A DNA stretch of 64,000 bases from Lepidodermella squamata (lineage: Eukaryota; Animalia; Gastrotricha). Numbering within the stretch: position 1 is the stretch's first letter; every line of letters begins with the position of its first letter. Positions 1-64,000 of the stretch are shown piece by piece. The notes beneath the pieces were generated by a model that did no database searches, was not told the DNA's origin, and was given only the letters and a program-made list of their open reading frames with translations. The DNA is taken from the NCBI GenBank assembly GCA_047495785.1, contig JBLDXI010000007.1, forward strand, positions 3,348,001 to 3,412,000. The letters run 5' to 3'. Position numbers and translations under genes: made by a program.

Positions 1-1477
1 GTGATATGACGCGGCAGGCGGTGCGACGGTCGCAAAAATAAGGGTGAACGTAGCAATTTGATCAAAACTGAATTTGGTAAAAAGTTGTTATATTATGGAC
101 GAAGCCGACAGAAATTTCTTATCTGGCATAGACAACACTGTAACAGATAGGAAGCAAACGATCTTTGTATAGTGACTTTATATTCGAGCTGAATTCGCAA
201 AGATGCGACACGCGACCACTTTATGCCGCCTAACGCCCGTTAAAAATTCAATTATTTAAAAAAAATCGACAGACGAAATAATCAATGTCAAATTTGTTGT
301 GTTTTGGCGGATAAATACTAGATTTCTCGCGGTCTATCGAATGAGCCCAGCTAATCTTGCAGGCTCTCATAATTAATTTTCTAGCATTTTTGAAAACAGC
401 TGTCTTTGCTGGTTTACGACAACTTTGCCACTCTTCTGCCGCGGTTGGCTTATCCGGAAATTTTCTGAAAATTTTCTGAAAATTAGTTTTTTCATGTTGA
501 GAATCGTCTCTATCTGTCGATTTTATGGTCTATACCATGGAGGAATAGAAACTTTTACTGTTCTTCCATCGTTATAGTCATTCGATTGTGCGCGACGTGC
601 GCGCTGGAGACTCAAGCGGGTATCAAAATCTCCTCATAGCGATTTTTCTCCGCAAGACTAGATACTTACGGTCTTGTAACATGTCTTGTCCAACAACAAT
701 AAAAATCACACCGGTAAAGCGTGGCCAGGAGTGGATATCTAGGCAGGTAGCTATGACTTGGCGATGATTCACGTTTTGAGTTTTACAGGTGAGCGACTGC
801 GTCGGATGAAAAGTCGCAACAGTATATAAATAATATTAATACTAATCTTTTCATTTAGTCAATGTCTATACCGATAAACGGTTTTGAAGAGGGCGAAGGC
901 TGGCGAAAAGATAGAAATCACCCACCCCCTCAGTTGAAGATTCTACTTTTTCCGAGAAATTCATAATCATTAATTTTGTTAACAATCATGTGTTAACAAA
1001 AGTCGCAGGAGTATATAAAAATACCTAAAATATCTACTAAAAATACCTTAGTTTTTCGAGCTCTATCCGAAAAAAATGTTTCACGATGATCTGAAAACAT
1101 GGGTTGGGTAGTCGGTCAAATTGACATGGAATTGCCCCAATTCAATTTTGTTTGAATTATTCAAATAAATGTTTTAAATAATCTGTAATTATAACTTTTT
1201 CGACTTGCTACGTTCACTCAGATTTTTGCTACGGTACTTCAGATTTGCTACATAACACCGGGTGGTGCTACACTCGCACAGATTTTGAGCGCTCGTTGCG
1301 CTTCTCCTAATTCTGCTACACTCACTCAGGTTTTCGCAGCGCTCACCATTTAACTCAAGGTCGAATGGGAACGAAAGGAAAATTGTCTAATTTAACAATC
1401 CGATTTGAACTAAGGATACTGGGGTATAGAAATCGATAGGAAATGTTTCTATCAAAGCAGCTCGAAGGTGAGCTTAC

Positions 1478-2301
1478 TGTCAATAGGTCGTTAGCAACTT
1501 GTAGTATCAGTCTGTACGTGCTTGTCCCACTGGAAGTGAATAACCCGGCACCTCCGCCTCCACAGGCTGCCGCCGATGTGTAATAGGGGATGCAGGGGAT
1601 AGTGCACGCAGTTGTGATTCCAGTTGGTTCGAAGTGCACCATGGTCCTTCCGTTGGTTTTCAACTCTTGAAGAATGTTGAGTCCATGAATGTTGTTGATC
1701 TTCTCGTAGGAACAACCAGAGGTAACTGAGCGAAATAGATGTCTTTAGCGAAGATATTATAATTATATTAAAGATTATTCCTTGCCATAAGTAAGAGAAG
1801 CAGCCGACAATAAGATGGATAGCCATCCTGGCTGGGCTGCTGCTGTGTTGTACGTTGCCGTTATATCCATTTCTGCCCGCCAGTTTTGAGCTGTGCCTGA
1901 GGCTAGGAACTTCAATTCGTAAACAAAGCCTGATTACAGACATTTTTAACGGGTATTTTTGCAGATAACCTGGCTGGATGATATTCGCCCAAAGTCTGCT
2001 GATGCTAAATTTGCCAAAAGGTACCCGTTCGAGTTTTGTGTAACAGTCCCATAGGTGGCAAACGTTATGCTTGAGGAGACTGAAGAATTCGATAGGTCGA
2101 ACGAGAAACTCGGTACATATGTCGGAGAGCCAGCGAACATGTAAGGTAACGCGAGTGAACTCAGATCGGGAGTTGGTGAGATCTGAGCATTCAGCCAACC
2201 TGAAACAAAAACCGCATCTTAGTAACATATATATGAGGCACTTTAAGCGTCTTCTAACATGTCTTGTAAAGAACCAGCAGGGGACATATAAGTTTATTCA
2301 T
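1478..2301 (-). CDS. Gene A (partial): 5' part of a multidomain Cys-loop receptor gene, paralogue of gene C; presumably continues beyond the left edge
   Basis: Exons 2301-2259, 2199-1970, 1909-1786, 1725-1478 give MNKLICPLLVLYKTCWLNAQISPTPDLSSLALPY...WRAEMDITATYN...QELKTNG...CTIPCIP...RLILQVANDLLT. Internal exon lengths (230/124/248 nt) are identical to gene C exons 2-4. No further exon found in 1-1477. Confidence 0.8.
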
Positions 2302-3285
2302 TTCAACTCAACTATTGATTGCTCGAATGTTCGAATCGGAACTCTAACGATGGTTCGATTTCTTTCTTGACGCCTCGGCTCATTTGACAATCTATTACAG
2401 CATTTAATAATTCAACATGCTTTCAAACCTAAAAGGCTTTGCACCTGGCGCTTATAATGGCTAGAAAACTTTGCTGTTGAGCTGTTAAGTGTGAATAAAT
2501 AGCCACATAAGAGAGTTGCGCAAACCTCGGAGAGAACGCCTACGGAAGACAGACATGGTTTTTTTAAAACAGCTAAGCAAAGTTGGACTGGAGCCAACAG
2601 AGCGATATCTGACGCATCGTTCACTGAGATTTTGGATACATGGTTATGCGTTAGCATTGGGGATCGGGATGTGGCGGGAGGATCGGGAAGCTGATCAGGA
2701 TGTGACGACCCAAAAGCGGCATGATGTTTTGCTCACAAGTATAGAAGAGTAATTTCCAGTGCTGAGGCGAAAGTTTAGTATTATTTGGTTACTCTTTTCA
2801 TACTGTCAGATAGATACGAAGTAGTTAAATTTTCGGTCGAATATATTTATTTATTTATTTTCATTTATTTGGAGCCAGCGACACATATGTCTACCGAGAT
2901 TTTAGGAGAACTGGAAATTTAATGGAGAAATTCTACACTCGTGAATGTGATATGAAAATGTCTTACAACAAAAACACAGAAGACATCTGAGTTACCCAAC
3001 AGCGGGCACTTGGACTTGGAAAGTTAAACTAGAACAACAGTAATTGGCTTGCTCTAAAGAACTATTGATCTGTGCTTTTTGACACAGCGACAACTTAGCT
3101 CATCTATACCTAAATTTGTTTGATTCAAATTCTCACAAACTTACTAAATCACTGATGACCACATTGAAGTGTTATGAACAAAAAAAATATAGAACACCAA
3201 ATAAAATAAAATGACGTATTTTAGTCGTGTTACTCCTGCTGTCTGAACATCAACCAGCTAATTTCGGGGAGATTAACAATCATCA

Positions 3286-6200
3286 CTAGAATGCCACCAA
3301 AACTGCGTAGACGTTGATTACGAGGAAAATGTCGAAGTAGATGAAGAAGGCTGCGAGGTCCAACGCCCGAGCGAAGCAGATCTTCGCAGACGCTATTGAA
3401 ACGTTGACCTTCTTGGACATCAACTGCGGAAATTTCGCAGTTACAGCAAACATTGCAGCTTCATAAAGGGCGATCATTCCAGTGAGACCAGATAGGATCA
3501 ATACGTATTCGGCCATGAGGACTGACTCGGCTGTATCAGGAATCAGCCCTAAGACATCCGACTGGATCACAATCATGCTGAGTAGAAGGGTGCCAGCGAA
3601 TGCCGGACGATCAGGAACGTCCGGCTGAAAGATGAGCGATGAGAAACCCAGCGCCATAAGGATTGAACATGGCGCAAGCGAATTGATGAGATAAGGTATC
3701 GGTTTTCGAGTGAAGGCGACATTAAATCGCGTATAGCCTGATGTTCCATTTCTTCTAAGCAGAGAAGTAGTTATGCCATAGAGGGAACTCGACGACTTCA
3801 GTTTCCACATTTCGCTGTCGAAGGTTCCAGGAATTTCAAGGCGAACCCCGCCAAATGCGACAAATTTATCAGCTTCATCGAGGGCGAATGTGAAGTCACA
3901 AGCTTGTGAATCAAAGGGGAATTTACGAAGCTTCAAGACGCATTTGGACCGAAGTATCCCATACCTTATCCAATGGAAAAACAGCGTACGATTAGGGGTG
4001 GTTGGGTAGTAGACAACATGTATCTGCTCTTTGAATCCACTCTCCATGTAAAGGTCGTTAGTCGTGTTGGTGAATCGCAGGCTCGGGACCCAAAGCTGGC
4101 GTCTGTCAACCGCATATATGCGATCTGCATCATTTACTGCTGGAGCAGTAGTGTCACTAGAGCAGACGTTCACGACCCACTGAACCACAACACTTCCTGA
4201 TACTGATACTTGCCGAGCCTCGGCGTCGATATCATGCAGCCGATCCATCTCAAATGTCAGGAAAATTTGTGTTCCAATAGCCGGTGATCTGTTTGGAAAG
4301 CAGCGTACGTCTAAATATGAACTTTGTTTCATCAAATACCTGTTTCCTGTTTCTAGATTTTTGCATGGTTTCAAATCGTCGATCTCGAGCAAAGGGATGG
4401 CATAGCCATCGATCAAATTAGGTATAAAAAACTCCGAGCTGTTTGTTATGAAATCGTAAGTCCTGGGACCTAGCGTTGTAGGTAGATTGGTGGTGGATGC
4501 AGATGGCCCCAGGCTCCACAAACGAAAATTCGAAATTGTAGCATCTCCCTGAGTGCCGTTAATTCCATAAAGCATGATGCTAGCATTGCCTTTCGCAATC
4601 TGATTTGTGCTTAGGCCACTTGCATTTGCACTTGACAAAATGATCATCGAATTGGTATTATTGTCCTCAGGTAAAGGAACAAGAGCGACCTTGAGGAAAA
4701 CGCATTCGTGATATTAGCCAATTAATATTTGAACCAATTACTTACAGAGACTAGGTCGTTAACGCTTTGAACGATAATGCGAAAATATGCCGTGCCCGAA
4801 CTGTTGAAGACGTTGGTAATGGTAATAGACTCATAGTCGTACGATAGAGGCACGGTTTGGCTGATATTCACCACATTAGCGTCGTAGGCTAGGTATAGCT
4901 TTCCACCTATACCGATTTGCAGAGCCAGGTGAAGTCCATCATAATTGTCGAAGGTATCGGGACTAGCTGTAGCACGTCTCTTACGACCCGCCGTGCTCAT
5001 GCCTTCGAAAAAGTGCTTACAATAGCTATTTTAGGGTATTCATGTTGACTTACTGACGTCTGCTGGGTGGCCAGTGATAGCAAACACAAGGTATCCATAC
5101 GTGGCCCCAGTCGGGTCGTACTTACAGCTGACATCCATTTCGGCTCGGAATGGAACGTATCCCATCTCTGAAGGCAGCTTTTTGTCCAATAATGCCGATC
5201 CGTAATCAGCTGTTGGATAGGAATTGAGTAACACTCCAGTTTTGTTACTCTTTGCATTCGCTGTGACAGTGAATTTAGCCGTTGCGTTGACAGTTGAATT
5301 CGTGTCGTAAGATAGATGACCGAGGAAGGCCGGATGGCCAGACCATAGATAGGGCAATGGCATCGACTGCAAATTCGGCTCTGGGACCATATAACCTGGC
5401 ATTGGAGTTGATGTTGTCGTAGTAGTCGTTGATGTGGTTTTGGGGGTCGTAGTAGTAGTGGATGTAGATGTCGATGGGGTTGTACTTGTTTTTGTTGTTG
5501 AAGTACTTCGAGTCGTTGTTGTAGGGGTCGTCGTAGTTGTCGTGGTTGTCCTGGTAGTTGAAGTTGACGTAGTCGGAGTTGTTGCCGTGGTAGAAGTCGA
5601 TGTTGTCGGGGTGGTCGTTGTTGTAGTCGATGATGTAGTTGTCGGCGTCGTAGTTTTAGTGGTAGTCGTTGGAGTCGTGGTTGTGGTTGTTGTTGTTGTA
5701 GTTGTCGATGGAGTTGTCGTGGGGGTGGTTGTTGTAGTTGACGTAGCAGTCGGAGTTGTAGTCGTCGTTCTAGTTGTAGTTGAAGTTGTAGTAGATGGCG
5801 TCGTGGTAGTCGAAGACGTCGAAGCGCTCGCACTCAGTCTCCAAAAATAGAAATTTCTGATTAATGTATGGCCATGTTGGTAATTGCAGAAATTGTTGAT
5901 ACGCAGTTTCACAGTCGCAGTAGTCCAGATTGTGTTCATCCCGGTGATATTTACATAATCAACGCAAACCTTTGCCTGTAGGGTGCTTAGCGGGGCCATT
6001 GCTACAGTCAAGTTATCTCCAAATGCTTGGATTATCAGGCGAAAGCGAGCAGTTCCTGAAGAATCGAACAGCCCGGTACCACAACCCGGTGCCGTCGTTG
6101 CAACTATCGGAGAACACGGAACTTGGCAAGTTGAACTGATAAGTGTGGGGCTGAACAGTATTCGCATTCTCCCATCGTTCATCAGTTCTTGCCATACGGT

Positions 6201-6827
6201 GAAACCACGGAAATTTGACATGATATCGTAGCAGCCAGTACTGTCGGCTTTCAGGAATGAAGGGTGAGCTTAAGCTTAAGGTCGGATAATAAAAGTTCAC
6301 TCACTGGGATAATTCAGCGAGGTGCTGGAAAACATTACTCCGAGCCAACCAGGCGTACTGCTGGTATATGTTCCGTCGTAATTAGCAGTGACGTCCATCT
6401 CTGCGCGCCAATCCGTGGTCGTTGTAGGGAAGTACTGTCATGATTAAAATGGATTAGAATGCAGTCAATTCCTTGAGGAAAAAACTTACGGTATTAGCGG
6501 ACATTCGTCCGTAGTCGGCCGAGTCTGTAATGTCTCCAACTTGATAAGAGTCGGATAGTTGATTCGCGGAATTGAAAAGAGTGAATGTCTGTGAACCAGC
6601 AATGCTGGAGTTCGCCTGGTCAAACGACATGTTGGCTAAATATAATGCAGATCCAGAAAATAGATACGGCAAGGGTAATGTTGCCGTATCTGGCACGGGG
6701 GTTATTAGTGAAGCTATTAGACAAAATCAGTAAACAGTATTAGACGAAAACCTTCCATAAAGCCGTTAGCCTTACCCACTCCACTGGCTTGAATGATCAC
6801 GCATATCAGAAGCGCGTATAACTTCAT
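3286..6827 (-). CDS. Gene B: Cys-loop ligand-gated ion channel subunit with two extra N-terminal domains and a Thr-rich stalk (~1069 aa)
   Basis: Seven phase-consistent exons: 6827-6776, 6713-6490, 6434-6305, 6247-5054, 5002-4746, 4689-4340, 4288-3286. Signal peptide MKLYALLICVIIQASGVA; loop A LWVPS; Cys-loop CVLKLRKFPFDSQAC; pre-M1 RKP; M2 DRPAFAGTLLLSMIVI; four hydrophobic helices. Confidence 0.92.
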
Positions 6828-7129
6828 TTCAAATCTATAGCTAATCTGATGATTATTGGCGTTTCACAGCAAAATGGTCGAGAAACTTTGCCATTTACGA
6901 AAGTTTTTGTTGCCACGCACCTCCATATTAACGAACGAAAACACGGCAGAACTGCAAGAGTTTGCTTTAAGTTATTCCGTGGGCGTCTTTTTGCCAGCAG
7001 AAAAAGATCACGTCAAACACTTGCGAGTTTCAACTCGCACTTTGCATTGACTTCGGTCTTATATCCTCATGAAAGCTTTTGTGTGATCGATGTCGCAATC
7101 GTACAAACAAAAAATATATAAGCTACCAG

Positions 7130-7375
7130 GAAGGTATTCAAACCACGTGTGTACTTCTCTTTGTGTTGCATTTCGGTCTAGAGCTTCGCCTCCTCAAAAT
7201 CGACACCTGGAGTGAAACCCATCAGGGCGGTCGTGAAAGATAACAACTGCTCTTTGTTGAGATGCGTTGTCATCAATTGCGGCAGATCAATAGCTTTCAA
7301 GCGCGAGCCGAGTTCATGGCGTAGCTTCATGTCCTAAGTTTTAGCGCCGTCGATTTCTCGCACTTTTTCGACCAG
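7130..7375 (-). pseudogene. Decayed copy of the neprilysin last exon upstream of gene B
   Basis: Nucleotide similarity to 40680-40930 (e.g. aacaactgctc...caattgcggcagatcaatagctttcaagcgcgag), with indels. Confidence 0.75.
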
Positions 7376-7778
7376 TACCGTAATCCAGTACAACTTTGAA
7401 CAGGTACAAGTTTGAACATTTCACGCAACTCAGATTATCTCTGAATCCATGCGGATATAGCGCTTGGGAATTTTACTGAATATAGATATTGTTGTGATCT
7501 AAAATGTTGCCAAGTTTCATCAACACCGCCCCCGAGGTCTCTCTCGAAAAAATTCCCGAAATAACAGCGAAGATGATGCCAACATGTTAAAAGCCTGATG
7601 TAACATGCATGTAAACAGCATGTAAGCATGATGACGACATCGCTCCTGCATCCCTGAAGCATTCAATGCTTTGGGCAGGTCCCGGGGACTCCGGGACTGC
7701 TGTTAGGCGGAAGCCGACCCCCCAGTTTTTCTCTGTCCGTAACACCTGCGGCAGCTCAAGACTTCAAATACTATTATT

Positions 7779-8812
7779 CGTTCACGTCGCGGAAGAACTC
7801 GCACTTCGGTTTTTTTTCTGACTACAGTACTGTCGTGTACAGCTTCGTTGACTGTATTTTTCGTACGGCGCATCTCGACAGTATTTTTTGTACGGTATTA
7901 GAGCTGTAGTATTTGTAGCATAAACTTTGCCTTTTACCACTATGAGCGCTTTTTGACATTCTTCGCTAATTTTGACGTAGCGAGCCCATTTCGCCGAAAA
8001 CAATGTCACTTTGACAATAAAATCAGGCATTTTCTTGTGGTTCCGAAAAATTTCGAGACTAAAGAAATCTAAAATAATTTCGAGAAAACCGGTTCTAAGG
8101 CAGAAATGCAAAAAATTAGAAAGTATTTTAATTAATATCGTATGGCCAACCAGAAAATAAAGCAATGGTCTCAAGTATTCAAGCAAATATTTTTTACTTT
8201 TATTATAGAACCGTTCGGGCATGCATATATAATATATAAGTATCATGAGATGCTCTGATTGATTGCATATTTATATTACCATGACATGGGTTAGGCTTTT
8301 CGCTTGGCGATTCGAATGTGTTGTCTATCTCTATTCATGAAATGGCGCCAGTCGCGTCAATCTTTCCGTCGAAGTGCGTTACCTGCTAATTATCGACTGC
8401 TCGGCATAACGAGACAAAAAACAACACAGCTGCGTCGTCATAAACAGTGTGGTTTCAGGCTGTTATAATTTGTAAGGTCGTGCGTTGCAGCATTTCGAAA
8501 AGTCCGACAGTACTTTTTCTTCAGTTTCTACAGTTTTTCTACAGACTGTACTTTCAAATACTGCAAGCCGTACCATGAACTACGGCTGGATACCGTACAA
8601 TCATATACAGCTGCCATCGACAGTACTACGACTACAGTTTCATTCCACTGTACCAATTCATACGGCTAGCCCGCCGTAGAAAAAGTACGGTCGAAAAAAC
8701 AGTACTTTTTATACGGTAGATATTACAGTACTACTCGGTACAGCATAAGCTAACTGTACTAGATGTACTGTCGGACTTTTTCAGAAGTGCGAGTTCTTCC
8801 GCACCGTGAACG
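7779..8812. mobile_element. Non-autonomous DNA transposon (MITE-like) with ~30-bp TIRs and 4-bp TSD
   Basis: Left CGTTCACGTCGCGGAAGAACTCGCACTTC; right GAAGTGCGAGTTCTTCCGCACCGTGAACG; flanking TATT at 7775-7778 and 8813-8816; internal tacagtac-type subterminal repeats. Confidence 0.85.
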
Positions 8813-10118
8813 TATTCTCTTGAACATTTGTTTGGCTTTTTTTAAGACTTATTTTAATCCGATTTTTTTCTATGAATATTCAAATTTATGCAAATCAAGT
8901 CTCGCCTAATTTAGAGAAGAGACATCCTACGGCTCGTGCTGGTTTTACCGTCATCGACAGATTTTTAAAGTAAGAGGCGAAAACATCGACGAGAGCAGCA
9001 TCGTCGTACAGTCCTGTTTGAAAACTAAGGAACCCGCGCGGCAGTGGAGTATTAACTTCGCCACGCTAGAAGAACTTAATGAGCGAGGGTTCCGTTTCAA
9101 AAGGAGGTAGACTAACAACGCCGCGTGAGAGCTACCCGACTCCGCTCGCCCTGCTTGCTCCGTCTCGCAGGTCCAATGTGAGAAGAGGAGCAGTGGATTA
9201 TAAACTGCGCCACTGGCGAGACAGTAGTGATTGCTCACAACATCACTTCATCGGTATCAGTGAGCTGTGCATAATCACAGTGACAACTGATAAGCAAAGA
9301 ACGTTTCAAAATGAGCTTGACCAACAAAACGCCCCTTTGTGAGAAGTCTTTCAATGATTTAGTCAACTGAGTATTTCACTGAAAATCCCTGAAGCCTGCG
9401 TCATCACAGTTGAAATGGCAGATAGCTAAACTTACTCTTATTGCGCTTCTGATTCACAAACGATTCATTTCCAATGACCCTTCGCCTTGAATTCAAAATT
9501 AGCACCCGCCCACGATGATCAGAGTAGAGCGCCGTGTCACTGAGGTGTGTTTTATCACTGTAACACTTATTCACACCGTTCGATAGCAGTCGATCAATTG
9601 TCCTGTATGGAAGACTTCTATTTTCACTGCTCATCGTTTCATTTGGTCAACTGAGAGTACGTATATTCACTGTCACAGGATGGCTGCAATGCCGTTGAAA
9701 TGTGATTGCAGACTACAATTCCCGCTTCTCTTGTGCGCAGGATTCGCGCAGATGAGACGCTCTCAACACTCACACTGTTTTCTAGGCCAAAGGCAGGGTT
9801 GCCGTTGAGAACAGGACTTGACATTGTTTATTTTTGTTCAACATCCGAAATCCGAACTCATGACTTCAGTGTTGTTTCAGATCATCTGATTTCTAGAAAA
9901 CATACCCTATTAAGGTTCAGGCACTCAATGCACCTTCAAGCGTGCTCATTAATGGAAAACGCAGTCATTTTATGACTTTTGTATTATGGTGCTTTCACAA
10001 ATTTGACGCATTTGTGAAAGCACCATAATACAAAATTGTTAACAACTGCTGTTCCCTCTGGTCCGCGTCATACTGCAGCCCTTGCCCTAATGCTCCATAA
10101 CCTGGAGACTAATACATT

Positions 10119-10784
10119 ATGCACAATTTCAGGCCCGCCTACACGTAACGGCTCTGCTCGCTCACCTATTGGCTGGCCTATTGACTGTTACGGAACACAT
10201 GCGCGCCATAAGTGCGCGCGTGCACAACTGAATCACATTTAACCGAAAGAATTCGCGCATTTTTCTGATTTATGAAAAATCATTTTTACAGAAAAATTCT
10301 GTATCTATCGATATAAAATTTGCAAGGCAGGTACAAAAAATAAGCTAACTCTTGGAAATATTTGCATGGCGCGCTCACTCGCTAATACGTGCGCACTGCT
10401 TTTTCGGGAAATTTACAGCGCGCGCCGTTGGCAAAGACAAACGTGAAATTGTTGCGTCAATTTTCATAAAATGAAGCAATTTCAATCCTCTATCGATTGA
10501 ATATAGGGTTCTCGCTCGAAAAATTTAATGGCAAAAAGCTTTCCGTGCACTGAAATATTAGGGCGGGTGACCTCACGCGGTCGCGCCTTTGAGTAAAAAT
10601 CATGCACGTAAAGTTTGTCGTCATCATATTTCACGTGTGACAATTGTATATTCAATCGATTGAGAATTTAATTTGTTTTTTTTTTGGTGTAAAAACTTAT
10701 TTTAGTTGATACAAGTTTAAAATGAGTTGGCTAATAGAAGCGCGCGCAGAGCCGTATAACTTAGGCGGGCCTGAAAATGTGCAT
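10119..10784. mobile_element. MITE-like element with ~40-bp imperfect TIRs
   Basis: atgcacaatttcaggcccgcctacacgtaacggctctgc at left is inverted at right as gcagagccgtataacttaggcgggcctgaaaatgtgcat. TSD ambiguous. Confidence 0.7.
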
Positions 10785-11230
10785 CCATTATACATAGATT
10801 TCGACAGTATGTAACTCCTTTTCCGCAGAATGGAAAACAATTCACGTGGACATGTTATATTGTGTATTTTCTCTCATCGAAATCAACAACAAACTTTATA
10901 ACCAACTGGGCACGACTTACAACATGAACAATGAACGATAAACGTGGCATTTGCTAAGATCTGAACGAAAATAGAACAAATATATCCAAAATCAGAATGT
11001 AATTATTCGATAGAGCTTTTAACGCGAATTCAAAGATCACAACTCTGAATGGCTTGCGTAAATCAGTCTTCTCTAGTCTCGAAATAAAATAAGAAAACCA
11101 AACTAGGCCTGAAATCGGGTTATCTAAAAATGCCGTATTCCTGTGGTTATCACGTCAGCTCTTCTACTTTTCCAGGCCTACCTAATCATCAAAAAGCATC
11201 ACGGCATGTCAAAGATATAAATATAAACTT

Positions 11231-14200
11231 CTAATACACCACCAGCGATGCATAGATGTTTAGGATCAGGAAAGCATCGATGCTAATGCAGAATATTGCA
11301 ACATCCATGGCTCGAGCATAGCTGATTCGTGCCTTGAAGAAAGCGAACCTTCCGTCATTTTCTAAAAGGTAGGTGTATCTGCAGGTAGCTGTGAACATTA
11401 TTGCAGCGTATAGGGTAATCATCGAACACAGCCCGCATAGAATCAGAATATACTCAGCCATGAGAACAGATTCCGAGGTTTCGGGAATCTTATCTAAAAC
11501 TTGGGATTGGATTACAATCATACTGAGAAGGAGCGTCCCGGAGAATGCCGGACGGTCTGGGCAGTCGGGATCAAAAAGCAGTGACCCAAACACAAGGGTC
11601 AGTATGATGGCACACGGCGCCATGTTGTTGATGAGGTACGGCGCAGGCTCACGGGAGAAGCCAACAGTGAAAATGGCATAGCCCGATGTTCCATTTTTTC
11701 GCAACGGCGATTTGGTAACGCCGTGTTTGTTAGACGCAGCATCAAATTTCCACATTTCGCTGTCGAACGAGCCGTCAAAGGCGAATCGCGAGCCGCCAAA
11801 GAACAGAAATTTATCAGCCTCGTCGAGCAGAAACGTGAAATCGCATTGCTGCGTGTCGAACGGGAATTTTCTCAGCTTCAATATGCATTTCGATGTCATC
11901 ATGCCGAGTCGTATCCAATGAAAAAACAACGTGCGATTCGGGCTCGTTGGGTAGTAAGCTATCTGGACTTGTTCCTTCCAGAACATTCCATTCTCCATGT
12001 ACAGGTCGGATGTTGTGTTGGCGAATCGGATGCTCGGAACCCATACATCACTGCGCTTGACTGTGTAAACACGATCGACTTCGTTCACATTAGGCGCCGT
12101 CACTTCTTTAGGACAATCAGTAACAGCCCATTGTACAAGCAGTTGAGTCCCAGCAGCTATCTCGCGAGCATTAGCATCGATGTCGAACAATTCTTTGAAC
12201 TCCAGAGTGATGAAAATCTGAGTCCCAACAGCCGGAGATCTAGGAAAAACAATTTACAGAAAAATCGGCATTTGAGCAAATTGCAGTACTTGACTCTGGA
12301 GTTGATGAATCTGCAACTCGTCAGGTCGCCCATTTTTACTAGCGGAACGAGATTACCGTCTATCAAGTTTGGAATATTGAAACTTGAAGTATTTGAGCTG
12401 AAGTCGTAAGTTCTTGCAGCAGCTGTGGTTGGCAGAGCTGTGGTTGATGGCGAGGATTTCAGTTCCCAGACCTTAAGGCTTCGAACTGTTACATCGGCGT
12501 TGGATCCGTTTATTCCGTACAGCTGAATCTTGGCTACACCGCTCGCGAGTTGATTCGCGCTGAATCCAGGGATACTGACATCGCTGAGGAGAATCGTGGT
12601 CGTGGCATTGTTTCCACTGCTGGGAGCGATGGCGACAGTGATTTTGTCGCCTAAACTCTGAATTACCAGTTTGAAATTAGCTAGTCCCGATCCATCAAAT
12701 ATGTTTAGCATTGGGCTGATAGAATTAACAAAATAATTCAGAGGGACAGTTTGGCTCGTGCTTGTCGGAACCGCTTCATAAGATAGGTAAGCGCTGCCGC
12801 CTTGACCGAGCTGAAGACATATATGAGCCCCGTCGAAATTGCTGAAACTACCCATGCGCCCACTGGAATCATTTGCTTAGAAAAACAAGAGGTTATAAAA
12901 TGTGGACGATAGCTCTGAATATTTAAAACCCACCTACAGATGCGGGTTGGCTGGTCATCCCCATCACGAAATAACCCGACGAATCTGGCTTGTAATCTGA
13001 AGTGAGTTCCATCTCGATTCGAAAGCCGTCGGAACTTAGACTTGTAGGCAGGTTTGCGCCGACAGTGGCCGATCCGTAATCGATTGATGGATTATCATCC
13101 AGTTTCAACCCAGCCGCGTCGAAAGCAGCGCCGCCCTGCAGAGAAACATATCCGCCCTGTTCGCTGAATGAGTTATTCGATAGATAAGCAGGGATGTCAG
13201 AGTGCATGTAAGGCAGCGCAAGTAAATTTAAATCAGGATGAAGTGATGAGCTGCTTTGCTGTTGGGTAGTTGATGCTTGTCGTGACGTTGTAGTAGGATT
13301 CAGGGTTGTCGAGATTGATGACGCAGCAATAGTTGATCCTTGAGATGACAGCGCAGCTGTCGAAGGCGTAAGAGTAGTACTCGAGCTTGCGGTGGCCGAA
13401 GTTGTTGCTAAGGGGGTTAACGTTGAAGTTGCTGATGATGTTGTTGCTGTGCTGGAGGTGGTCGAAGTTGGGGTAGTCGGTGTTGTCACACTGTTGGATG
13501 TCGTCGATGTTGTTGTTGTCGTGGTTGGAGTTGTTGACGGAATCGTAGTAGTCGATGTCGATGGGGGAAACGTAGTCGGATTAGTTGTCGGTGTTGATGG
13601 AATTGTTGTCGTTGTGCTTGAACTTGAGAAAAAACCAAAATAGATCAAGTATAGCTGTCCCGCTTTAGGGAAGACGAATGCAACGCCTTACAAATGTTAT
13701 TCTGAATTGGGATAGCTAACCCTAACAAATCGAAAAAAGCGCCCAAAACCATGTAGCAGTAAACAGGAGCCTAAAAAACCTGAATGACTAAAATAGCGGG
13801 TAAGAAAATCGAAATGATTAAATGATGAAATCCGCTAAGAAAATTGAGTTTGTGCAACTGCATTTGTGCAAATGATTTTATGCATAATCGTTTGTGCAAG
13901 TACAGGTAAATCCATCTGCTGACCACGCGTTATTATAGCCACCCGTATGACATGCACCAAATGACGCCTCATTAGTTGCATTTTCAAAAGATTATTACTT
14001 TTATAATGTATCTACTTCAGTTTTGATGATAACTGATAACAAAAAATAACTAAAAAAAGTTGCGCAAGTGAGGTTGCGCTGGTTGCGCGTGGGAGATAAC
14101 CATAGTAGATTGTAGGAGGCTCTTAGATTATGGAATCACTCAAATCCCTGTAAAACTAACTAGAACGCGTTATATGCAATATCGATTATCGAAAAAGTTT

Positions 14201-17200
14201 TCGTGCTGGACTAAGATAATCAGATTTTGCAATGATCGAAAACAGTTTACTATAAGAATTACGGTTGTATGCGAGCGAAGCGAGAAATTTGAAAAATGTG
14301 CTACACTGAAACTGATTTGGAAATAGCATTCACAGCTGCCCGGGAGCGAGACGAGGGGCGTATGCTCGCGAATTCGATAGAAAATTATGAATCTTCTGAC
14401 AAAAGCAGACTCTTCGCGGACGTGATTAACGGCGGCCCCTGTGACCACTGATCGTCAGCTACCCGTTAACCTAAGGGTCAAGCGGCTCCTCTGGTTGCGT
14501 CATTTCATGTCATCACAAGCCAACTACGAGCCAGTGGAGGAGGACAAATAAAAAAACTTCGTTAGTTACAAACTAATTTCATCGTTTCTTGTCCTACATT
14601 AGTAAAACTATATCAGCCTATCCGGGCGAAACAATATAATTTTATCGATCACTAGTCGAGAAAGAAGCCAATAGAAGCCCCAACACAAATACTGACTAAC
14701 TGTGAGACAGTTAAGCAGAAATTAGTTCAGCGACGTCACTTGAGCAGTGATAATTGAGCAGGAGACACTTTAGCAACCGCTACTTCAGCAGACGCTATTT
14801 CAGCAGACAGCACTTTAGCAGGTGAAAGTTCAGCAGAACTTAGTTCAGCATTTGCTACTTCAGCAAACAGCACTGAAGCAATCGACACTTCAGCCGAAGA
14901 CTTATGGGCAATGATATACTTGAGCAGAAGTCATTTCAGCAAACGACATTTTCTCAGTGTGAATTTGAGCAAAATGTAATCAAATATCGATGCTTAAGTG
15001 ACGTTGCTGAACTAAGTTCTGCTGATCTGTCTTACAACCGACTAACCTCGTCGATGTAGCTCTATTCAAGCATGATCCTTGAGGTGGAAAAGCTGGAGCA
15101 GTGGTCGTTCCCGATGTGAGGCCGAAAAAGAAAACCCGTCGCACTAGAGTATCTCCAAGGCCCCCTTGTGAACCCATTATACTAACTACTGAAAAGTAAG
15201 CCCCCATCACATCCGTGCTCATCGACGGGACAGGTAGGCCAACGAAACAGCTGCAAGTTTCCGTCGTAACACTAGCGGATAGTGGCGAAACAGCGACGCT
15301 AGCAAGGTCGTTTGCGACCTGAATAAAAAGCCGAAACTTGCTCGAGCCTGAACTGTTCAAGAAACGAGAGCTTCCACACGCAGGGACCGAAGTTGCATTC
15401 GGAGGATTGCCCGGAATCGGTTGTGACGTCGAATTTCTCGTCTGGTATGTAGAATACGCTAACCCGGATGGTTGCAGTTGAAAGGATATGAGAAGACCTC
15501 TCGGAATTCGAAATCGGTCAGCGCTCATCGCTCCGGGCGATGTAACTTGAAATAGGGAGGATAGGAGAATGGATCGCTGTGATTAACTAGAAAAACCTAC
15601 GATAAGTTGTGGATGATTCCGTAATGGCTACAGTGAACCAGCCCATCGATCTATTTGCCGGATACGTGATTTCGGCGTCAATTTCAATTCGAAAGTTGGC
15701 AGGTGAACAGATGTAACCCTGATGGAGAAAAAAAGGACCTAGCCACATAACCAATAGTCGAAAACTTACCAGCCCAGAGACGATGACACCTTGAACAATT
15801 TGGGGCGATATGCGCGCCAGTTGATACCCCGAGCCTGGGATTTCCTCCGCTCGTAACGGGTCGTAAGCGTTGGAGTTGAATGTCGTGGTTCCATTGACAT
15901 AATCGAAAGAGTTATCGTAATCGTAACAGACAGCACCCTGGAAGCCGTACGGAAGTGGGTAAGAGGTTTCGTCTGGGGTCGGGGTGCCAGCAAGTACTGT
16001 GAAAGAAATACAACATACTTTAGTTTGGATTCCCTGGGGAGGAGGAATGGTCTTCACATATAGTTTGGCAATACACTTTACATTGTCGAGCGCGACCGGA
16101 CACGCGAGATTATCACTAATTTTATTAAGCCAAGTGCGCACTCACTCGCGGCGTATTTGCAACACCTGTTTCAATCGCCCAATTTTTGAAAATACACTCA
16201 CAACTAGGACGCTGTTAAGTCGGTATTGATCGTGTTTTGCGACGGGGGTTCTGAAATTTATCCGCGCTATCCTAAGGTGCTAGGTGTTGCTATTGACAAT
16301 TTCAAGTTGTTTGATCTTGACGTGATATTGTCATTAACGGACCGTCATTGTCCGCTTACAATTTAGAGAGCGCGATATTGCTACACTTTTGTATGCACAA
16401 AGGCTCGATAGTGATTTACCGCTGCCGTCTCAGTTGTCAGTTGACTTAAGGAGGTGCCATTAGCTTCTATCTGTCACCTGCGCGCGTGTAACTTTGTGTC
16501 ATCTTATATCCCGCCGTGGGTCAGTTTTTTCATAACGCGCATGTAATTTATGAGTGTTCCATTGTGCGATTGCACGACGACCGGTTCTAAGCCATGGCCG
16601 CAGTCCAGCGTCAACGTTGGCAATAGTGCGCGAGAGGTGAGATTCATCAATGGATTGATGGCATTAAGAGCCTGTCCAATGTGTCATATTGGCTGACGAA
16701 GCTAAATGCTACTCTACAGCCTCTATATTCTCCTATCACTCATGACCGCATTCATCTTTGGTTCATTCGGAACCTCGATTCAAGCGGTCATTCGTGCAGG
16801 AAAAGTGTTTCTGTATTCCGTGCCGTCCGAGATTCCTTAATTCTTACTATTACCTATTTCGCAAAGAACCCATATCTTCAGCAACCATAGCATGCTGATG
16901 TTCCTGGAGAATTGTTATTCGGATATTCGGATTTTCGATTCGAAAAATATAACGACAGATATAGGCTGGTCTTAAAAGCGAGATGGCACGCAATACACGC
17001 AATTGGATTTTGGAACATATTTCGACGCCTAGTTTTTGCATTGTTGGTAAACAGACCATTAGTTACCTTGGAGCGATTCAATTAGGAACTTTTCCAGGCC
17101 ACCGCCCAATTTCCTGTTATACTTTCTGATCTCACCACAGCAATCGTTCAATCACAGTATAATTTTTGAAAATTGAATAAGTCTGTATTTGCTGTTCTCC

Positions 17201-20200
17201 AGTACAGTGCGTCAGGGCGAGGTTGATCACTAGCAGCGTCATAGTCGGAGAAGGCGCTGATGATGCCGAACCCAGCCGGCAAGAGCGAGCGGTTGCGGTC
17301 GACCGCCGAAAGCTTATCCTAAATACTGCCGAATATTTTCTAAAAATTCACCTGGCTGGCAAATGGCAAAGTAGGTAAAACCAAAGTGGCCGAATTTAGG
17401 GCGAGATGATGCTATACATAGAAACAATTAACCCCGAATTAAGAGAACACAAAAACAGCTCCAGCTGATCAGAACAAAAACGGGGCAAAGAGCAGTTGAC
17501 GCATAAAAAGTAAAATGAACTCAAAAGAGCGTCATTTTTTTTCTAAGTGAAAGTTTTTTGGTGCTGGTGACGGTGGATAAAACCACGTATTCAGTCTTCC
17601 GTGAAAATGATTACAGTGAAAGTAATTAACTTAGATCTTAGATGATTACTGGGTAGCCCAGTTAAATGCGATGGGCAAAAGGGCTATTTGTTTCTAGCGT
17701 ATCGGATCGCATTGTTCGGCGCAAACTGCTTGCAACTTGCAAAATCGAATCTGACAATATCGCTTCATTTTTTGGCAATTTCGATATCTCTCAGTGATTG
17801 TGTTGCCCGGGATAAGGTGACTCAAAAAATGTTTCCCTTTTTTACATTCTGATTCTGATTTTATTATGCATTTTGTTTCACAACAGTTAGCAATAGGTTA
17901 GTTCTCGGCGCCTCACCTAAGAGGTCGTAAAATCCACTAGTTCATCTGGTTTAGATTTAAGATATCGCAGAAACGCAGTATGAGAATTATTGACAATACT
18001 GGAGGGCAGCCGGTTCCGAGCTGCGCGCACACGCCTTGTAAAGCTGAACTGAGAGCTCGGATGTTCAAATCGTTTCATCACAACGGCATGAGCTGGTAAC
18101 GGGGATTTGAAGATATTTCGAAGAATGTCGAAAAGCTAGCATCCACACAGCCTGGGTACATTGTGTGGCATAGCGCAAGGTCGTGTTGAAAACGTCTAAT
18201 TTCAAGAGGGCACAATCCTAGTTTTTTTACATCTTTCATAATACGAGGCACCTTCAATCGATGAATAGTAGTCACATCTATACAACAGGCGTTTTGTGAA
18301 CCTGGCTTGAACAGCCTCCAGCATATCAATGTCTGTTAAGTGATACGGTGAGTAGACCGAAGGGCAAAAATCTAGCCGTGAAAGAGTGTATGTTATGTAT
18401 TTAAGCGGAGAGACTTCGATGCGAATGATTTGCATATCACGCCATTAATCCTTTGGCAACGTGTAGACAACGCATTGCAGTGCTCAGAGAACGTAAGGTG
18501 TTTATCAACGGTAATTCCGAGATCTTTAACTGAATCGACAACGTTTAGCTCAACATCTTTCACTTTGAACTGAAAGGGAAATGTGTGCTTTCCAAGACTG
18601 AGAACAACGCATTTTTTCGGATTAACCGTTAATCCGAAAAAATGCGTTGTTCGTTGCGTTGTTAGGGCGAAGTAGGACCTCGGAACTGGTAGGGACTAGA
18701 AAAATCGACATAAGGGTCCCCCCTTTGGTCTGTGAATGAGCCCACCGAACGGACCGCCGGTATTGGTAGGGATGATCCCTACCATCCCTAGCGGTACTTC
18801 GCTCTCTGGATTAACGGATTAACGTATTATCGGATAAACCATGTGAATCAAGCCAGCAGATGCTTTTATCGAGATCTGATTGAAGTTCGATGCTCGATGC
18901 AATCGGCAAGACAGCGAATAACATGATACAGCTTCGTATCGTCGGCAAAGAATTTCGTGATCGATGATTTTATCAACGTGTTGACATCAGTCGTGAAGAT
19001 CAGGAAAAGCTACGGTCCGAGCACCGAGCCTTGGGGCACTCCAGAAGTAACGGTCGACCACGAGGATGTGCTGTTATTCAGTTTAGATTGGAATTGAGCA
19101 TTTCGGTGCTAAAAAAGCTGCGGCGCATCGGCCCAAATGTCAGTTTTTCGGCGCTGAAAATTTTTCATCTAAAAAAAGGATAAGTCCAACAGAAAAAGAT
19201 GATGATTAGGGGATGTGAGCATTAGTTTTCATCTAAGCATTGGTATTAAAGTGGTAAGAATCCTCGCCTGTAACTCTAGAGATTAGGGTTCGAATCCCCG
19301 CCAATGCGTCATTTTTCTGCTCTCTATTTTTTTCCCTCATTTAAATATTCACACATTCATAATACTAAAACCCATGAATTCAGGGTGTAAAAAAAAATGC
19401 GGTTAATGCCTTTTAAGAAAAAGCATGAAAAAGGATACGCATAGGGCCCGAATTACAAGGATCGCGTGTGAGCTCGCTAATGTTAGCAAAAAGCCTGAAT
19501 TCATGCCTTTTTTTTCCTGTGATGGGACACTATAACCGTCTACTTACATCTATTGTGAAGAACCCGCAGGAGACATAAATTCCCCTGCGACCATGTCAGG
19601 AGACCAGTAGGAATAAGTTTACCCATGTCGACAGAAATTATCCAGAAATCTGGATAAAATGCCAGAACTGAGGGTGGAAATGAGTTGTCATTTCTTTGGT
19701 GGAAATGACAGAACTGAGTCCATATTATCACCATGTGAAATGAGTTGTTTACCAGAGCCACCGTTCAACAATTATTCATGGGTTTCAGAAGCATTTTTTT
19801 GGTTTACATGCTCTATAAACCACCCAGCCGTCATTCCAGACGTCATCCCGCATGAGAAAACGCGTTCGCGCTTCGTATGAAAAAAAATTGAGAACATTCG
19901 TAGGCTGCTTTTAAATAATTTGAAAAAAACTTGGCATCGATTTCAGCCTTTGAACTTTGCCATATTCAATAACAGAATCCCAAAAAAATGCTTCTGAAAC
20001 CCATGAATAATTTTTGAACGGTGGCTTTGGTAAACAACTCATTTCACATGGTGATCATATGGACTCAGTTCTGTCATTTCCACCAAAGAAAACGATAGTC
20101 CGATCAAGGATGTGGCCGTGGGGTCAAGCCGAAAACACCTATTTTTGAACCCCCAAAAAGTGACCTTCGGGAAAACCGCTATGGCGTCAAAACCATTCAT

Positions 20201-22668
20201 TTCCCAGCCGATTCCTTTGAACTGGTTGAAGTTGAAACCAATCCCCATCGATTAAAATAAAAAAATAAAAATTTCATGATGGGGGATAGTGGGTATAGCG
20301 CGTGGAAAATCACCATTTTTTACATGTAAACATGTATGCGCGAGTTTCAAAAAGATCCGCCATAATGAAAATTTACGAAAATCAGCAAAAGAATTAAAAC
20401 TTCATGTTTCCAATAGGAGTTTCATCTCTGGTAACTCTATTCTCTATGATAGAGACACCCCAGCTCGGTCGGGCAGTAGAAAATTTTATGATTTCACTAG
20501 AATTATAGAAAAATAGTTATCTTCCATCATTTTGGTTTGGAACTTCGGTAATTAGAGAAATCCCGTTATGAGGCCAATGGAGGAGGAGTTTTGAAGCAAT
20601 TTCCGGCTAATCCTGACACAAAATCTTCAAAAATACCGTCAGCTAAAGCTCGCTGCGCTCGCACCCAGGTTTGAATTCACTCAAGTTGGAATTTGGCGAT
20701 TATTCAACGGCAGCTTATTGAAGGGTCGACCATCGACCTTATATATAGTGGATATACAAACCCAGCACTGATAATAGATCTGGCGCGATCCATGACTGAT
20801 ACCATTTCAGTTGCCAAGTCTTATCGGCATTGTGATTAAAAAAAGAGATGTTACCAATAACGGTACATTTGATATTTTTCTTGGTTTGGAGGTTTTTCAG
20901 ATCATTCCTGATGGCGAATCGTCAACAATTGCGCCTGCTAAAGCTCGCTTCGCTAAAGAAAAATGTGAGCAGTTTTAAGAGGATTTGGGACCTTTTTTTA
21001 CCCAAAAATTCAAAAAATGTCTCGCTTCGCTCGACGCATCGATTAAAATTGATAATAGTGTCCACCGATGTAAAGTGAAAGGTACTAGGTGCGCGAGCGA
21101 GCGCAATTTTTTCAGCTCTATATTAGGAACACACCAGCTTGAAAATCCTACTTCGCACACTGGTCGTAGTCGGAGTAGTCGTACTGGTAGAAGGGGTGGT
21201 TGTTGTAGTAGATGTGGTTGTCGGAGTCGTTGTGGTTGTGGTTGTGGTAGTTGTTGTCGACGGAGTTGTCGTTGTTGTTGTTGGTTTCTTCGTGGTAGTC
21301 GAAGTTGAAGTACTAGTGGTCGTCGACGTCGTAGAGGCAGTCGACGGGCTTGTGTTCAATGTCCAGAAGTAGACGTTTTTAATTCGAGCAACGCCAGTAT
21401 TCATCGCACAGAGACCATTGAGACGAAGTTTCGTTGAGCCACTTGACATGCTGACGTTCAACCCCACAACAGCCACGTCTTGGAAACTGTGCGGAGCACC
21501 GCTTATCGGTAACGGAACCATCACAACCTGCGAAATGTTGGCGATGCTTATAAATTATGTCCCAGGTGGATCAGCATAAACCGCTAAGCCCGAAATGTAT
21601 GTCAGCGTTAAATAAATGTTAAGGTAGGGGGCTTAAATTTTAGGAATTATGAAACTCAGAAACCGCATTATATCTTTTCATTTTAACTACTTCATAGTAT
21701 ATTCAATATAGTATAGGATTATGCTTTTCTAGATACAGTAATAGCGCATGCTTCCCCTGACGACTGGCGACTGAGAAATTTCTGCTACTGCTTACCCCGT
21801 GAACGTAATTATCATTTGAAGTAGGGTCTACGCAGCTATTGTTGATCTATCAACTGACAGTTAGCCTTTCGTCCGCAACCTGAAGGATGAGTCTATATAT
21901 GGTTGTTCCGCTTGAAGTAAACAAGCCAGCGCTAGTACCACCACAGGCTGCAGTCGATGTGTAATCGGGATTGCATGGCATTGTGCAGACTGCAGTCATT
22001 AAGGTGGGTTCGAACTGGACATAAGTCAGCCCACTCGGTTTCAACTCCTGTATCACATTGAGTCCTCGAATTGTTTCCACGTAGTCGAAATTGCATGTAT
22101 TGGTGGCTTAACGGAATAAACTGTCAAAAAACATATGCTAATGCTAAGCTTTGTTACTAAATCTGACTGCTCCGTCTGATAACAAGACCGAAAGCCAGCC
22201 CGTGCTAGACGCGGCTGTGTTGTACGTCGCAGTTATATCCATCTCAGCCCGCCAGTTGTTAGCAGTACCAGATGCAAGGTACTTGATAATAAATATATTG
22301 AAAACATAGACACTTGAGTTCAATCTACGTGTCAATTACTTGATCTGAAGAAATGCGACCAAAGTCATCGGTCGCTAAATTTCCCAGTAGATAGCCGTTT
22401 GAATTCTGGGTAACAATGCCGCGAGTAACGAACGTGATCGATGAAGAAATCGAGGAATTCGATAGGTCATAAGAAAAGCTCGGCACGTATGTCGCAGAGC
22501 CAGAATACAGGTATGGCAGGGCTAGGGAGCTGAGATCTGGAGTGGGATCCATCACCGCATCGATCCAGCCTGATTTCAACAGTTACATGACAGTTTAAAT
22601 AAACAAGGAAATTCTCACTAACAAATCTTAGCAAGGCATATAAGAACGAGAAATAGCTTGTGAAGCAT
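11231..22668 (-). CDS. Gene C: Cys-loop ion channel subunit with three extra N-terminal domains and two long Thr/Ser-rich stalks (~1380 aa)
   Basis: Eleven exons, all phase-compatible: 22668-22623, 22569-22340, 22281-22158, 22106-21859, 21527-21161, 15996-15770, 15718-15601, 15545-15047, 13622-12934, 12875-12290, 12239-11231. Signal peptide MLHKLFLVLICLAKICWIDA; Cys-loop CILKLRKFPFDTQQC; M2 PDRPAFSGTLLLSMIVI. The join across the 5.2-kb TE-filled intron is inferred from phase only. Confidence 0.8.
14701..15036. mobile_element. MULE-type MITE with TIRs, internal ~20-bp repeats and 10-bp TSD
   Basis: TIR tgtgagacagttaagcagaaattagttcagc vs inverted gctgaactaagttctgctgatctgtcttaca; flanking direct repeat actgactaac (14691-14700) / accgactaac (15037-15046); internal cacttcagca-like repeats. 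Confidence 0.75.
16290..17260 (+). mobile_element. Possible heavily decayed LINE (endonuclease-like remnants)
   Basis: Only fragmentary motifs such as NFVSSYIPPW (resembles the APE YRPP motif); no intact frame. Confidence 0.25.
18060..19085 (-). mobile_element. CR1/L2-clade LINE reverse transcriptase fragment (frameshifted)
   Basis: Minus-strand translations WSTVTSGVPQGSVLGP, FFADDTKL, VKDLGITVDKHLTFSEH, LEAVQARFTKRL, LEIRRFQHDL. Confidence 0.9.
18626..18817. mobile_element. Small MITE inserted into the LINE fragment
   Basis: Termini ccgttaatcc / ggattaacgg; duplicated ATTAA at 18621-18625 and 18818-18822; interrupts the RT reading frame. Confidence 0.7.
19237..19308 (+). pseudogene. tRNA-Gly-derived pseudo-tRNA or SINE head
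   Basis: GCATTGG/CCAATGC acceptor stem, AGTGGTA D-loop, GGTTCGAATCCC T-arm and a downstream T-run. The anticodon stem has two mismatches and the anticodon reads GTA instead of GCC. Confidence 0.65.
19548..19626 (-). other. Orphan first-exon-like segment related to A-type exon 1
   Basis: ATG...AGA T|gtaagt, 79 nt, phase 1; sequence similar to 2255-2300 and 24560-24626. Confidence 0.45.
19690..20091. mobile_element. Foldback MITE with ~110-bp inverted arms
   Basis: 19690-19802 is a near-perfect reverse complement of 19980-20091. Confidence 0.8.
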
Positions 22669-24491
22669 TCCTGAACAATTGATTTCGAACCTGTGCCGAT
22701 TTTTGATTATCTATCTTCTGTCAGGTTCATTCACTTCTTCCAGCTTTTCAGCTATAATAAATTATCCAGGAAGATACCCAACTGTACACGAACATCTAGC
22801 AATCATCGGCGTGGGAATAGAGCGCTTGATAATATTTTATCACAGAAAAAGGTTCTTCACTTTGGTTTAGATTCTAAAGCCTAGATATTTTGAAAAATGC
22901 CTTTGAAGCATCAAAACAAATTTTGTATATTGCATATTGTGCAAAACAAAGTTTTTGAGAATTGCGTTTCCAAGGTTACCGAGGCGATAAATAAACTGTC
23001 TTGCCTCAAGGAGTAAGCTTTTTCTCTTAAATCGTTAAAGTTAGAGAAGCTGCTCTTTCACGACGCTAGACATAAACATAACAAGAAATTAAGAATTGGG
23101 CCATTCATCATTCAATGATCAATCTTTCACCTAAAATTGAACCAGATCCAAGGCAATGTTGTTCTAACGGCTGCATCATACTATTCTATTTTATAAAATC
23201 GCAGCTTTTATTGTAATTCAATCAGCTTTTCCTTTTCATATTCGCATTTCTCGCTCATGTCCCATAAAAAACGTGCATAACAGATGAAGCCGAGCATGAA
23301 AAGCGAACGATTTTACGAACGCGCGAACTGCACTTCAAAACTCTAAAACAAAGCTTTTCGACCAAGCTTTTGGATGAATTTGCGTGCTTCATATTGCCAT
23401 TATCAATAATTCAAAGCATGTGCAGGCAGATATGCAGCGAAATAGGATGTGTGGAAAGCATGTTACCGGGCCGGGAAAGAATAGCAAAAATGATGAACAG
23501 GCACGTGCCTATTGCTGCACAATTCAAGTGCAGCGCGCGAGAGATCGAATTTTCTCAGCTATAGAACTATTTACCCATTTTTCAGAAACACTTTTCATGG
23601 TCACATAAAAACCTGGATGCTTGCGAGGCTCTTATTAGTTGCTAATTGATAATGGACGCTTTCAGTTACGCAGAGCAGCACTACTCTTGCCACATCAGCT
23701 CAACGGAGATCGCGTAACCAGACGCCTGAAAATCGATGCTCCAGATCTCCGAGATCTCCAGATCTCGATTTATTCAATCGAATAAATCGAATAAATGCGA
23801 TCGGTCTGTTACAGTCTGTGGTAAAGCGTGAAACCATCGATATTCTCTTATTCCAATTTCAGCTGATGAAACGAGATCTTAGATCAGTGCATTTTGCTGT
23901 TCTCGTGACTCGGGTTGTATTTTATTGTATTGTATCGTTTATTTGCAAATTTCATCATTGAATTCAGCAAATTAAAACAGGGTTGGCAATTTAAAAACAG
24001 GCGTGTTAAAACAGGCCTGTAAAAACATGTAGTAATTCCAGGCCATTTGTTGCATGTACATGTATAAACTGTAACAAATTATTTAGCGTTGTCAGAATAG
24101 GCAATCGCCCAATTTTCTTCGCAAAACGCTGTTTACTTAAGCCTTTTAATTATTTAAACAACGATGTCTCCAGCATACGAAGGAACGCCGCATAATTCAG
24201 TTGAAATGGTGGCCCTTCCAGCAGCCAGGCGGGGCACATGGCCTGCCGTCTGCCGTCACGTTAATTCCTGTGAGGCCAGATAGGATCGGATTATACTCAG
24301 CATGTACGGACTCAGCTGTAGCAGGAATGAGCCCTAAGAACTAAGAAAAAATCTGACTGATTGAATTGAATCGATTGAGAAGTCTGATTGAAAAGTGACA
24401 AGACAAAATGCATTCGTTTTTGCCTCTTCATTCACGTAAAAACACTGCTCTTTACGTATCACTCTTCAATTTTAAACTGATATAAACTTAT

Positions 24492-24905
24492 GAGATCTGA
24501 GCCTTCAGCCAGCCTGAAACAAAAAATCATCTGAGTAACACTATAACTATAAGCGTCTCCTAACATGTCTTGTGAAGAACCATGTCAGGAGACCAGGAGA
24601 TAAGTTTACCCGTGTCGACAGAAATATTGATTGACGGAGTATTCCAATCAGAACTTGAACGATGGTTTATTTTCTCTCTTGACGCCTCGGCTCATTTGAG
24701 AATCTATGACAGCATTTAATAATTCAGAATGCTTTCAAATCTTATAAAGCCTTTGCGCTTGACACATAATGGCTTCGAAATGTCGCTGAGCGACGTGTTA
24801 ATATAAACAGCCACATGAAAGAGTTGCGCAAACCTCGGAGAGATGGCCTACGGGAGGCAGACATGGTTTTTTTTTAAAACAACTAAGCAAAGTTGTACTG
24901 AGCAA
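24492..24905 (-). pseudogene. Truncated duplicate of gene A upstream region, exon 1 and start of exon 2
   Basis: Colinear similarity to 2178-2595 (e.g. cttgacgcctcggctcatttga, gagttgcgcaaacctcggagaga); ATG lost; stops about 20 nt into exon 2. Confidence 0.8.
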
Positions 24906-25461
24906 AAAATATTCATCGGCGGGGTCCCCGAAACTCGACGAAGAGTTTTGCTTTGCGAACGAATTGTGTGGCAGTGCATTGTCTGATTGGTCGTTCGCTA
25001 AGGCTGTTACATAGTTAAATATTGTTATTGTTGATGAGCTGGTCGGGATGCGAACCAGTGCGACTCGCAGCTACCGGTGGCAATATGTTGCGCAAACCAA
25101 ATCAATGAAATATCATTTTAAGGGTGAGGCAGTTCAGTCAATGTTAACAGAAATTTTACTCGTACTGGAAATTAAATGGTTTAAATCGAAAACTAAACCG
25201 TTAAGCAATTACCGAATCTCCAGTGCATAGGAAGTTAAACTCGAAAAGCAATAAATGTTTGGCACTGGATATCAATTGTTAAGTGCTTTCGAATGGAAAC
25301 AGGAAATACTAAGGCGCCTGAATTAACATTCAAATTTGATCACATTGCAAATTCAGGGCTGAACAGTTATAACGAAAAAGTTATAATAAGGCGCTGTTCG
25401 TGTTACTTCTGTCCAGACAACCATCGGTTACTTAGAAATCCCAGGATATCATTAATCATCT

Positions 25462-28400
25462 TCAGAAAGCCACCAATGCTGCGTAGACGTTGATAACGAG
25501 GAAAATGTCGAAGTAGATGAAGAAGGCTGCGAGGTCCATCGCTCGAGCATAACAGACTTTCGTAGCTCCAATTGATACTTTGAACTTCTTTGACATCAGA
25601 TGCGGAAATTTAGCAGTTGCGGCGAACATTGCCGCTTCATAAAGAGCTATCATTCCAGTGAGGCCAGATAGGATCAAAATGTATTCAGCCATGAGGACTG
25701 ACTCGGCTGTATCAGGAATTAGCTGAAGAACATCAGACTGGATCACAATCATGCTGAGCAGAAGAGTGCCAGCGAATGCTGGACGATCAGGAACGTCCGG
25801 CTGAAAGATGAGGGATGAGAAACCTAGCGCCATCAGAATTGAACAGGGTGCTAGCGAGTTGATGAGATATGGTATTGGTTTTCGAGCAAAGCCCACAGTG
25901 AATCGCGTATAGCCTGATGTTCCATTTCGTCTAAGCAGGGAAGTAGTGATGCCGTAGGCCGAAATTGACGACTTCAGTTCCCACATTTCGCTGTCGAAGC
26001 TTCCAGGAATTTCAAGGCGAACCCCGCCAAATGCGACAAATTTATCAGCTTCATCAAGGGCAAACGTAAAATCACATGTTTGCGAATCAAAGGGAAATTT
26101 CCGAAGCTTCAAGACACATTTAGATCGAATTATACCAAATCTCATCCAATGGAAAAACAGCGTACGATTAGGGGTAGTTGGATAGTAGGCTATATGAATT
26201 TGTTCTTTAAAGCCGTTTTCCATGTAAATATCAGTGGTCGTGTTTGTGAATCGCATGCTTGGCACCCATAGCTGCCGTCTGTCAACCGTATACACGCGAT
26301 CGGCATCATTGACTGCAGGAGCAGTTGTGTCACTAGGACAGGCGTTCACGATCCATTGAACTACGACACTTCCAGAGATCGAGATCTGCCGAGCCTGGGC
26401 GTCGATATCATTCAACCGATCCATCTCAAGAGTCAAGAAAATTTTGGTTCCAATAGCTGGTGATCTGTTTGATATGCAAGGTACGTCTAAATTCTAAAAT
26501 GTAATCTTTGTTTCATGAAAAACCTGTTTGCAATGTCAAGATATTTGCAAGTTTTCAAATCGTCGATCTCGATTAAAGGAATGATATTGCCATCGATCAA
26601 ATTAGGTATCAAAAACTCCGAGCTGTTTGTTGCAAAATCATAAGTTCTGGGACCAAGCGTAGTCGGTAGATTGGTCGTGGACGCAGATGCTTCCAGGCCC
26701 CACAAATGGAAATTCGAAACTGTAGCATCTCCTTGAGTACCGTTAATTCCATAAAGCATGATGTTAGCATTGCCTTTCGCAATCTGATTTGAGCTCAGGC
26801 CACTTGCATTTGCATTGGACAAAATGATCATCGAATTGGTGTTGTTGTCTTCAGGTAAAGGAACAAGAGCGACCTGGAGGAAAGCTTATCTATTATTGGT
26901 CATATTTTGAACATATAATACTTACAGAGACCAGGTCGCTAACGCTTTGAACAACGATGCGGAAATATGCCGTGCCCGAACTGTTGAAAACGTTTGTAAT
27001 AGTGATGGACTCGTAGTCGTAGGATAGAGGAACAGTTTGGCTGATATTTACCACATTAGCATCGTAGGATAGGTACAACTTCCCACCAATACCGATTTGC
27101 AGAGCCAGGTGAAGGCCATCATAGTTGTCGAAGGTATCAGGACTAGCTGTAGTCCGTTTCTTACGACCTGCCGTGCTCATACCTTCGTAGAAGGCTTCGT
27201 AAAACAGATACATTAGGGTATTAGTGTTGACTTACTGACGTCTGCTGGGTGCCCAGTGATAGCAAATACAAGGTATCCATACGTAGCCCCTGTCGGGTCG
27301 TACTTACAGCTGACATCCATTTCGGCTCGGAATGGAACAAAGCCCATCTCTGACGGCAGCTTTTTGTCCAATAATGCCGATCCGTAATCAGCTGTCGGGT
27401 AAGAATTGAGAATCACCCCAGTTTTGTTACTCGTTGCGCTCGCCTTCACTATGAATTTAGCTGTTGCGTTGATAGTTGAATTTGTGTCGTAGGACAGATG
27501 GCCGAGGAAGGTCGGATGGCCAGACCATAAGTAAGGCAATGGCATCGACTGCAAATCCGGCTCTGGGACCATGTACCCAGGCATAGGAGTTGACGTGGTT
27601 GTGACGGTAGTAGTAGTAGTGGATGTTGATGTCGATGGGGTTGTAGTTGTTTTTGTTGTTGAAGTACTTCGAGTCGTTGTTGTAGGTGTCGTCGTTGTTG
27701 TCGAGGTCGTCCTGGTTGATGAAGTTGACGTAGTCGGGGTTGTGGTCGTGGTGGAAGTCGACGTTGTTGGGGTGGTAGTTGTTGTAGTCGATGATGTAGT
27801 TGTAGGTGTCGTAGTCTTGGTTGTAGTCGTTGGAGTCGTGGTCGTGGTTGATGTTGTCGTCGGAGTTGTCGTACTGGTTGATGGGGTGGTTGTTGTAGTA
27901 GACGTGGTTGATGGAGTTGTTGTCGTTGTAGTTGTAGTTGTAGTTGTGGCAGTAGTAGACGTTGTCGTGGGAGTGGTAGTTGTAGTTGAAGTTGTAGTCG
28001 ATGGCGTTGTGGTAGTCGAAGACGTCGAAGCGCTCGCGGTCAGTCTCCAAAAGTAAAAATTTCTGATATATGTCTCGCCATGTTGATAATTGCAGAAGTT
28101 GTTGATTCGTAGTTTCACATTGCCAGTAGTCCATATTGTGTTCATCCCCGTTACATTTACATAATCAACACAAACCTTTGCCTGCAGGGTACTCAACGGC
28201 GCCATTGCCACAGTCAGGTTCTGTCCAAATGCTTGCATTATCAGGCGAAATCGAGCAGTTCCTGAGGAATCGAACAGCCCAGTGCCACAACCCTGTGCCG
28301 TTACTGCAACTATGGGAGAACATGGCACTTGACAAGTTGAGCTGATAGCTGAGGGGCTGAACAAAATTCGCATCTTCCCACCGTTCATCAGTTCTTGCCA

Positions 28401-29028
28401 TACGGTGAAACCTCGGAAATTTGCCATGATATCGTAGCAGCCACTATAGTCGGCTATAGATAATAACGAATTTAAGATGAACCCGTGGTGGAAAAATCAA
28501 GGTAAAGTCACTCGGGTAATTCAGCGAAAGGCTTGAGAACATAACACCAAGCCAACCAGGCGTGCTGCTGGAATATGTTCCGTCGTAAAAAGCGGTAACG
28601 TCCATTTCAGCGCGCCAATCCGTAGTCGTCGTAGGGAAGTACTTACGTGAAAAATAAGCAATCTCATGCAGTCAATCCATTGAAGAAAAAACTTACCGTA
28701 TCTGCAGAAATTCGCCCGTAGTCAGTCGAGTCTGTAATGTCTCCAACTTGATAAGAATCGGACAATTGATACGCAGAATCGTAAAGAGTGAACGTCTGTG
28801 AACCAGCAATGCTCGCGTTCGTCTGGTCAAATGACATGTTGGCCAAATACAACGCAGATCCAGAAAAAAGATACGGCATAGGAAATGTTGTAGTATCTGG
28901 TACGGGGGTTATTAGTGAAGCTATAAAGCATAATCAGTAAACAGACGAAAACTTTCTAGAAACACATGAGCCTTACCCACTCCACTAGCATGAATGATCA
29001 TGCCCATCAGAAGAACTTGTAAATTCAT
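25462..29028 (-). CDS. Gene D: two-extra-domain Cys-loop receptor, close paralogue of B
   Basis: Same 7-exon layout as B; signal peptide MNLQVLLMGMIIHASGVA; ORF pieces 28664-28879, 27213-28427, 26893-27213, 26487-26831, 25462-26436; Cys-loop CVLKLRKFPFDSQTC. Confidence 0.92.
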
Positions 29029-29299
29029 TTCGAATCTGTAGCTAACTTGATGATTATTGTCATTTGAAAGCAAAAGGTTCAAAAGGCAATCCCATGTACG
29101 ATTTTTGTTGCCACGCCCCTGCAAATTAACGATGCAAAAACATGACGGAACTCAGCTTCAGGAGTTTGCTTCGCATTTTCAGTGGGCGTCTTTTTACATG
29201 CGTCTAATGTTTGCGAGTTTTCAACTCACGAATTGAGTCTTTCGTCGCCAGGAAAGCTAATGTCACGATCGTCCGAGCGAAAAATATATGTGCTACCAG

Positions 29300-29560
29300 A
29301 AAGGCATTCAAACCACGCGTGTATTTTGCTTTGTGCTGTTGTTCCGGTCCAGACCATCGCCGCCTCAACATCGACGTGTGAAACCTATCAGAGCTTTCGT
29401 GAAGGAGAAAAAATACTCGTAGTAGCGATGCGTTTTGTCATCAGCTGCGGCAGATCGATAGCTTTCAAGCGCGAGCTGAGTTCGTGGCGGAATGCTTCGT
29501 TGGCGAGCTTCATGCCCGTTTTACTTTGGCATTCGGTATTGTCATCCAGGATTTCAGCCT
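29300..29560 (-). pseudogene. Decayed copy of the neprilysin last exon upstream of gene D
   Basis: Translates EILDDNTECQSKTGMKLANEAFRHELSSRLKAIDLPQLMT vs neprilysin KTLDDNIADVTGMKLAYAAFRREIGSRLRAIDLPQLTT. Confidence 0.85.
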
Positions 29561-30466
29561 GACGATTTCTAGCGCTATTCCGACTATTATCTTCGGTTGG
29601 CAATTTCGAAGACGGGACATGATAAAAACGTAATAACGTCATAAAAACAATAGAAACGTTACATGAAAGTTTTTAGCTTTTGAGAAGCTTACGGTTTATT
29701 CGTTGGGTCATCATTTTGCCACTCCCTTATTGCACAACAAGGAAACTTCGAAAAAGCTGATGCAAGGAACATTTTATTCTGGGACATGAAAAAACGATAG
29801 AGAACGTAAATTTTAATTTCTTTATGTCAATCACTCTCAGCAAACCAACGGCTGGTAACGGGTGGTAATGCGTGGGTAACGGCTGTTAACGCAAGGGAAA
29901 CGCCTCCAGCCGTTATCAAGCGTTTTTTTAGGGTTAGAGCGCGGCGACCCAGGGTTTTCCACGAGTTATCAGGAATTCATAGGCGTTATTTATATTGATG
30001 TGCTAACGGCTGCATAGTTTTAGTTGGGGTCGAATTATCAAGCGTTATTTTTTTAACGCTTCAAAAAATCGTAATGCCTGAAAACGCCTCGATGGGCATG
30101 AAAATGCTTGGTAACGCCTAAAATTGGCTGATGATTACATAACAATGGCCATATGCAGCATATCCACATCCACACCATATCCACATGCAGCAAAATTTTC
30201 TCTTCATTTGCGTTTGTTTCACAATGAAAGTTTCACCAAGTTTAAAAATCGAGATTTCAAACTGCAAGACCGATTAAGGTCAAAAATTTTCATCGTAAGC
30301 CATCGTACTGGGTGTTATTGGCGCAGAAAATAGCTGACCATGCCTCTTCAGGGTATATTGCCTATTTTAGGCTTCGGCTCTAAATTTATCAATTTTGTTC
30401 GGTTGATTTATTAGGCTAATTTTGCCGGTGGTTCGCGACAGTGACCAGCAAGTCAGTGTTTAAAGG

Positions 30467-32969
30467 AAGTAACATGAAACCCGCGAACTTTTATTTTCTT
30501 TTCTCGAACCATTTTAACTTAAAGCGTCGGAACCATCGGATTATTCAATTTTTATATTTTAAATAATAAGCATCGGAAAAGTCGCCTTTATATTTATTCT
30601 TATTTTCCGATGTGTTAAGACATTATGTTCGATCAAATAAGTAACTTTCAATGAGTCGCAAATTAAGACTTAATTAAGAACGTCCCCGCCCCCGTCGGCG
30701 ACCCGCGCCACGGCCGCGAGCAACCGCCGGAGCAACCAGCTCTTCTGGAGGCTCTACCCCGCGTCCACGACCGCGACCTCGGTTTCGTGGCATCGCTGCT
30801 GTAGCGGCAATCGGAGCATCTTCAACTGCCAGCAAATCAACTGATCCCCGTCCTCGTCCTGATCCACGGCCTGGGGGCCGCGGATGACCTCTTCCTCGAA
30901 CAACAGCGGGTAGTTGCTCCACTGTGGTGGCTTGTCCTCGACCACGTCCACGGCCGCGACCTCGTGCTCTAGAGCCTCGACCAATCGGTTCCGTTTCAGG
31001 AGGACCAGCAGGAAAAGTGGCTTCAGTAGCTGTTTCAGGAGCCATGCCAACCTGCTTAGCGAATTCCAGCGCACGGCCGTGGCGAGGCGGCCTACCCCGA
31101 GGGTTACCGCGCAGCACCAGCGGAATCGACTGAAGATGTTTCTCAATCGGTTTCGAATCCAGCTTGTGACCGAGAGCTACAACATGCTCGCACGGAATTT
31201 TCTTGGAACCTAAGCGGCACGTACAGCTGATAAGATTTGGCTCGGCAGTGATCAGTGAACAGAAGTCAATCGAACATTCAAATTGGGCCAAACTCGTCCA
31301 CAAGGCTGTCGTTCGCGCTTCAGAAACAACACTGTTGACCTGCCAGCCAGGTTTCATAACGAGCCATGATGAGGGACCGACTTCTTCGAAGCACTGCCGC
31401 CATCTCATCCTTGGCAAGCTGCCACAACAGCAAAAACTAAAAATGAAAAATTGTTAATTTCGGAATATCTTAACACCGTCGGAATCACCTCAGGGCGTGA
31501 CAATGCGAGCTAAACGAGCGTTAGTAGGTCGTGCACCTTATACCACAATTTGATCCGACTCTCTGTAAACAAAGGTAAAATTGCCTTACGACCGTCGGAA
31601 AGAGGCAAATTACTTATACGCCCAAACCATTTCCGCGCGTTGAACTTCACATGAAAACAGCACATCAATCGTAGCACTGCTCCCTTGCCAAAGATTGTTT
31701 CGATCGCAGTAGTAATATAGCCCGCGCCATCTGCCATTACCGCCATCGGAATTACCGCCATCGGCATAAACTTTCTCAAACTACGAAAAATGACCTCGTA
31801 TGCTCTGCCGTTTTCGTTGCTCGCAACTCCGAGTAAAATGGGGTGAAACTTGCGGTTTTTGTCACTTGAGCCGCCAATAAAGACCTTGTGGCCACCCTGG
31901 ATTACCTTGTGCGTGGCATCGATTTGGAAACTTCTAGCAACGGCCAGAAGATTAAGGAGGAACGTGCAGCTAATGACAACTGCCCAGAACGGCTTCCTAT
32001 CCTTGTTAGCCAGCGATTCCTCGACTTCGTAGTGGACGACATAAGGTTGTTTGTCATCGACAGGTTTCTGAGTTCGTGATTCGCACCAGGCATGAAGCTC
32101 GGCTGTTCCGAAAGAGCTTGAAAGCGCGTCAGGACCAACAGTTGCCATTCGATGTTTTCTCTTCAACTGTTGCTTCAAATTGGCGACTTGCCTCGTTGTC
32201 AGCTTTGGATTGTCTTTGATGAGCGGCTCCCTGATGTACTTGGGTGGATCATTGATATGATCCAGCACATATCGCCTCACCTCGGCTGTTAACACGCTTG
32301 TCGAATTGATTGGATGCACATGAGCGCCGCCACACGAAAACACGGCTTGGTCAGGAGACCATTTGAGTACACCCCGGTGGGGGCAATCCTTTGAGCCTGA
32401 CTTCCGATACTTACAGACGTAATAGCATGTTTCCTTGTTGAAACCGCTCTTGTTAGTGTCAATCCAGAGAATGCTGTAGTTCCGCTTGACGTAGTCCTTG
32501 GCTTCATGGAATGTAATGCCGAAAGGCAAAGTTTCGAACAAATCAAACTCAAATTCATCTGCCGGCTTCGGGTCGGCAATAAAGTCATTTTCATCGTCAA
32601 CCAGAGCAGGGTCATCTTCATCCCAGTCCTGATCTTGATTCTCGACCGACTGCCCATCGATAGCCTCGTCGGAGTCCTCAAATTCCTCTACACTTCCGTC
32701 AGATTCGTACAATTTCAAAAAATTCATGTTTCAAATGATGAAAATTGGGAGAATAAATTAATGTTTAATAAATCGTTCATTGCTGCTTCAATTTAGCGCG
32801 AATTCCGACGGTTTAAGGTAGTGTTACGATACATTAGTCGCGTGTTCCGATGAAATAAATCAAAACAAGTCATTCCGATGGTTTAATTTACTTTCCTTGC
32901 GATTTTTGTATTTCCGACGCTTTAAGTCAAAATGGTACGCGAAAAGAAAATAAAGGTTCGATGATATCC
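30467..32969 (-). mobile_element. Mutator-like element (MULE) with transposase, SWIM finger and RG-rich tail
   Basis: 9-bp TSD GTTTAAAGG at 30458-30466 and 32970-32978; ~48-bp TIRs at 30484-30532 and 32902-32950; ORF 31510-32727 with IDATH, MADGA, CCFH; ORF 30674-31417 with CTC-x7-CEH and PRGRP AT-hook. Confidence 0.92.
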
Positions 32970-34623
32970 GTTTAAAGGCACCCGAATAAGAGTACCGATG
33001 CGATTACGAGGCCAACCTGGTACGCGCGAATTCCGTTTGGTGTGCGATGGTCGAATGGCCTATTGGCCCGCCGATTTTCGATTTTCGAATCTCTCTCAGC
33101 GCTTTCATCCCGCCTAGTTTGACTCGACAGTCACCATGAGATATTGATGGGACACGGTTTTCCCGCGGTTTCTACGGCTGCCTACACCATCAAATTTATA
33201 AATTTCAGGTTTACAAATTTCAGGATCGGTTGAACAGGCGAACAGGATTGAAGCCACCTTAACGCGCAGCGTTGTTTGAATGACAGTTCGTTTGATAGTT
33301 TGAATGTCATCTGTCGCTATGGGCTGTGATTGGCAATATGATTTATGAGTTTTCATGTGAATGAGTGTTCAAGATTGCTAATGTGAACCGCATGTGAAGG
33401 TGCATGCAAGCATTACAGCAGCTAGCGCAATAGGGAGCATTAAGGAAACGCGGCTTTCGGCACAGTAGCTATAACGCTTGATGCTAGAACGCTGCCTTGG
33501 AGCGAAACCAAGTTAAGGTGGCTTTTCTTCTCTCTCCTGCCGACTGACTATCATCGAATTTTGACAAAACTTAATAGATATCGATGGACTTGAAACAATT
33601 TGATGGTGTAGCCGCACGGCATAGAGCTTTTTAGATCCAAAATCATTCACCAAAATTCTAACTCAATAATAGTTTTCTCGAAATTTGGAGCCTCCAAAAA
33701 GATTATGCACAAAGGCGGTTAAAATTTAAGGTAACTTTCCAAAAAAAATCAAATTTTTCACGTACGGATTACGGCAAAATTTTCCAAATTCCACCGCATA
33801 GGTACCTATCACCTCCAGCACCACTTCATCACGCTTTCTTACTCGTGCTATTACTTTTACCAACAAAAATTCGGGCAAATTTCAGGAAAAGCCCTTTGAA
33901 TTCTCAGTCGCTTGCCGATTATACGAGATTCTATCCACAAACTGATGGTTGCTTGAATCTGAGTCTCGAAAAATCATACGATTACACAGTACACAGTTAT
34001 CTTATGACCTGAGCAGCTTCGGCATGATTTCGATAACCACACTTTAAGCTAGGATGAGGCAAGATTTAGCCTGAAGTAGCCCAGGAGACAGCAGATGAGT
34101 TCCCATTATTCACCTGAAAATGACTGGAATCGCACCAAATCGCACCAAATCAATGGCAGGTATTGGCCATTAATGATGAATTTCTGATGATTTATGACGA
34201 AATTTATACGTAAACCCTCGAAAGGAGGGGCTCTTCTAAAATGTAACTATTTGAAGTGAGATAAATAATGGGATTTTCAAGACTTTTACAATGAATCATC
34301 GAAAAAATCGGATGTAAGGCTGGGGCATCACTTCTCTTTAACACTTCAGCTGCCTAATCGCGCGGATTTGCTTCGAAAATCGGGCGGGATTCGAGACCAA
34401 GAGGTACTAAAAGCAGCAAAACGGTGCAGCAAGCTGAAGATTTGCTGTTTACCTTGAAGAAATCAACAGCCAATGCGTTCTCAGCCCAGCGATATGCCGA
34501 TAGTAAAGTCAGTGGAACAATCGGTTTTAATGACTGGTTGAAGCGCCGAAAATAGACTAAGAACTAAGACTTATACTTGATTGCCATTCGCTCTTTCTCA
34601 TGCATTAATGTATCATTTTTTAT

Positions 34624-34899
34624 GTTGGATCAGGGCGACCTTAACGCCTGGACGAGTTATCAGGCGCTAGCAAGGATTTACGCCGTGCCCACTCGCGGAC
34701 TTTGAGTTTTCCGGCCAATTGGCTGGTTGGCCAAGTCGAAAACCTCACTTAGCCGAGCCTTGAGGCACGTTTGGTGAGGTTTTTCGACTTAGCCGACTGG
34801 CCATTTGGCCGTAAAACTCAAAGTCCGCAAGTTGGCACGGCGTAAATCCTTGCTAGCGCCTGATAACTCGTCCAGGCGTTAAGGTCGCCCTGATCTAAC
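34624..34899. repeat. Long palindrome or hairpin (~120-bp arms)
   Basis: gatcagggcgaccttaacgcctggacgagttatcaggcgctagcaaggatttacgccgtgcc is exactly inverted at about 34833-34895; inner arms are imperfect. Confidence 0.9.
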
Positions 34900-35235
34900 G
34901 CCTAATAATGGCTGAAATAAAGAGGAATTTACCTAACGCCTCGTTAACGCGTAATAAATGCCTGGTTTAACGGTTGATAACTCTTGGATGGGCTGACTTT
35001 CAGGAATTATTTAGGCGTTTTCCAAGCATTTCCAGGAATTTTTTGACTAACGCTTTGAAATTCCTGACTATTCAAAAAACCCAGACATTTCCCAGCCGTT
35101 ATTCACGCATTTTCCCAGCCGTTAGCCTAACGCGTTATGTCCGCAGGCATTTGCAGGCGTTAAAATCGATCCACCTTAACGCGTTAGCTTGCTTAGAGTG
35201 ATGAGCCGAAAATAATTAGAAACAAATCGGCAAAT

Positions 35236-35500
35236 GTCCAATAATGAATAATGCCGATCCGTAATCAACTATTAGATAGGAATTGAGTATGACCACAGCG
35301 TTGTTACTCTTTGCATTTGCGGTGACAATTAATTTAGGCGTTGCGTCGATAGTTGAATTTGTGTCATAGGATAGATGACCGAGGAAGGTCGCATGGCCAG
35401 ACCATTGATGTTGTCGTAGTAGTCGTTGATGTAGTTGATGTTGTTGATGTTGCTGATGTAGGTGTAGTCGGTGTTGTTGTCGTAGTTGAAGTTATTGTTT
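35236..35500 (-). pseudogene. Fragment of a B-type channel gene (Thr stalk and start of domain 2)
   Basis: Translates as TTT...WSGHATFLGHLSYDTNSTIDATPKLIVTANAKSNNAVVILNSYLIVDYGSAL, with an internal deletion; lies next to the large TIR element. Confidence 0.85.
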
Positions 35501-35799
35501 GGAGCTCCCGATTCTGGAAGCTCCCACTCCCTGTTGCTATAGCGAGATGTGCTTTTGCCCAGCTGGCAGGGTAACTCTACCTGTCAACGTGACAAGAGGC
35601 AGTAACGAATAATATTAGGTTTATTAGACTCTACGAAATGCCACATAACAATAGAGAGATGCAGCAGTAGTGTAACAGTCCGTGGTACGCCGTGTACAGT
35701 CTAGTCAGATCTGTTAGCTGGCCCCTACTGGCGTCCAGCAGTTCCACCCGAAAATAAGAACAAGTGGTTACAGTCGGAAATTCGAGCGTCTGTAACGCT

Positions 35800-36100
35800 C
35801 GCTTATGGTCCTACTAATTCAAAACAAGCAAGACTGCTTTGATCGCGTAGGGGTGCAGTTTCTCACCTCTTTACACTCTGTACAAGTCGAGGTTTTGAGA
35901 CGCTCAACTTGCAAAAGCGCCCTGTCCTCAATTGGCGCCCATGTTATATCGGAGATCCAGGGCTTCTTCTTATCGAACAGAAGAACTATTTATTATGGGA
36001 ACAAACTACCTGACGTCGTTTCTGCCTCTTTACATGTTTTCAAAAAATATCTTAATGTCGACTGTAATTTAGACAAATATCTTTTATCCTCAGTGAGGCG
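35800..36100 (+). mobile_element. 3' remnant of a CR1/L2 LINE
   Basis: FFLSNRRTIYYGNKLPDVVSASLHVFKKYL resembles the FFSNRVVxxWNxLP...SxxxFKxxL end of CR1/L2 ORF2. Confidence 0.6.
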
Positions 36101-36408
36101 CCTGGCTGGCTAATTGCCTACGCATGAAAATTGCACTTGCGATAACGAATAAAAAATAAATAAATAAATAAATTTCACCGACAGCTATCGGCGGGTTTCG
36201 AGGAGACTCCCTTGATGAGACGCCACTTTCCACACCTTCAGCCATGCCATGATTCCACTTTGGCATTTTCCCCATAAATCAATATTCTCATTTTTTTATT
36301 AAACCACCGATGAAAACACTTAAAACAAAAATTATAGTATCACAACGCCTTGTGGTCATGTTACTCTCCCTAATCGATCTGAAAACAGTGGTAACATCAA
36401 ACATTTTC

Positions 36409-39400
36409 TTAGAACGCTACTATAACTGCGTAGACGTTGATAACGAGGAAAATGTCGAAGTAGATGAAGAAGGCTGCGAGGTCCATCGCTCGAGCATAGC
36501 AGACCTTCACAGCTGCAATTGATACTTCGACCTTTTTTGACATTAAAAGCGGAAATTTCGCAGTTGCTGCAAACATTGCGGCTTCATAGAGGGCGATCAT
36601 TCCAGTGAGGCCAGATAGGATCAAGATGTATTCGGCCATAAGAACGGACTCCGCTGTATCAGGAATCAGCCCTAGGACATCTGACTGGATCACAATCATG
36701 CCTAGCAGAAGGGTGCCAGCGAATGTTGGACGATCTGGAACATCAGGCTGAAATATGAGCGAAGAGAATCCCAGCGCCATTAGGATTGAACAGGGTGCAA
36801 GAGAATTGATGAGATACGGTATTGGTTTTCGAGCAAAGGCGACATTAAATCGGGTATAACCCGATGTACCATTTCGTCTTAGCAGAGAAGACGTGATGCC
36901 ATAGAGGGAACTCGACGACTTTAGTTCCCACATTTCGCTGTCGAAGCTTCCAGGAATTTCAAGGCGAACCCCGCCAAATGCGACAAATTTATCAGCTTCA
37001 TCAAGGGCAAACGTAAAATCACATGTTTGTGAATCAAAGGGAAATTTCCGAAGCTTCAAGACACATTTTGACCGAAGCATCCCAAATCTCATCCAATGGA
37101 AAAACAGCGTGCGATTAGGGGTCGTTGGGTAGTAGACAACATGTATCTGCTCTTTGAATCCACTCTCCATGTAGGTGTCAGAAGTCGTATTGGTGAATCG
37201 CAAGCTCGGGACCCATAGCTGGCGTCTGTCAACTGCATATATACGATCTGCGTCATTGACTGCTGGAGCGGTAGTGTCACTTGGGCAGTCGTTAACGACC
37301 CACTGAACCACAACACTTCCCGAGATCGAGATTTGCCTAACCTGGGGATCGATATCATTCAGCTGATCCATCTCAAGAGTCAGGAAAATCTTTGTTCCAA
37401 AAGCTGGTGATCTGTTTGAAAACAGCTGTTTGAAATGACGTCTAAATATGACATATTAAGTCGTCTGATAAACCTGTTTGCTGTTTCTAAATTTTTGCAT
37501 GGTTTCAAATCGTCGATCTCGAGCAAAGGGATGATATTGCCGTTGATCAAATTTGGTATCAAAAACTCCGAGCTGTTTGTTATGAAATCATAAGTCCGAG
37601 GCCCTAGGGTTGTTGGTAGATTGGTGGTGGATGCAGATGGCCCCAGGCTCCACAGACGAAAATTCGAAACAGTAGCATCTCCTTGAGTGCCGTTAATTCC
37701 ATAAAGCATGATATTAGCATTGCCTTTTTCAATTTGATTTGTGCTTAGGCCACTTGCATTCGCATTGGACAAAATGATCATCGGATTTGTGTTGCTGTCT
37801 TCGGGTAGAGAAACAAGGGACACCTTGAGGAAAACACAGTCAGTTAAATTAGGAAAATTTTATACGAGTTCTTACAGAGACCAGATCGTTAACGCTTTGA
37901 ACGATAATTCGGAAATAGGCCGTGCCCGAACTGTTGAAAACGTTAGTAATTGTGACAGACTCATAGTCGTACGATAGCGGGACCGTTTGGCTGATATTTA
38001 CCACATTGGCATCGTAGGATAGGTACAGCTTCCCACCAATACCGATTTGCAGAGCCAGGTGAAGTCCATCATAGTTGTCGAATCTATCGGGACTAGCTGT
38101 GGCCCGTTTCTTTCGACCCGCTGTGCTGATACCTTTGAAAAAGTTATTTTGAAGGTATCAATAGGTATCAATTTTGCATCCACGTTGACTTACTGACGTC
38201 TGCTGGACGGCCAGTGATAGCAAACACAAGGTATCCATACGTAGCCCCTGTCGGGTCGTATCTGCAGCTGACATCCATTTCGGCTCGGAATGGAACGTAT
38301 CCCATACCTGACGGCAGCTTTTTGTCCAATAGTGCTGATCCGTAATCAGCTGTTGGATAGGAATTGAGTATCACCCCAGTTTTGTTACTACTTGCGCTAG
38401 CCGTGACTATGAATTTAGCCGTTGCGTTGATAGTTGAATTTGTGTCGTAGGACAGATGGCCGAGGAAGGTCGGATGGCCAGACCAAAGATAGGGCAATGG
38501 CGTCGACTTGACATCCGGCTCTGGCACCAAGTACCCTGGCATGGGAGTTGATGTGGTAGTTGTTGTAGTAGTAGTGGATGTAGAAGTCGATGGGGTTGAA
38601 GCAGTTTTTGTTGTTGATGTTGACGTAGTCGGGGTTGTGGTTGTTGTTGAGGTCGAGGTTGTTGGGGTAGTAGTCGTAGTCGATGATGTAGTGGTCGGTG
38701 TCATAGTCTTCGTGGTAGTCGTCGGAGTCGTGGTTGTGGTCGACGTAGTCGTCGGGGTAGTGGTACTGGTTAAGACCGTGGTTGTTGTCGTAGACGTGGT
38801 TGTTGGGGTAGTTGTAGTTGTAGTTGGCGTTGTCGAGGGAGTGGTAGTTGTAGGGGTTGTTGTCGTCGTTCCAGTTGTTGTTGGAGTTGTCGATGGTGTC
38901 GTTGTAATCGAAGAAGTTGAAGCACTAGGACTCAGTTTCCAAAAGTAGAAATTTCTGTTGTATGTGTGGCCATGTTGATAATTGCAGAAGTTGTTGATAC
39001 GCAGTTTCACAGTCCCAGAAGTCCAGATTGCATTCATCCCCGTTACATTTACGTAGTCAACACAAACTTTGGCCTGCAGGGTACTCAACGGCGCCATTGC
39101 CACAGTCAAGCTCTCTCCAAATACCTGTATTATCAGGCGAAATCGAGCAGTTCCTGAGGAATCGAACAGCCCGGTGCCACAACCCGGGGTCGACGTTGCC
39201 ACTATTGGAGAGCATGGTGCTTCACATGCTGAGCTGATAGCTGTGGGGCTGTAAAGTATTCGCATCCTTCCACCGTTCATAAGTTCTTGCCATACGGTGA
39301 AACCACGGTGATTTGACATGACATCTAAGCAACCAGCTGTGTCGGCTTCATAGGGGATAATGACGAATTCAAATTAAACTGAGTGAGGGGGATTCAAGGC

Positions 39401-39926
39401 AAACTCACACGGATAGGTCAGTGAGGTGCTGGAGAACATAACCCCAAGCCAACCAGGCGTAATGCTGGTATATGTCCCGTCGTAAGAAGCGGTAACGTCC
39501 ATCTCGGCGCGCCAATCCGTAGTCGTTGTGGGAAATTTCTTTTAGACCAAAATTGAATAGTATGGAGTCAATTGCTTGTTGAAACTTACGTTACTTCCAG
39601 AAATCCGACCGGTGTCGAGCGGGTCAGTGATGTCTCCAACTTGATAAGAGTCGGACAACTGATACGCGTCATCGTAAAGCGTGAATGTCTGTGAACCAGC
39701 AATGCTCGAGTTCGCCTGGTCAAACGACACGTTGGCTAAATACAATGCAGAGCCAGAAAATAGATACGGCATAGGAAATGTTGCCGTATCTGGTACAGGG
39801 GTTATTTGAGAAACTGTTAAGCAAAATCAGTAGACAGTATGAGGCGATTTTTTTAAGAAACACGTGAACCTTACCAACACCACCAACATGAATGAGCACG
39901 CATATCAGAAACGCGAAGAACTTCAT
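36409..39926 (-). CDS. Gene E: two-extra-domain Cys-loop receptor, close paralogue of B and D
   Basis: Same 7-exon layout; signal peptide MKFFAFLICVLIHVGGV; ORF pieces 39542-39772, 38168-39319, 37380-37823, 36409-37371; M2 PDRPTFAGTLLLGMIVI. Confidence 0.92.
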
Positions 39927-40069
39927 TTCAAAAACTATATCTAATCTGATTGAGAGCAAAATGTTTTTACCTGCGGAATTCGTGCTTCACAGTATTTTTA
40001 GTCTTATATCACCATGGAAGCTAATGGGTAAAGGTAAAGCTTACTAATCGTTTACAAAAGGGATATGCG

Positions 40070-40340
40070 AATTCAAACCATGCGTTTACGTTCCTTGAGA
40101 GCAGCATTTCGGTCCTGTTTGGCTTAGTCCCAAGGTTTCGCCTCCTCAAAATAGACTGGAGTGAAAGCCATCAGAGCCTCATGAACGAGAACAACTACTC
40201 CCCGCTGAGATACGTTGTCATCGCGGCAGATCGATAGCTTTCAAGTGCGAGATCGTGGCAGAATGCTGCATTGGCAAGCCCGTTTCTTCGGCTGCTTTGT
40301 CAACTTTAGTGTTAGCGCCATCGATTCTTCGACCAGCTTT
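40070..40340 (-). pseudogene. Decayed copy of the neprilysin last exon upstream of gene E
   Basis: Similar to 7130-7375 and 29300-29560 (ttcgcctcctcaaaat, ggagtgaaa, gcggcagatcgatagctttcaag). Confidence 0.7.
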
Positions 40341-40544
40341 TACTGCGATTTGGAGAATCAGAGCGCTAATGGTTTAAAGTTTATTTTTGGTTCTCCGTCA
40401 TTAAATGTACAAACTTATTTTAATAAAAACCGAGGATATCAGGAACATTTCCTGTTTTCGGGGAAATCACAAAAGAAGTAGAAAAGAATCACACGAAAAT
40501 TAATCAGTTATAATTTCTGATGTTAGGGTTCTGATGTTTCATTT

Positions 40545-43323
40545 CTACCAAACTTGGCATCGCTTTGCTGGGTTCATTCGCGAACCTGGTTTGCACTTGA
40601 ACGCCTCGCCGAATTCCGGCATGTTCATAACCATGCCCCAAATGCGGTGCTTAGCCGCTGCATGAACGTCCAGAGCATCGCTATTCTGCTGTTTCGCTTC
40701 GCCAGTATCGACGCCTGGAGTCAAACTCGCGTCGCAGTGCGTAAGGGCTGTTGTAACGAAAAACAACTGCTCGTTGTTGAGCTGCGGCGTAGTCAATTGC
40801 GGCAGGTCGATAGCTCTTAGGCGCGATCCGATTTCGCGGCGAAACGCAGCGTAGGCGAGCTTCATGCCTGTTACGTCGGCTATGTTGTCATCCAGGGTTT
40901 TCGAGTGGTCGATTTTATGCAGTGTTTCGACCGCATCCATCGATGCGTACTGCGCATCCTGAAATCAAAAGCTTTATGTTCAACTAAAAATCTGAGAAAG
41001 TGATCTGAGAAGTCACCAAACATTTGCTGCGCTCATCGAACTGCTGGATGGGACCAGGAGACCACCAATTACCAACTTCACCGTTTCGGTTGTAGTGACG
41101 GCCCCTGAAGAAACAGAATATATCATAATAAGAGAAATGAACAATTGAAATTCAACTACGTTGAGTCGAAAGCGTGAGTGAATTCGTGCGCGATTGGCTG
41201 CGCACATCCACCCCACTTCATTGCCAATGGGAAGCCATCGTGGTAGTAGGGCTCGGTTATGGATGCTGCTGGAAACTGAATCACGTTCTTCGTCATACTT
41301 AATAAATCAAAATGATTTCGGCCTCCTGGTTTTCCTGTAGTAATGACTTACTGATATTGGGCATTGACATCAATCGGATTCAAGGACGGCCAGCTATGCA
41401 AAATAGGGGCAATTGATAATTTGGACGGTGAAAGCAAATCTTACTCGTCAGTTCGGCTTGGCGGAAAATTGTCCAAAAGACGGAACAAGTGTCGATTGAA
41501 AGCGTTTGAAACTGCCATGTTATTCTCAAGAAAACCTTCCCCGGAAAGCTTCCCCATTGCAGTAAGTCCATAACGCTGTTCGAGCAGCCATTCGTCCAAA
41601 ACTAGGTCGTTATACCCGATTGAGAATAGCATTGATTCGGCCTTAGCAGTGACTTCAGCTCTTGTCCTTTCGTCGAGCCATTGGCTTGCTGATTTGTTAC
41701 GAATGATCGATTCGATAAAAGTTTGGCGAATCGTTTCAGCCATGCTTTCGATTGCAAATTTCGTTTCCACGCTCAAATACTCGCCGACGAATGGCCGCGA
41801 GACAACAGGTCCAAAGTAAGTCTTCGTATGCTCGGTACAAAGGAATTGGTCCAATTTTGGTGCCTACATCGCGAAAATAAAAATAAAATTGACAAATAAT
41901 GAAAGCGGATTTTACCTGTTTGTTCTCGTCGCAAGTATTTGCTGACTTCCGGCCTCTTTCAATATCAAACCAGTCAGCCACATTCGAAAAGGCGTCCATA
42001 AATACGGGGGCCATCGAGCAGAAATAAGGGGCCAAACTTGCCAAAAAGATGTAGTTTTGAATTACTCGATTGCCGTTCGGCGTCGCTAAGGTTCGGCTAA
42101 CAAGAGACGAGAAGCCTTTGAAATATGCAACGTCGGATAGTGAAAACTTCAAATCCCTCAGATTCGACCGCGACATCGCCGTGACTTCATATTTTTGAGA
42201 TACAAGGTCGAAAAATCGATCGAAATCAATGCCAGGCTTCTCGTTAGGAGTTGCAAGAATCAGACGCAGTTTTCTGATAGAAACATCTTTTTCGCCATTT
42301 TTGCCCATTTCGAACAACACCCCAGAGATGTTCAACGGCGCCACAATTCTAGCGAGTTGAATTTCGAAATCGACAATTGCCATCAAATCGGAGTCGGTCA
42401 TCATTTCTTCCTCATTTGTAGCTAACAGCTGGGTCATACGTCTCAGAAAGGTGAGGTAACGCGTTTTCGCATCTGCCATCACTCGGATACTCTTCAATGG
42501 GCCGTGGCGAACTTGAAGTGCTTTGAAGAAGCTTCGATCACCAAAAAATAGTGTTCGCTCCGGCTGGTTGTCAAGAGAAAGAGAAAAGCGTCCTTAGTTA
42601 CCAGTGCTAAAATTACGTTGCTAAGGACTTACTGTTAAGGTTAACGTGTTCTTAGAGCTGTTCCACAGATCGCGATCGACGTAGAATTGAAACATTCCGC
42701 CGATTGAATGGGAGGAAAATTGAAGGCTAGTCGCAAGGGCCTCTTCGAGCGACCATGAAGTGGGCAGTGGCGAGTTTGATAGTAATCGAAAATGCATAGA
42801 TTCAGCTACTCGCTTCAGAAACCGGACAGAATAGCGTTGGTCACGCTGATTTTCCTTGCCGTATCGCAAGCAGGATTTGAAGTATCGAATCGCATTTTTC
42901 TCTGCTTCAAGAAGATCATTGCCGTCATCTGAAAATCATTGCTTACTAATTGATGAAATCAGAAGATTAAATAAAACCTTTCGCCTTGGTAATTCGCTGA
43001 GTTAACATAGCTTCAACGGTAGATTCGATCCTGGCAAGGTAGTAATCCGGGTAGGACATGGCAATCCCTTGGAGCTGAGAATCTTCATCGCTGAGATGTT
43101 GAACAGGCAAACCGAATCTTCCGCAGACATATTCGTAAAAATCATCGCATGGGTCTGCAGAAGGCTGCATTGATGACGTGATGAGTTGAACTGCTAAATC
43201 GCATCCTTCTCCGCTGCATCCTGTAAAATTTTCAGATTTCAAAGGCAAACTGAATGCTGATACAATCAGGGTGAAAATAGCAACTGATTGTAATAATTGG
43301 CGTGGATTTCTCAATTCAGGCAT
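40545..43323 (-). CDS. M13 family metallopeptidase (neprilysin-like), probably secreted
   Basis: Multi-exon. N-terminal hydrophobic segment, DPCDDFYEYVCG, VNAQY, AHEFTHAFD (HExxH, exon about 41159-41297), DDNIADVTG, C-terminal MNPAKRCQVW. Confidence 0.92.
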
Positions 43324-44096
43324 GGATTTTGAATAATAACTTCATTAATCGCTTCATTTATTTTGTGAGAAAATTGGCATGAATAATGAATGCGGATATC
43401 CTTTTCGTGGGTATGAACTTCATTGCTCTTTTTCGCACGTGTTTTGTTCCCATTGTGAACCTGGGTAATAAAATTGATGCGCCACACCACTACTGTTTTT
43501 CATGTGTTTGATACAGGTCTGTTTTTTCATGATCTCTTGTTTATGTGTTTCTCCCCTCCCTCGTGATTTTTGCACTAGACGCAATAAAGCGGTGGTAATT
43601 ACAAATCCTACCTGTATGTTCATAAAAATCACGTTGTAAGTTCTTTATTGTAGCAAATCATGCTATTTTTCTCTTGAACAGAGGTCGGAGGCAGAGATAT
43701 TACGGATTTCAGCCATGTTCCGTATTAACCTTTCAGCGGCTTTTTCTTCAGGATATAATCGAAAAATTGGTTTGATAAATAACAACTTTTACAACATCGA
43801 GAATAATGACGATTAGGGGGTTTGGAAACCGGATTCCGGAAATACCTATTACCTATCACCTATACATGCTACCGTAATTCGACCTCAAGGTATTTGTGAA
43901 ATGAATTGTGGGACAAAGTATTGCTCGTATGAGCTGTTTTCTTAGTTGAGCGGGAAGATGCAGCCGCGCACTCATAAATAAACTCAGTTTCCGGAATGGC
44001 GAAATTTAAGAAGCTCAGACCGATCAAGGAAATGTGCAGCCTCACTCAGTTTTATTAACACAGTGCTTTTTATTCGTCGATTTACACAAATATCAA

Positions 44097-46475
44097 ATGC
44101 GATACTCTACAACATTGATTATTTTGAAATTTCTAGCGGCCACAATTTATGGTGTGAGTGCCGTTCAAAAGCCCTACACTTTATCAATGCTGACGCTCAT
44201 GCCCATCACCGGCAACGAACCAATAAGATCTGAATCATGCGAACAAGCGGTGAAGCTCGTGGTTGATACAGTGAATTCTAGAAGCGACATCTTGCCAGAT
44301 TACACAATCGAAACCAGAATCTACGACGAAGGTCGAGCTGGAACGTTAGGACCTTCGAATTACATGCGATTCATACGCGAATTCTATCAAAATCAAACAA
44401 AACGACCCGATACTTACATGTCCCCAGTAATTTACGGGCCAATGTATTCTTGTGGCGCAATATCAATACTAACCCGTCAAATCGGCATGAGCCACGTTTC
44501 CACTGGATGTACGAACTCGGCTTTAGTCAGCAGTCGAAAAATATACTCAAACTTATTCAGGGTACGAGCTACAAGTGACAACACGAACCTGGCTATGTTG
44601 CTGTTTGTGAAAACTGTCGGAAGATGGCGGCAAATCGGTATTTTGGGGGCACTGACGAGCAACTTGGATTTGCTCGTTGCAATTTCTTTCCAACAAAATT
44701 TGATTGAAAATGGCATAGACGTGGTTCATTTTGACACGCAGCCGCAGATCACTGTCGAGATGCTGATGCGGGCTAAGGCTAGTCGAGCGCGTATTTTCTT
44801 CATAAATTCATCAGTCAGCTCAACTTGCATCAACATCCTGTGCATTGCTCATCAGCTTGGCATGACGGCGCCGCAATATCTGTTTTTCGCAAATTTCTAC
44901 TGCAGCTTCCCAACGGATGTTGCCTACACGCAGTGCAGTCGTGATGTCTTAGAGCAGCAAGCTAAAATCATGATCTATATTGGTAACTTCAACAACCCAA
45001 GTTTCTACGCACCGGATGATGGGATCGGGTTTAGTTCCGCTTCATTCGAAAACGCGATGCTTCAAGGTTTGAAGAATATCAAATACCCGGACTGGGAAAA
45101 TCGACTATTTTGTCACGATGCGGTTTTAGCAGCAATTCTTGCGTTGAATAGGTCTGAAACGATCCTAAAGGAGAAGTACGAGGCCAGCTTGAGAGATTTT
45201 GAGACAAACCCAGAGCTAGTAAGCAGAATTGTGAATGCGTCCCTGGCTGAGATTGATATGCCAAGTCTTCGAATTGATCGCTTCAAATACTCTTCTAGAC
45301 TGGAAATGGACTCTGAGCCCATGCTTATGGGGCAAAGATTCGGAAATTCTTTGCTCATCTACCAAACAATGCAAGCTATCGACTCCAACATATCTATCAC
45401 AAAGCAAAATGTATCCAATTACTTTTGGGCTCCAAATGGGCGGAGCTTGAGATTGCCTTGGCAAACTAGAACCGGCAACCCTCCGAAGGATCTTTCGCAA
45501 GTCATTGATCTTAGGACTTCATTTCCCATTGGTGCTCTTGCATTTATTCTATGCGTTTCCTGTCTTGGCTTAGTGTTTCAGTCAGCACTTGGCGTCCATG
45601 TGGTGCTGAATCGACGAAATCAATCCCGTCTATTTTTCGACTGGAAGAAGAACCTAATACTTCTATCGGGATGTGGGGCTGTGAACATAGCGGCGATTTT
45701 GAATGGGCTAGCAATATTCTTCGAGAAGTCCGTAGCCCTTTGCTCTTTAACAGCTGTTATCCTGGTATTAGGGCTAACTCTAACCTCATGCAACCTTTGT
45801 CTTCAAATGGTAAGCATTGGTGATTCAATGAGTTCAAGCAGTCGGCGGCTAACTTCGCCCCCTGTTACCTTGCGTAAAAGCGTTGATCAAAAACCAGCTA
45901 CGGTGTCAGCTAGGTATTCTCAAATGAGACGTAGTAGCGTGCTCAACAGTTTCCCCGAACAATTCAGACCAATTATAATTGCTAAGCCACGTAGGCATTT
46001 CGTAATAGGAAGCTGCTTAACTATGGCTAGCACGTTGGTTCTTTTGATTATTTGGCTGGGCATTTTCGATCCATTCGTAATTGTCGAAAGCATCTCGCCC
46101 ATTCGTTTCGACGAAGGAATCGACTCGTACGTTCAAAGTACTGTATCATATTGCTACTCTGCCACTCAATATTATTGGATTGGAGCTTTTATTTTGATTC
46201 AATTGGCTTTCCTCTTCATAGCCGCATTCTTTGCTTACGAGTCTCGGAAAACGTATGTGAAAGCTTCACTTTTTCTACACGGTCGGCTTCTAAGGATGGC
46301 TTCCTGCAACGCAGCAGTAACTTTTGTTACGATAACGGCCATTTACTTCATTGTACCAATTACAAACATGCATGCCAGGAGTATTATTTTGAGTCTAGGT
46401 GCCATTATTCACTCCTTAAGTTTGTCCAGTATTATTTACTATCCGATTTGGTCGCGTAAATGGCCTGAAAATTAA
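44097..46475 (+). CDS. Intronless class C GPCR, GABA-B-receptor-like (Venus flytrap + 7TM, no Cys-rich domain)
   Basis: Signal peptide from ATG 44097; AVKLVVDTVNSRSDILPDYTI, YSNLFRV, HDAVLAAILALN, GNPPKD, then seven hydrophobic segments with FLFIAAFFAYESRK. Confidence 0.88.
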   Translation: MRYSTTLIILKFLAATIYGVSAVQKPYTLSMLTLMPITGNEPIRSESCEQAVKLVVDTVNSRSDILPDYTIETRIYDEGRAGTLGPSNYMRFIREFYQNQTKRPDTYMSPVIYGPMYSCGAISILTRQIGMSHVSTGCTNSALVSSRKIYSNLFRVRATSDNTNLAMLLFVKTVGRWRQIGILGALTSNLDLLVAISFQQNLIENGIDVVHFDTQPQITVEMLMRAKASRARIFFINSSVSSTCINILCIAHQLGMTAPQYLFFANFYCSFPTDVAYTQCSRDVLEQQAKIMIYIGNFNNPSFYAPDDGIGFSSASFENAMLQGLKNIKYPDWENRLFCHDAVLAAILALNRSETILKEKYEASLRDFETNPELVSRIVNASLAEIDMPSLRIDRFKYSSRLEMDSEPMLMGQRFGNSLLIYQTMQAIDSNISITKQNVSNYFWAPNGRSLRLPWQTRTGNPPKDLSQVIDLRTSFPIGALAFILCVSCLGLVFQSALGVHVVLNRRNQSRLFFDWKKNLILLSGCGAVNIAAILNGLAIFFEKSVALCSLTAVILVLGLTLTSCNLCLQMVSIGDSMSSSSRRLTSPPVTLRKSVDQKPATVSARYSQMRRSSVLNSFPEQFRPIIIAKPRRHFVIGSCLTMASTLVLLIIWLGIFDPFVIVESISPIRFDEGIDSYVQSTVSYCYSATQYYWIGAFILIQLAFLFIAAFFAYESRKTYVKASLFLHGRLLRMASCNAAVTFVTITAIYFIVPITNMHARSIILSLGAIIHSLSLSSIIYYPIWSRKWPEN

Positions 46476-47595
46476 AAGTGAGCAAGTGTAATTTATAATC
46501 GCCGGATAAATCGAAGAATATAACATTACGAGCCTAATGACTGTGACAAATGCTTGACTCAAGGCTTAGTTTCAAACTAAATGTATAAAATATGTTTATG
46601 TTTTTTGCTGCTGATAGTATCGTCGGTATAATATTCAATAATTCTATAATATAGCATATAACACGAGTAAAAAGTCAATGTCTGAACGGAGCCTGTCGAG
46701 ATTTACGAATCAGTGGAAACGATAAACGAGTGGAGATGAGTAAATGGAGTGGGGCGAGTTCGGATAAACGATTTACGAGCTTTACGATTTATCTATGCTG
46801 CGGTATAAACACTTACTGCCTGGTAACAACTAAGGAGTTAACAACAACAACAATTAGAGGGAGTAAATATGATTTCAAGCTCCAAAATCAATTAAGAATG
46901 AGAAAATTTTCATTCTTTCGACGGGTCTCATTCCCCGCTACTTTTCCTCGTTACTTACGTATAAGTTCTTCATCAAAATATCAAAAGTAAAAAAGTAGAC
47001 GGAACGCACAATTCATGTAATGGATAAGACCAATTGAGCAATCAGCGTGCGGATTGTTTTTCAACTGTTAACCTCGAAAAAAGCGCGATAGCGAAGCTCT
47101 GAGGCGTTGTGATTATCTGACGCGTACAAAAAACGGCCGAAAGCGGGGTATTCTAGTCACTCTCATCGATTAATTCACTTTCAATCTCTGTCGAAATTTT
47201 TACAATTTCACTCGCTGCTCTGCGATGAGAAAGGTCAAGTCTGAGTGTATGTACTTAGTTTATTTTTCCAAAGCTTCCATTTCGAATAAAGGAGACTAAA
47301 GTAGGCGGAAAGCGACGAATACAAAAGATGCATACATCGACAACGAAATGTCCCGTCATGCCTGATTACAGACACCTTTTATTTTTTCAAATTTTTGATT
47401 CCAATGAATCGCATTTGGAACGTTGAGAGGGGATGCTAGCGTGCGGCGAAACGTTCAGACTTCGCCATCTCACTAGGTGGTATTAGATATTAAATAAAAA
47501 ATGCACAGACTGAAAATCGTTATTTTAAATGAAGATGTGGATCATTAAGTGGGAATAATGAAGTGGGGGCGAGACGTTGGATGTTCCGTATTTCT

Positions 47596-50269
47596 CTAGG
47601 CGGTAAAGGCTACAAAATAGGCGTAAACATTGACTGCAAGGAATGCGTCGATTGAAAATAGGAAAACAGCCAGATCAAAGGCTCGGGCGATACTCAGTGG
47701 TTTCAAACAAGAAGGCAATTCACGCTTCCGATGCATCATCCATTGAAAGCGAACCGCCATAGCGTAGATAACCGTTTCGTACAACGTAATCACACCGGTG
47801 AGCCCGGCTAGAATTAGAATATACTCAGCCATCAGGACCGATTCGGACGTTTCAGGAATCAGTTGCATAACATCAGATTCAATAACAATCAAGCTCAAGA
47901 GAAGGGTAGCTGAGAAGGCAGCCCGATCAGGCACATCTGGCTGAAATAGAAAAGACCCAAATACCAGCAAAAGGAGGATCAGAGACGGTGCGAGACTGTT
48001 AACCAAATATGGAGCTGATTTTCTCGAAAATGTTACTGTAAATCGAGCGTATCCGGATGTTTGCTTCTTGCGCATAAGAGACCTTGTCGTTCCATACATC
48101 GAGCTAGCGGATTCAAGATTCCACAGCTCACTTTCGAATGAGCCATCAAAAGCCAGCTGTGTGCCTGCTACATTCAAAAACTGATCAGATTCCTCGAGTA
48201 CAAATGTGAAATCACATTGCTGCGAGTCGAACGGGAATTTACGAAGCCTCAAGAGACACTGAGCATTTAAGATACCGAAGCGTAGCCAGTGGAAAAACAA
48301 TGTGCGATTAGGCGTTGTTGGGTAGTATACAATCTGAACCTGTTCTCGAAATCCAGTCTCCATGTATATATCGGTGGACGTATTGGCAAAGCGAAGGAAA
48401 GGAGTCCATACATCACCCCTATCAACAGTGTATATACGATCAGGATCTGAAACCCCGGGCGCAGTAATATCGGCTGGACAAGATGTAACAGTCCACTGAA
48501 CTAACAAGCATCCGCCGACGGATATCTCGCGAGCTTTAGCATCAATGTCGACCAAACGCTGCATTTCCAAGGTAACGTAGACTTTCGTTCCAAACGATGG
48601 AGACCTTCAATAATAAAGTAAAAAGTAATACGATATCACGGAGTTTGAATCACGAATATTACTTGGCCAGTGGGCTTATGGATTTGCATGGCTTCACGTC
48701 CTCAACAGATATTTTGGGAAGTATGTTGCCGTCTATCATTTCTGGGATTGGGAAATTGTAGTCGTTTTTCTCGAACGTATAGGTAGCTTCATGCTTTGTA
48801 GTCGATGGAAGTTCAGCTGGGGTACTGATCAAAGTACTTGTCGATTGCGTGGTTGTCGTAGTCGAAGAACTAATTGACGGACTTGTGGTTCTTGTAGTGG
48901 TCAAAGGGGCGGTACTGCTCCACTGGGTTGGGCTTGTTGTCGAGCTAGATTGAGTTGTAGTCGGTTTAGTTGTAGTACTGGTTGGGGGCGCTGCAGAAGT
49001 CGTCGACGCTGTTGTCGTAGGCTTAGTAGTAGTGGTTGTCGTAGTACTAGTTGATGGAGCGGTAGTCGAAGTTGAAGGCGCTGTGGAAGTCGTAGTAGGC
49101 TTAGTTGTGGTAGTTGATGAAGTACTGGTTGAAGTTGAAGGCGTTGTAGAAGTAGAGGGCGTTACTGTTGTTGTCGTTGTAGGTATCGCAGTAGAAGTAG
49201 TTGTAGTAGTGGTGCTCGATGTTGAAGGGCTTGATGCAAGATTCCAGAATCTGAAGTTCTCCATATTATAGTACCCTCTATTGTGATTGCAAAAGGTCAT
49301 TGCTCTTAGCTTCACATTTCCTGAAGCTAAAATAGCTTTGAATCCGGGGATGCTCACGTCGCTGAAGCATGTCGAGACCTGTGAACCAGACGCGATCCCA
49401 ACAGATAGCATCTCGCCGTAAACTTGAAATATCATTTTGTAATTTACATTTCCAGTCGAGTCTAAGATGGTTCCGCCACAGCCGGGTGATGATGTTGCAA
49501 TAATTGGCGAACACGGTAAATGGCAAGCTGATGATGTGGTGGTTGTATACCATACATAGGCCTTTCCGTTGGGCATCAGCTCTTGTAACACGCTGACTCC
49601 CTGAACGTACTGAATTTGATCATAGCAGCCACTAGTTGGGTCTACGATACAATTATTTACAATTTTAAGCCTAGAGGTTAGAGTCATACTAACTGGGGTA
49701 GGCGGGCGAGCTACTTGAGAATACCATCGCGAGCCAAGCCCTTGAAGATGCATTATTGCTGGCACTGTAAACTGCTGTAATGTCCATTTCAGCTCGCCAG
49801 TTCTCAGCGCTCGCATCAAGATACTGATAGGAATAAAATTTGCAATTTTTCAACCTTGAGATGCATCGTTTCAGTTGTTCCCAGAATGTACTGGGCGTTC
49901 TCACGTTTCAGCCTTTTTGAACTCAGAATGATTACGCATTTTTCCTTACCTGGTCTCCAGAGATTCTGCCATACTCCTTTGTAGAGCTGATGTCCCCTAT
50001 TTGGTAAGTGTTGCCCAAATCAGCAGAATCATCATACAGAGTGACTGTCATAGATTGCGAAACACTCGAATTGGCTTGATCGAAGGATAATCCAGATTTG
50101 TAAGTCGCAGTTCCGGCATACAGGTAGGGCAGCGGGAAGCTCGTAACATCAGGTGTTGGAGTGATCAGCGAACCTAAGAATTTCGATTTCATTCAACATC
50201 ATGCTAGCTGTAAAACTCACCTGAGCTACTGATACTGGTCATCATTGTCAGAGAAATGAGTAGAAACAT
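47596..50269 (-). CDS. Gene F: Cys-loop receptor with one extra N-terminal domain and a Thr-rich stalk (~796 aa)
   Basis: Five phase-consistent exons: 50269-50221, 50173-49950, 49823-49694, 49641-48663, 48604-47596. Cys-loop CLLRLRKFPFDSQQC; M2 PDRAAFSATLLLSLIVI. Confidence 0.92.
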
Positions 50270-51998
50270 GGCGCGGGATACTTTCGTGAAATGAAAAATG
50301 TTGTTATGCATATTTTGTTCACTGCAATTCGTTATTAACTCTTAGCTCTTTGCGAGGATTAGTGAATTATTGAACGCTGCCATTAGTGCAAAGTTCGTGT
50401 TTAGATGGACAATCGATGGTTTGCTAGATTAAGCAAACCGACCTTGATCGGCTTTGTTGAAGAAGAGAGATGCTGATTTTCCATACCTCATCTCTCCTCC
50501 TCCTCGTACGCTTAGCTTTCAGCCCTCAGCCCCCGCCTTGCATCGAAGCTCGAAGCTGAAGCATCTTAAATCTGGACATTAGTTTTGATAAACTGATTGT
50601 GAAATTGAAATGATGCTTCTCGCATTTTTGAGATGATATCGGTAGGGGTGGCAAAGAATAGCCTAATTCAAGCAGGAAAGAATGCTGAATAATAAATTAA
50701 AGGCTCATCATTTCGGCTCCAGCGCGTGATACGCGGTTTTCTTGCTGAGCATATTTTATATATTAGTGGATTTACAACGAGAAGTATGAGTTGCGATGGT
50801 TTAATGTTTACGCTACAGCCCTTATGCTCGTGGCTATCATCTGGCAAACAATCAGGATTTTTTATAATAATGGACTATCATGTGTATATAGAAAATAAGC
50901 CATTTCATAGCGATCACGTTGTTAGAGCATTCTTATATTTTCTATGCCTTTCGCGAGGGCGTTTGAGTTAACCTGCGCAGAAAGCCGTCAATTTACCGAT
51001 GCACAGCCGATGATACACTTTCTCGACCGAAATTGTCCGTCGCGCGACCGAAGAGGATTGAGGAAGAAACGTTAAACGCAGCGATTCCAAGATCGTGACC
51101 TGCTAACAATCCCGACACAAATGTTGTACGTCTCTCTCACCGAAATGTACAACTATTACATTGCCTTATATATCAAAATAATGAGTTATTAGAAGGATTA
51201 ATCTTTTTTTGTTTGGTGTATGAGCTATATTTCCTGAATAATCAATAAAGTAATGGGCCAACCGTAAGATTCACTACACATAATTATATAATATTACGTA
51301 TAATTCAATTGCTGCAATCGATATCTATCGATTGGTGTCCGATCGAATTCCTTGCCGAAAGATTTTTCTTCAAAACATTGCTAAAAAAATGCGCAAAACT
51401 CATGCTTTTCGGGCAGAAAGTTGCAACGAAAGCGCCGCGCAGATTCGATTGAGAACCAATCGAAAACTCCGAATGACAGCAATAGATTCATATAAAATCA
51501 TCCACAGTGAACCTCACGGCTGAGCCATTATAGCAATTAATAATCCCTCATAGACGTATTTCGTATCAGCTTAGATAAACATAGATCCTATTTATCTATG
51601 CTTGCAGCTCATCTGAAAATGAAAATGAAGATATGGGCTTGATGCATGATTGAATTTCGACTTAGGTCTGAAAACTGAAAACGTTCAACTTAGGTAGCCG
51701 GTTTACAATCTCACTTATCGGGTGAGTCCGAGCCATGAAGCCTAGTCGACACGAAAACCCTCAAATGGAGAGTTATACCGAAACGCTAGCGACCCAAGTA
51801 CCAGAACTGCGCATTCTACGCGGTTGTAGTATAGGGGCAATTTTAACTCTTGTTTCCACTTCTTAGCCGCGCAATATCGCCGTGATTTCGAGCGACCTAT
51901 TTTTAACCGTTCAAATATATTGGTCACTGATTTATTCGTGATGCGTTGTTTTAGCAAAAGCTCATTTAAATGAGAAAGGTCAGTCAAAGATCTATACT

Positions 51999-52170
51999 GA
52001 ATAGCGTATACACTTTTTGTATACTGAAATCATCCCTGTTGAATAGCATATACACTTTTTGTATGCCGAAATAATCGCCGTTGAATAGCATATACACTTT
52101 TTGTATGCCGAAATAATCGCCGTTGAATAGCGTATACACTTTTTGTATGCCAAAATAATCGCTGTTGAAT
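51999..52170. repeat. 42-bp tandem repeat, four copies
   Basis: Unit gaatagcatatacactttttgtatgccgaaataatcgccgtt; lies just downstream of the Sola-like transposase. Confidence 0.9.
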
Positions 52171-52542
52171 CGAGAATAAAAATGTGTCCTCAAGTCGATT
52201 TTTTTGGTAATTGATGGCGTTAAATAGCTGCAAAAAGCAGAAAAGACGATTTTTACCAGGCAGCTATCGATATATTGATATATCGCGAAGACGGTTGCCA
52301 CTGTGAATCATTTGATGTGAATCTCATTCGCGTCTTAGCGATTTTTCTTCCAGTTCGAAGTAAGATGAGAACTTGATCAAGTTTGAATAATAAACTGAGA
52401 TTTAAAGGCCCATTAAATTAATCAGTGCACCGTTTAGCTGTTTTTATTTTCTGACAAAAGCTGAAACTGAAATGACATCGGAGGTCCAACACATCTAACA
52501 TGGTTTGAGGAGAAATAAATCGACTGTCTCAGTTTTCGCTTT

Positions 52543-54778
52543 CTATGATTCATCATCGCATTGCGCATCGTCTAAACCTGCCGGATCATCATATTCTTCG
52601 AAGACGTTGGCGTATCGCAGCTTTACTTCGTTGTAAGCTTCAGTGATTTTTGTAGGTTCTTCCCTCCACGCGCTGTGAGATCTAGCTATAGACGCCCATA
52701 GGTCGAGATCCTTGATCGGGAGAACGCCATCCTTCAGCCAGTCTGTTATCAATTAGGATGTCAAAATATAACAGAGTGCTCAATTAAATCTCACCAAACA
52801 TTGCTTTCATTTTAATGGAACTAATTAGGTGATAGCCACTATAAGCCCTGCGTGGTCGCCAGTCGAAAGGCTCTTCGATTAGCGTTGGCTCTGCGTAATG
52901 TTTCGTCCAGCCCTCATCGCCATATCCCGTGCGAGTTTGAATGAGCTCTATGTTCCTTTTATCATATAATATCCAAGAGACAGCCGACTTTCTCAGCTGC
53001 AAGTTCTTGAAACGACTGCCGAATGTATCATCCCCTTTTACTTTGATGAAGTCATCGAATCGCAAGTTGTTGATTTCAAAGTCGCGATGGGCATAAGCGG
53101 ATTGTATGACATCACGCCAGCCTGCTGTTGAGACTACATTCCCTCGGCGCCTTACCTCATGGTCAACTAGCGCATGCGCCACATCACCTCTCATGAAGGA
53201 GTGACCACTCACCAGAAACTTGTGATGAATGCGGCTGACATTCCCCGAGTCAGCATTCATCAAAGCCTTTAGAATTCCTGATACAACGAGATTGTTCTTG
53301 TTCTGAGATCCGCATTGATCGGACCACATGAAGACGGTTCGAGTTGTTTTTGGAATCTGCTCGGTCAGAAATCTGAAAATGCAGCTAGCGACTTCGGTCC
53401 CTCCCTTGCCTCCGTGATCTTCATCCCAAACATAAGCGTAAGTCTTTTTCGTGACGTTGTCGAAAATTGTGAAGAGCCGAGTCTGCCACTTTGATTTGTA
53501 TGGAAAAGAGCAGCAAGGCGTTGAATAGTTCCGAGCCATGTCAAATTCACAACACATTATTTCGCCATGTGATTTCCGAGCGAGCTCAATGTCAGAATCT
53601 CTCGATTTCCTAGCAGCATTTTTTTTAGCAAGATGACTGCGATACAGTGGGCTTCTCAAGCGACGTGAATGAGAGAAAATTTGCTCGAAGCTATAGAAAT
53701 TAAATGAAATGTATCTCAAAACTTCAGTCTCAAAGTTGCAGAATTACCGTAGGCATGTGGGACATCTATCTGCCTTTGGCATGTAAAACGATAGCCGCGG
53801 GAAATTGGCTCGCATGATAGCCAGAAAAGTGGTAAAACTTACTGGCTTTTCTGCCGCTGTTGATGAATCTACAGAACGACTGGCCGATTCCATTTCCTTC
53901 TTCTTGAGGTACTTTCTATACAGTGATGACTTGTTTTCGGTTTTGAAGACGAATTGACGTGTTGATTTCTGACGTATATAATGTGAAGGAACTCGTGGAG
54001 TAGCAGCAATTAGTTGACATACTTCGTTGTATTGCCGTTGGCTCACGCCATTATGGTGCAGGTATCTACCACGATAACTCGCTTCAATTACCACCCCTCT
54101 GACTTTTCGCGTGAGAGTGTCTCTCACAAATGTTCGCTTGAAGTCCACTGCGGCCAGGAAAAAGGATCGGCATACTTCAACAAACGGTCCGTAGCTTACG
54201 CTGACATTTTCCTTGGTGGAGCACGATTCCGGCAACGTGTATGTGAACTTTCTATTCCGTTTCCCGGGTATCGATTTCATGAAAACGAATCGAGCCAGAA
54301 AGATCCGTTTGGCATTTTCATTCGGATCGTTATACAAATCCTTTTGCATTTCTGTCAATGATGCCAAAGTGAATTTCTCGTAGCAACGTCTCTTGCATTT
54401 GCAGAAAATGAGACGCGCCTTGCGCTCAGGTATAATTCGATGTTTGCGTCGAATCTTCCCTGTTGTTAAGCATTTGATTTGCTCGCGTACGTGAGCGGCC
54501 CCGGTTCGCAGTCTCTCCTTCTCCAAAACCGAAAGATGATTCGGGCGCTTGCGTCTGGGTAGAAGATTAGGGAAGTTGATCTGGAATGTTGATATCGGTT
54601 CCACATCGACGGTCAAATCAGAATCACCAATTGTACCAGATATAACGTTATCAACCGCCATGATGAATTCGCCTTCCAATAGCAAAGCATCCTCGGCCAT
54701 GTCAGCCTCGTAACGAGATAAGTCTTCTCGTTCCATGTAAAACGCAACACAAACGTTCCTAAAATTAAAAAAAAACAA
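52543..54778 (-). mobile_element. Sola1-like DDD transposase, three exons
   Basis: CKCKRRC, VCRSFFL, SHY, PKADRCPTC in the N-terminal half; catalytic-type motifs EFDMAR, WSDQCGSQNKN, GHSFMRGD. TIRs were not confidently located. Confidence 0.8.
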
Positions 54779-55179
54779 AATTAATGTTTGAAAACTGATA
54801 AAAACACGACTGTATTAATAAACTAAAAAACATGGCTAAATGTGTCAAATGCTGTCAGTTCCAAGTTTTGGTATCACTAAGGCTCTGAACTAGAACCGGG
54901 AGCACTCGATAGTTGGTGGTAAATATTACAAAATCTTTAAATAAACTAGCAGGAAACTAGAGCTTAAGCTTAAGTTGACGCAGGAACTTGAGCTTGAATG
55001 CTCGAGGCCGACGAAATATTTAAAATTTTGTCACAGCACAAAGTTGGTATCAGGGCCACTAATTCCTTCGCGTTTCGGCCGCCAGTATCCTAAGACACCT
55101 TTCGAAAGAAAGCACTTCCACTGGTGGCTAGAAAAGCAAGATATAACACTCATTTCAAGATAACTAATTTCGCTCAATT

Positions 55180-56516
55180 TCAGTCTTCCTCGCTCTCGCC
55201 GCTTGACGACGTGGTTAGTTGTTTGTCTTCGCCATTTGGAAATTTGTGCTGCTGTTGATGTTGTTGTTGAAGAACAAATCTCGCAAACGCAGCTGGATTG
55301 CGTAACCTGGCAACTAGCAGCCATTGAGAGACCGAACTACCGCTTACATACTCCGATAGGGCCTTAAGTTGAACGCGAGTGAACTCCTCGCCACTTTTAC
55401 GATACTGCTCGGAAGAAATTTTTGGCCAAATAAATCGATTAGAGAATAACAGTCCTACATCTTGCTCAAGCTCTGCATCAATAATTTTAAAATGCTCAAA
55501 GGACTTTCTTAATTTGGTCATTGGCAGGAGCAGTAAATTTTCGCGAAAGCGGAGAGTGAAAAGAATTATTAAAATACTGATATGACAATAGCCGCATGCA
55601 AATAAGACCATAATTGACGCTGCCATTTGTAAATTAAACTCCAAGAGGTTTTGCCATCTATAGCTAGGGGGTCCTTTCAAGTAGAAAAAGTTGAAACCAA
55701 TTAGTGCAGCGAGGAGCAACAGTGCAAGAAATTTCGTTGAGTGTTGTTTAAAAAGATGCAAGTCACTCAGGCTGAGAATCAGGTAAATAATCGCCAACGA
55801 GGCAGAGAAGATTCCAACTCTTTTCGGTTTCCATGCATGAAGCAGCCCGACAAAAACAGCGAACGAACTAATCAACATTGAAAATATGCCGATCAAACCA
55901 CCCAGAATATAAAAAGTCCAGTCGTTATGCGCAATCGTTGGCGCTGCAAAAAATATAAATGCAGCAATAGCTGTGTTCCAAGCCCAAGGCGCGTTGAAAA
56001 CTGTGATTTCCGAATATGAGACGATACTGCAATTTTCGGAACAGATGCCAACATGAATGTCTTCGAATGGGTTAAGTGCGATCAAAACAGTTGTAAGAGG
56101 CGGGCGACCGTATTCCAGCAAATCGCGTGAATTGAAGAACAAAGCCAGATATTCTCGAAGAAGCTGCCAGGTCTCCGAGTCGAATCGACACTTCTGATGA
56201 AGAGTTGAAGGGTCGTCTGCAATCTCATAAGTTATGCCCTTCTGGCAACCAGCCAAGCTCACTTGATGGATAACTAGCTGCGAACCGGTTGAAGTTCGAA
56301 GAAGGGTAAACAATTATTCGCTCGGCTTACCTCATATTTGGACCACCACTTGGATAAATCCCATTTTGAGAATGAGGCATTGATTCTGAATACACGGACC
56401 GCTTTTACCACGGGCTCGTGGAAAAGGGGATACGAAGCCGTTCCGACATCAGGTAGCAGAGATATATTAGCATAGATTCCAGCGATCATGGCGGCCACAA
56501 AGATACAATGCATCAT
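55180..56516 (-). CDS. NEMP: Nuclear envelope integral membrane protein (NEMP/TMEM194 family)
   Basis: Two exons (about 56516-56331 and 56274-55180); signal peptide, about five TMs, YLKGPP..RWQNLLEFNLQ and ISSEQYRKSGEEFTRVQLKAL...WLLVARLRNPAAFARFV, which match the NEMP C-terminal motif. Confidence 0.85.
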
Positions 56517-56871
56517 TATCTGAAAGCAGACTTCTGGCGGATAATTATTGGTAAAATATAATCCAACGACCTAAATTTAGAGAAGAACGCAATTTAAGAG
56601 GCAATCAGTAATTATTTGAATATCTAATATCATCAAATATCATCATTCTTTCTACGACCTACGTAAAGGAGCGCCATATCGTACAATCATTTCCAACAGA
56701 ATGCATGGTGGCTAGACAATTCCTGCTCTAAACTAAAATCTAAGCATTCTTATAAAGCTATTCAGCGGGATAGTTCTATTTCAAAAAGTTATTGCGAAAC
56801 GTCGCAGTTCATTTTACGAAGATCAGGTGCGATTCTTCGAATCCAGAAGAATTGGACGACGCCCGCTATAT

Positions 56872-59077
56872 CTAATTACGCCGATTTCGAAGTTGGTTAC
56901 CCTGCCTCGAGCGAACAGCAGTCTCGGCAGGTCCTCCGTTGAATTTATCTTCCGATGAGCGAACAATCTCTACAGAGTTGCTGTTTCGGATGATCGCGAT
57001 TTTTTTCCAAATCAAATCAAGAAAGTAGTCCCAGAGCTTGGTAAAACTGCAACACGTGTAGATTGCGTAAAACAAAGGCAATCTCATGAAAATAACGGAG
57101 AATTGAAACGTTAAGTTTGGTTCCGCTACGGTGGTTGGATTCGAAAAATGTTCTGTTACCTTGTACTCCACAATGGCTTGAAAAGCAGTGTACGCTGAGG
57201 CAAATAACAGGCGGAATATACGTGCTGAATAGCTGTAAGCTTTCGAGTACGCAAAAGCAGACGTGAAGATGTAAATGGGGGCAATCGAATACGGCAATCT
57301 TTGCCAGTAAACGAAATCCGCAAAACATACCGGAATTATCAAAAATTGGCTCGAAGCAATTCTTGATGGAGCACTTAAGTTAGCTAAAACCTCGACTCCT
57401 TGGCGTAGAGTTTCGAGCGCTCCGACAATACCTTGCTGGGCAACTGTCACGGGTGATTCCACTTGCTGAAAATACGAATAGAGATTTAACTGTAATACTT
57501 GTCTGTTCTGCAATTATTACCTTTGAGAGCCACGTCGAAAATGATTCATTCTCTGATAAGAACTTGCAACACAGAAAAATGACATTCATGTGTAATCGAG
57601 TGAAATTGGTTCTAGCTGCCTGAGTAGGCAAAGAGCCTAAGCAGGTTTGAAAATCCGAGTCACCCACACATTCTTCTGGACTATAGCAGTGCAGCAAATT
57701 CTGAGTCAGTCTGAAATGTGTCGATATATTCAGGGGTAGGGCACAGCTTCCGGTTTTCCTTGTCTGTTCCATCCATGTAGAAAGACAGTGGCGGAGCTCG
57801 TCGTCCGATATTTTCGAGAAACGCGTGACCAGTTCAGCTCCAAAATTTGAAGCTACAGAAGAAGAACATTCTTCTCCTTGAACTGAGATTGAAAAGTACT
57901 CAGAAGTATTTCTCACTTTGCGCATAGATTCCGTTGTGAGAATCAAATTGAAATTAGTCGTAGATTTTATAGATATTGGGTCATCTTCAGAGCTTCTTAA
58001 TTCGGTGAGACTTGGAACTTCAGCTCGCTGAGATTGGGAGCGTTGGCAAGCAAAATAACAGCAGAGAGAATTGATGCGATACATTATTTCCAGAAATGAT
58101 TGAGTAGCGCTAGTCGAAGCGTTCTCCAGTTTCTGAAGGCATCCTGCAGCTGTATCATTGGAGTGACACTCACTGTCAAGAAAAAAGCAGGCTTTGTGCA
58201 AAGAGATAGAGAGGGATGTGCGCTGAGCTGGTTGAAGCGGGCATTCGCAGACTCCTCTTGCCATAGCATCACGAAACCATTGGAAAACACATATTCGCAG
58301 CTCGTAATTTGCTGTATAACTCTCGGCGTATTTATATCCTTCTGAAACTTCTGATTTGTGATTTGCTTTGCAGAGATCCACCGAGTTTATTGATGCAGTG
58401 GATGAGTTCTGCGCTGAAGGCGAAGTTATAGTTGAGCTCACAGGTGTAGTGGCAGTCGTCGTATTTTCTAGCTGCTGGGTTAAGTATTCTTCCGATTCCG
58501 TTTCGTTTTTAAATTGCAAACGTCGCCGGACACAAATTTCATGGCAGCAAAGCATTTCCACATCGTAGTGCAAATTTCTCAAAGAGCGGATTTGAACCTC
58601 GAAATTACTGGTAAGTTTCCATGCATTCTCACAAGCCTCCATGCTGAGGGCTCCTTGACATGGCGAGGCTGTGTTGAAACAAATGCGTTGTAATTCGATC
58701 GCAAAGAGAGTTTTGAGTTTGTCTGGCAGAGGGCAAGCACATTGTTTTTCAAACGTGTTGTCAAATAAATCTTTCGCGCATAAATACAAGCCCCTATTAG
58801 GGATTTTCTCGAACTTCTCTTTGATCCCCGCCGATATTTGTATGACCGAGACTTCGTTGCAGTTAGGAGGACCTGAGTACAGGTAATTAAGCGAATTATC
58901 CTCGTCATTGCGAGATGGATACGCGCTAGAAGGTTCCCGTTGTTCGGTGCCACTCCCTTCAACTTCCCGCCGATTCCGGCTGAGTATCACGTTTCCTATC
59001 CCTTCACCTATCGGCAAAGTAGCTGCCTCCAAGATAGGACAACTAAAGCATATAGTTAACAGCATGTGGGCTAACAT
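56872..59077 (-). CDS. Orphan membrane protein with three Cys-rich repeats (~717 aa)
   Basis: Exons 59077-57521 and 57467-56872 (AAG|gtaata...ttcag|CAA); signal peptide, RNRR site, three ~105-aa Cys repeats, hydrophobic C-terminal region. Confidence 0.8.
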
Positions 59078-59494
59078 TGCAAGTTTAATTTAGGCCTAAA
59101 TCAATAAAAGACAAGTTATAACGGCTGATTTTGGTCAAAAATGGAAGTAATTTCGGTTTATTTTCCTGAAATAATAAGCTGTAAAAGTGGGATGATTGGC
59201 TTTTCCTGTTCTCTAACGGCTGAATGAATAAAGAACACCGTAATCCCTGCTATTAGCTATTGCGGCATCAATTTGCCGATCTATACGCTGGAGATGATCA
59301 TATAATGTTTCCTACTTATAATAGCATTCGAGTTATTTTTTCCTCATCTTGATGTACCTATAACGGCACGAAGGACGAGGATTTTTGTGAGTATAATCTG
59401 CGATCTGCGTATAAACAAATAGAAGCGCTTTTTACGTCGATAACGAATTTTACATAGGTATAATAAAGATTTATGATTAAAGGGCGGAGTAAAT

Positions 59495-60089
59495 ATGGAC
59501 AAGCTCTCAATTGCAAGGCAGTGGATGAAACAAAATAGGCAGGACTTGGTTCTCGCCGCGACACCGCGACAAAATAGTGAGTTATCTTCACTTGGAGTCG
59601 AGTGCAAATTCTGATTTTATGCCAGGAAATGGAGCTACTGTTCTGTATTTTCGATGCCAACACAGCCAGCGCATCGGCTTCTGTTGCAAAGCTACTGCCA
59701 AGCTGACTTTACCGGTAATCGGCTCTTGGACGCTCGTGGAGAGAGGTAATCACGAGCACCAACCGATTGCTGGATCCAAGTTTGGCAGATTTCCTGTTCA
59801 AGTAAAGCTCAGAATAAATGAGGCATATGATCGACTCATGAGAGGAGAAGCCTCTACCAATGAGATCATTGGTGATGTTAATATCGCTAATGAAAATGAG
59901 AACTGGCCGGCTCTGTCATCCCAGCAGTTGCGGAACGCCTTCAATTATCTGAAGAGAAAAAGTAAAGTATCTCCGCCAATCGACCAAATACTGGCTCCAC
60001 CTGATTCGAATTTTCTCTTCGGATTATGGGGTTTTTACATGATCGCTGTTCTTCTAAGTTTTTTTGCATTTATTCACGTGTTTTCTTGA
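59495..60089 (+). CDS. Small protein with a WRKY/FLYWCH-type (MULE-derived) zinc finger and a C-terminal TM helix
   Basis: Probable intron about 59577-59625; LYFRCQHSQRIGFCCKATAKL...GNHEH; ends FLFGLWGFYMIAVLLSFFAFIHVFS. Start is uncertain. Confidence 0.6.
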
Positions 60090-61767
60090 AACTCAAAGCG
60101 CTATATCGCGGAGTAGGCGAGAGAGCCACTGGACTAAAATAGAAACTAATAGTGTTTTTGATGCGACTCGGATTGTGACTCGGAAATCGGTGGAGACTCA
60201 TTAATTGCCACGCTGTATACTCTGCAGTCCTTTAGGTGGCTCTTGGGGTCTCAGGTTAGAGCCATAATAGACCATGGCTTAGTCAGCCGTAGTTGTGATT
60301 TTCGTGAAATTCGCCTTGAAATTGTTTAGAATTGTTTAGAAATTTAGAACACCTCGCAAAACGTAAAAATAACCTAATTTTTACATGAAAAATAGCAATA
60401 AATATATCTTTCGCGGATCGAGTCTTAATTACTATAACTGCAAAACCTGTGGTAAATTTAGAGCAAAATAATTGTTTCAGGAGCAATTGCAACAGATATA
60501 ACCATAGACATAATTTAAGATAGACTGACTACTCACGAGAAAAGAGCGGAACACCATGGGTCGCAGATGATGTTCAGCCTAATCATGAAAATAGGTCCGA
60601 ATTTCGGTGGGAAAGTAAACAAAGAAGTTGATTTTCTTCGACCGATTTCGTTTTTTCAGCGCTGGTTCTCTGAAGTTTGCTGATGATACCTAGACGAAAA
60701 TTTTACGACGAACACTATGGTTATTTTTTCTTTATTTTTGGATTTTTTTAAATGGGTGAAAATTAACTTTTAAGTTTTTGAGCTTGCAAATAAAATATAA
60801 AATCGACAGGATTAAAAGCGAAATTGAAGCGGTTGCCGACGCTTCTAAACGCTTTATTTTGAGCCCACGTTTGACCTTCAACGATTTTTTACTGAATTTT
60901 AGCAATTTTTGGAGTTTTTCGGTGGGAAAAACCATGAATTAATTTTCACATGAAATTTTTCTCAATTAATAGCGCCTTCTCGGTTCCATAAACACATTTC
61001 GCAGCTAACAGTAAATTGAAATGCCTCATTCATCCATTTCTTCTTAGAGAACCCCGTCATAGTGCGTCAAACTGGGTCGCTGAAAGAAAATAAAATATTC
61101 GAAATATTTACGCGTAACTGCTCGATGTTTGAATGATTCATGTAAATTTCACATGAAATTTCGAAGTTTCTACTGAAAAAACGTGTTTCTTCCGGTTTCA
61201 CTGTCTCTAACTGTTGCATTCATTCAGTACAATCTGCGGCCTGTGTTACTTCGACCCATCCGAAGGTAGCACAGGAGCTTTCGAACTCAAGAGATTTACA
61301 GTAATCTGTAACAAACATAATTGAAAATTTTGCCAGCCTAAATTTTATTTATTTATGAAAATGTTTCAATAAAAAAAATCAGAAAAAACATAGTGCAAAA
61401 TCGCGATTGAGAACAGAAGGAAACGAAACGAATCGATGGGAAATTCAGAAGGATTAGCGGAGAAAGTCTGTTGAGTGAAAATAATGCGGAAAGTCGGCGC
61501 ATCTAATTATTGCGGATGAAAATTGCTGATGTTGGTGTATTAAATACATATTTCAGACAGCTCTGATTATCATTATTACTATAAAAAAATTGCAATGAAA
61601 TTTGAGCAGCTTTTGATCCGAATACAGCGACCTCGAACAATTAACTTGCCTTGAAAATCATGTGAAAATCTCGAATCTAAAATCTATCGGTAAATTCTGA
61701 ATTTTGAATTTTTTCGTTTTCTTAAGGTATTTTCCGAACTACAATTTAGGGTGGCTTGCATCAGCCG

Positions 61768-61965
61768 CATTTTGTTGCATAATTATTCAAAGATTAGTTT
61801 TAAGAAGGTATCTCAAGAAAAATTATCTCAAGAAAAAGCAAGAAATATTTACAAAGACCAGAGCATATTTTGTTGCATAATTATTCAAAGATTAGTTTTA
61901 AGAAGGTATCTCAAGAAAAGGTATCTCAAGAAAAAGCAAGAAATATTTACAAAGACCAGAGCATT
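61768..61965. repeat. Direct tandem duplication of a ~97-bp unit
   Basis: ttttgttgcataattattcaaagattagttttaagaaggtatctcaag...acaaagaccagagcat occurs twice. Confidence 0.9.
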
Positions 61966-61995
61966 TGACAAATGAGACACAAATCATAGCATTTT

Positions 61996-62659
61996 TCATA
62001 GATGTTTACCCTTCGCCCAAGAGTCAAACTTTTTATTTATAGATCGCGTCGAATGACGACGAGTCGGAGGGCTGTATGGAGGAGGACGATCTTCAAGAAA
62101 AGGGGCTGAAGGCCCTGGGGCCATTTCAGAGGCAGGGGTTTCGGTCGGCTTAGCTCTAATTACAAAAATATAACAAAATTAGTTTATTCACTGTTGAAGG
62201 GGAATCGGTCATTTACCCTCTTAGAAAAAAGAAATTCGAAGCCAGGCGAATAAAATGATATGTAACATTCAAGGCTGGCGGCAAAAATTGAGCAAAGATC
62301 ACCAATCCGGCAAACGTGACGAGACCCAACGTCTCCTTAAGGGTTTTCAGAGGCACGCTGATACCTTCTGCAAACAGTTCCAACAGAGCAGACCACGGGC
62401 TGGTCTAAAACAGCGAGATTCATGGCAACAGTGAAAAAATACATTCACAGGTTCAACTTACCTTTTCAAAATACATTTTATAGAAAAAAGACGAAAAAAA
62501 TCCCCCCCAAACTACGCTGAGGAGGGCTTTTTTCGGTTGTTTGACAAAGAAATACGACGTCATTGTTAATAGAAAGAGTAATACGAGCAAGTAAGCGTAA
62601 TCATCTGTTGAAGATGGAGTGCAATCATAAACGAGACACCTCCAATCGTTTTTTTTCAT
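61996..62659 (-). CDS. Small orphan multi-pass membrane protein with PSAP and PPPY motifs (~181 aa)
   Basis: Exons 62659-62462, 62404-62217, 62154-61996 are phase-consistent; hydrophobic segments followed by APGPSAPFLEDRPPPYSPP. Confidence 0.7.
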
Positions 62660-64000
62660 TTTTCAAGAACCTAAACGGAAAAAAAATTATGATACAGTAT
62701 TAAGGTGGTTTCACGAATTTGCGAAGGGCGCAACAAAATCGCGCGCGGAAAGGAAGTGCGACACTTGAACGATTCGACGGCATCCATAGTCGTGCGTGCA
62801 CGAAACTATGCATCCCAGCGGTGAAATGAGAGCGGGCGATGAAGTTTTACTATAATCAGCTTTTCGAGTATTAACTCTGATTTTCAGATTTTTCAGAGCC
62901 ACCGAGCGAAATTCGCGCGCTAAGGTGACGCGCTCGTAGCCGCCCGCGATTATTCGCTCATTAGTAACCCACCTTAGGCAGCATTTTCCAATTCCAGCTG
63001 TCCTTGAGCGGGCAGCAATGCACCGCCTAGCATTGCCAAAAAGGACGCGATGTCCGTGGTCGATAGTCTGCGAGAAGATTTCGCATTATTATACATTTAA
63101 ACACAGCAAAATCTACATGCCGATTGGTGATGATCTTTGTCAAGGCCCAAACGAGGAACTTGAGAAGGGCACGCCGCCCAAAGCGCCACCAAATTACCAT
63201 CAATAACGTAATAAAAAAAATGAAAGCAGCGATGGCTGCAGCGGCTGCAGCGGCTGCTGTCGAAGCTAAGATGGAGTAGCTGCGCATGAAATAAAACGAG
63301 GACGTCGCAGAAGATACCTGTATTATCTGTTTGCTGACACGGGCCGCAAAAAAAACAACTTCCTACGTTCCGCAGACACTCTCGGACAGTCTTACCTAAG
63401 AGATTGGCTTGTTATTACACCTAACGCATGTATTCACTAAATAACTTACTGGTTCTTTCGGTGCACGTATCCATGGATCACTTTTTTATCGATCTATAAT
63501 CATTTCAGAATGTCGTTTCAAAGAGGGAGAAAAGAAAAAAGAACGGAGGAAATCAATAAAATCGCTACACTGATCATGGAAGAATGAAGTTGATAGTTGA
63601 TGCAGCGACCACAAAATGGTGAAATAGGTCATGTTCTGCAATCCGGGTGCGTGCCGCTAGGCAATAAAAACTCAGAATTAGGTCAATGATAGGCTAATAA
63701 TGTATTGGGCCACCGCCTGCCCTCATAAAAGCCGATGGCTTACGCCTTGACGTCAAAAAAAGTAGGACAACATAATGGCTGAAACGAGTTATCTAATGCT
63801 ACTACAGACTAAATGAAATACCGCAATTTTAAGAATGAGAATGAAATGAAAAAAATTATTACCTCTTCAAACCAAAAGAATCAGTCACCCGCCTCCTAGT
63901 CGGAGAATATTTTGCTTTTGTTGTAAAATTCAAAATCTTCCGAAGTCTCGACTATCCGTCAGTTTTCTTCCTTATTATATTTCCGGTTATAAGACTTTAA

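What the first reader, a model, noticed from the sequence alone, without database searches (positions are those of the whole stretch)
3286..50269. Tandem family of Cys-loop channels carrying 1, 2 or 3 extra extracellular domains on mucin-like stalks
Seen: at least five intact genes splice a signal peptide, copies of a ~200-aa domain and roughly 70-135-aa Thr-rich linkers onto a Cys-loop LBD + 4TM. Copy number is modular: F has 1, B/D/E have 2, C has 3. Known: classical animal pLGICs (nAChR, GABA-A, GlyR, 5-HT3) start the LBD right after the signal peptide; the bacterial channel DeCLIC has jelly-roll N-terminal domains; cephalopod chemotactile receptors are tandem-arrayed nAChR-like sensory channels without such extensions. 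Inference: a pentamer would display 5-15 binding domains on O-glycosylated stalks, which suits a contact-, glycan- or tether-gated sensory or recognition channel. This is the best candidate for an undescribed system in the window.
Basis: partly seen in the sequence, partly recalled or inferred. Interest (0 to 1): 0.95.

Follow-up and report, generated by a model that had tools for sequence, protein, structure and literature searches.

The report
Lectin-headed, mucin-stalked Cys-loop channel family
This animal's genome holds a large family of nicotinic-receptor-type ion channel genes whose subunits carry one to three extra lectin-fold heads on a sugar-coated stalk. Channel structure papers say animals lack such extra domains, although the lobster genome paper reported a different version.

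Summary
On the minus strand I built four complete gene models. B, D and E have 1055-1077 aa and two extra domains; F has 796 aa and one. Each has a signal peptide, extra domain(s), a 137-158-aa Thr-rich linker and a Cys-loop LBD with 4 TM helices. The exons are joined by canonical 47-126-nt GT-AG introns at conserved phases.

Gene C is intact with two domains. A third domain needs an unverified 5.1-kb intron.

The fusion does not depend on my splicing calls. Paralogs elsewhere in the genome encode domain, stalk and channel in one uninterrupted ORF, and two metagenome contigs from other organisms show the same order.

The extra domain is about 260 aa and has no Pfam match. A full-length single-ORF homologue folds as an L-type (legume/ERGIC-53/VIP36) lectin (Z 19). 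Sugar binding is not shown.

Domains come in a membrane-proximal type and a distal type. All parts are under purifying selection (dN/dS 0.07-0.25). The genome holds at least 123 such channel exons.

No RNA evidence could be obtained here.

This scan has already flagged the same family at many other places in this genome. The lobster genome paper (2021) reported Cys-loop receptors with C-type-lectin, pentraxin and LDLa domains. I therefore rate this a new variant of a known kind, with function untested.

The parts
47596..50269 (-). Gene F, 796 aa, 5 exons (50269-50221, 50173-49950, 49823-49694, 49641-48663, 48604-47596). Order: signal peptide, one distal-type lectin-fold domain, Thr/Ser-rich stalk (49246-48815), pre-LBD segment, LBD + 4 TM.
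36409..39926 (-). Gene E, 1055 aa, 7 exons. Order: signal peptide, distal domain, Thr-rich stalk (38938-38528), proximal domain with an RKKR site, about 20-aa linker, pre-LBD, channel exon 37411-36409.
25462..29028 (-). Gene D, 1077 aa, 7 exons, same layout as E. Stalk 28046-27573; channel exon 26464-25462.
11231..15996 (-). Gene C core, 1041 aa without a stop and with no start of its own. Order: domain (15996-15047, two small introns), putative 1.4-kb intron (15046-13623), Ser/Thr-rich stalk, proximal domain (13240-12451), channel exon 12239-11231.
21152..22668 (-). Signal peptide + distal-type domain + Thr-rich stretch, ending at a phase-1 donor. Either the first exons of gene C, joined across a 5.1-kb intron that holds a LINE remnant, or an orphaned 5' module.
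   Evidence: phase match only, no transcript
3286..6827 (-). Gene B, 1069 aa, 7 exons (6827-6776, 6713-6490, 6434-6305, 6247-5054, 5002-4746, 4689-4340, 4288-3286). Stalk 5840-5388; RKRR site at aa 540. The last intron (51 nt) is in frame, so the ORF 3289-4713 reads through it.
1358..2300 (-). 5' part of gene A (distal domain). The gene continues to the left of the window into its proximal domain and its channel exon (L013:5172-6173).
35249..35404 (-). Isolated remnant of a proximal-type N-half. A channel scrap also lies at 24260-24337. Both are debris of former family members.

Best explanation
SHOWN. The window holds part of a very large, tandemly expanded, lineage-restricted family of animal-type Cys-loop receptor subunits. 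Each polypeptide reads, from the outside in:
- a signal peptide;
- one to three domains of about 260 aa with an L-type (legume / ERGIC-53 / VIP36-like) lectin fold;
- a Thr/Ser/Pro-rich mucin-like stalk of about 140-160 aa;
- a short conserved pre-LBD segment;
- a complete ligand-binding domain and four TM helices, with an invariant 9' Leu and a near-invariant -1' Asp in M2.

INFERRED. Five subunits form a probably cation-permeable channel. The N-termini emerge at the top of the extracellular domain, so 5-15 lectin-fold heads would be displayed, the distal ones on extended, probably O-glycosylated stalks. The most likely role is a chemosensory or pattern-recognition ionotropic receptor. In that model the heads capture large external ligands (glycans, or other ligands as in plant L-type lectin receptor kinases) and so localise or allosterically tune the channel. 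This is how N-terminal domains act in the bacterial channel DeCLIC and in glutamate receptors. Membrane-proximal heads sit about 20 aa from the channel and could touch it. Distal heads act as reach-out antennae.
For: One polypeptide:
- Conserved GT-AG introns and phases, with no stops.
- The channel exons have no start codon or signal peptide of their own.
- Paralogs have domain C-half + S/T linker + LBD + TM in a single ORF of 551-710 aa.
- 28 of 30 sampled channel exons have modules upstream on the same strand (the sample is biased).
- dN/dS is 0.07-0.25 with dS 0.26-0.94 (mostly 0.4-0.75) in every segment.
- Metagenome contigs L028 and L029, from other organisms (GC 0.385 and 0.364), show the same order of parts.

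Lectin fold:
- P0001 is a single-ORF homologue of the whole domain. The C-half matches at E 2.6e-7 library-wide. The N-half gives hhalign probability 95.8%, E 7e-9.
- ESM Atlas places P0001 with legume lectins: feature score 0.94, TM 0.65-0.69.
- The AF2 model has pTM 0.75.
- The Foldseek top 50 are all L-type lectins, best E 5.6e-8.
- VIA-align gives VIP36 Z 19.1, ERGIC-53 Z 18.6 and peanut lectin Z 18.5. The best non-L-type ConA-like fold scores 14.7 or less.

Channel:
- Pfam PF02931 match.
- AF2 model with pLDDT 79 and four TM helices.
- The top 50 PDB matches are all animal Cys-loop receptors, E about 1e-17.
- Invariant columns of alignment A4: R278 = 0', L287 = 9', D277 = -1' (the numbering is my own reading).

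Family size and modularity.
Against: - No transcript evidence at this locus.
- The lectin fold was modelled on a metagenomic homologue only about 22-25% identical to the window's copies, not on a window copy.
- Neither Pfam nor a PDB sequence search detects the domain.
- By eye, the Asp equivalent to ERGIC-53 Asp121 is kept only in the proximal-type domains (YDGL). The loop carrying Asn156 has no clear counterpart (plus my reading). Canonical Ca2+-dependent mannose binding is therefore doubtful.
- A half-domain from the window gives only weak, mixed ConA-like hits in the Atlas.
- Nothing shows pentamer assembly, ion flow, O-glycosylation or any coupling between heads and gate.
Confidence: 0.6

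Rival explanations
1. The heads and stalk are anchoring or spacing modules, not sensors. They would tether or cluster the channel in a glycocalyx, cuticle or matrix, or mediate adhesion. Gating would be by an unknown small ligand at the ordinary inter-subunit site.
For: The LBD is complete and under strong constraint. The canonical sugar-site residues look poorly conserved (plus my reading). The same domain + mucin stalk also sits on a single-pass membrane protein with no channel (L020), which fits a general surface-display or adhesion module.
Against: Anchors rarely diversify into well over a hundred tandem paralogs with position-specific domain types. Loop B and loop C lack the acetylcholine-type aromatic Trp and the vicinal Cys pair (my reading), so no known transmitter site is evident either.
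Confidence: 0.25
2. The heads are shed. The RK(K/R)R site in the proximal domain of B, D and E would be cut by a furin-type protease. That would release a soluble lectin-mucin and leave a channel with a neo-N-terminus, as a tethered-ligand or maturation mechanism.
For: RKRR/RKKR is conserved in B, D and E, right after an intron within the proximal domain.
Against: The site is absent from F and C. It lies inside a beta-sandwich, whose halves would probably stay together after a cut. The site is common by chance in basic loops.
Confidence: 0.07
3. The stalk acts as a mechanical tether. Force on the heads, bound to an external surface, would pull on the top of the extracellular domain and gate the channel.
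For: Only the geometry: long stalks attached to the N-terminus at the apex of the ECD.
Against: Mucin stalks are flexible and transmit force poorly. No pLGIC is known to be force-gated. In 2-domain genes the stalk is separated from the channel by a whole domain.
Confidence: 0.04
4. The exons belong to separate genes or pseudogenes, and the fusion is an artefact of reading raw DNA.
For: There is no RNA evidence here.
Against: Single-ORF fusions exist in paralogs and in other organisms. Introns of 50-62 nt leave no room for a promoter or a poly(A) site. The channel exons lack a start codon and signal peptide. Purifying selection acts on all parts.
Confidence: 0.03

Closest known systems
Lobster 'chimeric' Cys-loop receptors (Polinski et al. 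2021, PMC8221624)
   Same: Animal Cys-loop LBD + TM subunits carry extra N-terminal recognition-type domains. The family is strongly expanded (66 genes). It is known from genome and expression data only, and a neuro-immune or chemosensory role has been proposed.
   Different: The lobster domains are C-type lectin, pentraxin and LDLa, all of which Pfam recognises. Here the domain is an L-type lectin fold that Pfam does not see. It is combined with a long Thr-rich stalk and comes in position-specific proximal and distal types. The paper calls the design unique to lobster and related crustaceans. Whether this genome is a crustacean's is unknown to me.
DeCLIC and other prokaryotic pLGICs with N-terminal domains
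   Same: A pentameric channel with extra beta-sandwich domains N-terminal to the ECD. In DeCLIC these influence gating kinetics (PMC9897478). This is the best available model for how the proximal heads might work.
   Different: DeCLIC is bacterial, has a Pro-loop and no stalk, and its two jelly-roll lobes pack directly on the ECD. Here there is a true Cys-loop, the nearest structures are animal receptors, the fold is L-type lectin, and the distal heads sit on mucin stalks. [quoted passage not shown]
L-type lectins (ERGIC-53, VIP36, Emp46/47p, legume lectins)
   Same: The fold is the same: Z 16.8-19.1 over 197-215 residues. A GLAIW-like strand motif is recognisable by eye.
   Different: There is no sequence-level match. 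The sugar and Ca2+ site is not demonstrably kept. The distal type has six extra Cys. The domain sits on a plasma-membrane channel rather than on a sorting receptor.
Plant L-type lectin receptor kinases (from my own knowledge)
   Same: An L-type lectin fold serves as the ectodomain of a large, fast-expanding receptor family. Many members have lost sugar binding and sense other ligands.
   Different: The output module is a kinase, not an ion channel, and the kingdom is different. This is an analogy only.
Cephalopod chemotactile receptors (from my own knowledge)
   Same: Tandemly expanded, divergent nicotinic-like subunits used for contact chemosensation.
   Different: They have no extra N-terminal domains or stalk.

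Membership tests
Cys-loop / pentameric ligand-gated ion channel superfamily | Neur_chan_LBD profile match above the curated cut-off | tested here: met
   PF02931 scores 29.4-37.5 bits against a cut-off of 26 on three channel exons.
Cys-loop / pentameric ligand-gated ion channel superfamily | Cys-loop of two Cys 13 residues apart, with the FPFD motif | tested here: met
   CVLKLRKFPFDSQAC and variants are present in B, C, D, E and F.
Cys-loop / pentameric ligand-gated ion channel superfamily | Beta-sandwich ECD followed by four TM helices; fold match to solved receptors | tested here: met
   Tested on a paralog. The AF2 model has pLDDT 79 and helices at 247-268, 277-299, 304-336 and 355-383. The top 50 PDB hits are all animal Cys-loop receptors, E about 1e-17.
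Cys-loop / pentameric ligand-gated ion channel superfamily | Pentameric assembly and ligand-gated current | not testable with these tools
   Needs expression and electrophysiology.
L-type (legume-like) lectin domain | Legume-lectin beta-sandwich fold | tested here: met
   Tested on homologue P0001, not on a window copy. VIP36 Z 19.1, ERGIC-53 Z 18.6, peanut lectin Z 18.5. The Foldseek top 50 are all L-type lectins. Atlas TM 0.65-0.69. Homology of P0001 to the window's domains.
L-type (legume-like) lectin domain | Sequence-profile membership (PF00139, PF03388 or PF18483) | tested here: not met
   No Pfam hit even at E up to 10. No PDB sequence hit.
L-type (legume-like) lectin domain | Sugar and Ca2+ site (Asp121, Asn156, Gly251/252 of ERGIC-53; PMC3912170) | tested here: inconclusive
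   Comparison by eye only. The Asp of the xDGL strand is present in proximal-type domains (YDGLHLAL, FDGAHICL) but is R, Q, H or K in the distal type and in P0001. No clear Asn156 loop is seen. No residue-level structural alignment was available.
Lobster-type chimeric LGIC | CLECT, pentraxin or LDLa domain fused to a Cys-loop receptor | tested here: not met
   None of these Pfam families hits the upstream exons. It is the same kind of design with a different domain.
DeCLIC-type NTD pLGIC | Prokaryotic Pro-loop channel with jelly-roll NTD lobes packed on the ECD | tested here: not met
   A Cys-loop is present and the nearest structures are animal receptors. The NTD is separated from the channel by a mucin linker.
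Mucin-like domain | Long Ser/Thr/Pro-rich stretch; dense O-glycosylation | tested here: inconclusive
   The composition criterion is met: 137-158 aa, 63-67% Thr and about 90% S/T/P in B, D and E. Glycosylation cannot be tested here.

The most novel reading that the evidence does not exclude
These are a new class of animal ionotropic pattern-recognition receptors. Binding of a glycan or other macromolecular ligand to the lectin-fold heads would directly gate a Cys-loop channel. Hundreds of head variants would give a combinatorial contact-chemosensory or immune repertoire.
Probability: 0.2. Interest if true: 0.9.

Novelty: new variant of a known kind. Interest (0 to 1): 0.62.

Why it matters
Structural papers on this channel family state that extra N-terminal domains are confined to bacteria (PMC9897478). 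One genome paper reports lectin-type fusions in lobster.

This genome adds a second, different and much larger case. The head is an L-type lectin fold on a mucin stalk. It comes in one to three copies with position-specific types. The family has well over a hundred genes, and relatives occur in environmental samples.

If the heads influence gating, this would be a direct link between recognition of large molecules and fast electrical signalling. It would also give a natural eukaryotic system for asking what accessory domains do to a pentameric channel. Even if the heads only anchor the channel, the family is a major unannotated receptor repertoire of this animal lineage.

Tried and rejected
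- Three word-indexed protein searches (channel + partial domain; channel region of a 710-aa ORF; P0001) found nothing for the channel and only two close kin of P0001. The tool's length and word limits mean this is weak evidence of absence.
- Profile search of 1.84 billion representative proteins with the domain C-half gave only 4 weak hits, all unnamed metagenome ORFs.
- Reads. The only two runs offered are short DNA-like contigs. One shows many strand-flip joints. Among the joints listed (8 more were not shown) none skips an intron. There is therefore no RNA evidence for or against.
- Pfam finds nothing on any piece of the extra domain. A PDB sequence profile search also finds nothing.
- Alignment A2 placed N-halves on C-half columns, so I discarded it. 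A3 was used instead.
- I could not fold a window copy of the domain. The fold rests on homologue P0001.
- Atlas features of one window half-domain gave mixed ConA-like-clan hits with low shared-feature counts. I rate this inconclusive.
- The pre-LBD segment is modelled with low confidence (pLDDT 35-50), so I say nothing about how the stalk joins the ECD.
- Complex prediction was not used; a pentamer exceeds its size limit.
- The organism was not identified, so I cannot say whether it falls within the lobster paper's 'related crustaceans'.
Full report
**What is in the window**

The window is eukaryotic DNA with very short introns (GC about 0.43). It corresponds to G000:C7:3348001-3412000 in a 121-Mb assembly.

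Five minus-strand exons of about 1 kb each encode a complete Cys-loop receptor body. Pfam Neur_chan_LBD scores above its cut-off. Each has a C-x13-C loop with FPFD and only about 25 residues between M3 and M4; the AF2 model of a paralog shows four TM helices. None of these exons has a start codon or a signal peptide of its own. Each begins at an AG acceptor in the motif (R/K)SPxxGT.

**Gene models**

I read the three frames around every junction and assembled four complete genes:
- B 6827..3286, 7 exons, 1069 aa
- D 29028..25462, 7 exons, 1077 aa
- E 39926..36409, 7 exons, 1055 aa
- F 50269..47596, 5 exons, 796 aa

All introns are GT-AG. They are 47-63 nt long, with one of 126 nt, and sit at the same positions and phases in all paralogs.

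Each protein starts with a 16-17-aa signal peptide. It continues into one extra domain (F) or two (B, D, E), then a Thr-rich stretch, then a conserved pre-LBD segment (FPIP..IDGN..P....DL..C), then the channel.

The Thr-rich stretches are 137-158 aa in B, D and E, with 63-67% Thr and about 90% S/T/P. F has 144 aa.

In the two-domain genes the long stalk lies between the two domains. The proximal domain is only about 20 residues from the pre-LBD segment.

Gene C has an intact 1041-aa core with two domains. It has no start of its own and needs a 1.4-kb intron. A module of signal peptide + domain + Thr-rich stretch at 22668-21152 ends in a phase-1 donor that matches C's phase-1 acceptor at 15996. 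Joining them would need a 5.1-kb intron that contains a LINE remnant. So 'C has 3' is possible but not shown.

Gene A straddles the left edge of the window.

**Is it one polypeptide?**

RNA evidence could not be obtained. The two runs on offer are short DNA-like contigs, and none of the joints listed skips an intron. Four other lines of evidence answer the question.
1. Elsewhere in the same genome, single uninterrupted ORFs of 551-710 aa contain the C-terminal half of the domain, an S/T-rich linker, the pre-LBD segment, the LBD and the four TM helices (L001-L007). No splicing assumption is needed there.
2. I built HMMs for the domain N-half, the domain C-half and the channel. On 27 fetched loci plus the window they give the co-oriented pattern [N-half, C-half]n + channel nearly everywhere. 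The value of n is 1, 2 or, in L017, 3. Of 30 complete channel exons, 28 have modules upstream. The sample is biased because the loci were chosen from hits.
3. Between B, D and E, dN/dS is 0.07-0.25, at dS 0.26-0.94 (mostly 0.4-0.75), in each of six segments: distal domain, linker, proximal domain, pre-LBD, LBD and TMD.
4. Two metagenome contigs from other organisms (GC 0.385 and 0.364) show the same order of parts: signal peptide, two domains, S/T linker, pre-LBD, LBD, 4 TM.

**Size of the family**

The channel exon of F finds at least 123 full-length, mostly stop-free matches in the genome (E 1e-62 or better), out of 2138 first-look candidates. The domain C-half finds at least 138 matches, many directly upstream of channel exons.

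A tree of C-halves separates two types. A membrane-proximal type (support 94/92) holds every module that lies next to a channel in multi-domain genes. A distal type (95/82) holds the outer modules, plus the single modules of the one-domain genes of this cluster. The two outer modules of the three-domain gene are close relatives, so the third copy arose by duplication of the distal one.

Distal domains carry six conserved Cys; proximal ones carry one.

**What the extra domain is**

Pfam does not recognise any piece of it, and a PDB sequence profile search finds nothing. A profile of the C-half searched against 1.84 billion representative proteins found only four weak hits, all unnamed metagenome ORFs.

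The best hit, P0001 (263 aa), is a signal peptide plus one complete domain in a single ORF. On its contig it is the first module of a channel gene with this same architecture. Its homology to the window's domains holds for both halves:
- C-half: E 2.6e-7 library-wide, 1e-14 locally.
- N-half: hhalign probability 95.8%, E 7e-9.

Evidence for the fold of P0001:
- The ESM Atlas holds P0001 and places it with legume lectins, both by features (0.94, ten of ten top hits) and by structure (TM 0.65-0.69 over 214-222 residues).
- My AF2 model, built with alignment A3, has pLDDT 69 and pTM 0.75.
- Foldseek's top 50 PDB matches are all L-type lectins: Emp46p, the Entamoeba lectin-like domain, VIP36, ERGIC-53 and legume lectins. 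The best E is 5.6e-8.
- The independent VIA-align search gives VIP36 Z 19.1 (rmsd 3.1 Å, 207 residues), ERGIC-53 Z 18.6 and peanut lectin Z 18.5. Other ConA-like folds start at Z 14.7.

The fold is therefore L-type lectin. Lectin activity is not shown. ERGIC-53 binds mannose through Asp121, Asn156 and Gly251/252 next to Ca2+ loops (PMC3912170; sequence checked). By eye, the ADGLAIW strand has counterparts: FKGLAIW in P0001, YDGLHLAL in proximal domains and FRGFTVW in distal ones. The Asp survives only in the proximal type, and I see no counterpart of the Asn156 loop. This is an unaided reading and I rate it inconclusive.

**The channel**

An AF2 model of a paralog that has pre-LBD and channel in one exon (L004, alignment A4) has pLDDT 79, the ten-strand ECD and four TM helices. 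Its 50 best PDB matches are all animal Cys-loop receptors: alpha7 nAChR, GABA-A beta3, GluCl and GlyR. E is about 1e-17 and identity about 15%. No bacterial channel is among them.

Across 25 paralogs the invariant columns include the Cys-loop and a PTxPNRTLxFxW motif peculiar to this subfamily. They also include M2 positions that I read as R0', L9' and P23'. D at -1' is nearly invariant. By the standard rule for this family, an acidic -1' residue predicts cation selectivity. That is an inference.

I see no loop-C Cys pair and no loop-B Trp, so an acetylcholine-type site is unlikely (my reading).

**Mechanism**

Shown: the architecture, the lectin fold of the heads, the two positional domain types, purifying selection, the large expansion, and occurrence in other organisms.

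Inferred: pentamers display 5-15 heads above the vestibule; the stalks are O-glycosylated; the heads capture large external ligands and localise or tune the channel. The last point is by analogy with the N-terminal domains of DeCLIC (PMC9897478) and of glutamate receptors.

The main rival is that the heads only anchor or space the channel. The same domain + stalk also sits on a single-pass membrane protein (L020), and that fits the rival. Shedding at the RK(K/R)R site of B, D and E, and mechanical gating, are minor rivals.

**What is known**

The lobster genome paper reports 66 Cys-loop receptors with C-type lectin, pentraxin or LDLa domains and calls them unique to lobster and related crustaceans (PMC8221624).

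Channel-structure papers still state that N-terminal domains are not observed in eukaryotic homologues. Jaiteh et al. deliberately trimmed the termini in their survey (PMC4795631).

No paper in the library combines pentameric channels with L-type lectins.

This scan has flagged the same family at many other loci of this genome. Earlier follow-ups could not show the lectin fold. The present work adds that, together with the single-ORF fusions, the selection test and the proximal/distal domain types.

**Verdict**

This is a real, ordinary-looking coding family with an unusual design. It is a new variant of a known kind. Its function is untested.

Noticed in passing
L020:2989-5313 (+) = G000:C48:1082989-1085313: A 775-aa single ORF carries the same lectin-fold C-half and a Thr-rich mucin stretch. 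These are followed by a Cys-rich region, one TM helix and a Pro/Gln-rich tail. So the head + stalk module also serves a non-channel, single-pass membrane protein.
   Followed up: partly
window 44034-46475 (+): An 813-aa single-exon ORF with an ANF_receptor ligand-binding region (E 1e-17), followed by hydrophobic helices. It is a family C (mGluR/GABA-B-like) GPCR on the opposite strand, lying between channel genes E and F.
   Followed up: partly
window 40548-43341 (-): A multi-exon M13 (neprilysin-like) peptidase gene (Peptidase_M13 E 6e-23; M13_N E 8e-6) between gene E and the GPCR.
   Followed up: partly
window 30674-32727 (-): MULE transposase domain plus SWIM zinc finger, with an Arg/Gly-rich tail. 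This is a Mutator-like transposon copy inserted between genes D and E.
   Followed up: partly
window 16141-21126 (-): A degenerate LINE-like reverse-transcriptase remnant in the same orientation as the channel genes. It lies exactly in the gap that would be gene C's 5.1-kb intron.
   Followed up: partly
window 55180-56313 (-) and 56872-59077 (-): A NEMP-family nuclear-envelope membrane protein ORF (E 2e-23) lies next to a 565-aa Cys-rich ORF with no Pfam match. Two ORFs at 52784-54778 (one with a weak DUF7869 hit) lie nearby. Earlier notes on this genome describe transposons that carry NEMP-like genes.
   Followed up: no
G000:C23 versus C54 (for example C23:1344785-1345690 and C54:402040-402945; L006 versus L007): Channel genes occur as near-identical collinear pairs on two contigs. 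These are either haplotigs or a recent large segmental duplication, and they inflate simple copy counts.
   Followed up: no
L028:4066-5028 (+): The metagenome contig that carries the lectin-channel relative also carries a second, more conventional pLGIC exon directly downstream.
   Followed up: no
Here every channel exon also lacks a signal peptide, because the signal peptide sits in a small exon 2.6-3.6 kb upstream. That locus should be rechecked for upstream exons.
   Followed up: no

Follow-up and report, generated by a model that had tools for sequence, protein, structure and literature searches.

Tandem Cys-Loop Channel Genes of Lepidodermella squamata Carry a Divergent Extracellular Repeat with a Predicted Concanavalin A-Like Fold

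The Tandem Gene Array and the Structure of Gene B

The window, i.e., the whole analysed stretch of 64,000 nucleotides from the gastrotrich Lepidodermella squamata (contig JBLDXI010000007.1, forward-strand positions 3,348,001 to 3,412,000; positions below are counted from its first letter), carries on its minus strand a tandem array of paralogous spliced genes, designated A to F. In each gene, a signal peptide precedes a repeated domain, which is present once to three times and is accompanied by Thr-rich stalks and a Cys-loop channel of the nicotinic type. A tblastn search that used the copy at 5820–6702 as three exon pieces recovered the copies with E values of 1e-5 to 1e-74, which bears out the preliminary description of this DNA in counting eleven copies, one of them partial (one partial in gene A, two in B, three in C, two in D, two in E, and one in F). 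Intact coding sequences of 1035–1069 aa with identical exon structure were obtained for genes B, D, and E. The sole match in an Rfam scan was one tRNA.

The full model of gene B (minus strand throughout) encodes 1069 aa. Its signal-peptide exon (6776–6827) starts with MKLYALLICVIIQASGV and ends in a GTAAGG donor, from which a 62-nt intron leads to 6713; homologous first exons are located at 29028 in gene D and 39926 in gene E, also on the minus strand. Position 6713 is the splice acceptor of exon 2 and coincides exactly with the end that the preliminary description had given to this domain copy. The distal head, D1 (5826–6713), is about 255 aa long in the spliced model, contains six cysteines, and is assembled from three exons (6713–6490, 6434–6305, and 6247–5826) interrupted by two introns (6489–6435 and 6304–6248). 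It is followed by a mucin-like, Thr/Ser/Pro-rich stalk of about 146 aa (5394–5825), lying in the continuous ORF 5040–6221, where a single exon runs from the last part of D1 through the stalk into the first part of the membrane-proximal head D2. The latter (4501–5393, spliced model) consists of exons 5393–5054, 5002–4746, and 4689–4501 with introns 5053–5003 and 4745–4690, is cysteine-poor (one Cys and no Cys-rich loop), and displays an RKRR loop at 4974–4985. RNA-like contigs from run X2, a run only guessed to be RNA and providing one low-depth contig per joint, show both D2 introns as GT..AG joints on the minus strand.

The remaining part of gene B (3286–4500) encodes a linker of only about 15 residues between D2 and the channel extracellular domain, and then the Cys-loop channel itself, with its extracellular domain, Cys-loop, and segments M1–M4. 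Exon 4689–4340 joins the end of D2 to the start of the channel extracellular domain, and a 51-nt, in-frame intron (4339–4289) divides it from the exon with the Cys-loop and M1–M4; if this intron is left unspliced, a single continuous ORF runs to the stop at 3286. The ORF 3286–4647 contains a C-x13-C motif around FPFDSQAC and four hydrophobic segments. The channel part matches the Neur_chan_LBD profile of Pfam (PF02931) at E 2e-9 and nAChR subunits in the PDB at E 5e-9, the latter over the region from the extracellular domain to M3. With the ligand-binding profile, the 13-residue Cys-loop, and four transmembrane helices, the C-terminal part of the genes is a Cys-loop channel.

The other genes, all encoded on the minus strand, vary this scheme. 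Gene D consists of a distal domain (28032–28909), a proximal domain (26685–27575), and a linker with the channel (25462–26684, intron 26523–26465), and gene E of the corresponding parts at 38927–39802, 37635–38533, and 36409–37634 (intron 37473–37412). Gene F has a single head of the distal type (49229–50162), followed by a Thr-rich stalk and the channel (47596–49228, intron 48662–48605). In gene C, a proximal domain (C_D3, 12451–13243, with one intron at 12933–12876) precedes the channel part (11231–12408), and a middle domain lies at 15109–15985. A distal domain, C_D1 (21348–22546, with a 331-nt intron at 21858–21528), which continues into a Thr-rich stalk to about 21126, is putatively assigned to the same gene. 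Gene A is represented by a partial distal-type domain detected by tblastn (1472–2179), and no continuation of it was found before the window start. A channel fragment is also present at 24263–24337.

The heads are under purifying selection. The dN/dS ratios are 0.13–0.25 for D1 and 0.09–0.12 for D2, next to 0.07–0.15 for the channel parts.

The Repeat Domain and Its Relatives

After splicing, the motifs listed for the repeat in the preliminary description (TPxPD..LPY, SFD..NS, DYG, WRAEMD, GWLxVxFS, QEL, SSGT..FRLIIQ, TVA..P, KLR, and NFxFWxL) were all found, and D1 of gene B contains every one of them. The proposed domain size of about 200 aa had to be corrected to 245–262 aa. The Cys-rich insert ascribed to the distal copies is only partly upheld: the cysteines, six in each distal copy, are indeed absent from the proximal loop, but alignments show that this loop is of nearly equal length, hence nothing is inserted. 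The middle domain of gene C is a third subtype, as had been suggested, and is still homologous to the others. Profile–profile comparison with hhalign related the three subtypes across about 245 columns, with probabilities of 99.8% (E 1e-28) for distal versus proximal copies, 99.3% for distal copies versus the gene C middle copy, and 98.3% for proximal copies versus the middle copy. An R-x-E pair (within WRAEMD) on a central strand and a G-x-N-G-x-x-G loop preceding the last strand are conserved.

The domain was rightly regarded as unannotated, because no Pfam family matches any copy. At E ≤ 10, all copies, exon pieces, and metagenomic homologues gave only noise (e.g., PGG, CCSAP, and YkcB_C), and none of them matched the lectin profiles PF00139, PF03388, or PF18483. 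Four queries of the PDB by sequence retrieved no lectin and only insignificant matches: zebrafish CRP (E 0.14 over 50 residues), to which no weight was given, DUF3237 (E 0.6), an RND protein, and an oxidoreductase. Among 1.84 billion proteins, the profile search revealed one real relative, P0002 (E 4.6e-7 with the c-exon profile), to which the distal copies, D1 of gene B included, are homologous (hhalign 97.4% for the distal copies versus the P0002 family). It is encoded on a metagenome contig in which head and channel are likewise combined. The other two of the three matches, P0001 and P0003, were dismissed as tandem-repeat junk. The metagenome loci L001 and L004 encode a head or heads followed by a Cys-loop channel. 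Two scans of JGI metagenome contigs yielded no relative. A word search of proteins with the channel ORF also returned nothing, which says little because full-length relatives exceed the length range that it covered. The domain family is thus new to Pfam and nearly absent among the 1.84 billion database proteins.

Predicted Fold

The protein modelled was the metagenomic homologue P0002 rather than a window copy, and the alignment behind the model was shallow (38 rows, mostly fragments). AlphaFold2 gave a mean pLDDT of 66 and a pTM of 0.72, with pLDDT of 75–87 at residues 60–237; the first 57 or so residues were not confidently modelled, and ten strands are predicted across residues 62–234. Foldseek aligned this model with 391 PDB chains at E ≤ 0.001, and the best 50 of them all appear, by our classification, to be folds of the ConA-like superfamily. 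The top matches were L-type lectins (E 1.8e-7 to 1e-5), among them the Entamoeba legume-lectin-like domain (LLD) at E 1.8e-7. VIA-align listed 167 representatives with Z ≥ 8, headed by ERGIC-53 (Z 16.6), VIP36 (16.5), the Entamoeba LLD (15.8), peanut lectin (15.7), and Emp47p (14.5); the matches to ERGIC-53, VIP36, peanut lectin, and Emp47p span 186–202 residues. ConA-like folds other than the L-type reached Z of about 13 at most (12.8–13.2), galectins about 10–11, and pentraxins were found neither among the best 50 structural matches by Z nor by the PF00354 profile. In the ESM Atlas, the ten best named feature matches were all legume-lectin families (score 0.94, 171–174 shared features), and the Atlas's own model had a TM score of 0.70–0.74 to Lectin_leg-like clusters and 0.65 to a DUF1080-like cluster.

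Two further queries are less informative. For the c-exon of the window itself, a fragment, the ESM Atlas returned DUF6645 and polysaccharide-lyase-like clusters with few shared features, a lead that is consistent with a jelly-roll but non-diagnostic. A second model, of the D2 head of L001, also gave ConA-like matches, with L-type lectins ahead by less than one Z unit. This head was dropped as a stand-in for the proximal subtype, and the fold of the proximal copies is not rested on it, because it is only weakly homologous in sequence to the window copies (hhalign 0.5–15%).

The ConA-like beta-sandwich proposed in the preliminary description is therefore borne out for the sole database homologue by the AlphaFold2 model, Foldseek, VIA-align, and the ESM Atlas. 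Neither of the outcomes that would have contradicted it, a predicted structure of another kind or a match instead to some known domain outside the lectins, emerged. As L-type lectins score highest and other ConA-like folds lower, L-type-lectin-like is the closest description; DUF1080, named beside L-type lectins in the same proposal, and pentraxins are more distant matches. The modelling supports the view that the repeat is a very divergent, uncatalogued family with a ConA-like beta-sandwich, structurally nearest to L-type lectins.

Possible Functions of the Head Domains

ERGIC-53 requires Asp121, Asn156, and two Ca2+ loops (155–161 and 176–185) on its concave sheet, loses mannose binding upon mutation of Asp121, and holds mannose via the backbone of Gly251/Gly252 (PMC3912170). 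These sites were mapped onto the repeat only approximately, by strand order and offset rather than superposition. In such a mapping, all window copies have Thr, Pro, or Tyr where ERGIC-53 has Asp121, none of them has an Asp before the strand GWLGVMF, and only some distal copies have an Asn at the position resembling Asn156. In the P0002 model, the two strands corresponding to those on either side of ERGIC-53 Ca2+ loop 1 are linked by a three-residue turn, and all copies are equally short at this point; the proximal copies lack any acidic residue in the strand concerned. The classical sugar/Ca2+ site thus seems to be missing from the repeat domain. Carbohydrate binding, which had been suggested on the strength of the fold, is not supported, because function cannot be read from a fold by itself and the Asp and the Ca2+ loops of ERGIC-53 are not recognisable; the predicted lectin-like fold stands.

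We consider it likely that the repeat, ConA-like and close to L-type lectins, forms the extracellular head of subunits of a nicotinic-type Cys-loop channel. Behind its signal peptide, such a subunit would present a disulfide-bearing distal head, the mucin-like stalk of about 146 residues, a cysteine-poor proximal head, and the channel, in this order. As the most likely mechanism, five proximal heads would sit on top of the channel in the pentamer and modulate its gating, by analogy with the accessory N-terminal domains of bacterial relatives such as DeCLIC, and five distal heads, projecting tens of nanometres outward, would capture or tether an extracellular ligand. This ligand might be a glycan, bound in a manner other than via the classical Ca2+-dependent L-type site.

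How far the heads act as lectins can be viewed in several ways. That they are true carbohydrate-binding lectins, the function suggested in the preliminary description, and that the proteins are ionotropic receptors gated or tethered by glycans, would agree with the sugar-binding L-type lectins being the best structural matches and legume-lectin families providing all the best ESM Atlas features. The conserved G-x-N-G-x-x-G loop lies roughly where ERGIC-53 has Gly251/Gly252 (PMC3912170), and Cys-loop receptors of lobster bear C-type lectin and pentraxin domains (PMC8221624). Nevertheless, the replaced Asp121, the patchy Asn156-like residue, the short turn in place of Ca2+ loop 1, and the lack of acidic residues in the proximal copies, all in the approximate mapping, incline us to doubt this possibility. 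The loss of a Ca2+ site is in itself compatible with sugar binding, because Emp46p binds glycans without one. The same property of Emp46p weakens the idea that the domain is a module for binding proteins or matrix, or a structural spacer, which anchors or clusters the channel with no sugar sensing. ConA-like folds are known in such roles, e.g., LamG, pentraxin, and the thrombospondin C-terminal domain. The unrecognisable sugar and Ca2+ site is in line with this idea, the long mucin stalk would suit a tether, the conserved R-x-E pair is placed on a central strand, outside the sugar-binding loops of lectins, and non-lectin ConA-like domains such as the thrombospondin C-terminal domain match with Z of 10–12. 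However, L-type lectins score 3–4 Z units above non-lectin ConA-like folds with the distal-type model, and we regard a non-sugar module as a serious candidate that falls somewhat short of an even chance.

That the repeat is non-functional, consisting of decaying duplicates or an artefact of gene modelling, is very improbable. Gene A is partial, a channel fragment occurs at 24263–24337, and C_D1 is only putatively part of gene C, but the intact coding sequences and identical exon structure of genes B, D, and E, the dN/dS of 0.09–0.25 in the heads, the spliced RNA-like contigs, and the same layout kept in the contigs of another organism all speak against decay. At the bold end, and in our opinion unlikely, the genes would encode a new class of ionotropic receptors whose primary sensor is the L-type-lectin-fold head instead of the classical neurotransmitter pocket; a glycan, another surface ligand, or a pull exerted on the mucin-tethered distal head would open the nicotinic-type pore. 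If so, they could be ionotropic pattern-recognition, contact, or chemosensory receptors with a lectin-fold sensor. For the extracellular heads of channel subunits proposed above, an intact, selected, and tandemly expanded family with a supported fold offers a handle for linking surface recognition to fast electrical signalling.

Comparison with Known Systems

The repeat shares with ERGIC-53, VIP36, Emp46p, and Emp47p (PF03388) and with legume lectins (PF00139) the predicted beta-sandwich of about 190–200 residues (rmsd 3.4–3.7), the strand order, and, in our reading, an alike closing motif, in which a strand enters a Gly-rich loop and is followed by a hydrophobic strand with an aromatic residue. 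It differs in having no detectable sequence similarity (10–14% identity in structural alignments) and, by the approximate mapping, no recognisable Asp121-type residue or Ca2+ loops; the disulfide-rich loop of the distal copies probably lies where Ca2+ loop 2 would be. Moreover, the repeat is placed on a cell-surface ion channel instead of a secretory-pathway cargo receptor. DUF1080/3-keto-disaccharide hydrolase (PF06439), LamG, and galectins are members of the same ConA-like superfamily but have lower scores than L-type lectins, fewer aligned residues, and no sequence match.

In the structural literature on pentameric channels, accessory N-terminal domains are regarded as a trait of bacteria. 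In DeCLIC, the N-terminal domain modulates gating (PMC9897478, PMC12664993), and in such prokaryotic channels, as in the window genes, the accessory domain precedes the canonical extracellular domain, a likeness of layout. DeCLIC is bacterial, its N-terminal domain has a different fold, and it possesses neither a mucin stalk nor a Cys-loop. The sole animal precedent found is a lobster genome survey, which concerns other domain types and contains no functional data; the 'chimeric' Cys-loop receptors described there carry C-type lectin, pentraxin, or LDLa domains, and its authors state that they found no such chimeras outside crustaceans (Polinski et al. 2021, PMC8221624). Both groups are animal Cys-loop subunits with extra N-terminal domains of the recognition type in an expanded gene family, and pentraxin also has a ConA-like fold. 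The window heads match neither PF00354 nor C-type lectin models and, in contrast to the lobster domains, are tandem, L-type-like in their predicted structure, and raised on mucin stalks.

The array of channel genes

The window reads like a spliced animal genome, with short, interrupted ORFs and introns of 50–63 nt. The neighbouring genes also have an animal character: a class C GPCR-like ORF carrying an ANF_receptor domain, a NEMP-family protein, and M13 peptidase pieces. Tblastn searches of the window, with the downstream channel ORF and exon pieces taken from the flagged copy as queries, recovered a tandem array of paralogous genes, all on the minus strand: A (partial, at or below 2218), B (3286-6827), C (11231-22546), D (25462-29028), E (36409-39926), and F (47596 to ~50300).

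Other features lie within and between these genes. In gene C, about 5 kb (16141-21126) separate the distal domain and stalk from the middle domain, and a tRNA-like gene is found in this gap at 19237-19308 (+). A possible signal-peptide exon at 16893, also in the gap, raises the possibility that “gene C” is in fact two. An isolated fragment between genes C and D (24263-24337) resembles the channel M3 region, with 77% identity across 26 aa, and is probably a pseudogene remnant. Lying between genes E and F, a single 813-aa ORF (44034-46475, +) combines an ANF_receptor ligand-binding domain (E 1e-17) with a hydrophobic C-terminal half and appears to be a class C GPCR-like gene without introns. The M13 peptidase N-terminal pieces, the NEMP-family ORF (nuclear envelope membrane protein; E 2e-23), and two long ORFs are located at 41441-42497 (-), 55180-56313 (-), and 52784-54778 (-); the long ORFs match DUF7869 alone, weakly, and possibly derive from a mobile element.

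The spliced model of gene B, on the minus strand throughout, yields a product of 1069 aa with one stop, the terminal one. Exon 1 (6827-6776) encodes the signal peptide, exons 2 (6713-6490) and 3 (6434-6305) encode parts of the distal head domain, D1, and exon 4 (6247-5054) runs as one ORF from the end of D1 through a Thr/Ser/Pro stalk of ~146 residues into the first half of the membrane-proximal head domain, D2. Exon 5 (5002-4746) continues D2, exon 6 (4689-4340) contributes its last strands, a linker of ~15 residues, and the start of the channel extracellular domain, and exon 7 (4288-3286), after a 51-nt in-frame intron, the remainder of the channel. That intron (4289-4339) is stop-free as well, so the unspliced gene B ORF appears continuous; the homologous introns of genes C, D, E, and F break the frame. 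In this exon model, the flagged interval 5830-6713 corresponds to exons 2-3 and the first part of exon 4, i.e., the distal head of ~255 aa.

The head-stalk-head-channel layout of gene B rests on little splicing inference. Both D2 introns (5053-5003, 51 nt; 4745-4690, 56 nt) are skipped in contigs of X2, a sequencing run tentatively taken to be RNA that provides one low-depth contig per joint. The skips end in CT..AC in these contigs, hence GT..AG on the minus strand, and the loss of exactly such intervals is not expected of DNA contigs, which supports splicing.

The C-terminal part has the sequence of a true nicotinic-type Cys-loop subunit: it matches PF02931 and nAChR subunits (E 5e-9), its Cys-loop has the canonical 13 residues, and M1-M4 are present, with a very short loop between M3 and M4. 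The Asp at the M2 -1' position, as aligned to alpha7, hints at cation selectivity. The coding sequences of genes B, D, and E are intact and identical in exon structure. Pairwise Nei-Gojobori comparisons of these three (dS 0.4–0.6) gave dN/dS of 0.13–0.25 for D1, 0.09–0.12 for D2, 0.10–0.15 for the channel extracellular domain, and 0.07–0.10 for the transmembrane part; the heads are thus constrained like the channel.

The repeated head domain and its relatives

All eleven copies listed in the preliminary description exist and, once spliced, carry the motifs assigned to them. The domain does repeat, but at 245–262 aa it is larger than the ~200 aa proposed. The distal copies align with the proximal ones (hhalign 99.8%, E 1e-28, 246 columns) and with the gene C middle copy (99.3%). 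Cysteines of the supposed Cys-rich insert are indeed distal-only (distal copies have six in total), but the loop is of nearly equal length in all subtypes and is no insert. The subtypes share their intron positions, as they would if an already split domain had been duplicated. In D1 and D2, the intron that follows the GWLxVxFS strand region lies at positions that agree to within one codon, in phase 1 in both; the intron after ..LTV/..LVS in the distal copy of C coincides in aligned position and phase with that in the proximal copies of B, D, and E. A dibasic furin-type motif (RKRR/RKKR) occupies a ~7-residue insertion in a loop between two strands of the proximal head in genes B (4974-4985), D (~27150), and E (~38100) only; in the alignment, neither C nor F nor any distal copy has it.

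The domain was rightly called unannotated, as no Pfam family matches any head-domain piece even at E 10, and sequence searches of the PDB gave no significant match. A profile of the largest exon (nine copies), run against 1.84 billion representative proteins, gave three matches, two of which were rejected as tandem-repeat junk. The third, P0002 (263 aa, E 4.6e-7), comes from ENA metagenome contigs, where it forms exon 1 of a gene with the head-plus-channel layout of the window genes: a signal peptide and head come first, a second exon adds another head, a short Thr-rich linker, and the channel start, and the Cys-loop and transmembrane part follow. A word search yielded a second locus and two further paralogues (62% identity), and no relative turned up in two scans of JGI metagenome contigs. 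With so few database relatives, either the head family is very scarce in public data or the lineage that carries it has been sampled poorly. At the metagenome loci L001 (1178-2428) and L004 (3982-5241), one exon runs from the second head, across a Thr-rich linker that is much shorter, to the channel start; this head aligns only marginally with the window copies (hhalign E 0.0017–0.13), and its predicted fold is still a ConA-like sandwich.

Predicted fold

P0002 has a whole distal-type domain in one exon and was therefore foldable. Its AlphaFold2 model, built with an alignment (A2) of all window pieces, reached pTM 0.72 and mean pLDDT 66.5 (75–87 at residues 60–237, poor in the first ~57). Foldseek against the PDB matched the model, at E 1.8e-7 to 2e-5, to an Entamoeba legume-lectin-like domain, Emp46p, Emp47p, VIP36, ERGIC-53, legume lectins, and other ConA-like folds. 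A second, Foldseek-independent aligner, over 186–202 residues, gave Z scores of 16.6 and 16.2 for ERGIC-53, 16.5 for VIP36, 15.8 for the Entamoeba domain, 15.7 for peanut lectin, and 14.5 for Emp47p; an archaeal legume-lectin domain scored 13.2, and non-L-type ConA-like domains 12.8 or below. The ESM Atlas holds its own P0002 model (pTM 0.70), which agrees independently: its nearest structure clusters are Lectin_leg-like and Lectin_legB (TM 0.65–0.74), and by language-model features all of the ten best named clusters are legume-lectin families (0.94, 171–174 shared features). The fold question raised for the flagged domain is thus answered with a predicted ConA-like beta-sandwich, with L-type lectins nearest to the P0002 model; for the window copies we infer this fold from homology to P0002 (HMMER E 4.6e-7, hhalign 97.4%). 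A second AlphaFold2 model, of the L001 second head, is also predicted as ConA-like; L-type lectins rank first there without standing apart from the other folds. Given the weak alignability of this head to the window copies, the model serves only as supporting context.

Possible function of the heads

ERGIC-53 binds mannose with Asp121, Phe154, Asn156, and the backbone of Gly251-Leu253; the site is supported by two loops ordered by Ca2+ (155-161, 176-185), and binding is lost when Asp121 or Asn156 is mutated (PMC3912170). Mapped approximately, by strand order and offsets without superposition, the window copies never have the Asp ahead of the GWLGVMF-type strand, only some distal copies have Asn at the turn after the VWQEL strand, the VWQEL-type strand of proximal copies lacks an acidic residue, and the distal Cys-rich loop sits at the expected site of Ca2+ loop 2, which it may replace in a form stabilised by disulfides. 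Only three residues make up the turn after the VWQEL strand in the model and in every copy, in contrast to the seven-residue loop of ERGIC-53. The classical L-type sugar site thus seems not to be kept in the heads. Emp46p reportedly binds glycans without a Ca2+ site, so carbohydrate binding may still occur, at less than even odds and about as probably as a non-sugar ligand or an anchoring role. Judged by their geometry, the two heads may divide the work: the proximal head, ~15 residues from the channel extracellular domain, could modulate gating, and the distal head, on its long mucin-type stalk, would be suited to capture or tethering.

Comparison with known receptors

N-terminal domains are known in prokaryotic channels from the DeCLIC papers (PMC9897478, PMC12664993). 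In the lobster genome, C-type lectin, pentraxin, or LDLa domains are attached to 66 unusual Cys-loop receptors, described as the first case and as a type apparently restricted to lobster and related crustaceans (PMC8221624). Cys-loop receptors with other lectin domains are therefore already known. The window heads differ from the lobster domains in forming an uncatalogued family of their own, which is L-type-like and neither pentraxin nor C-type, and they occur in tandem on mucin stalks.
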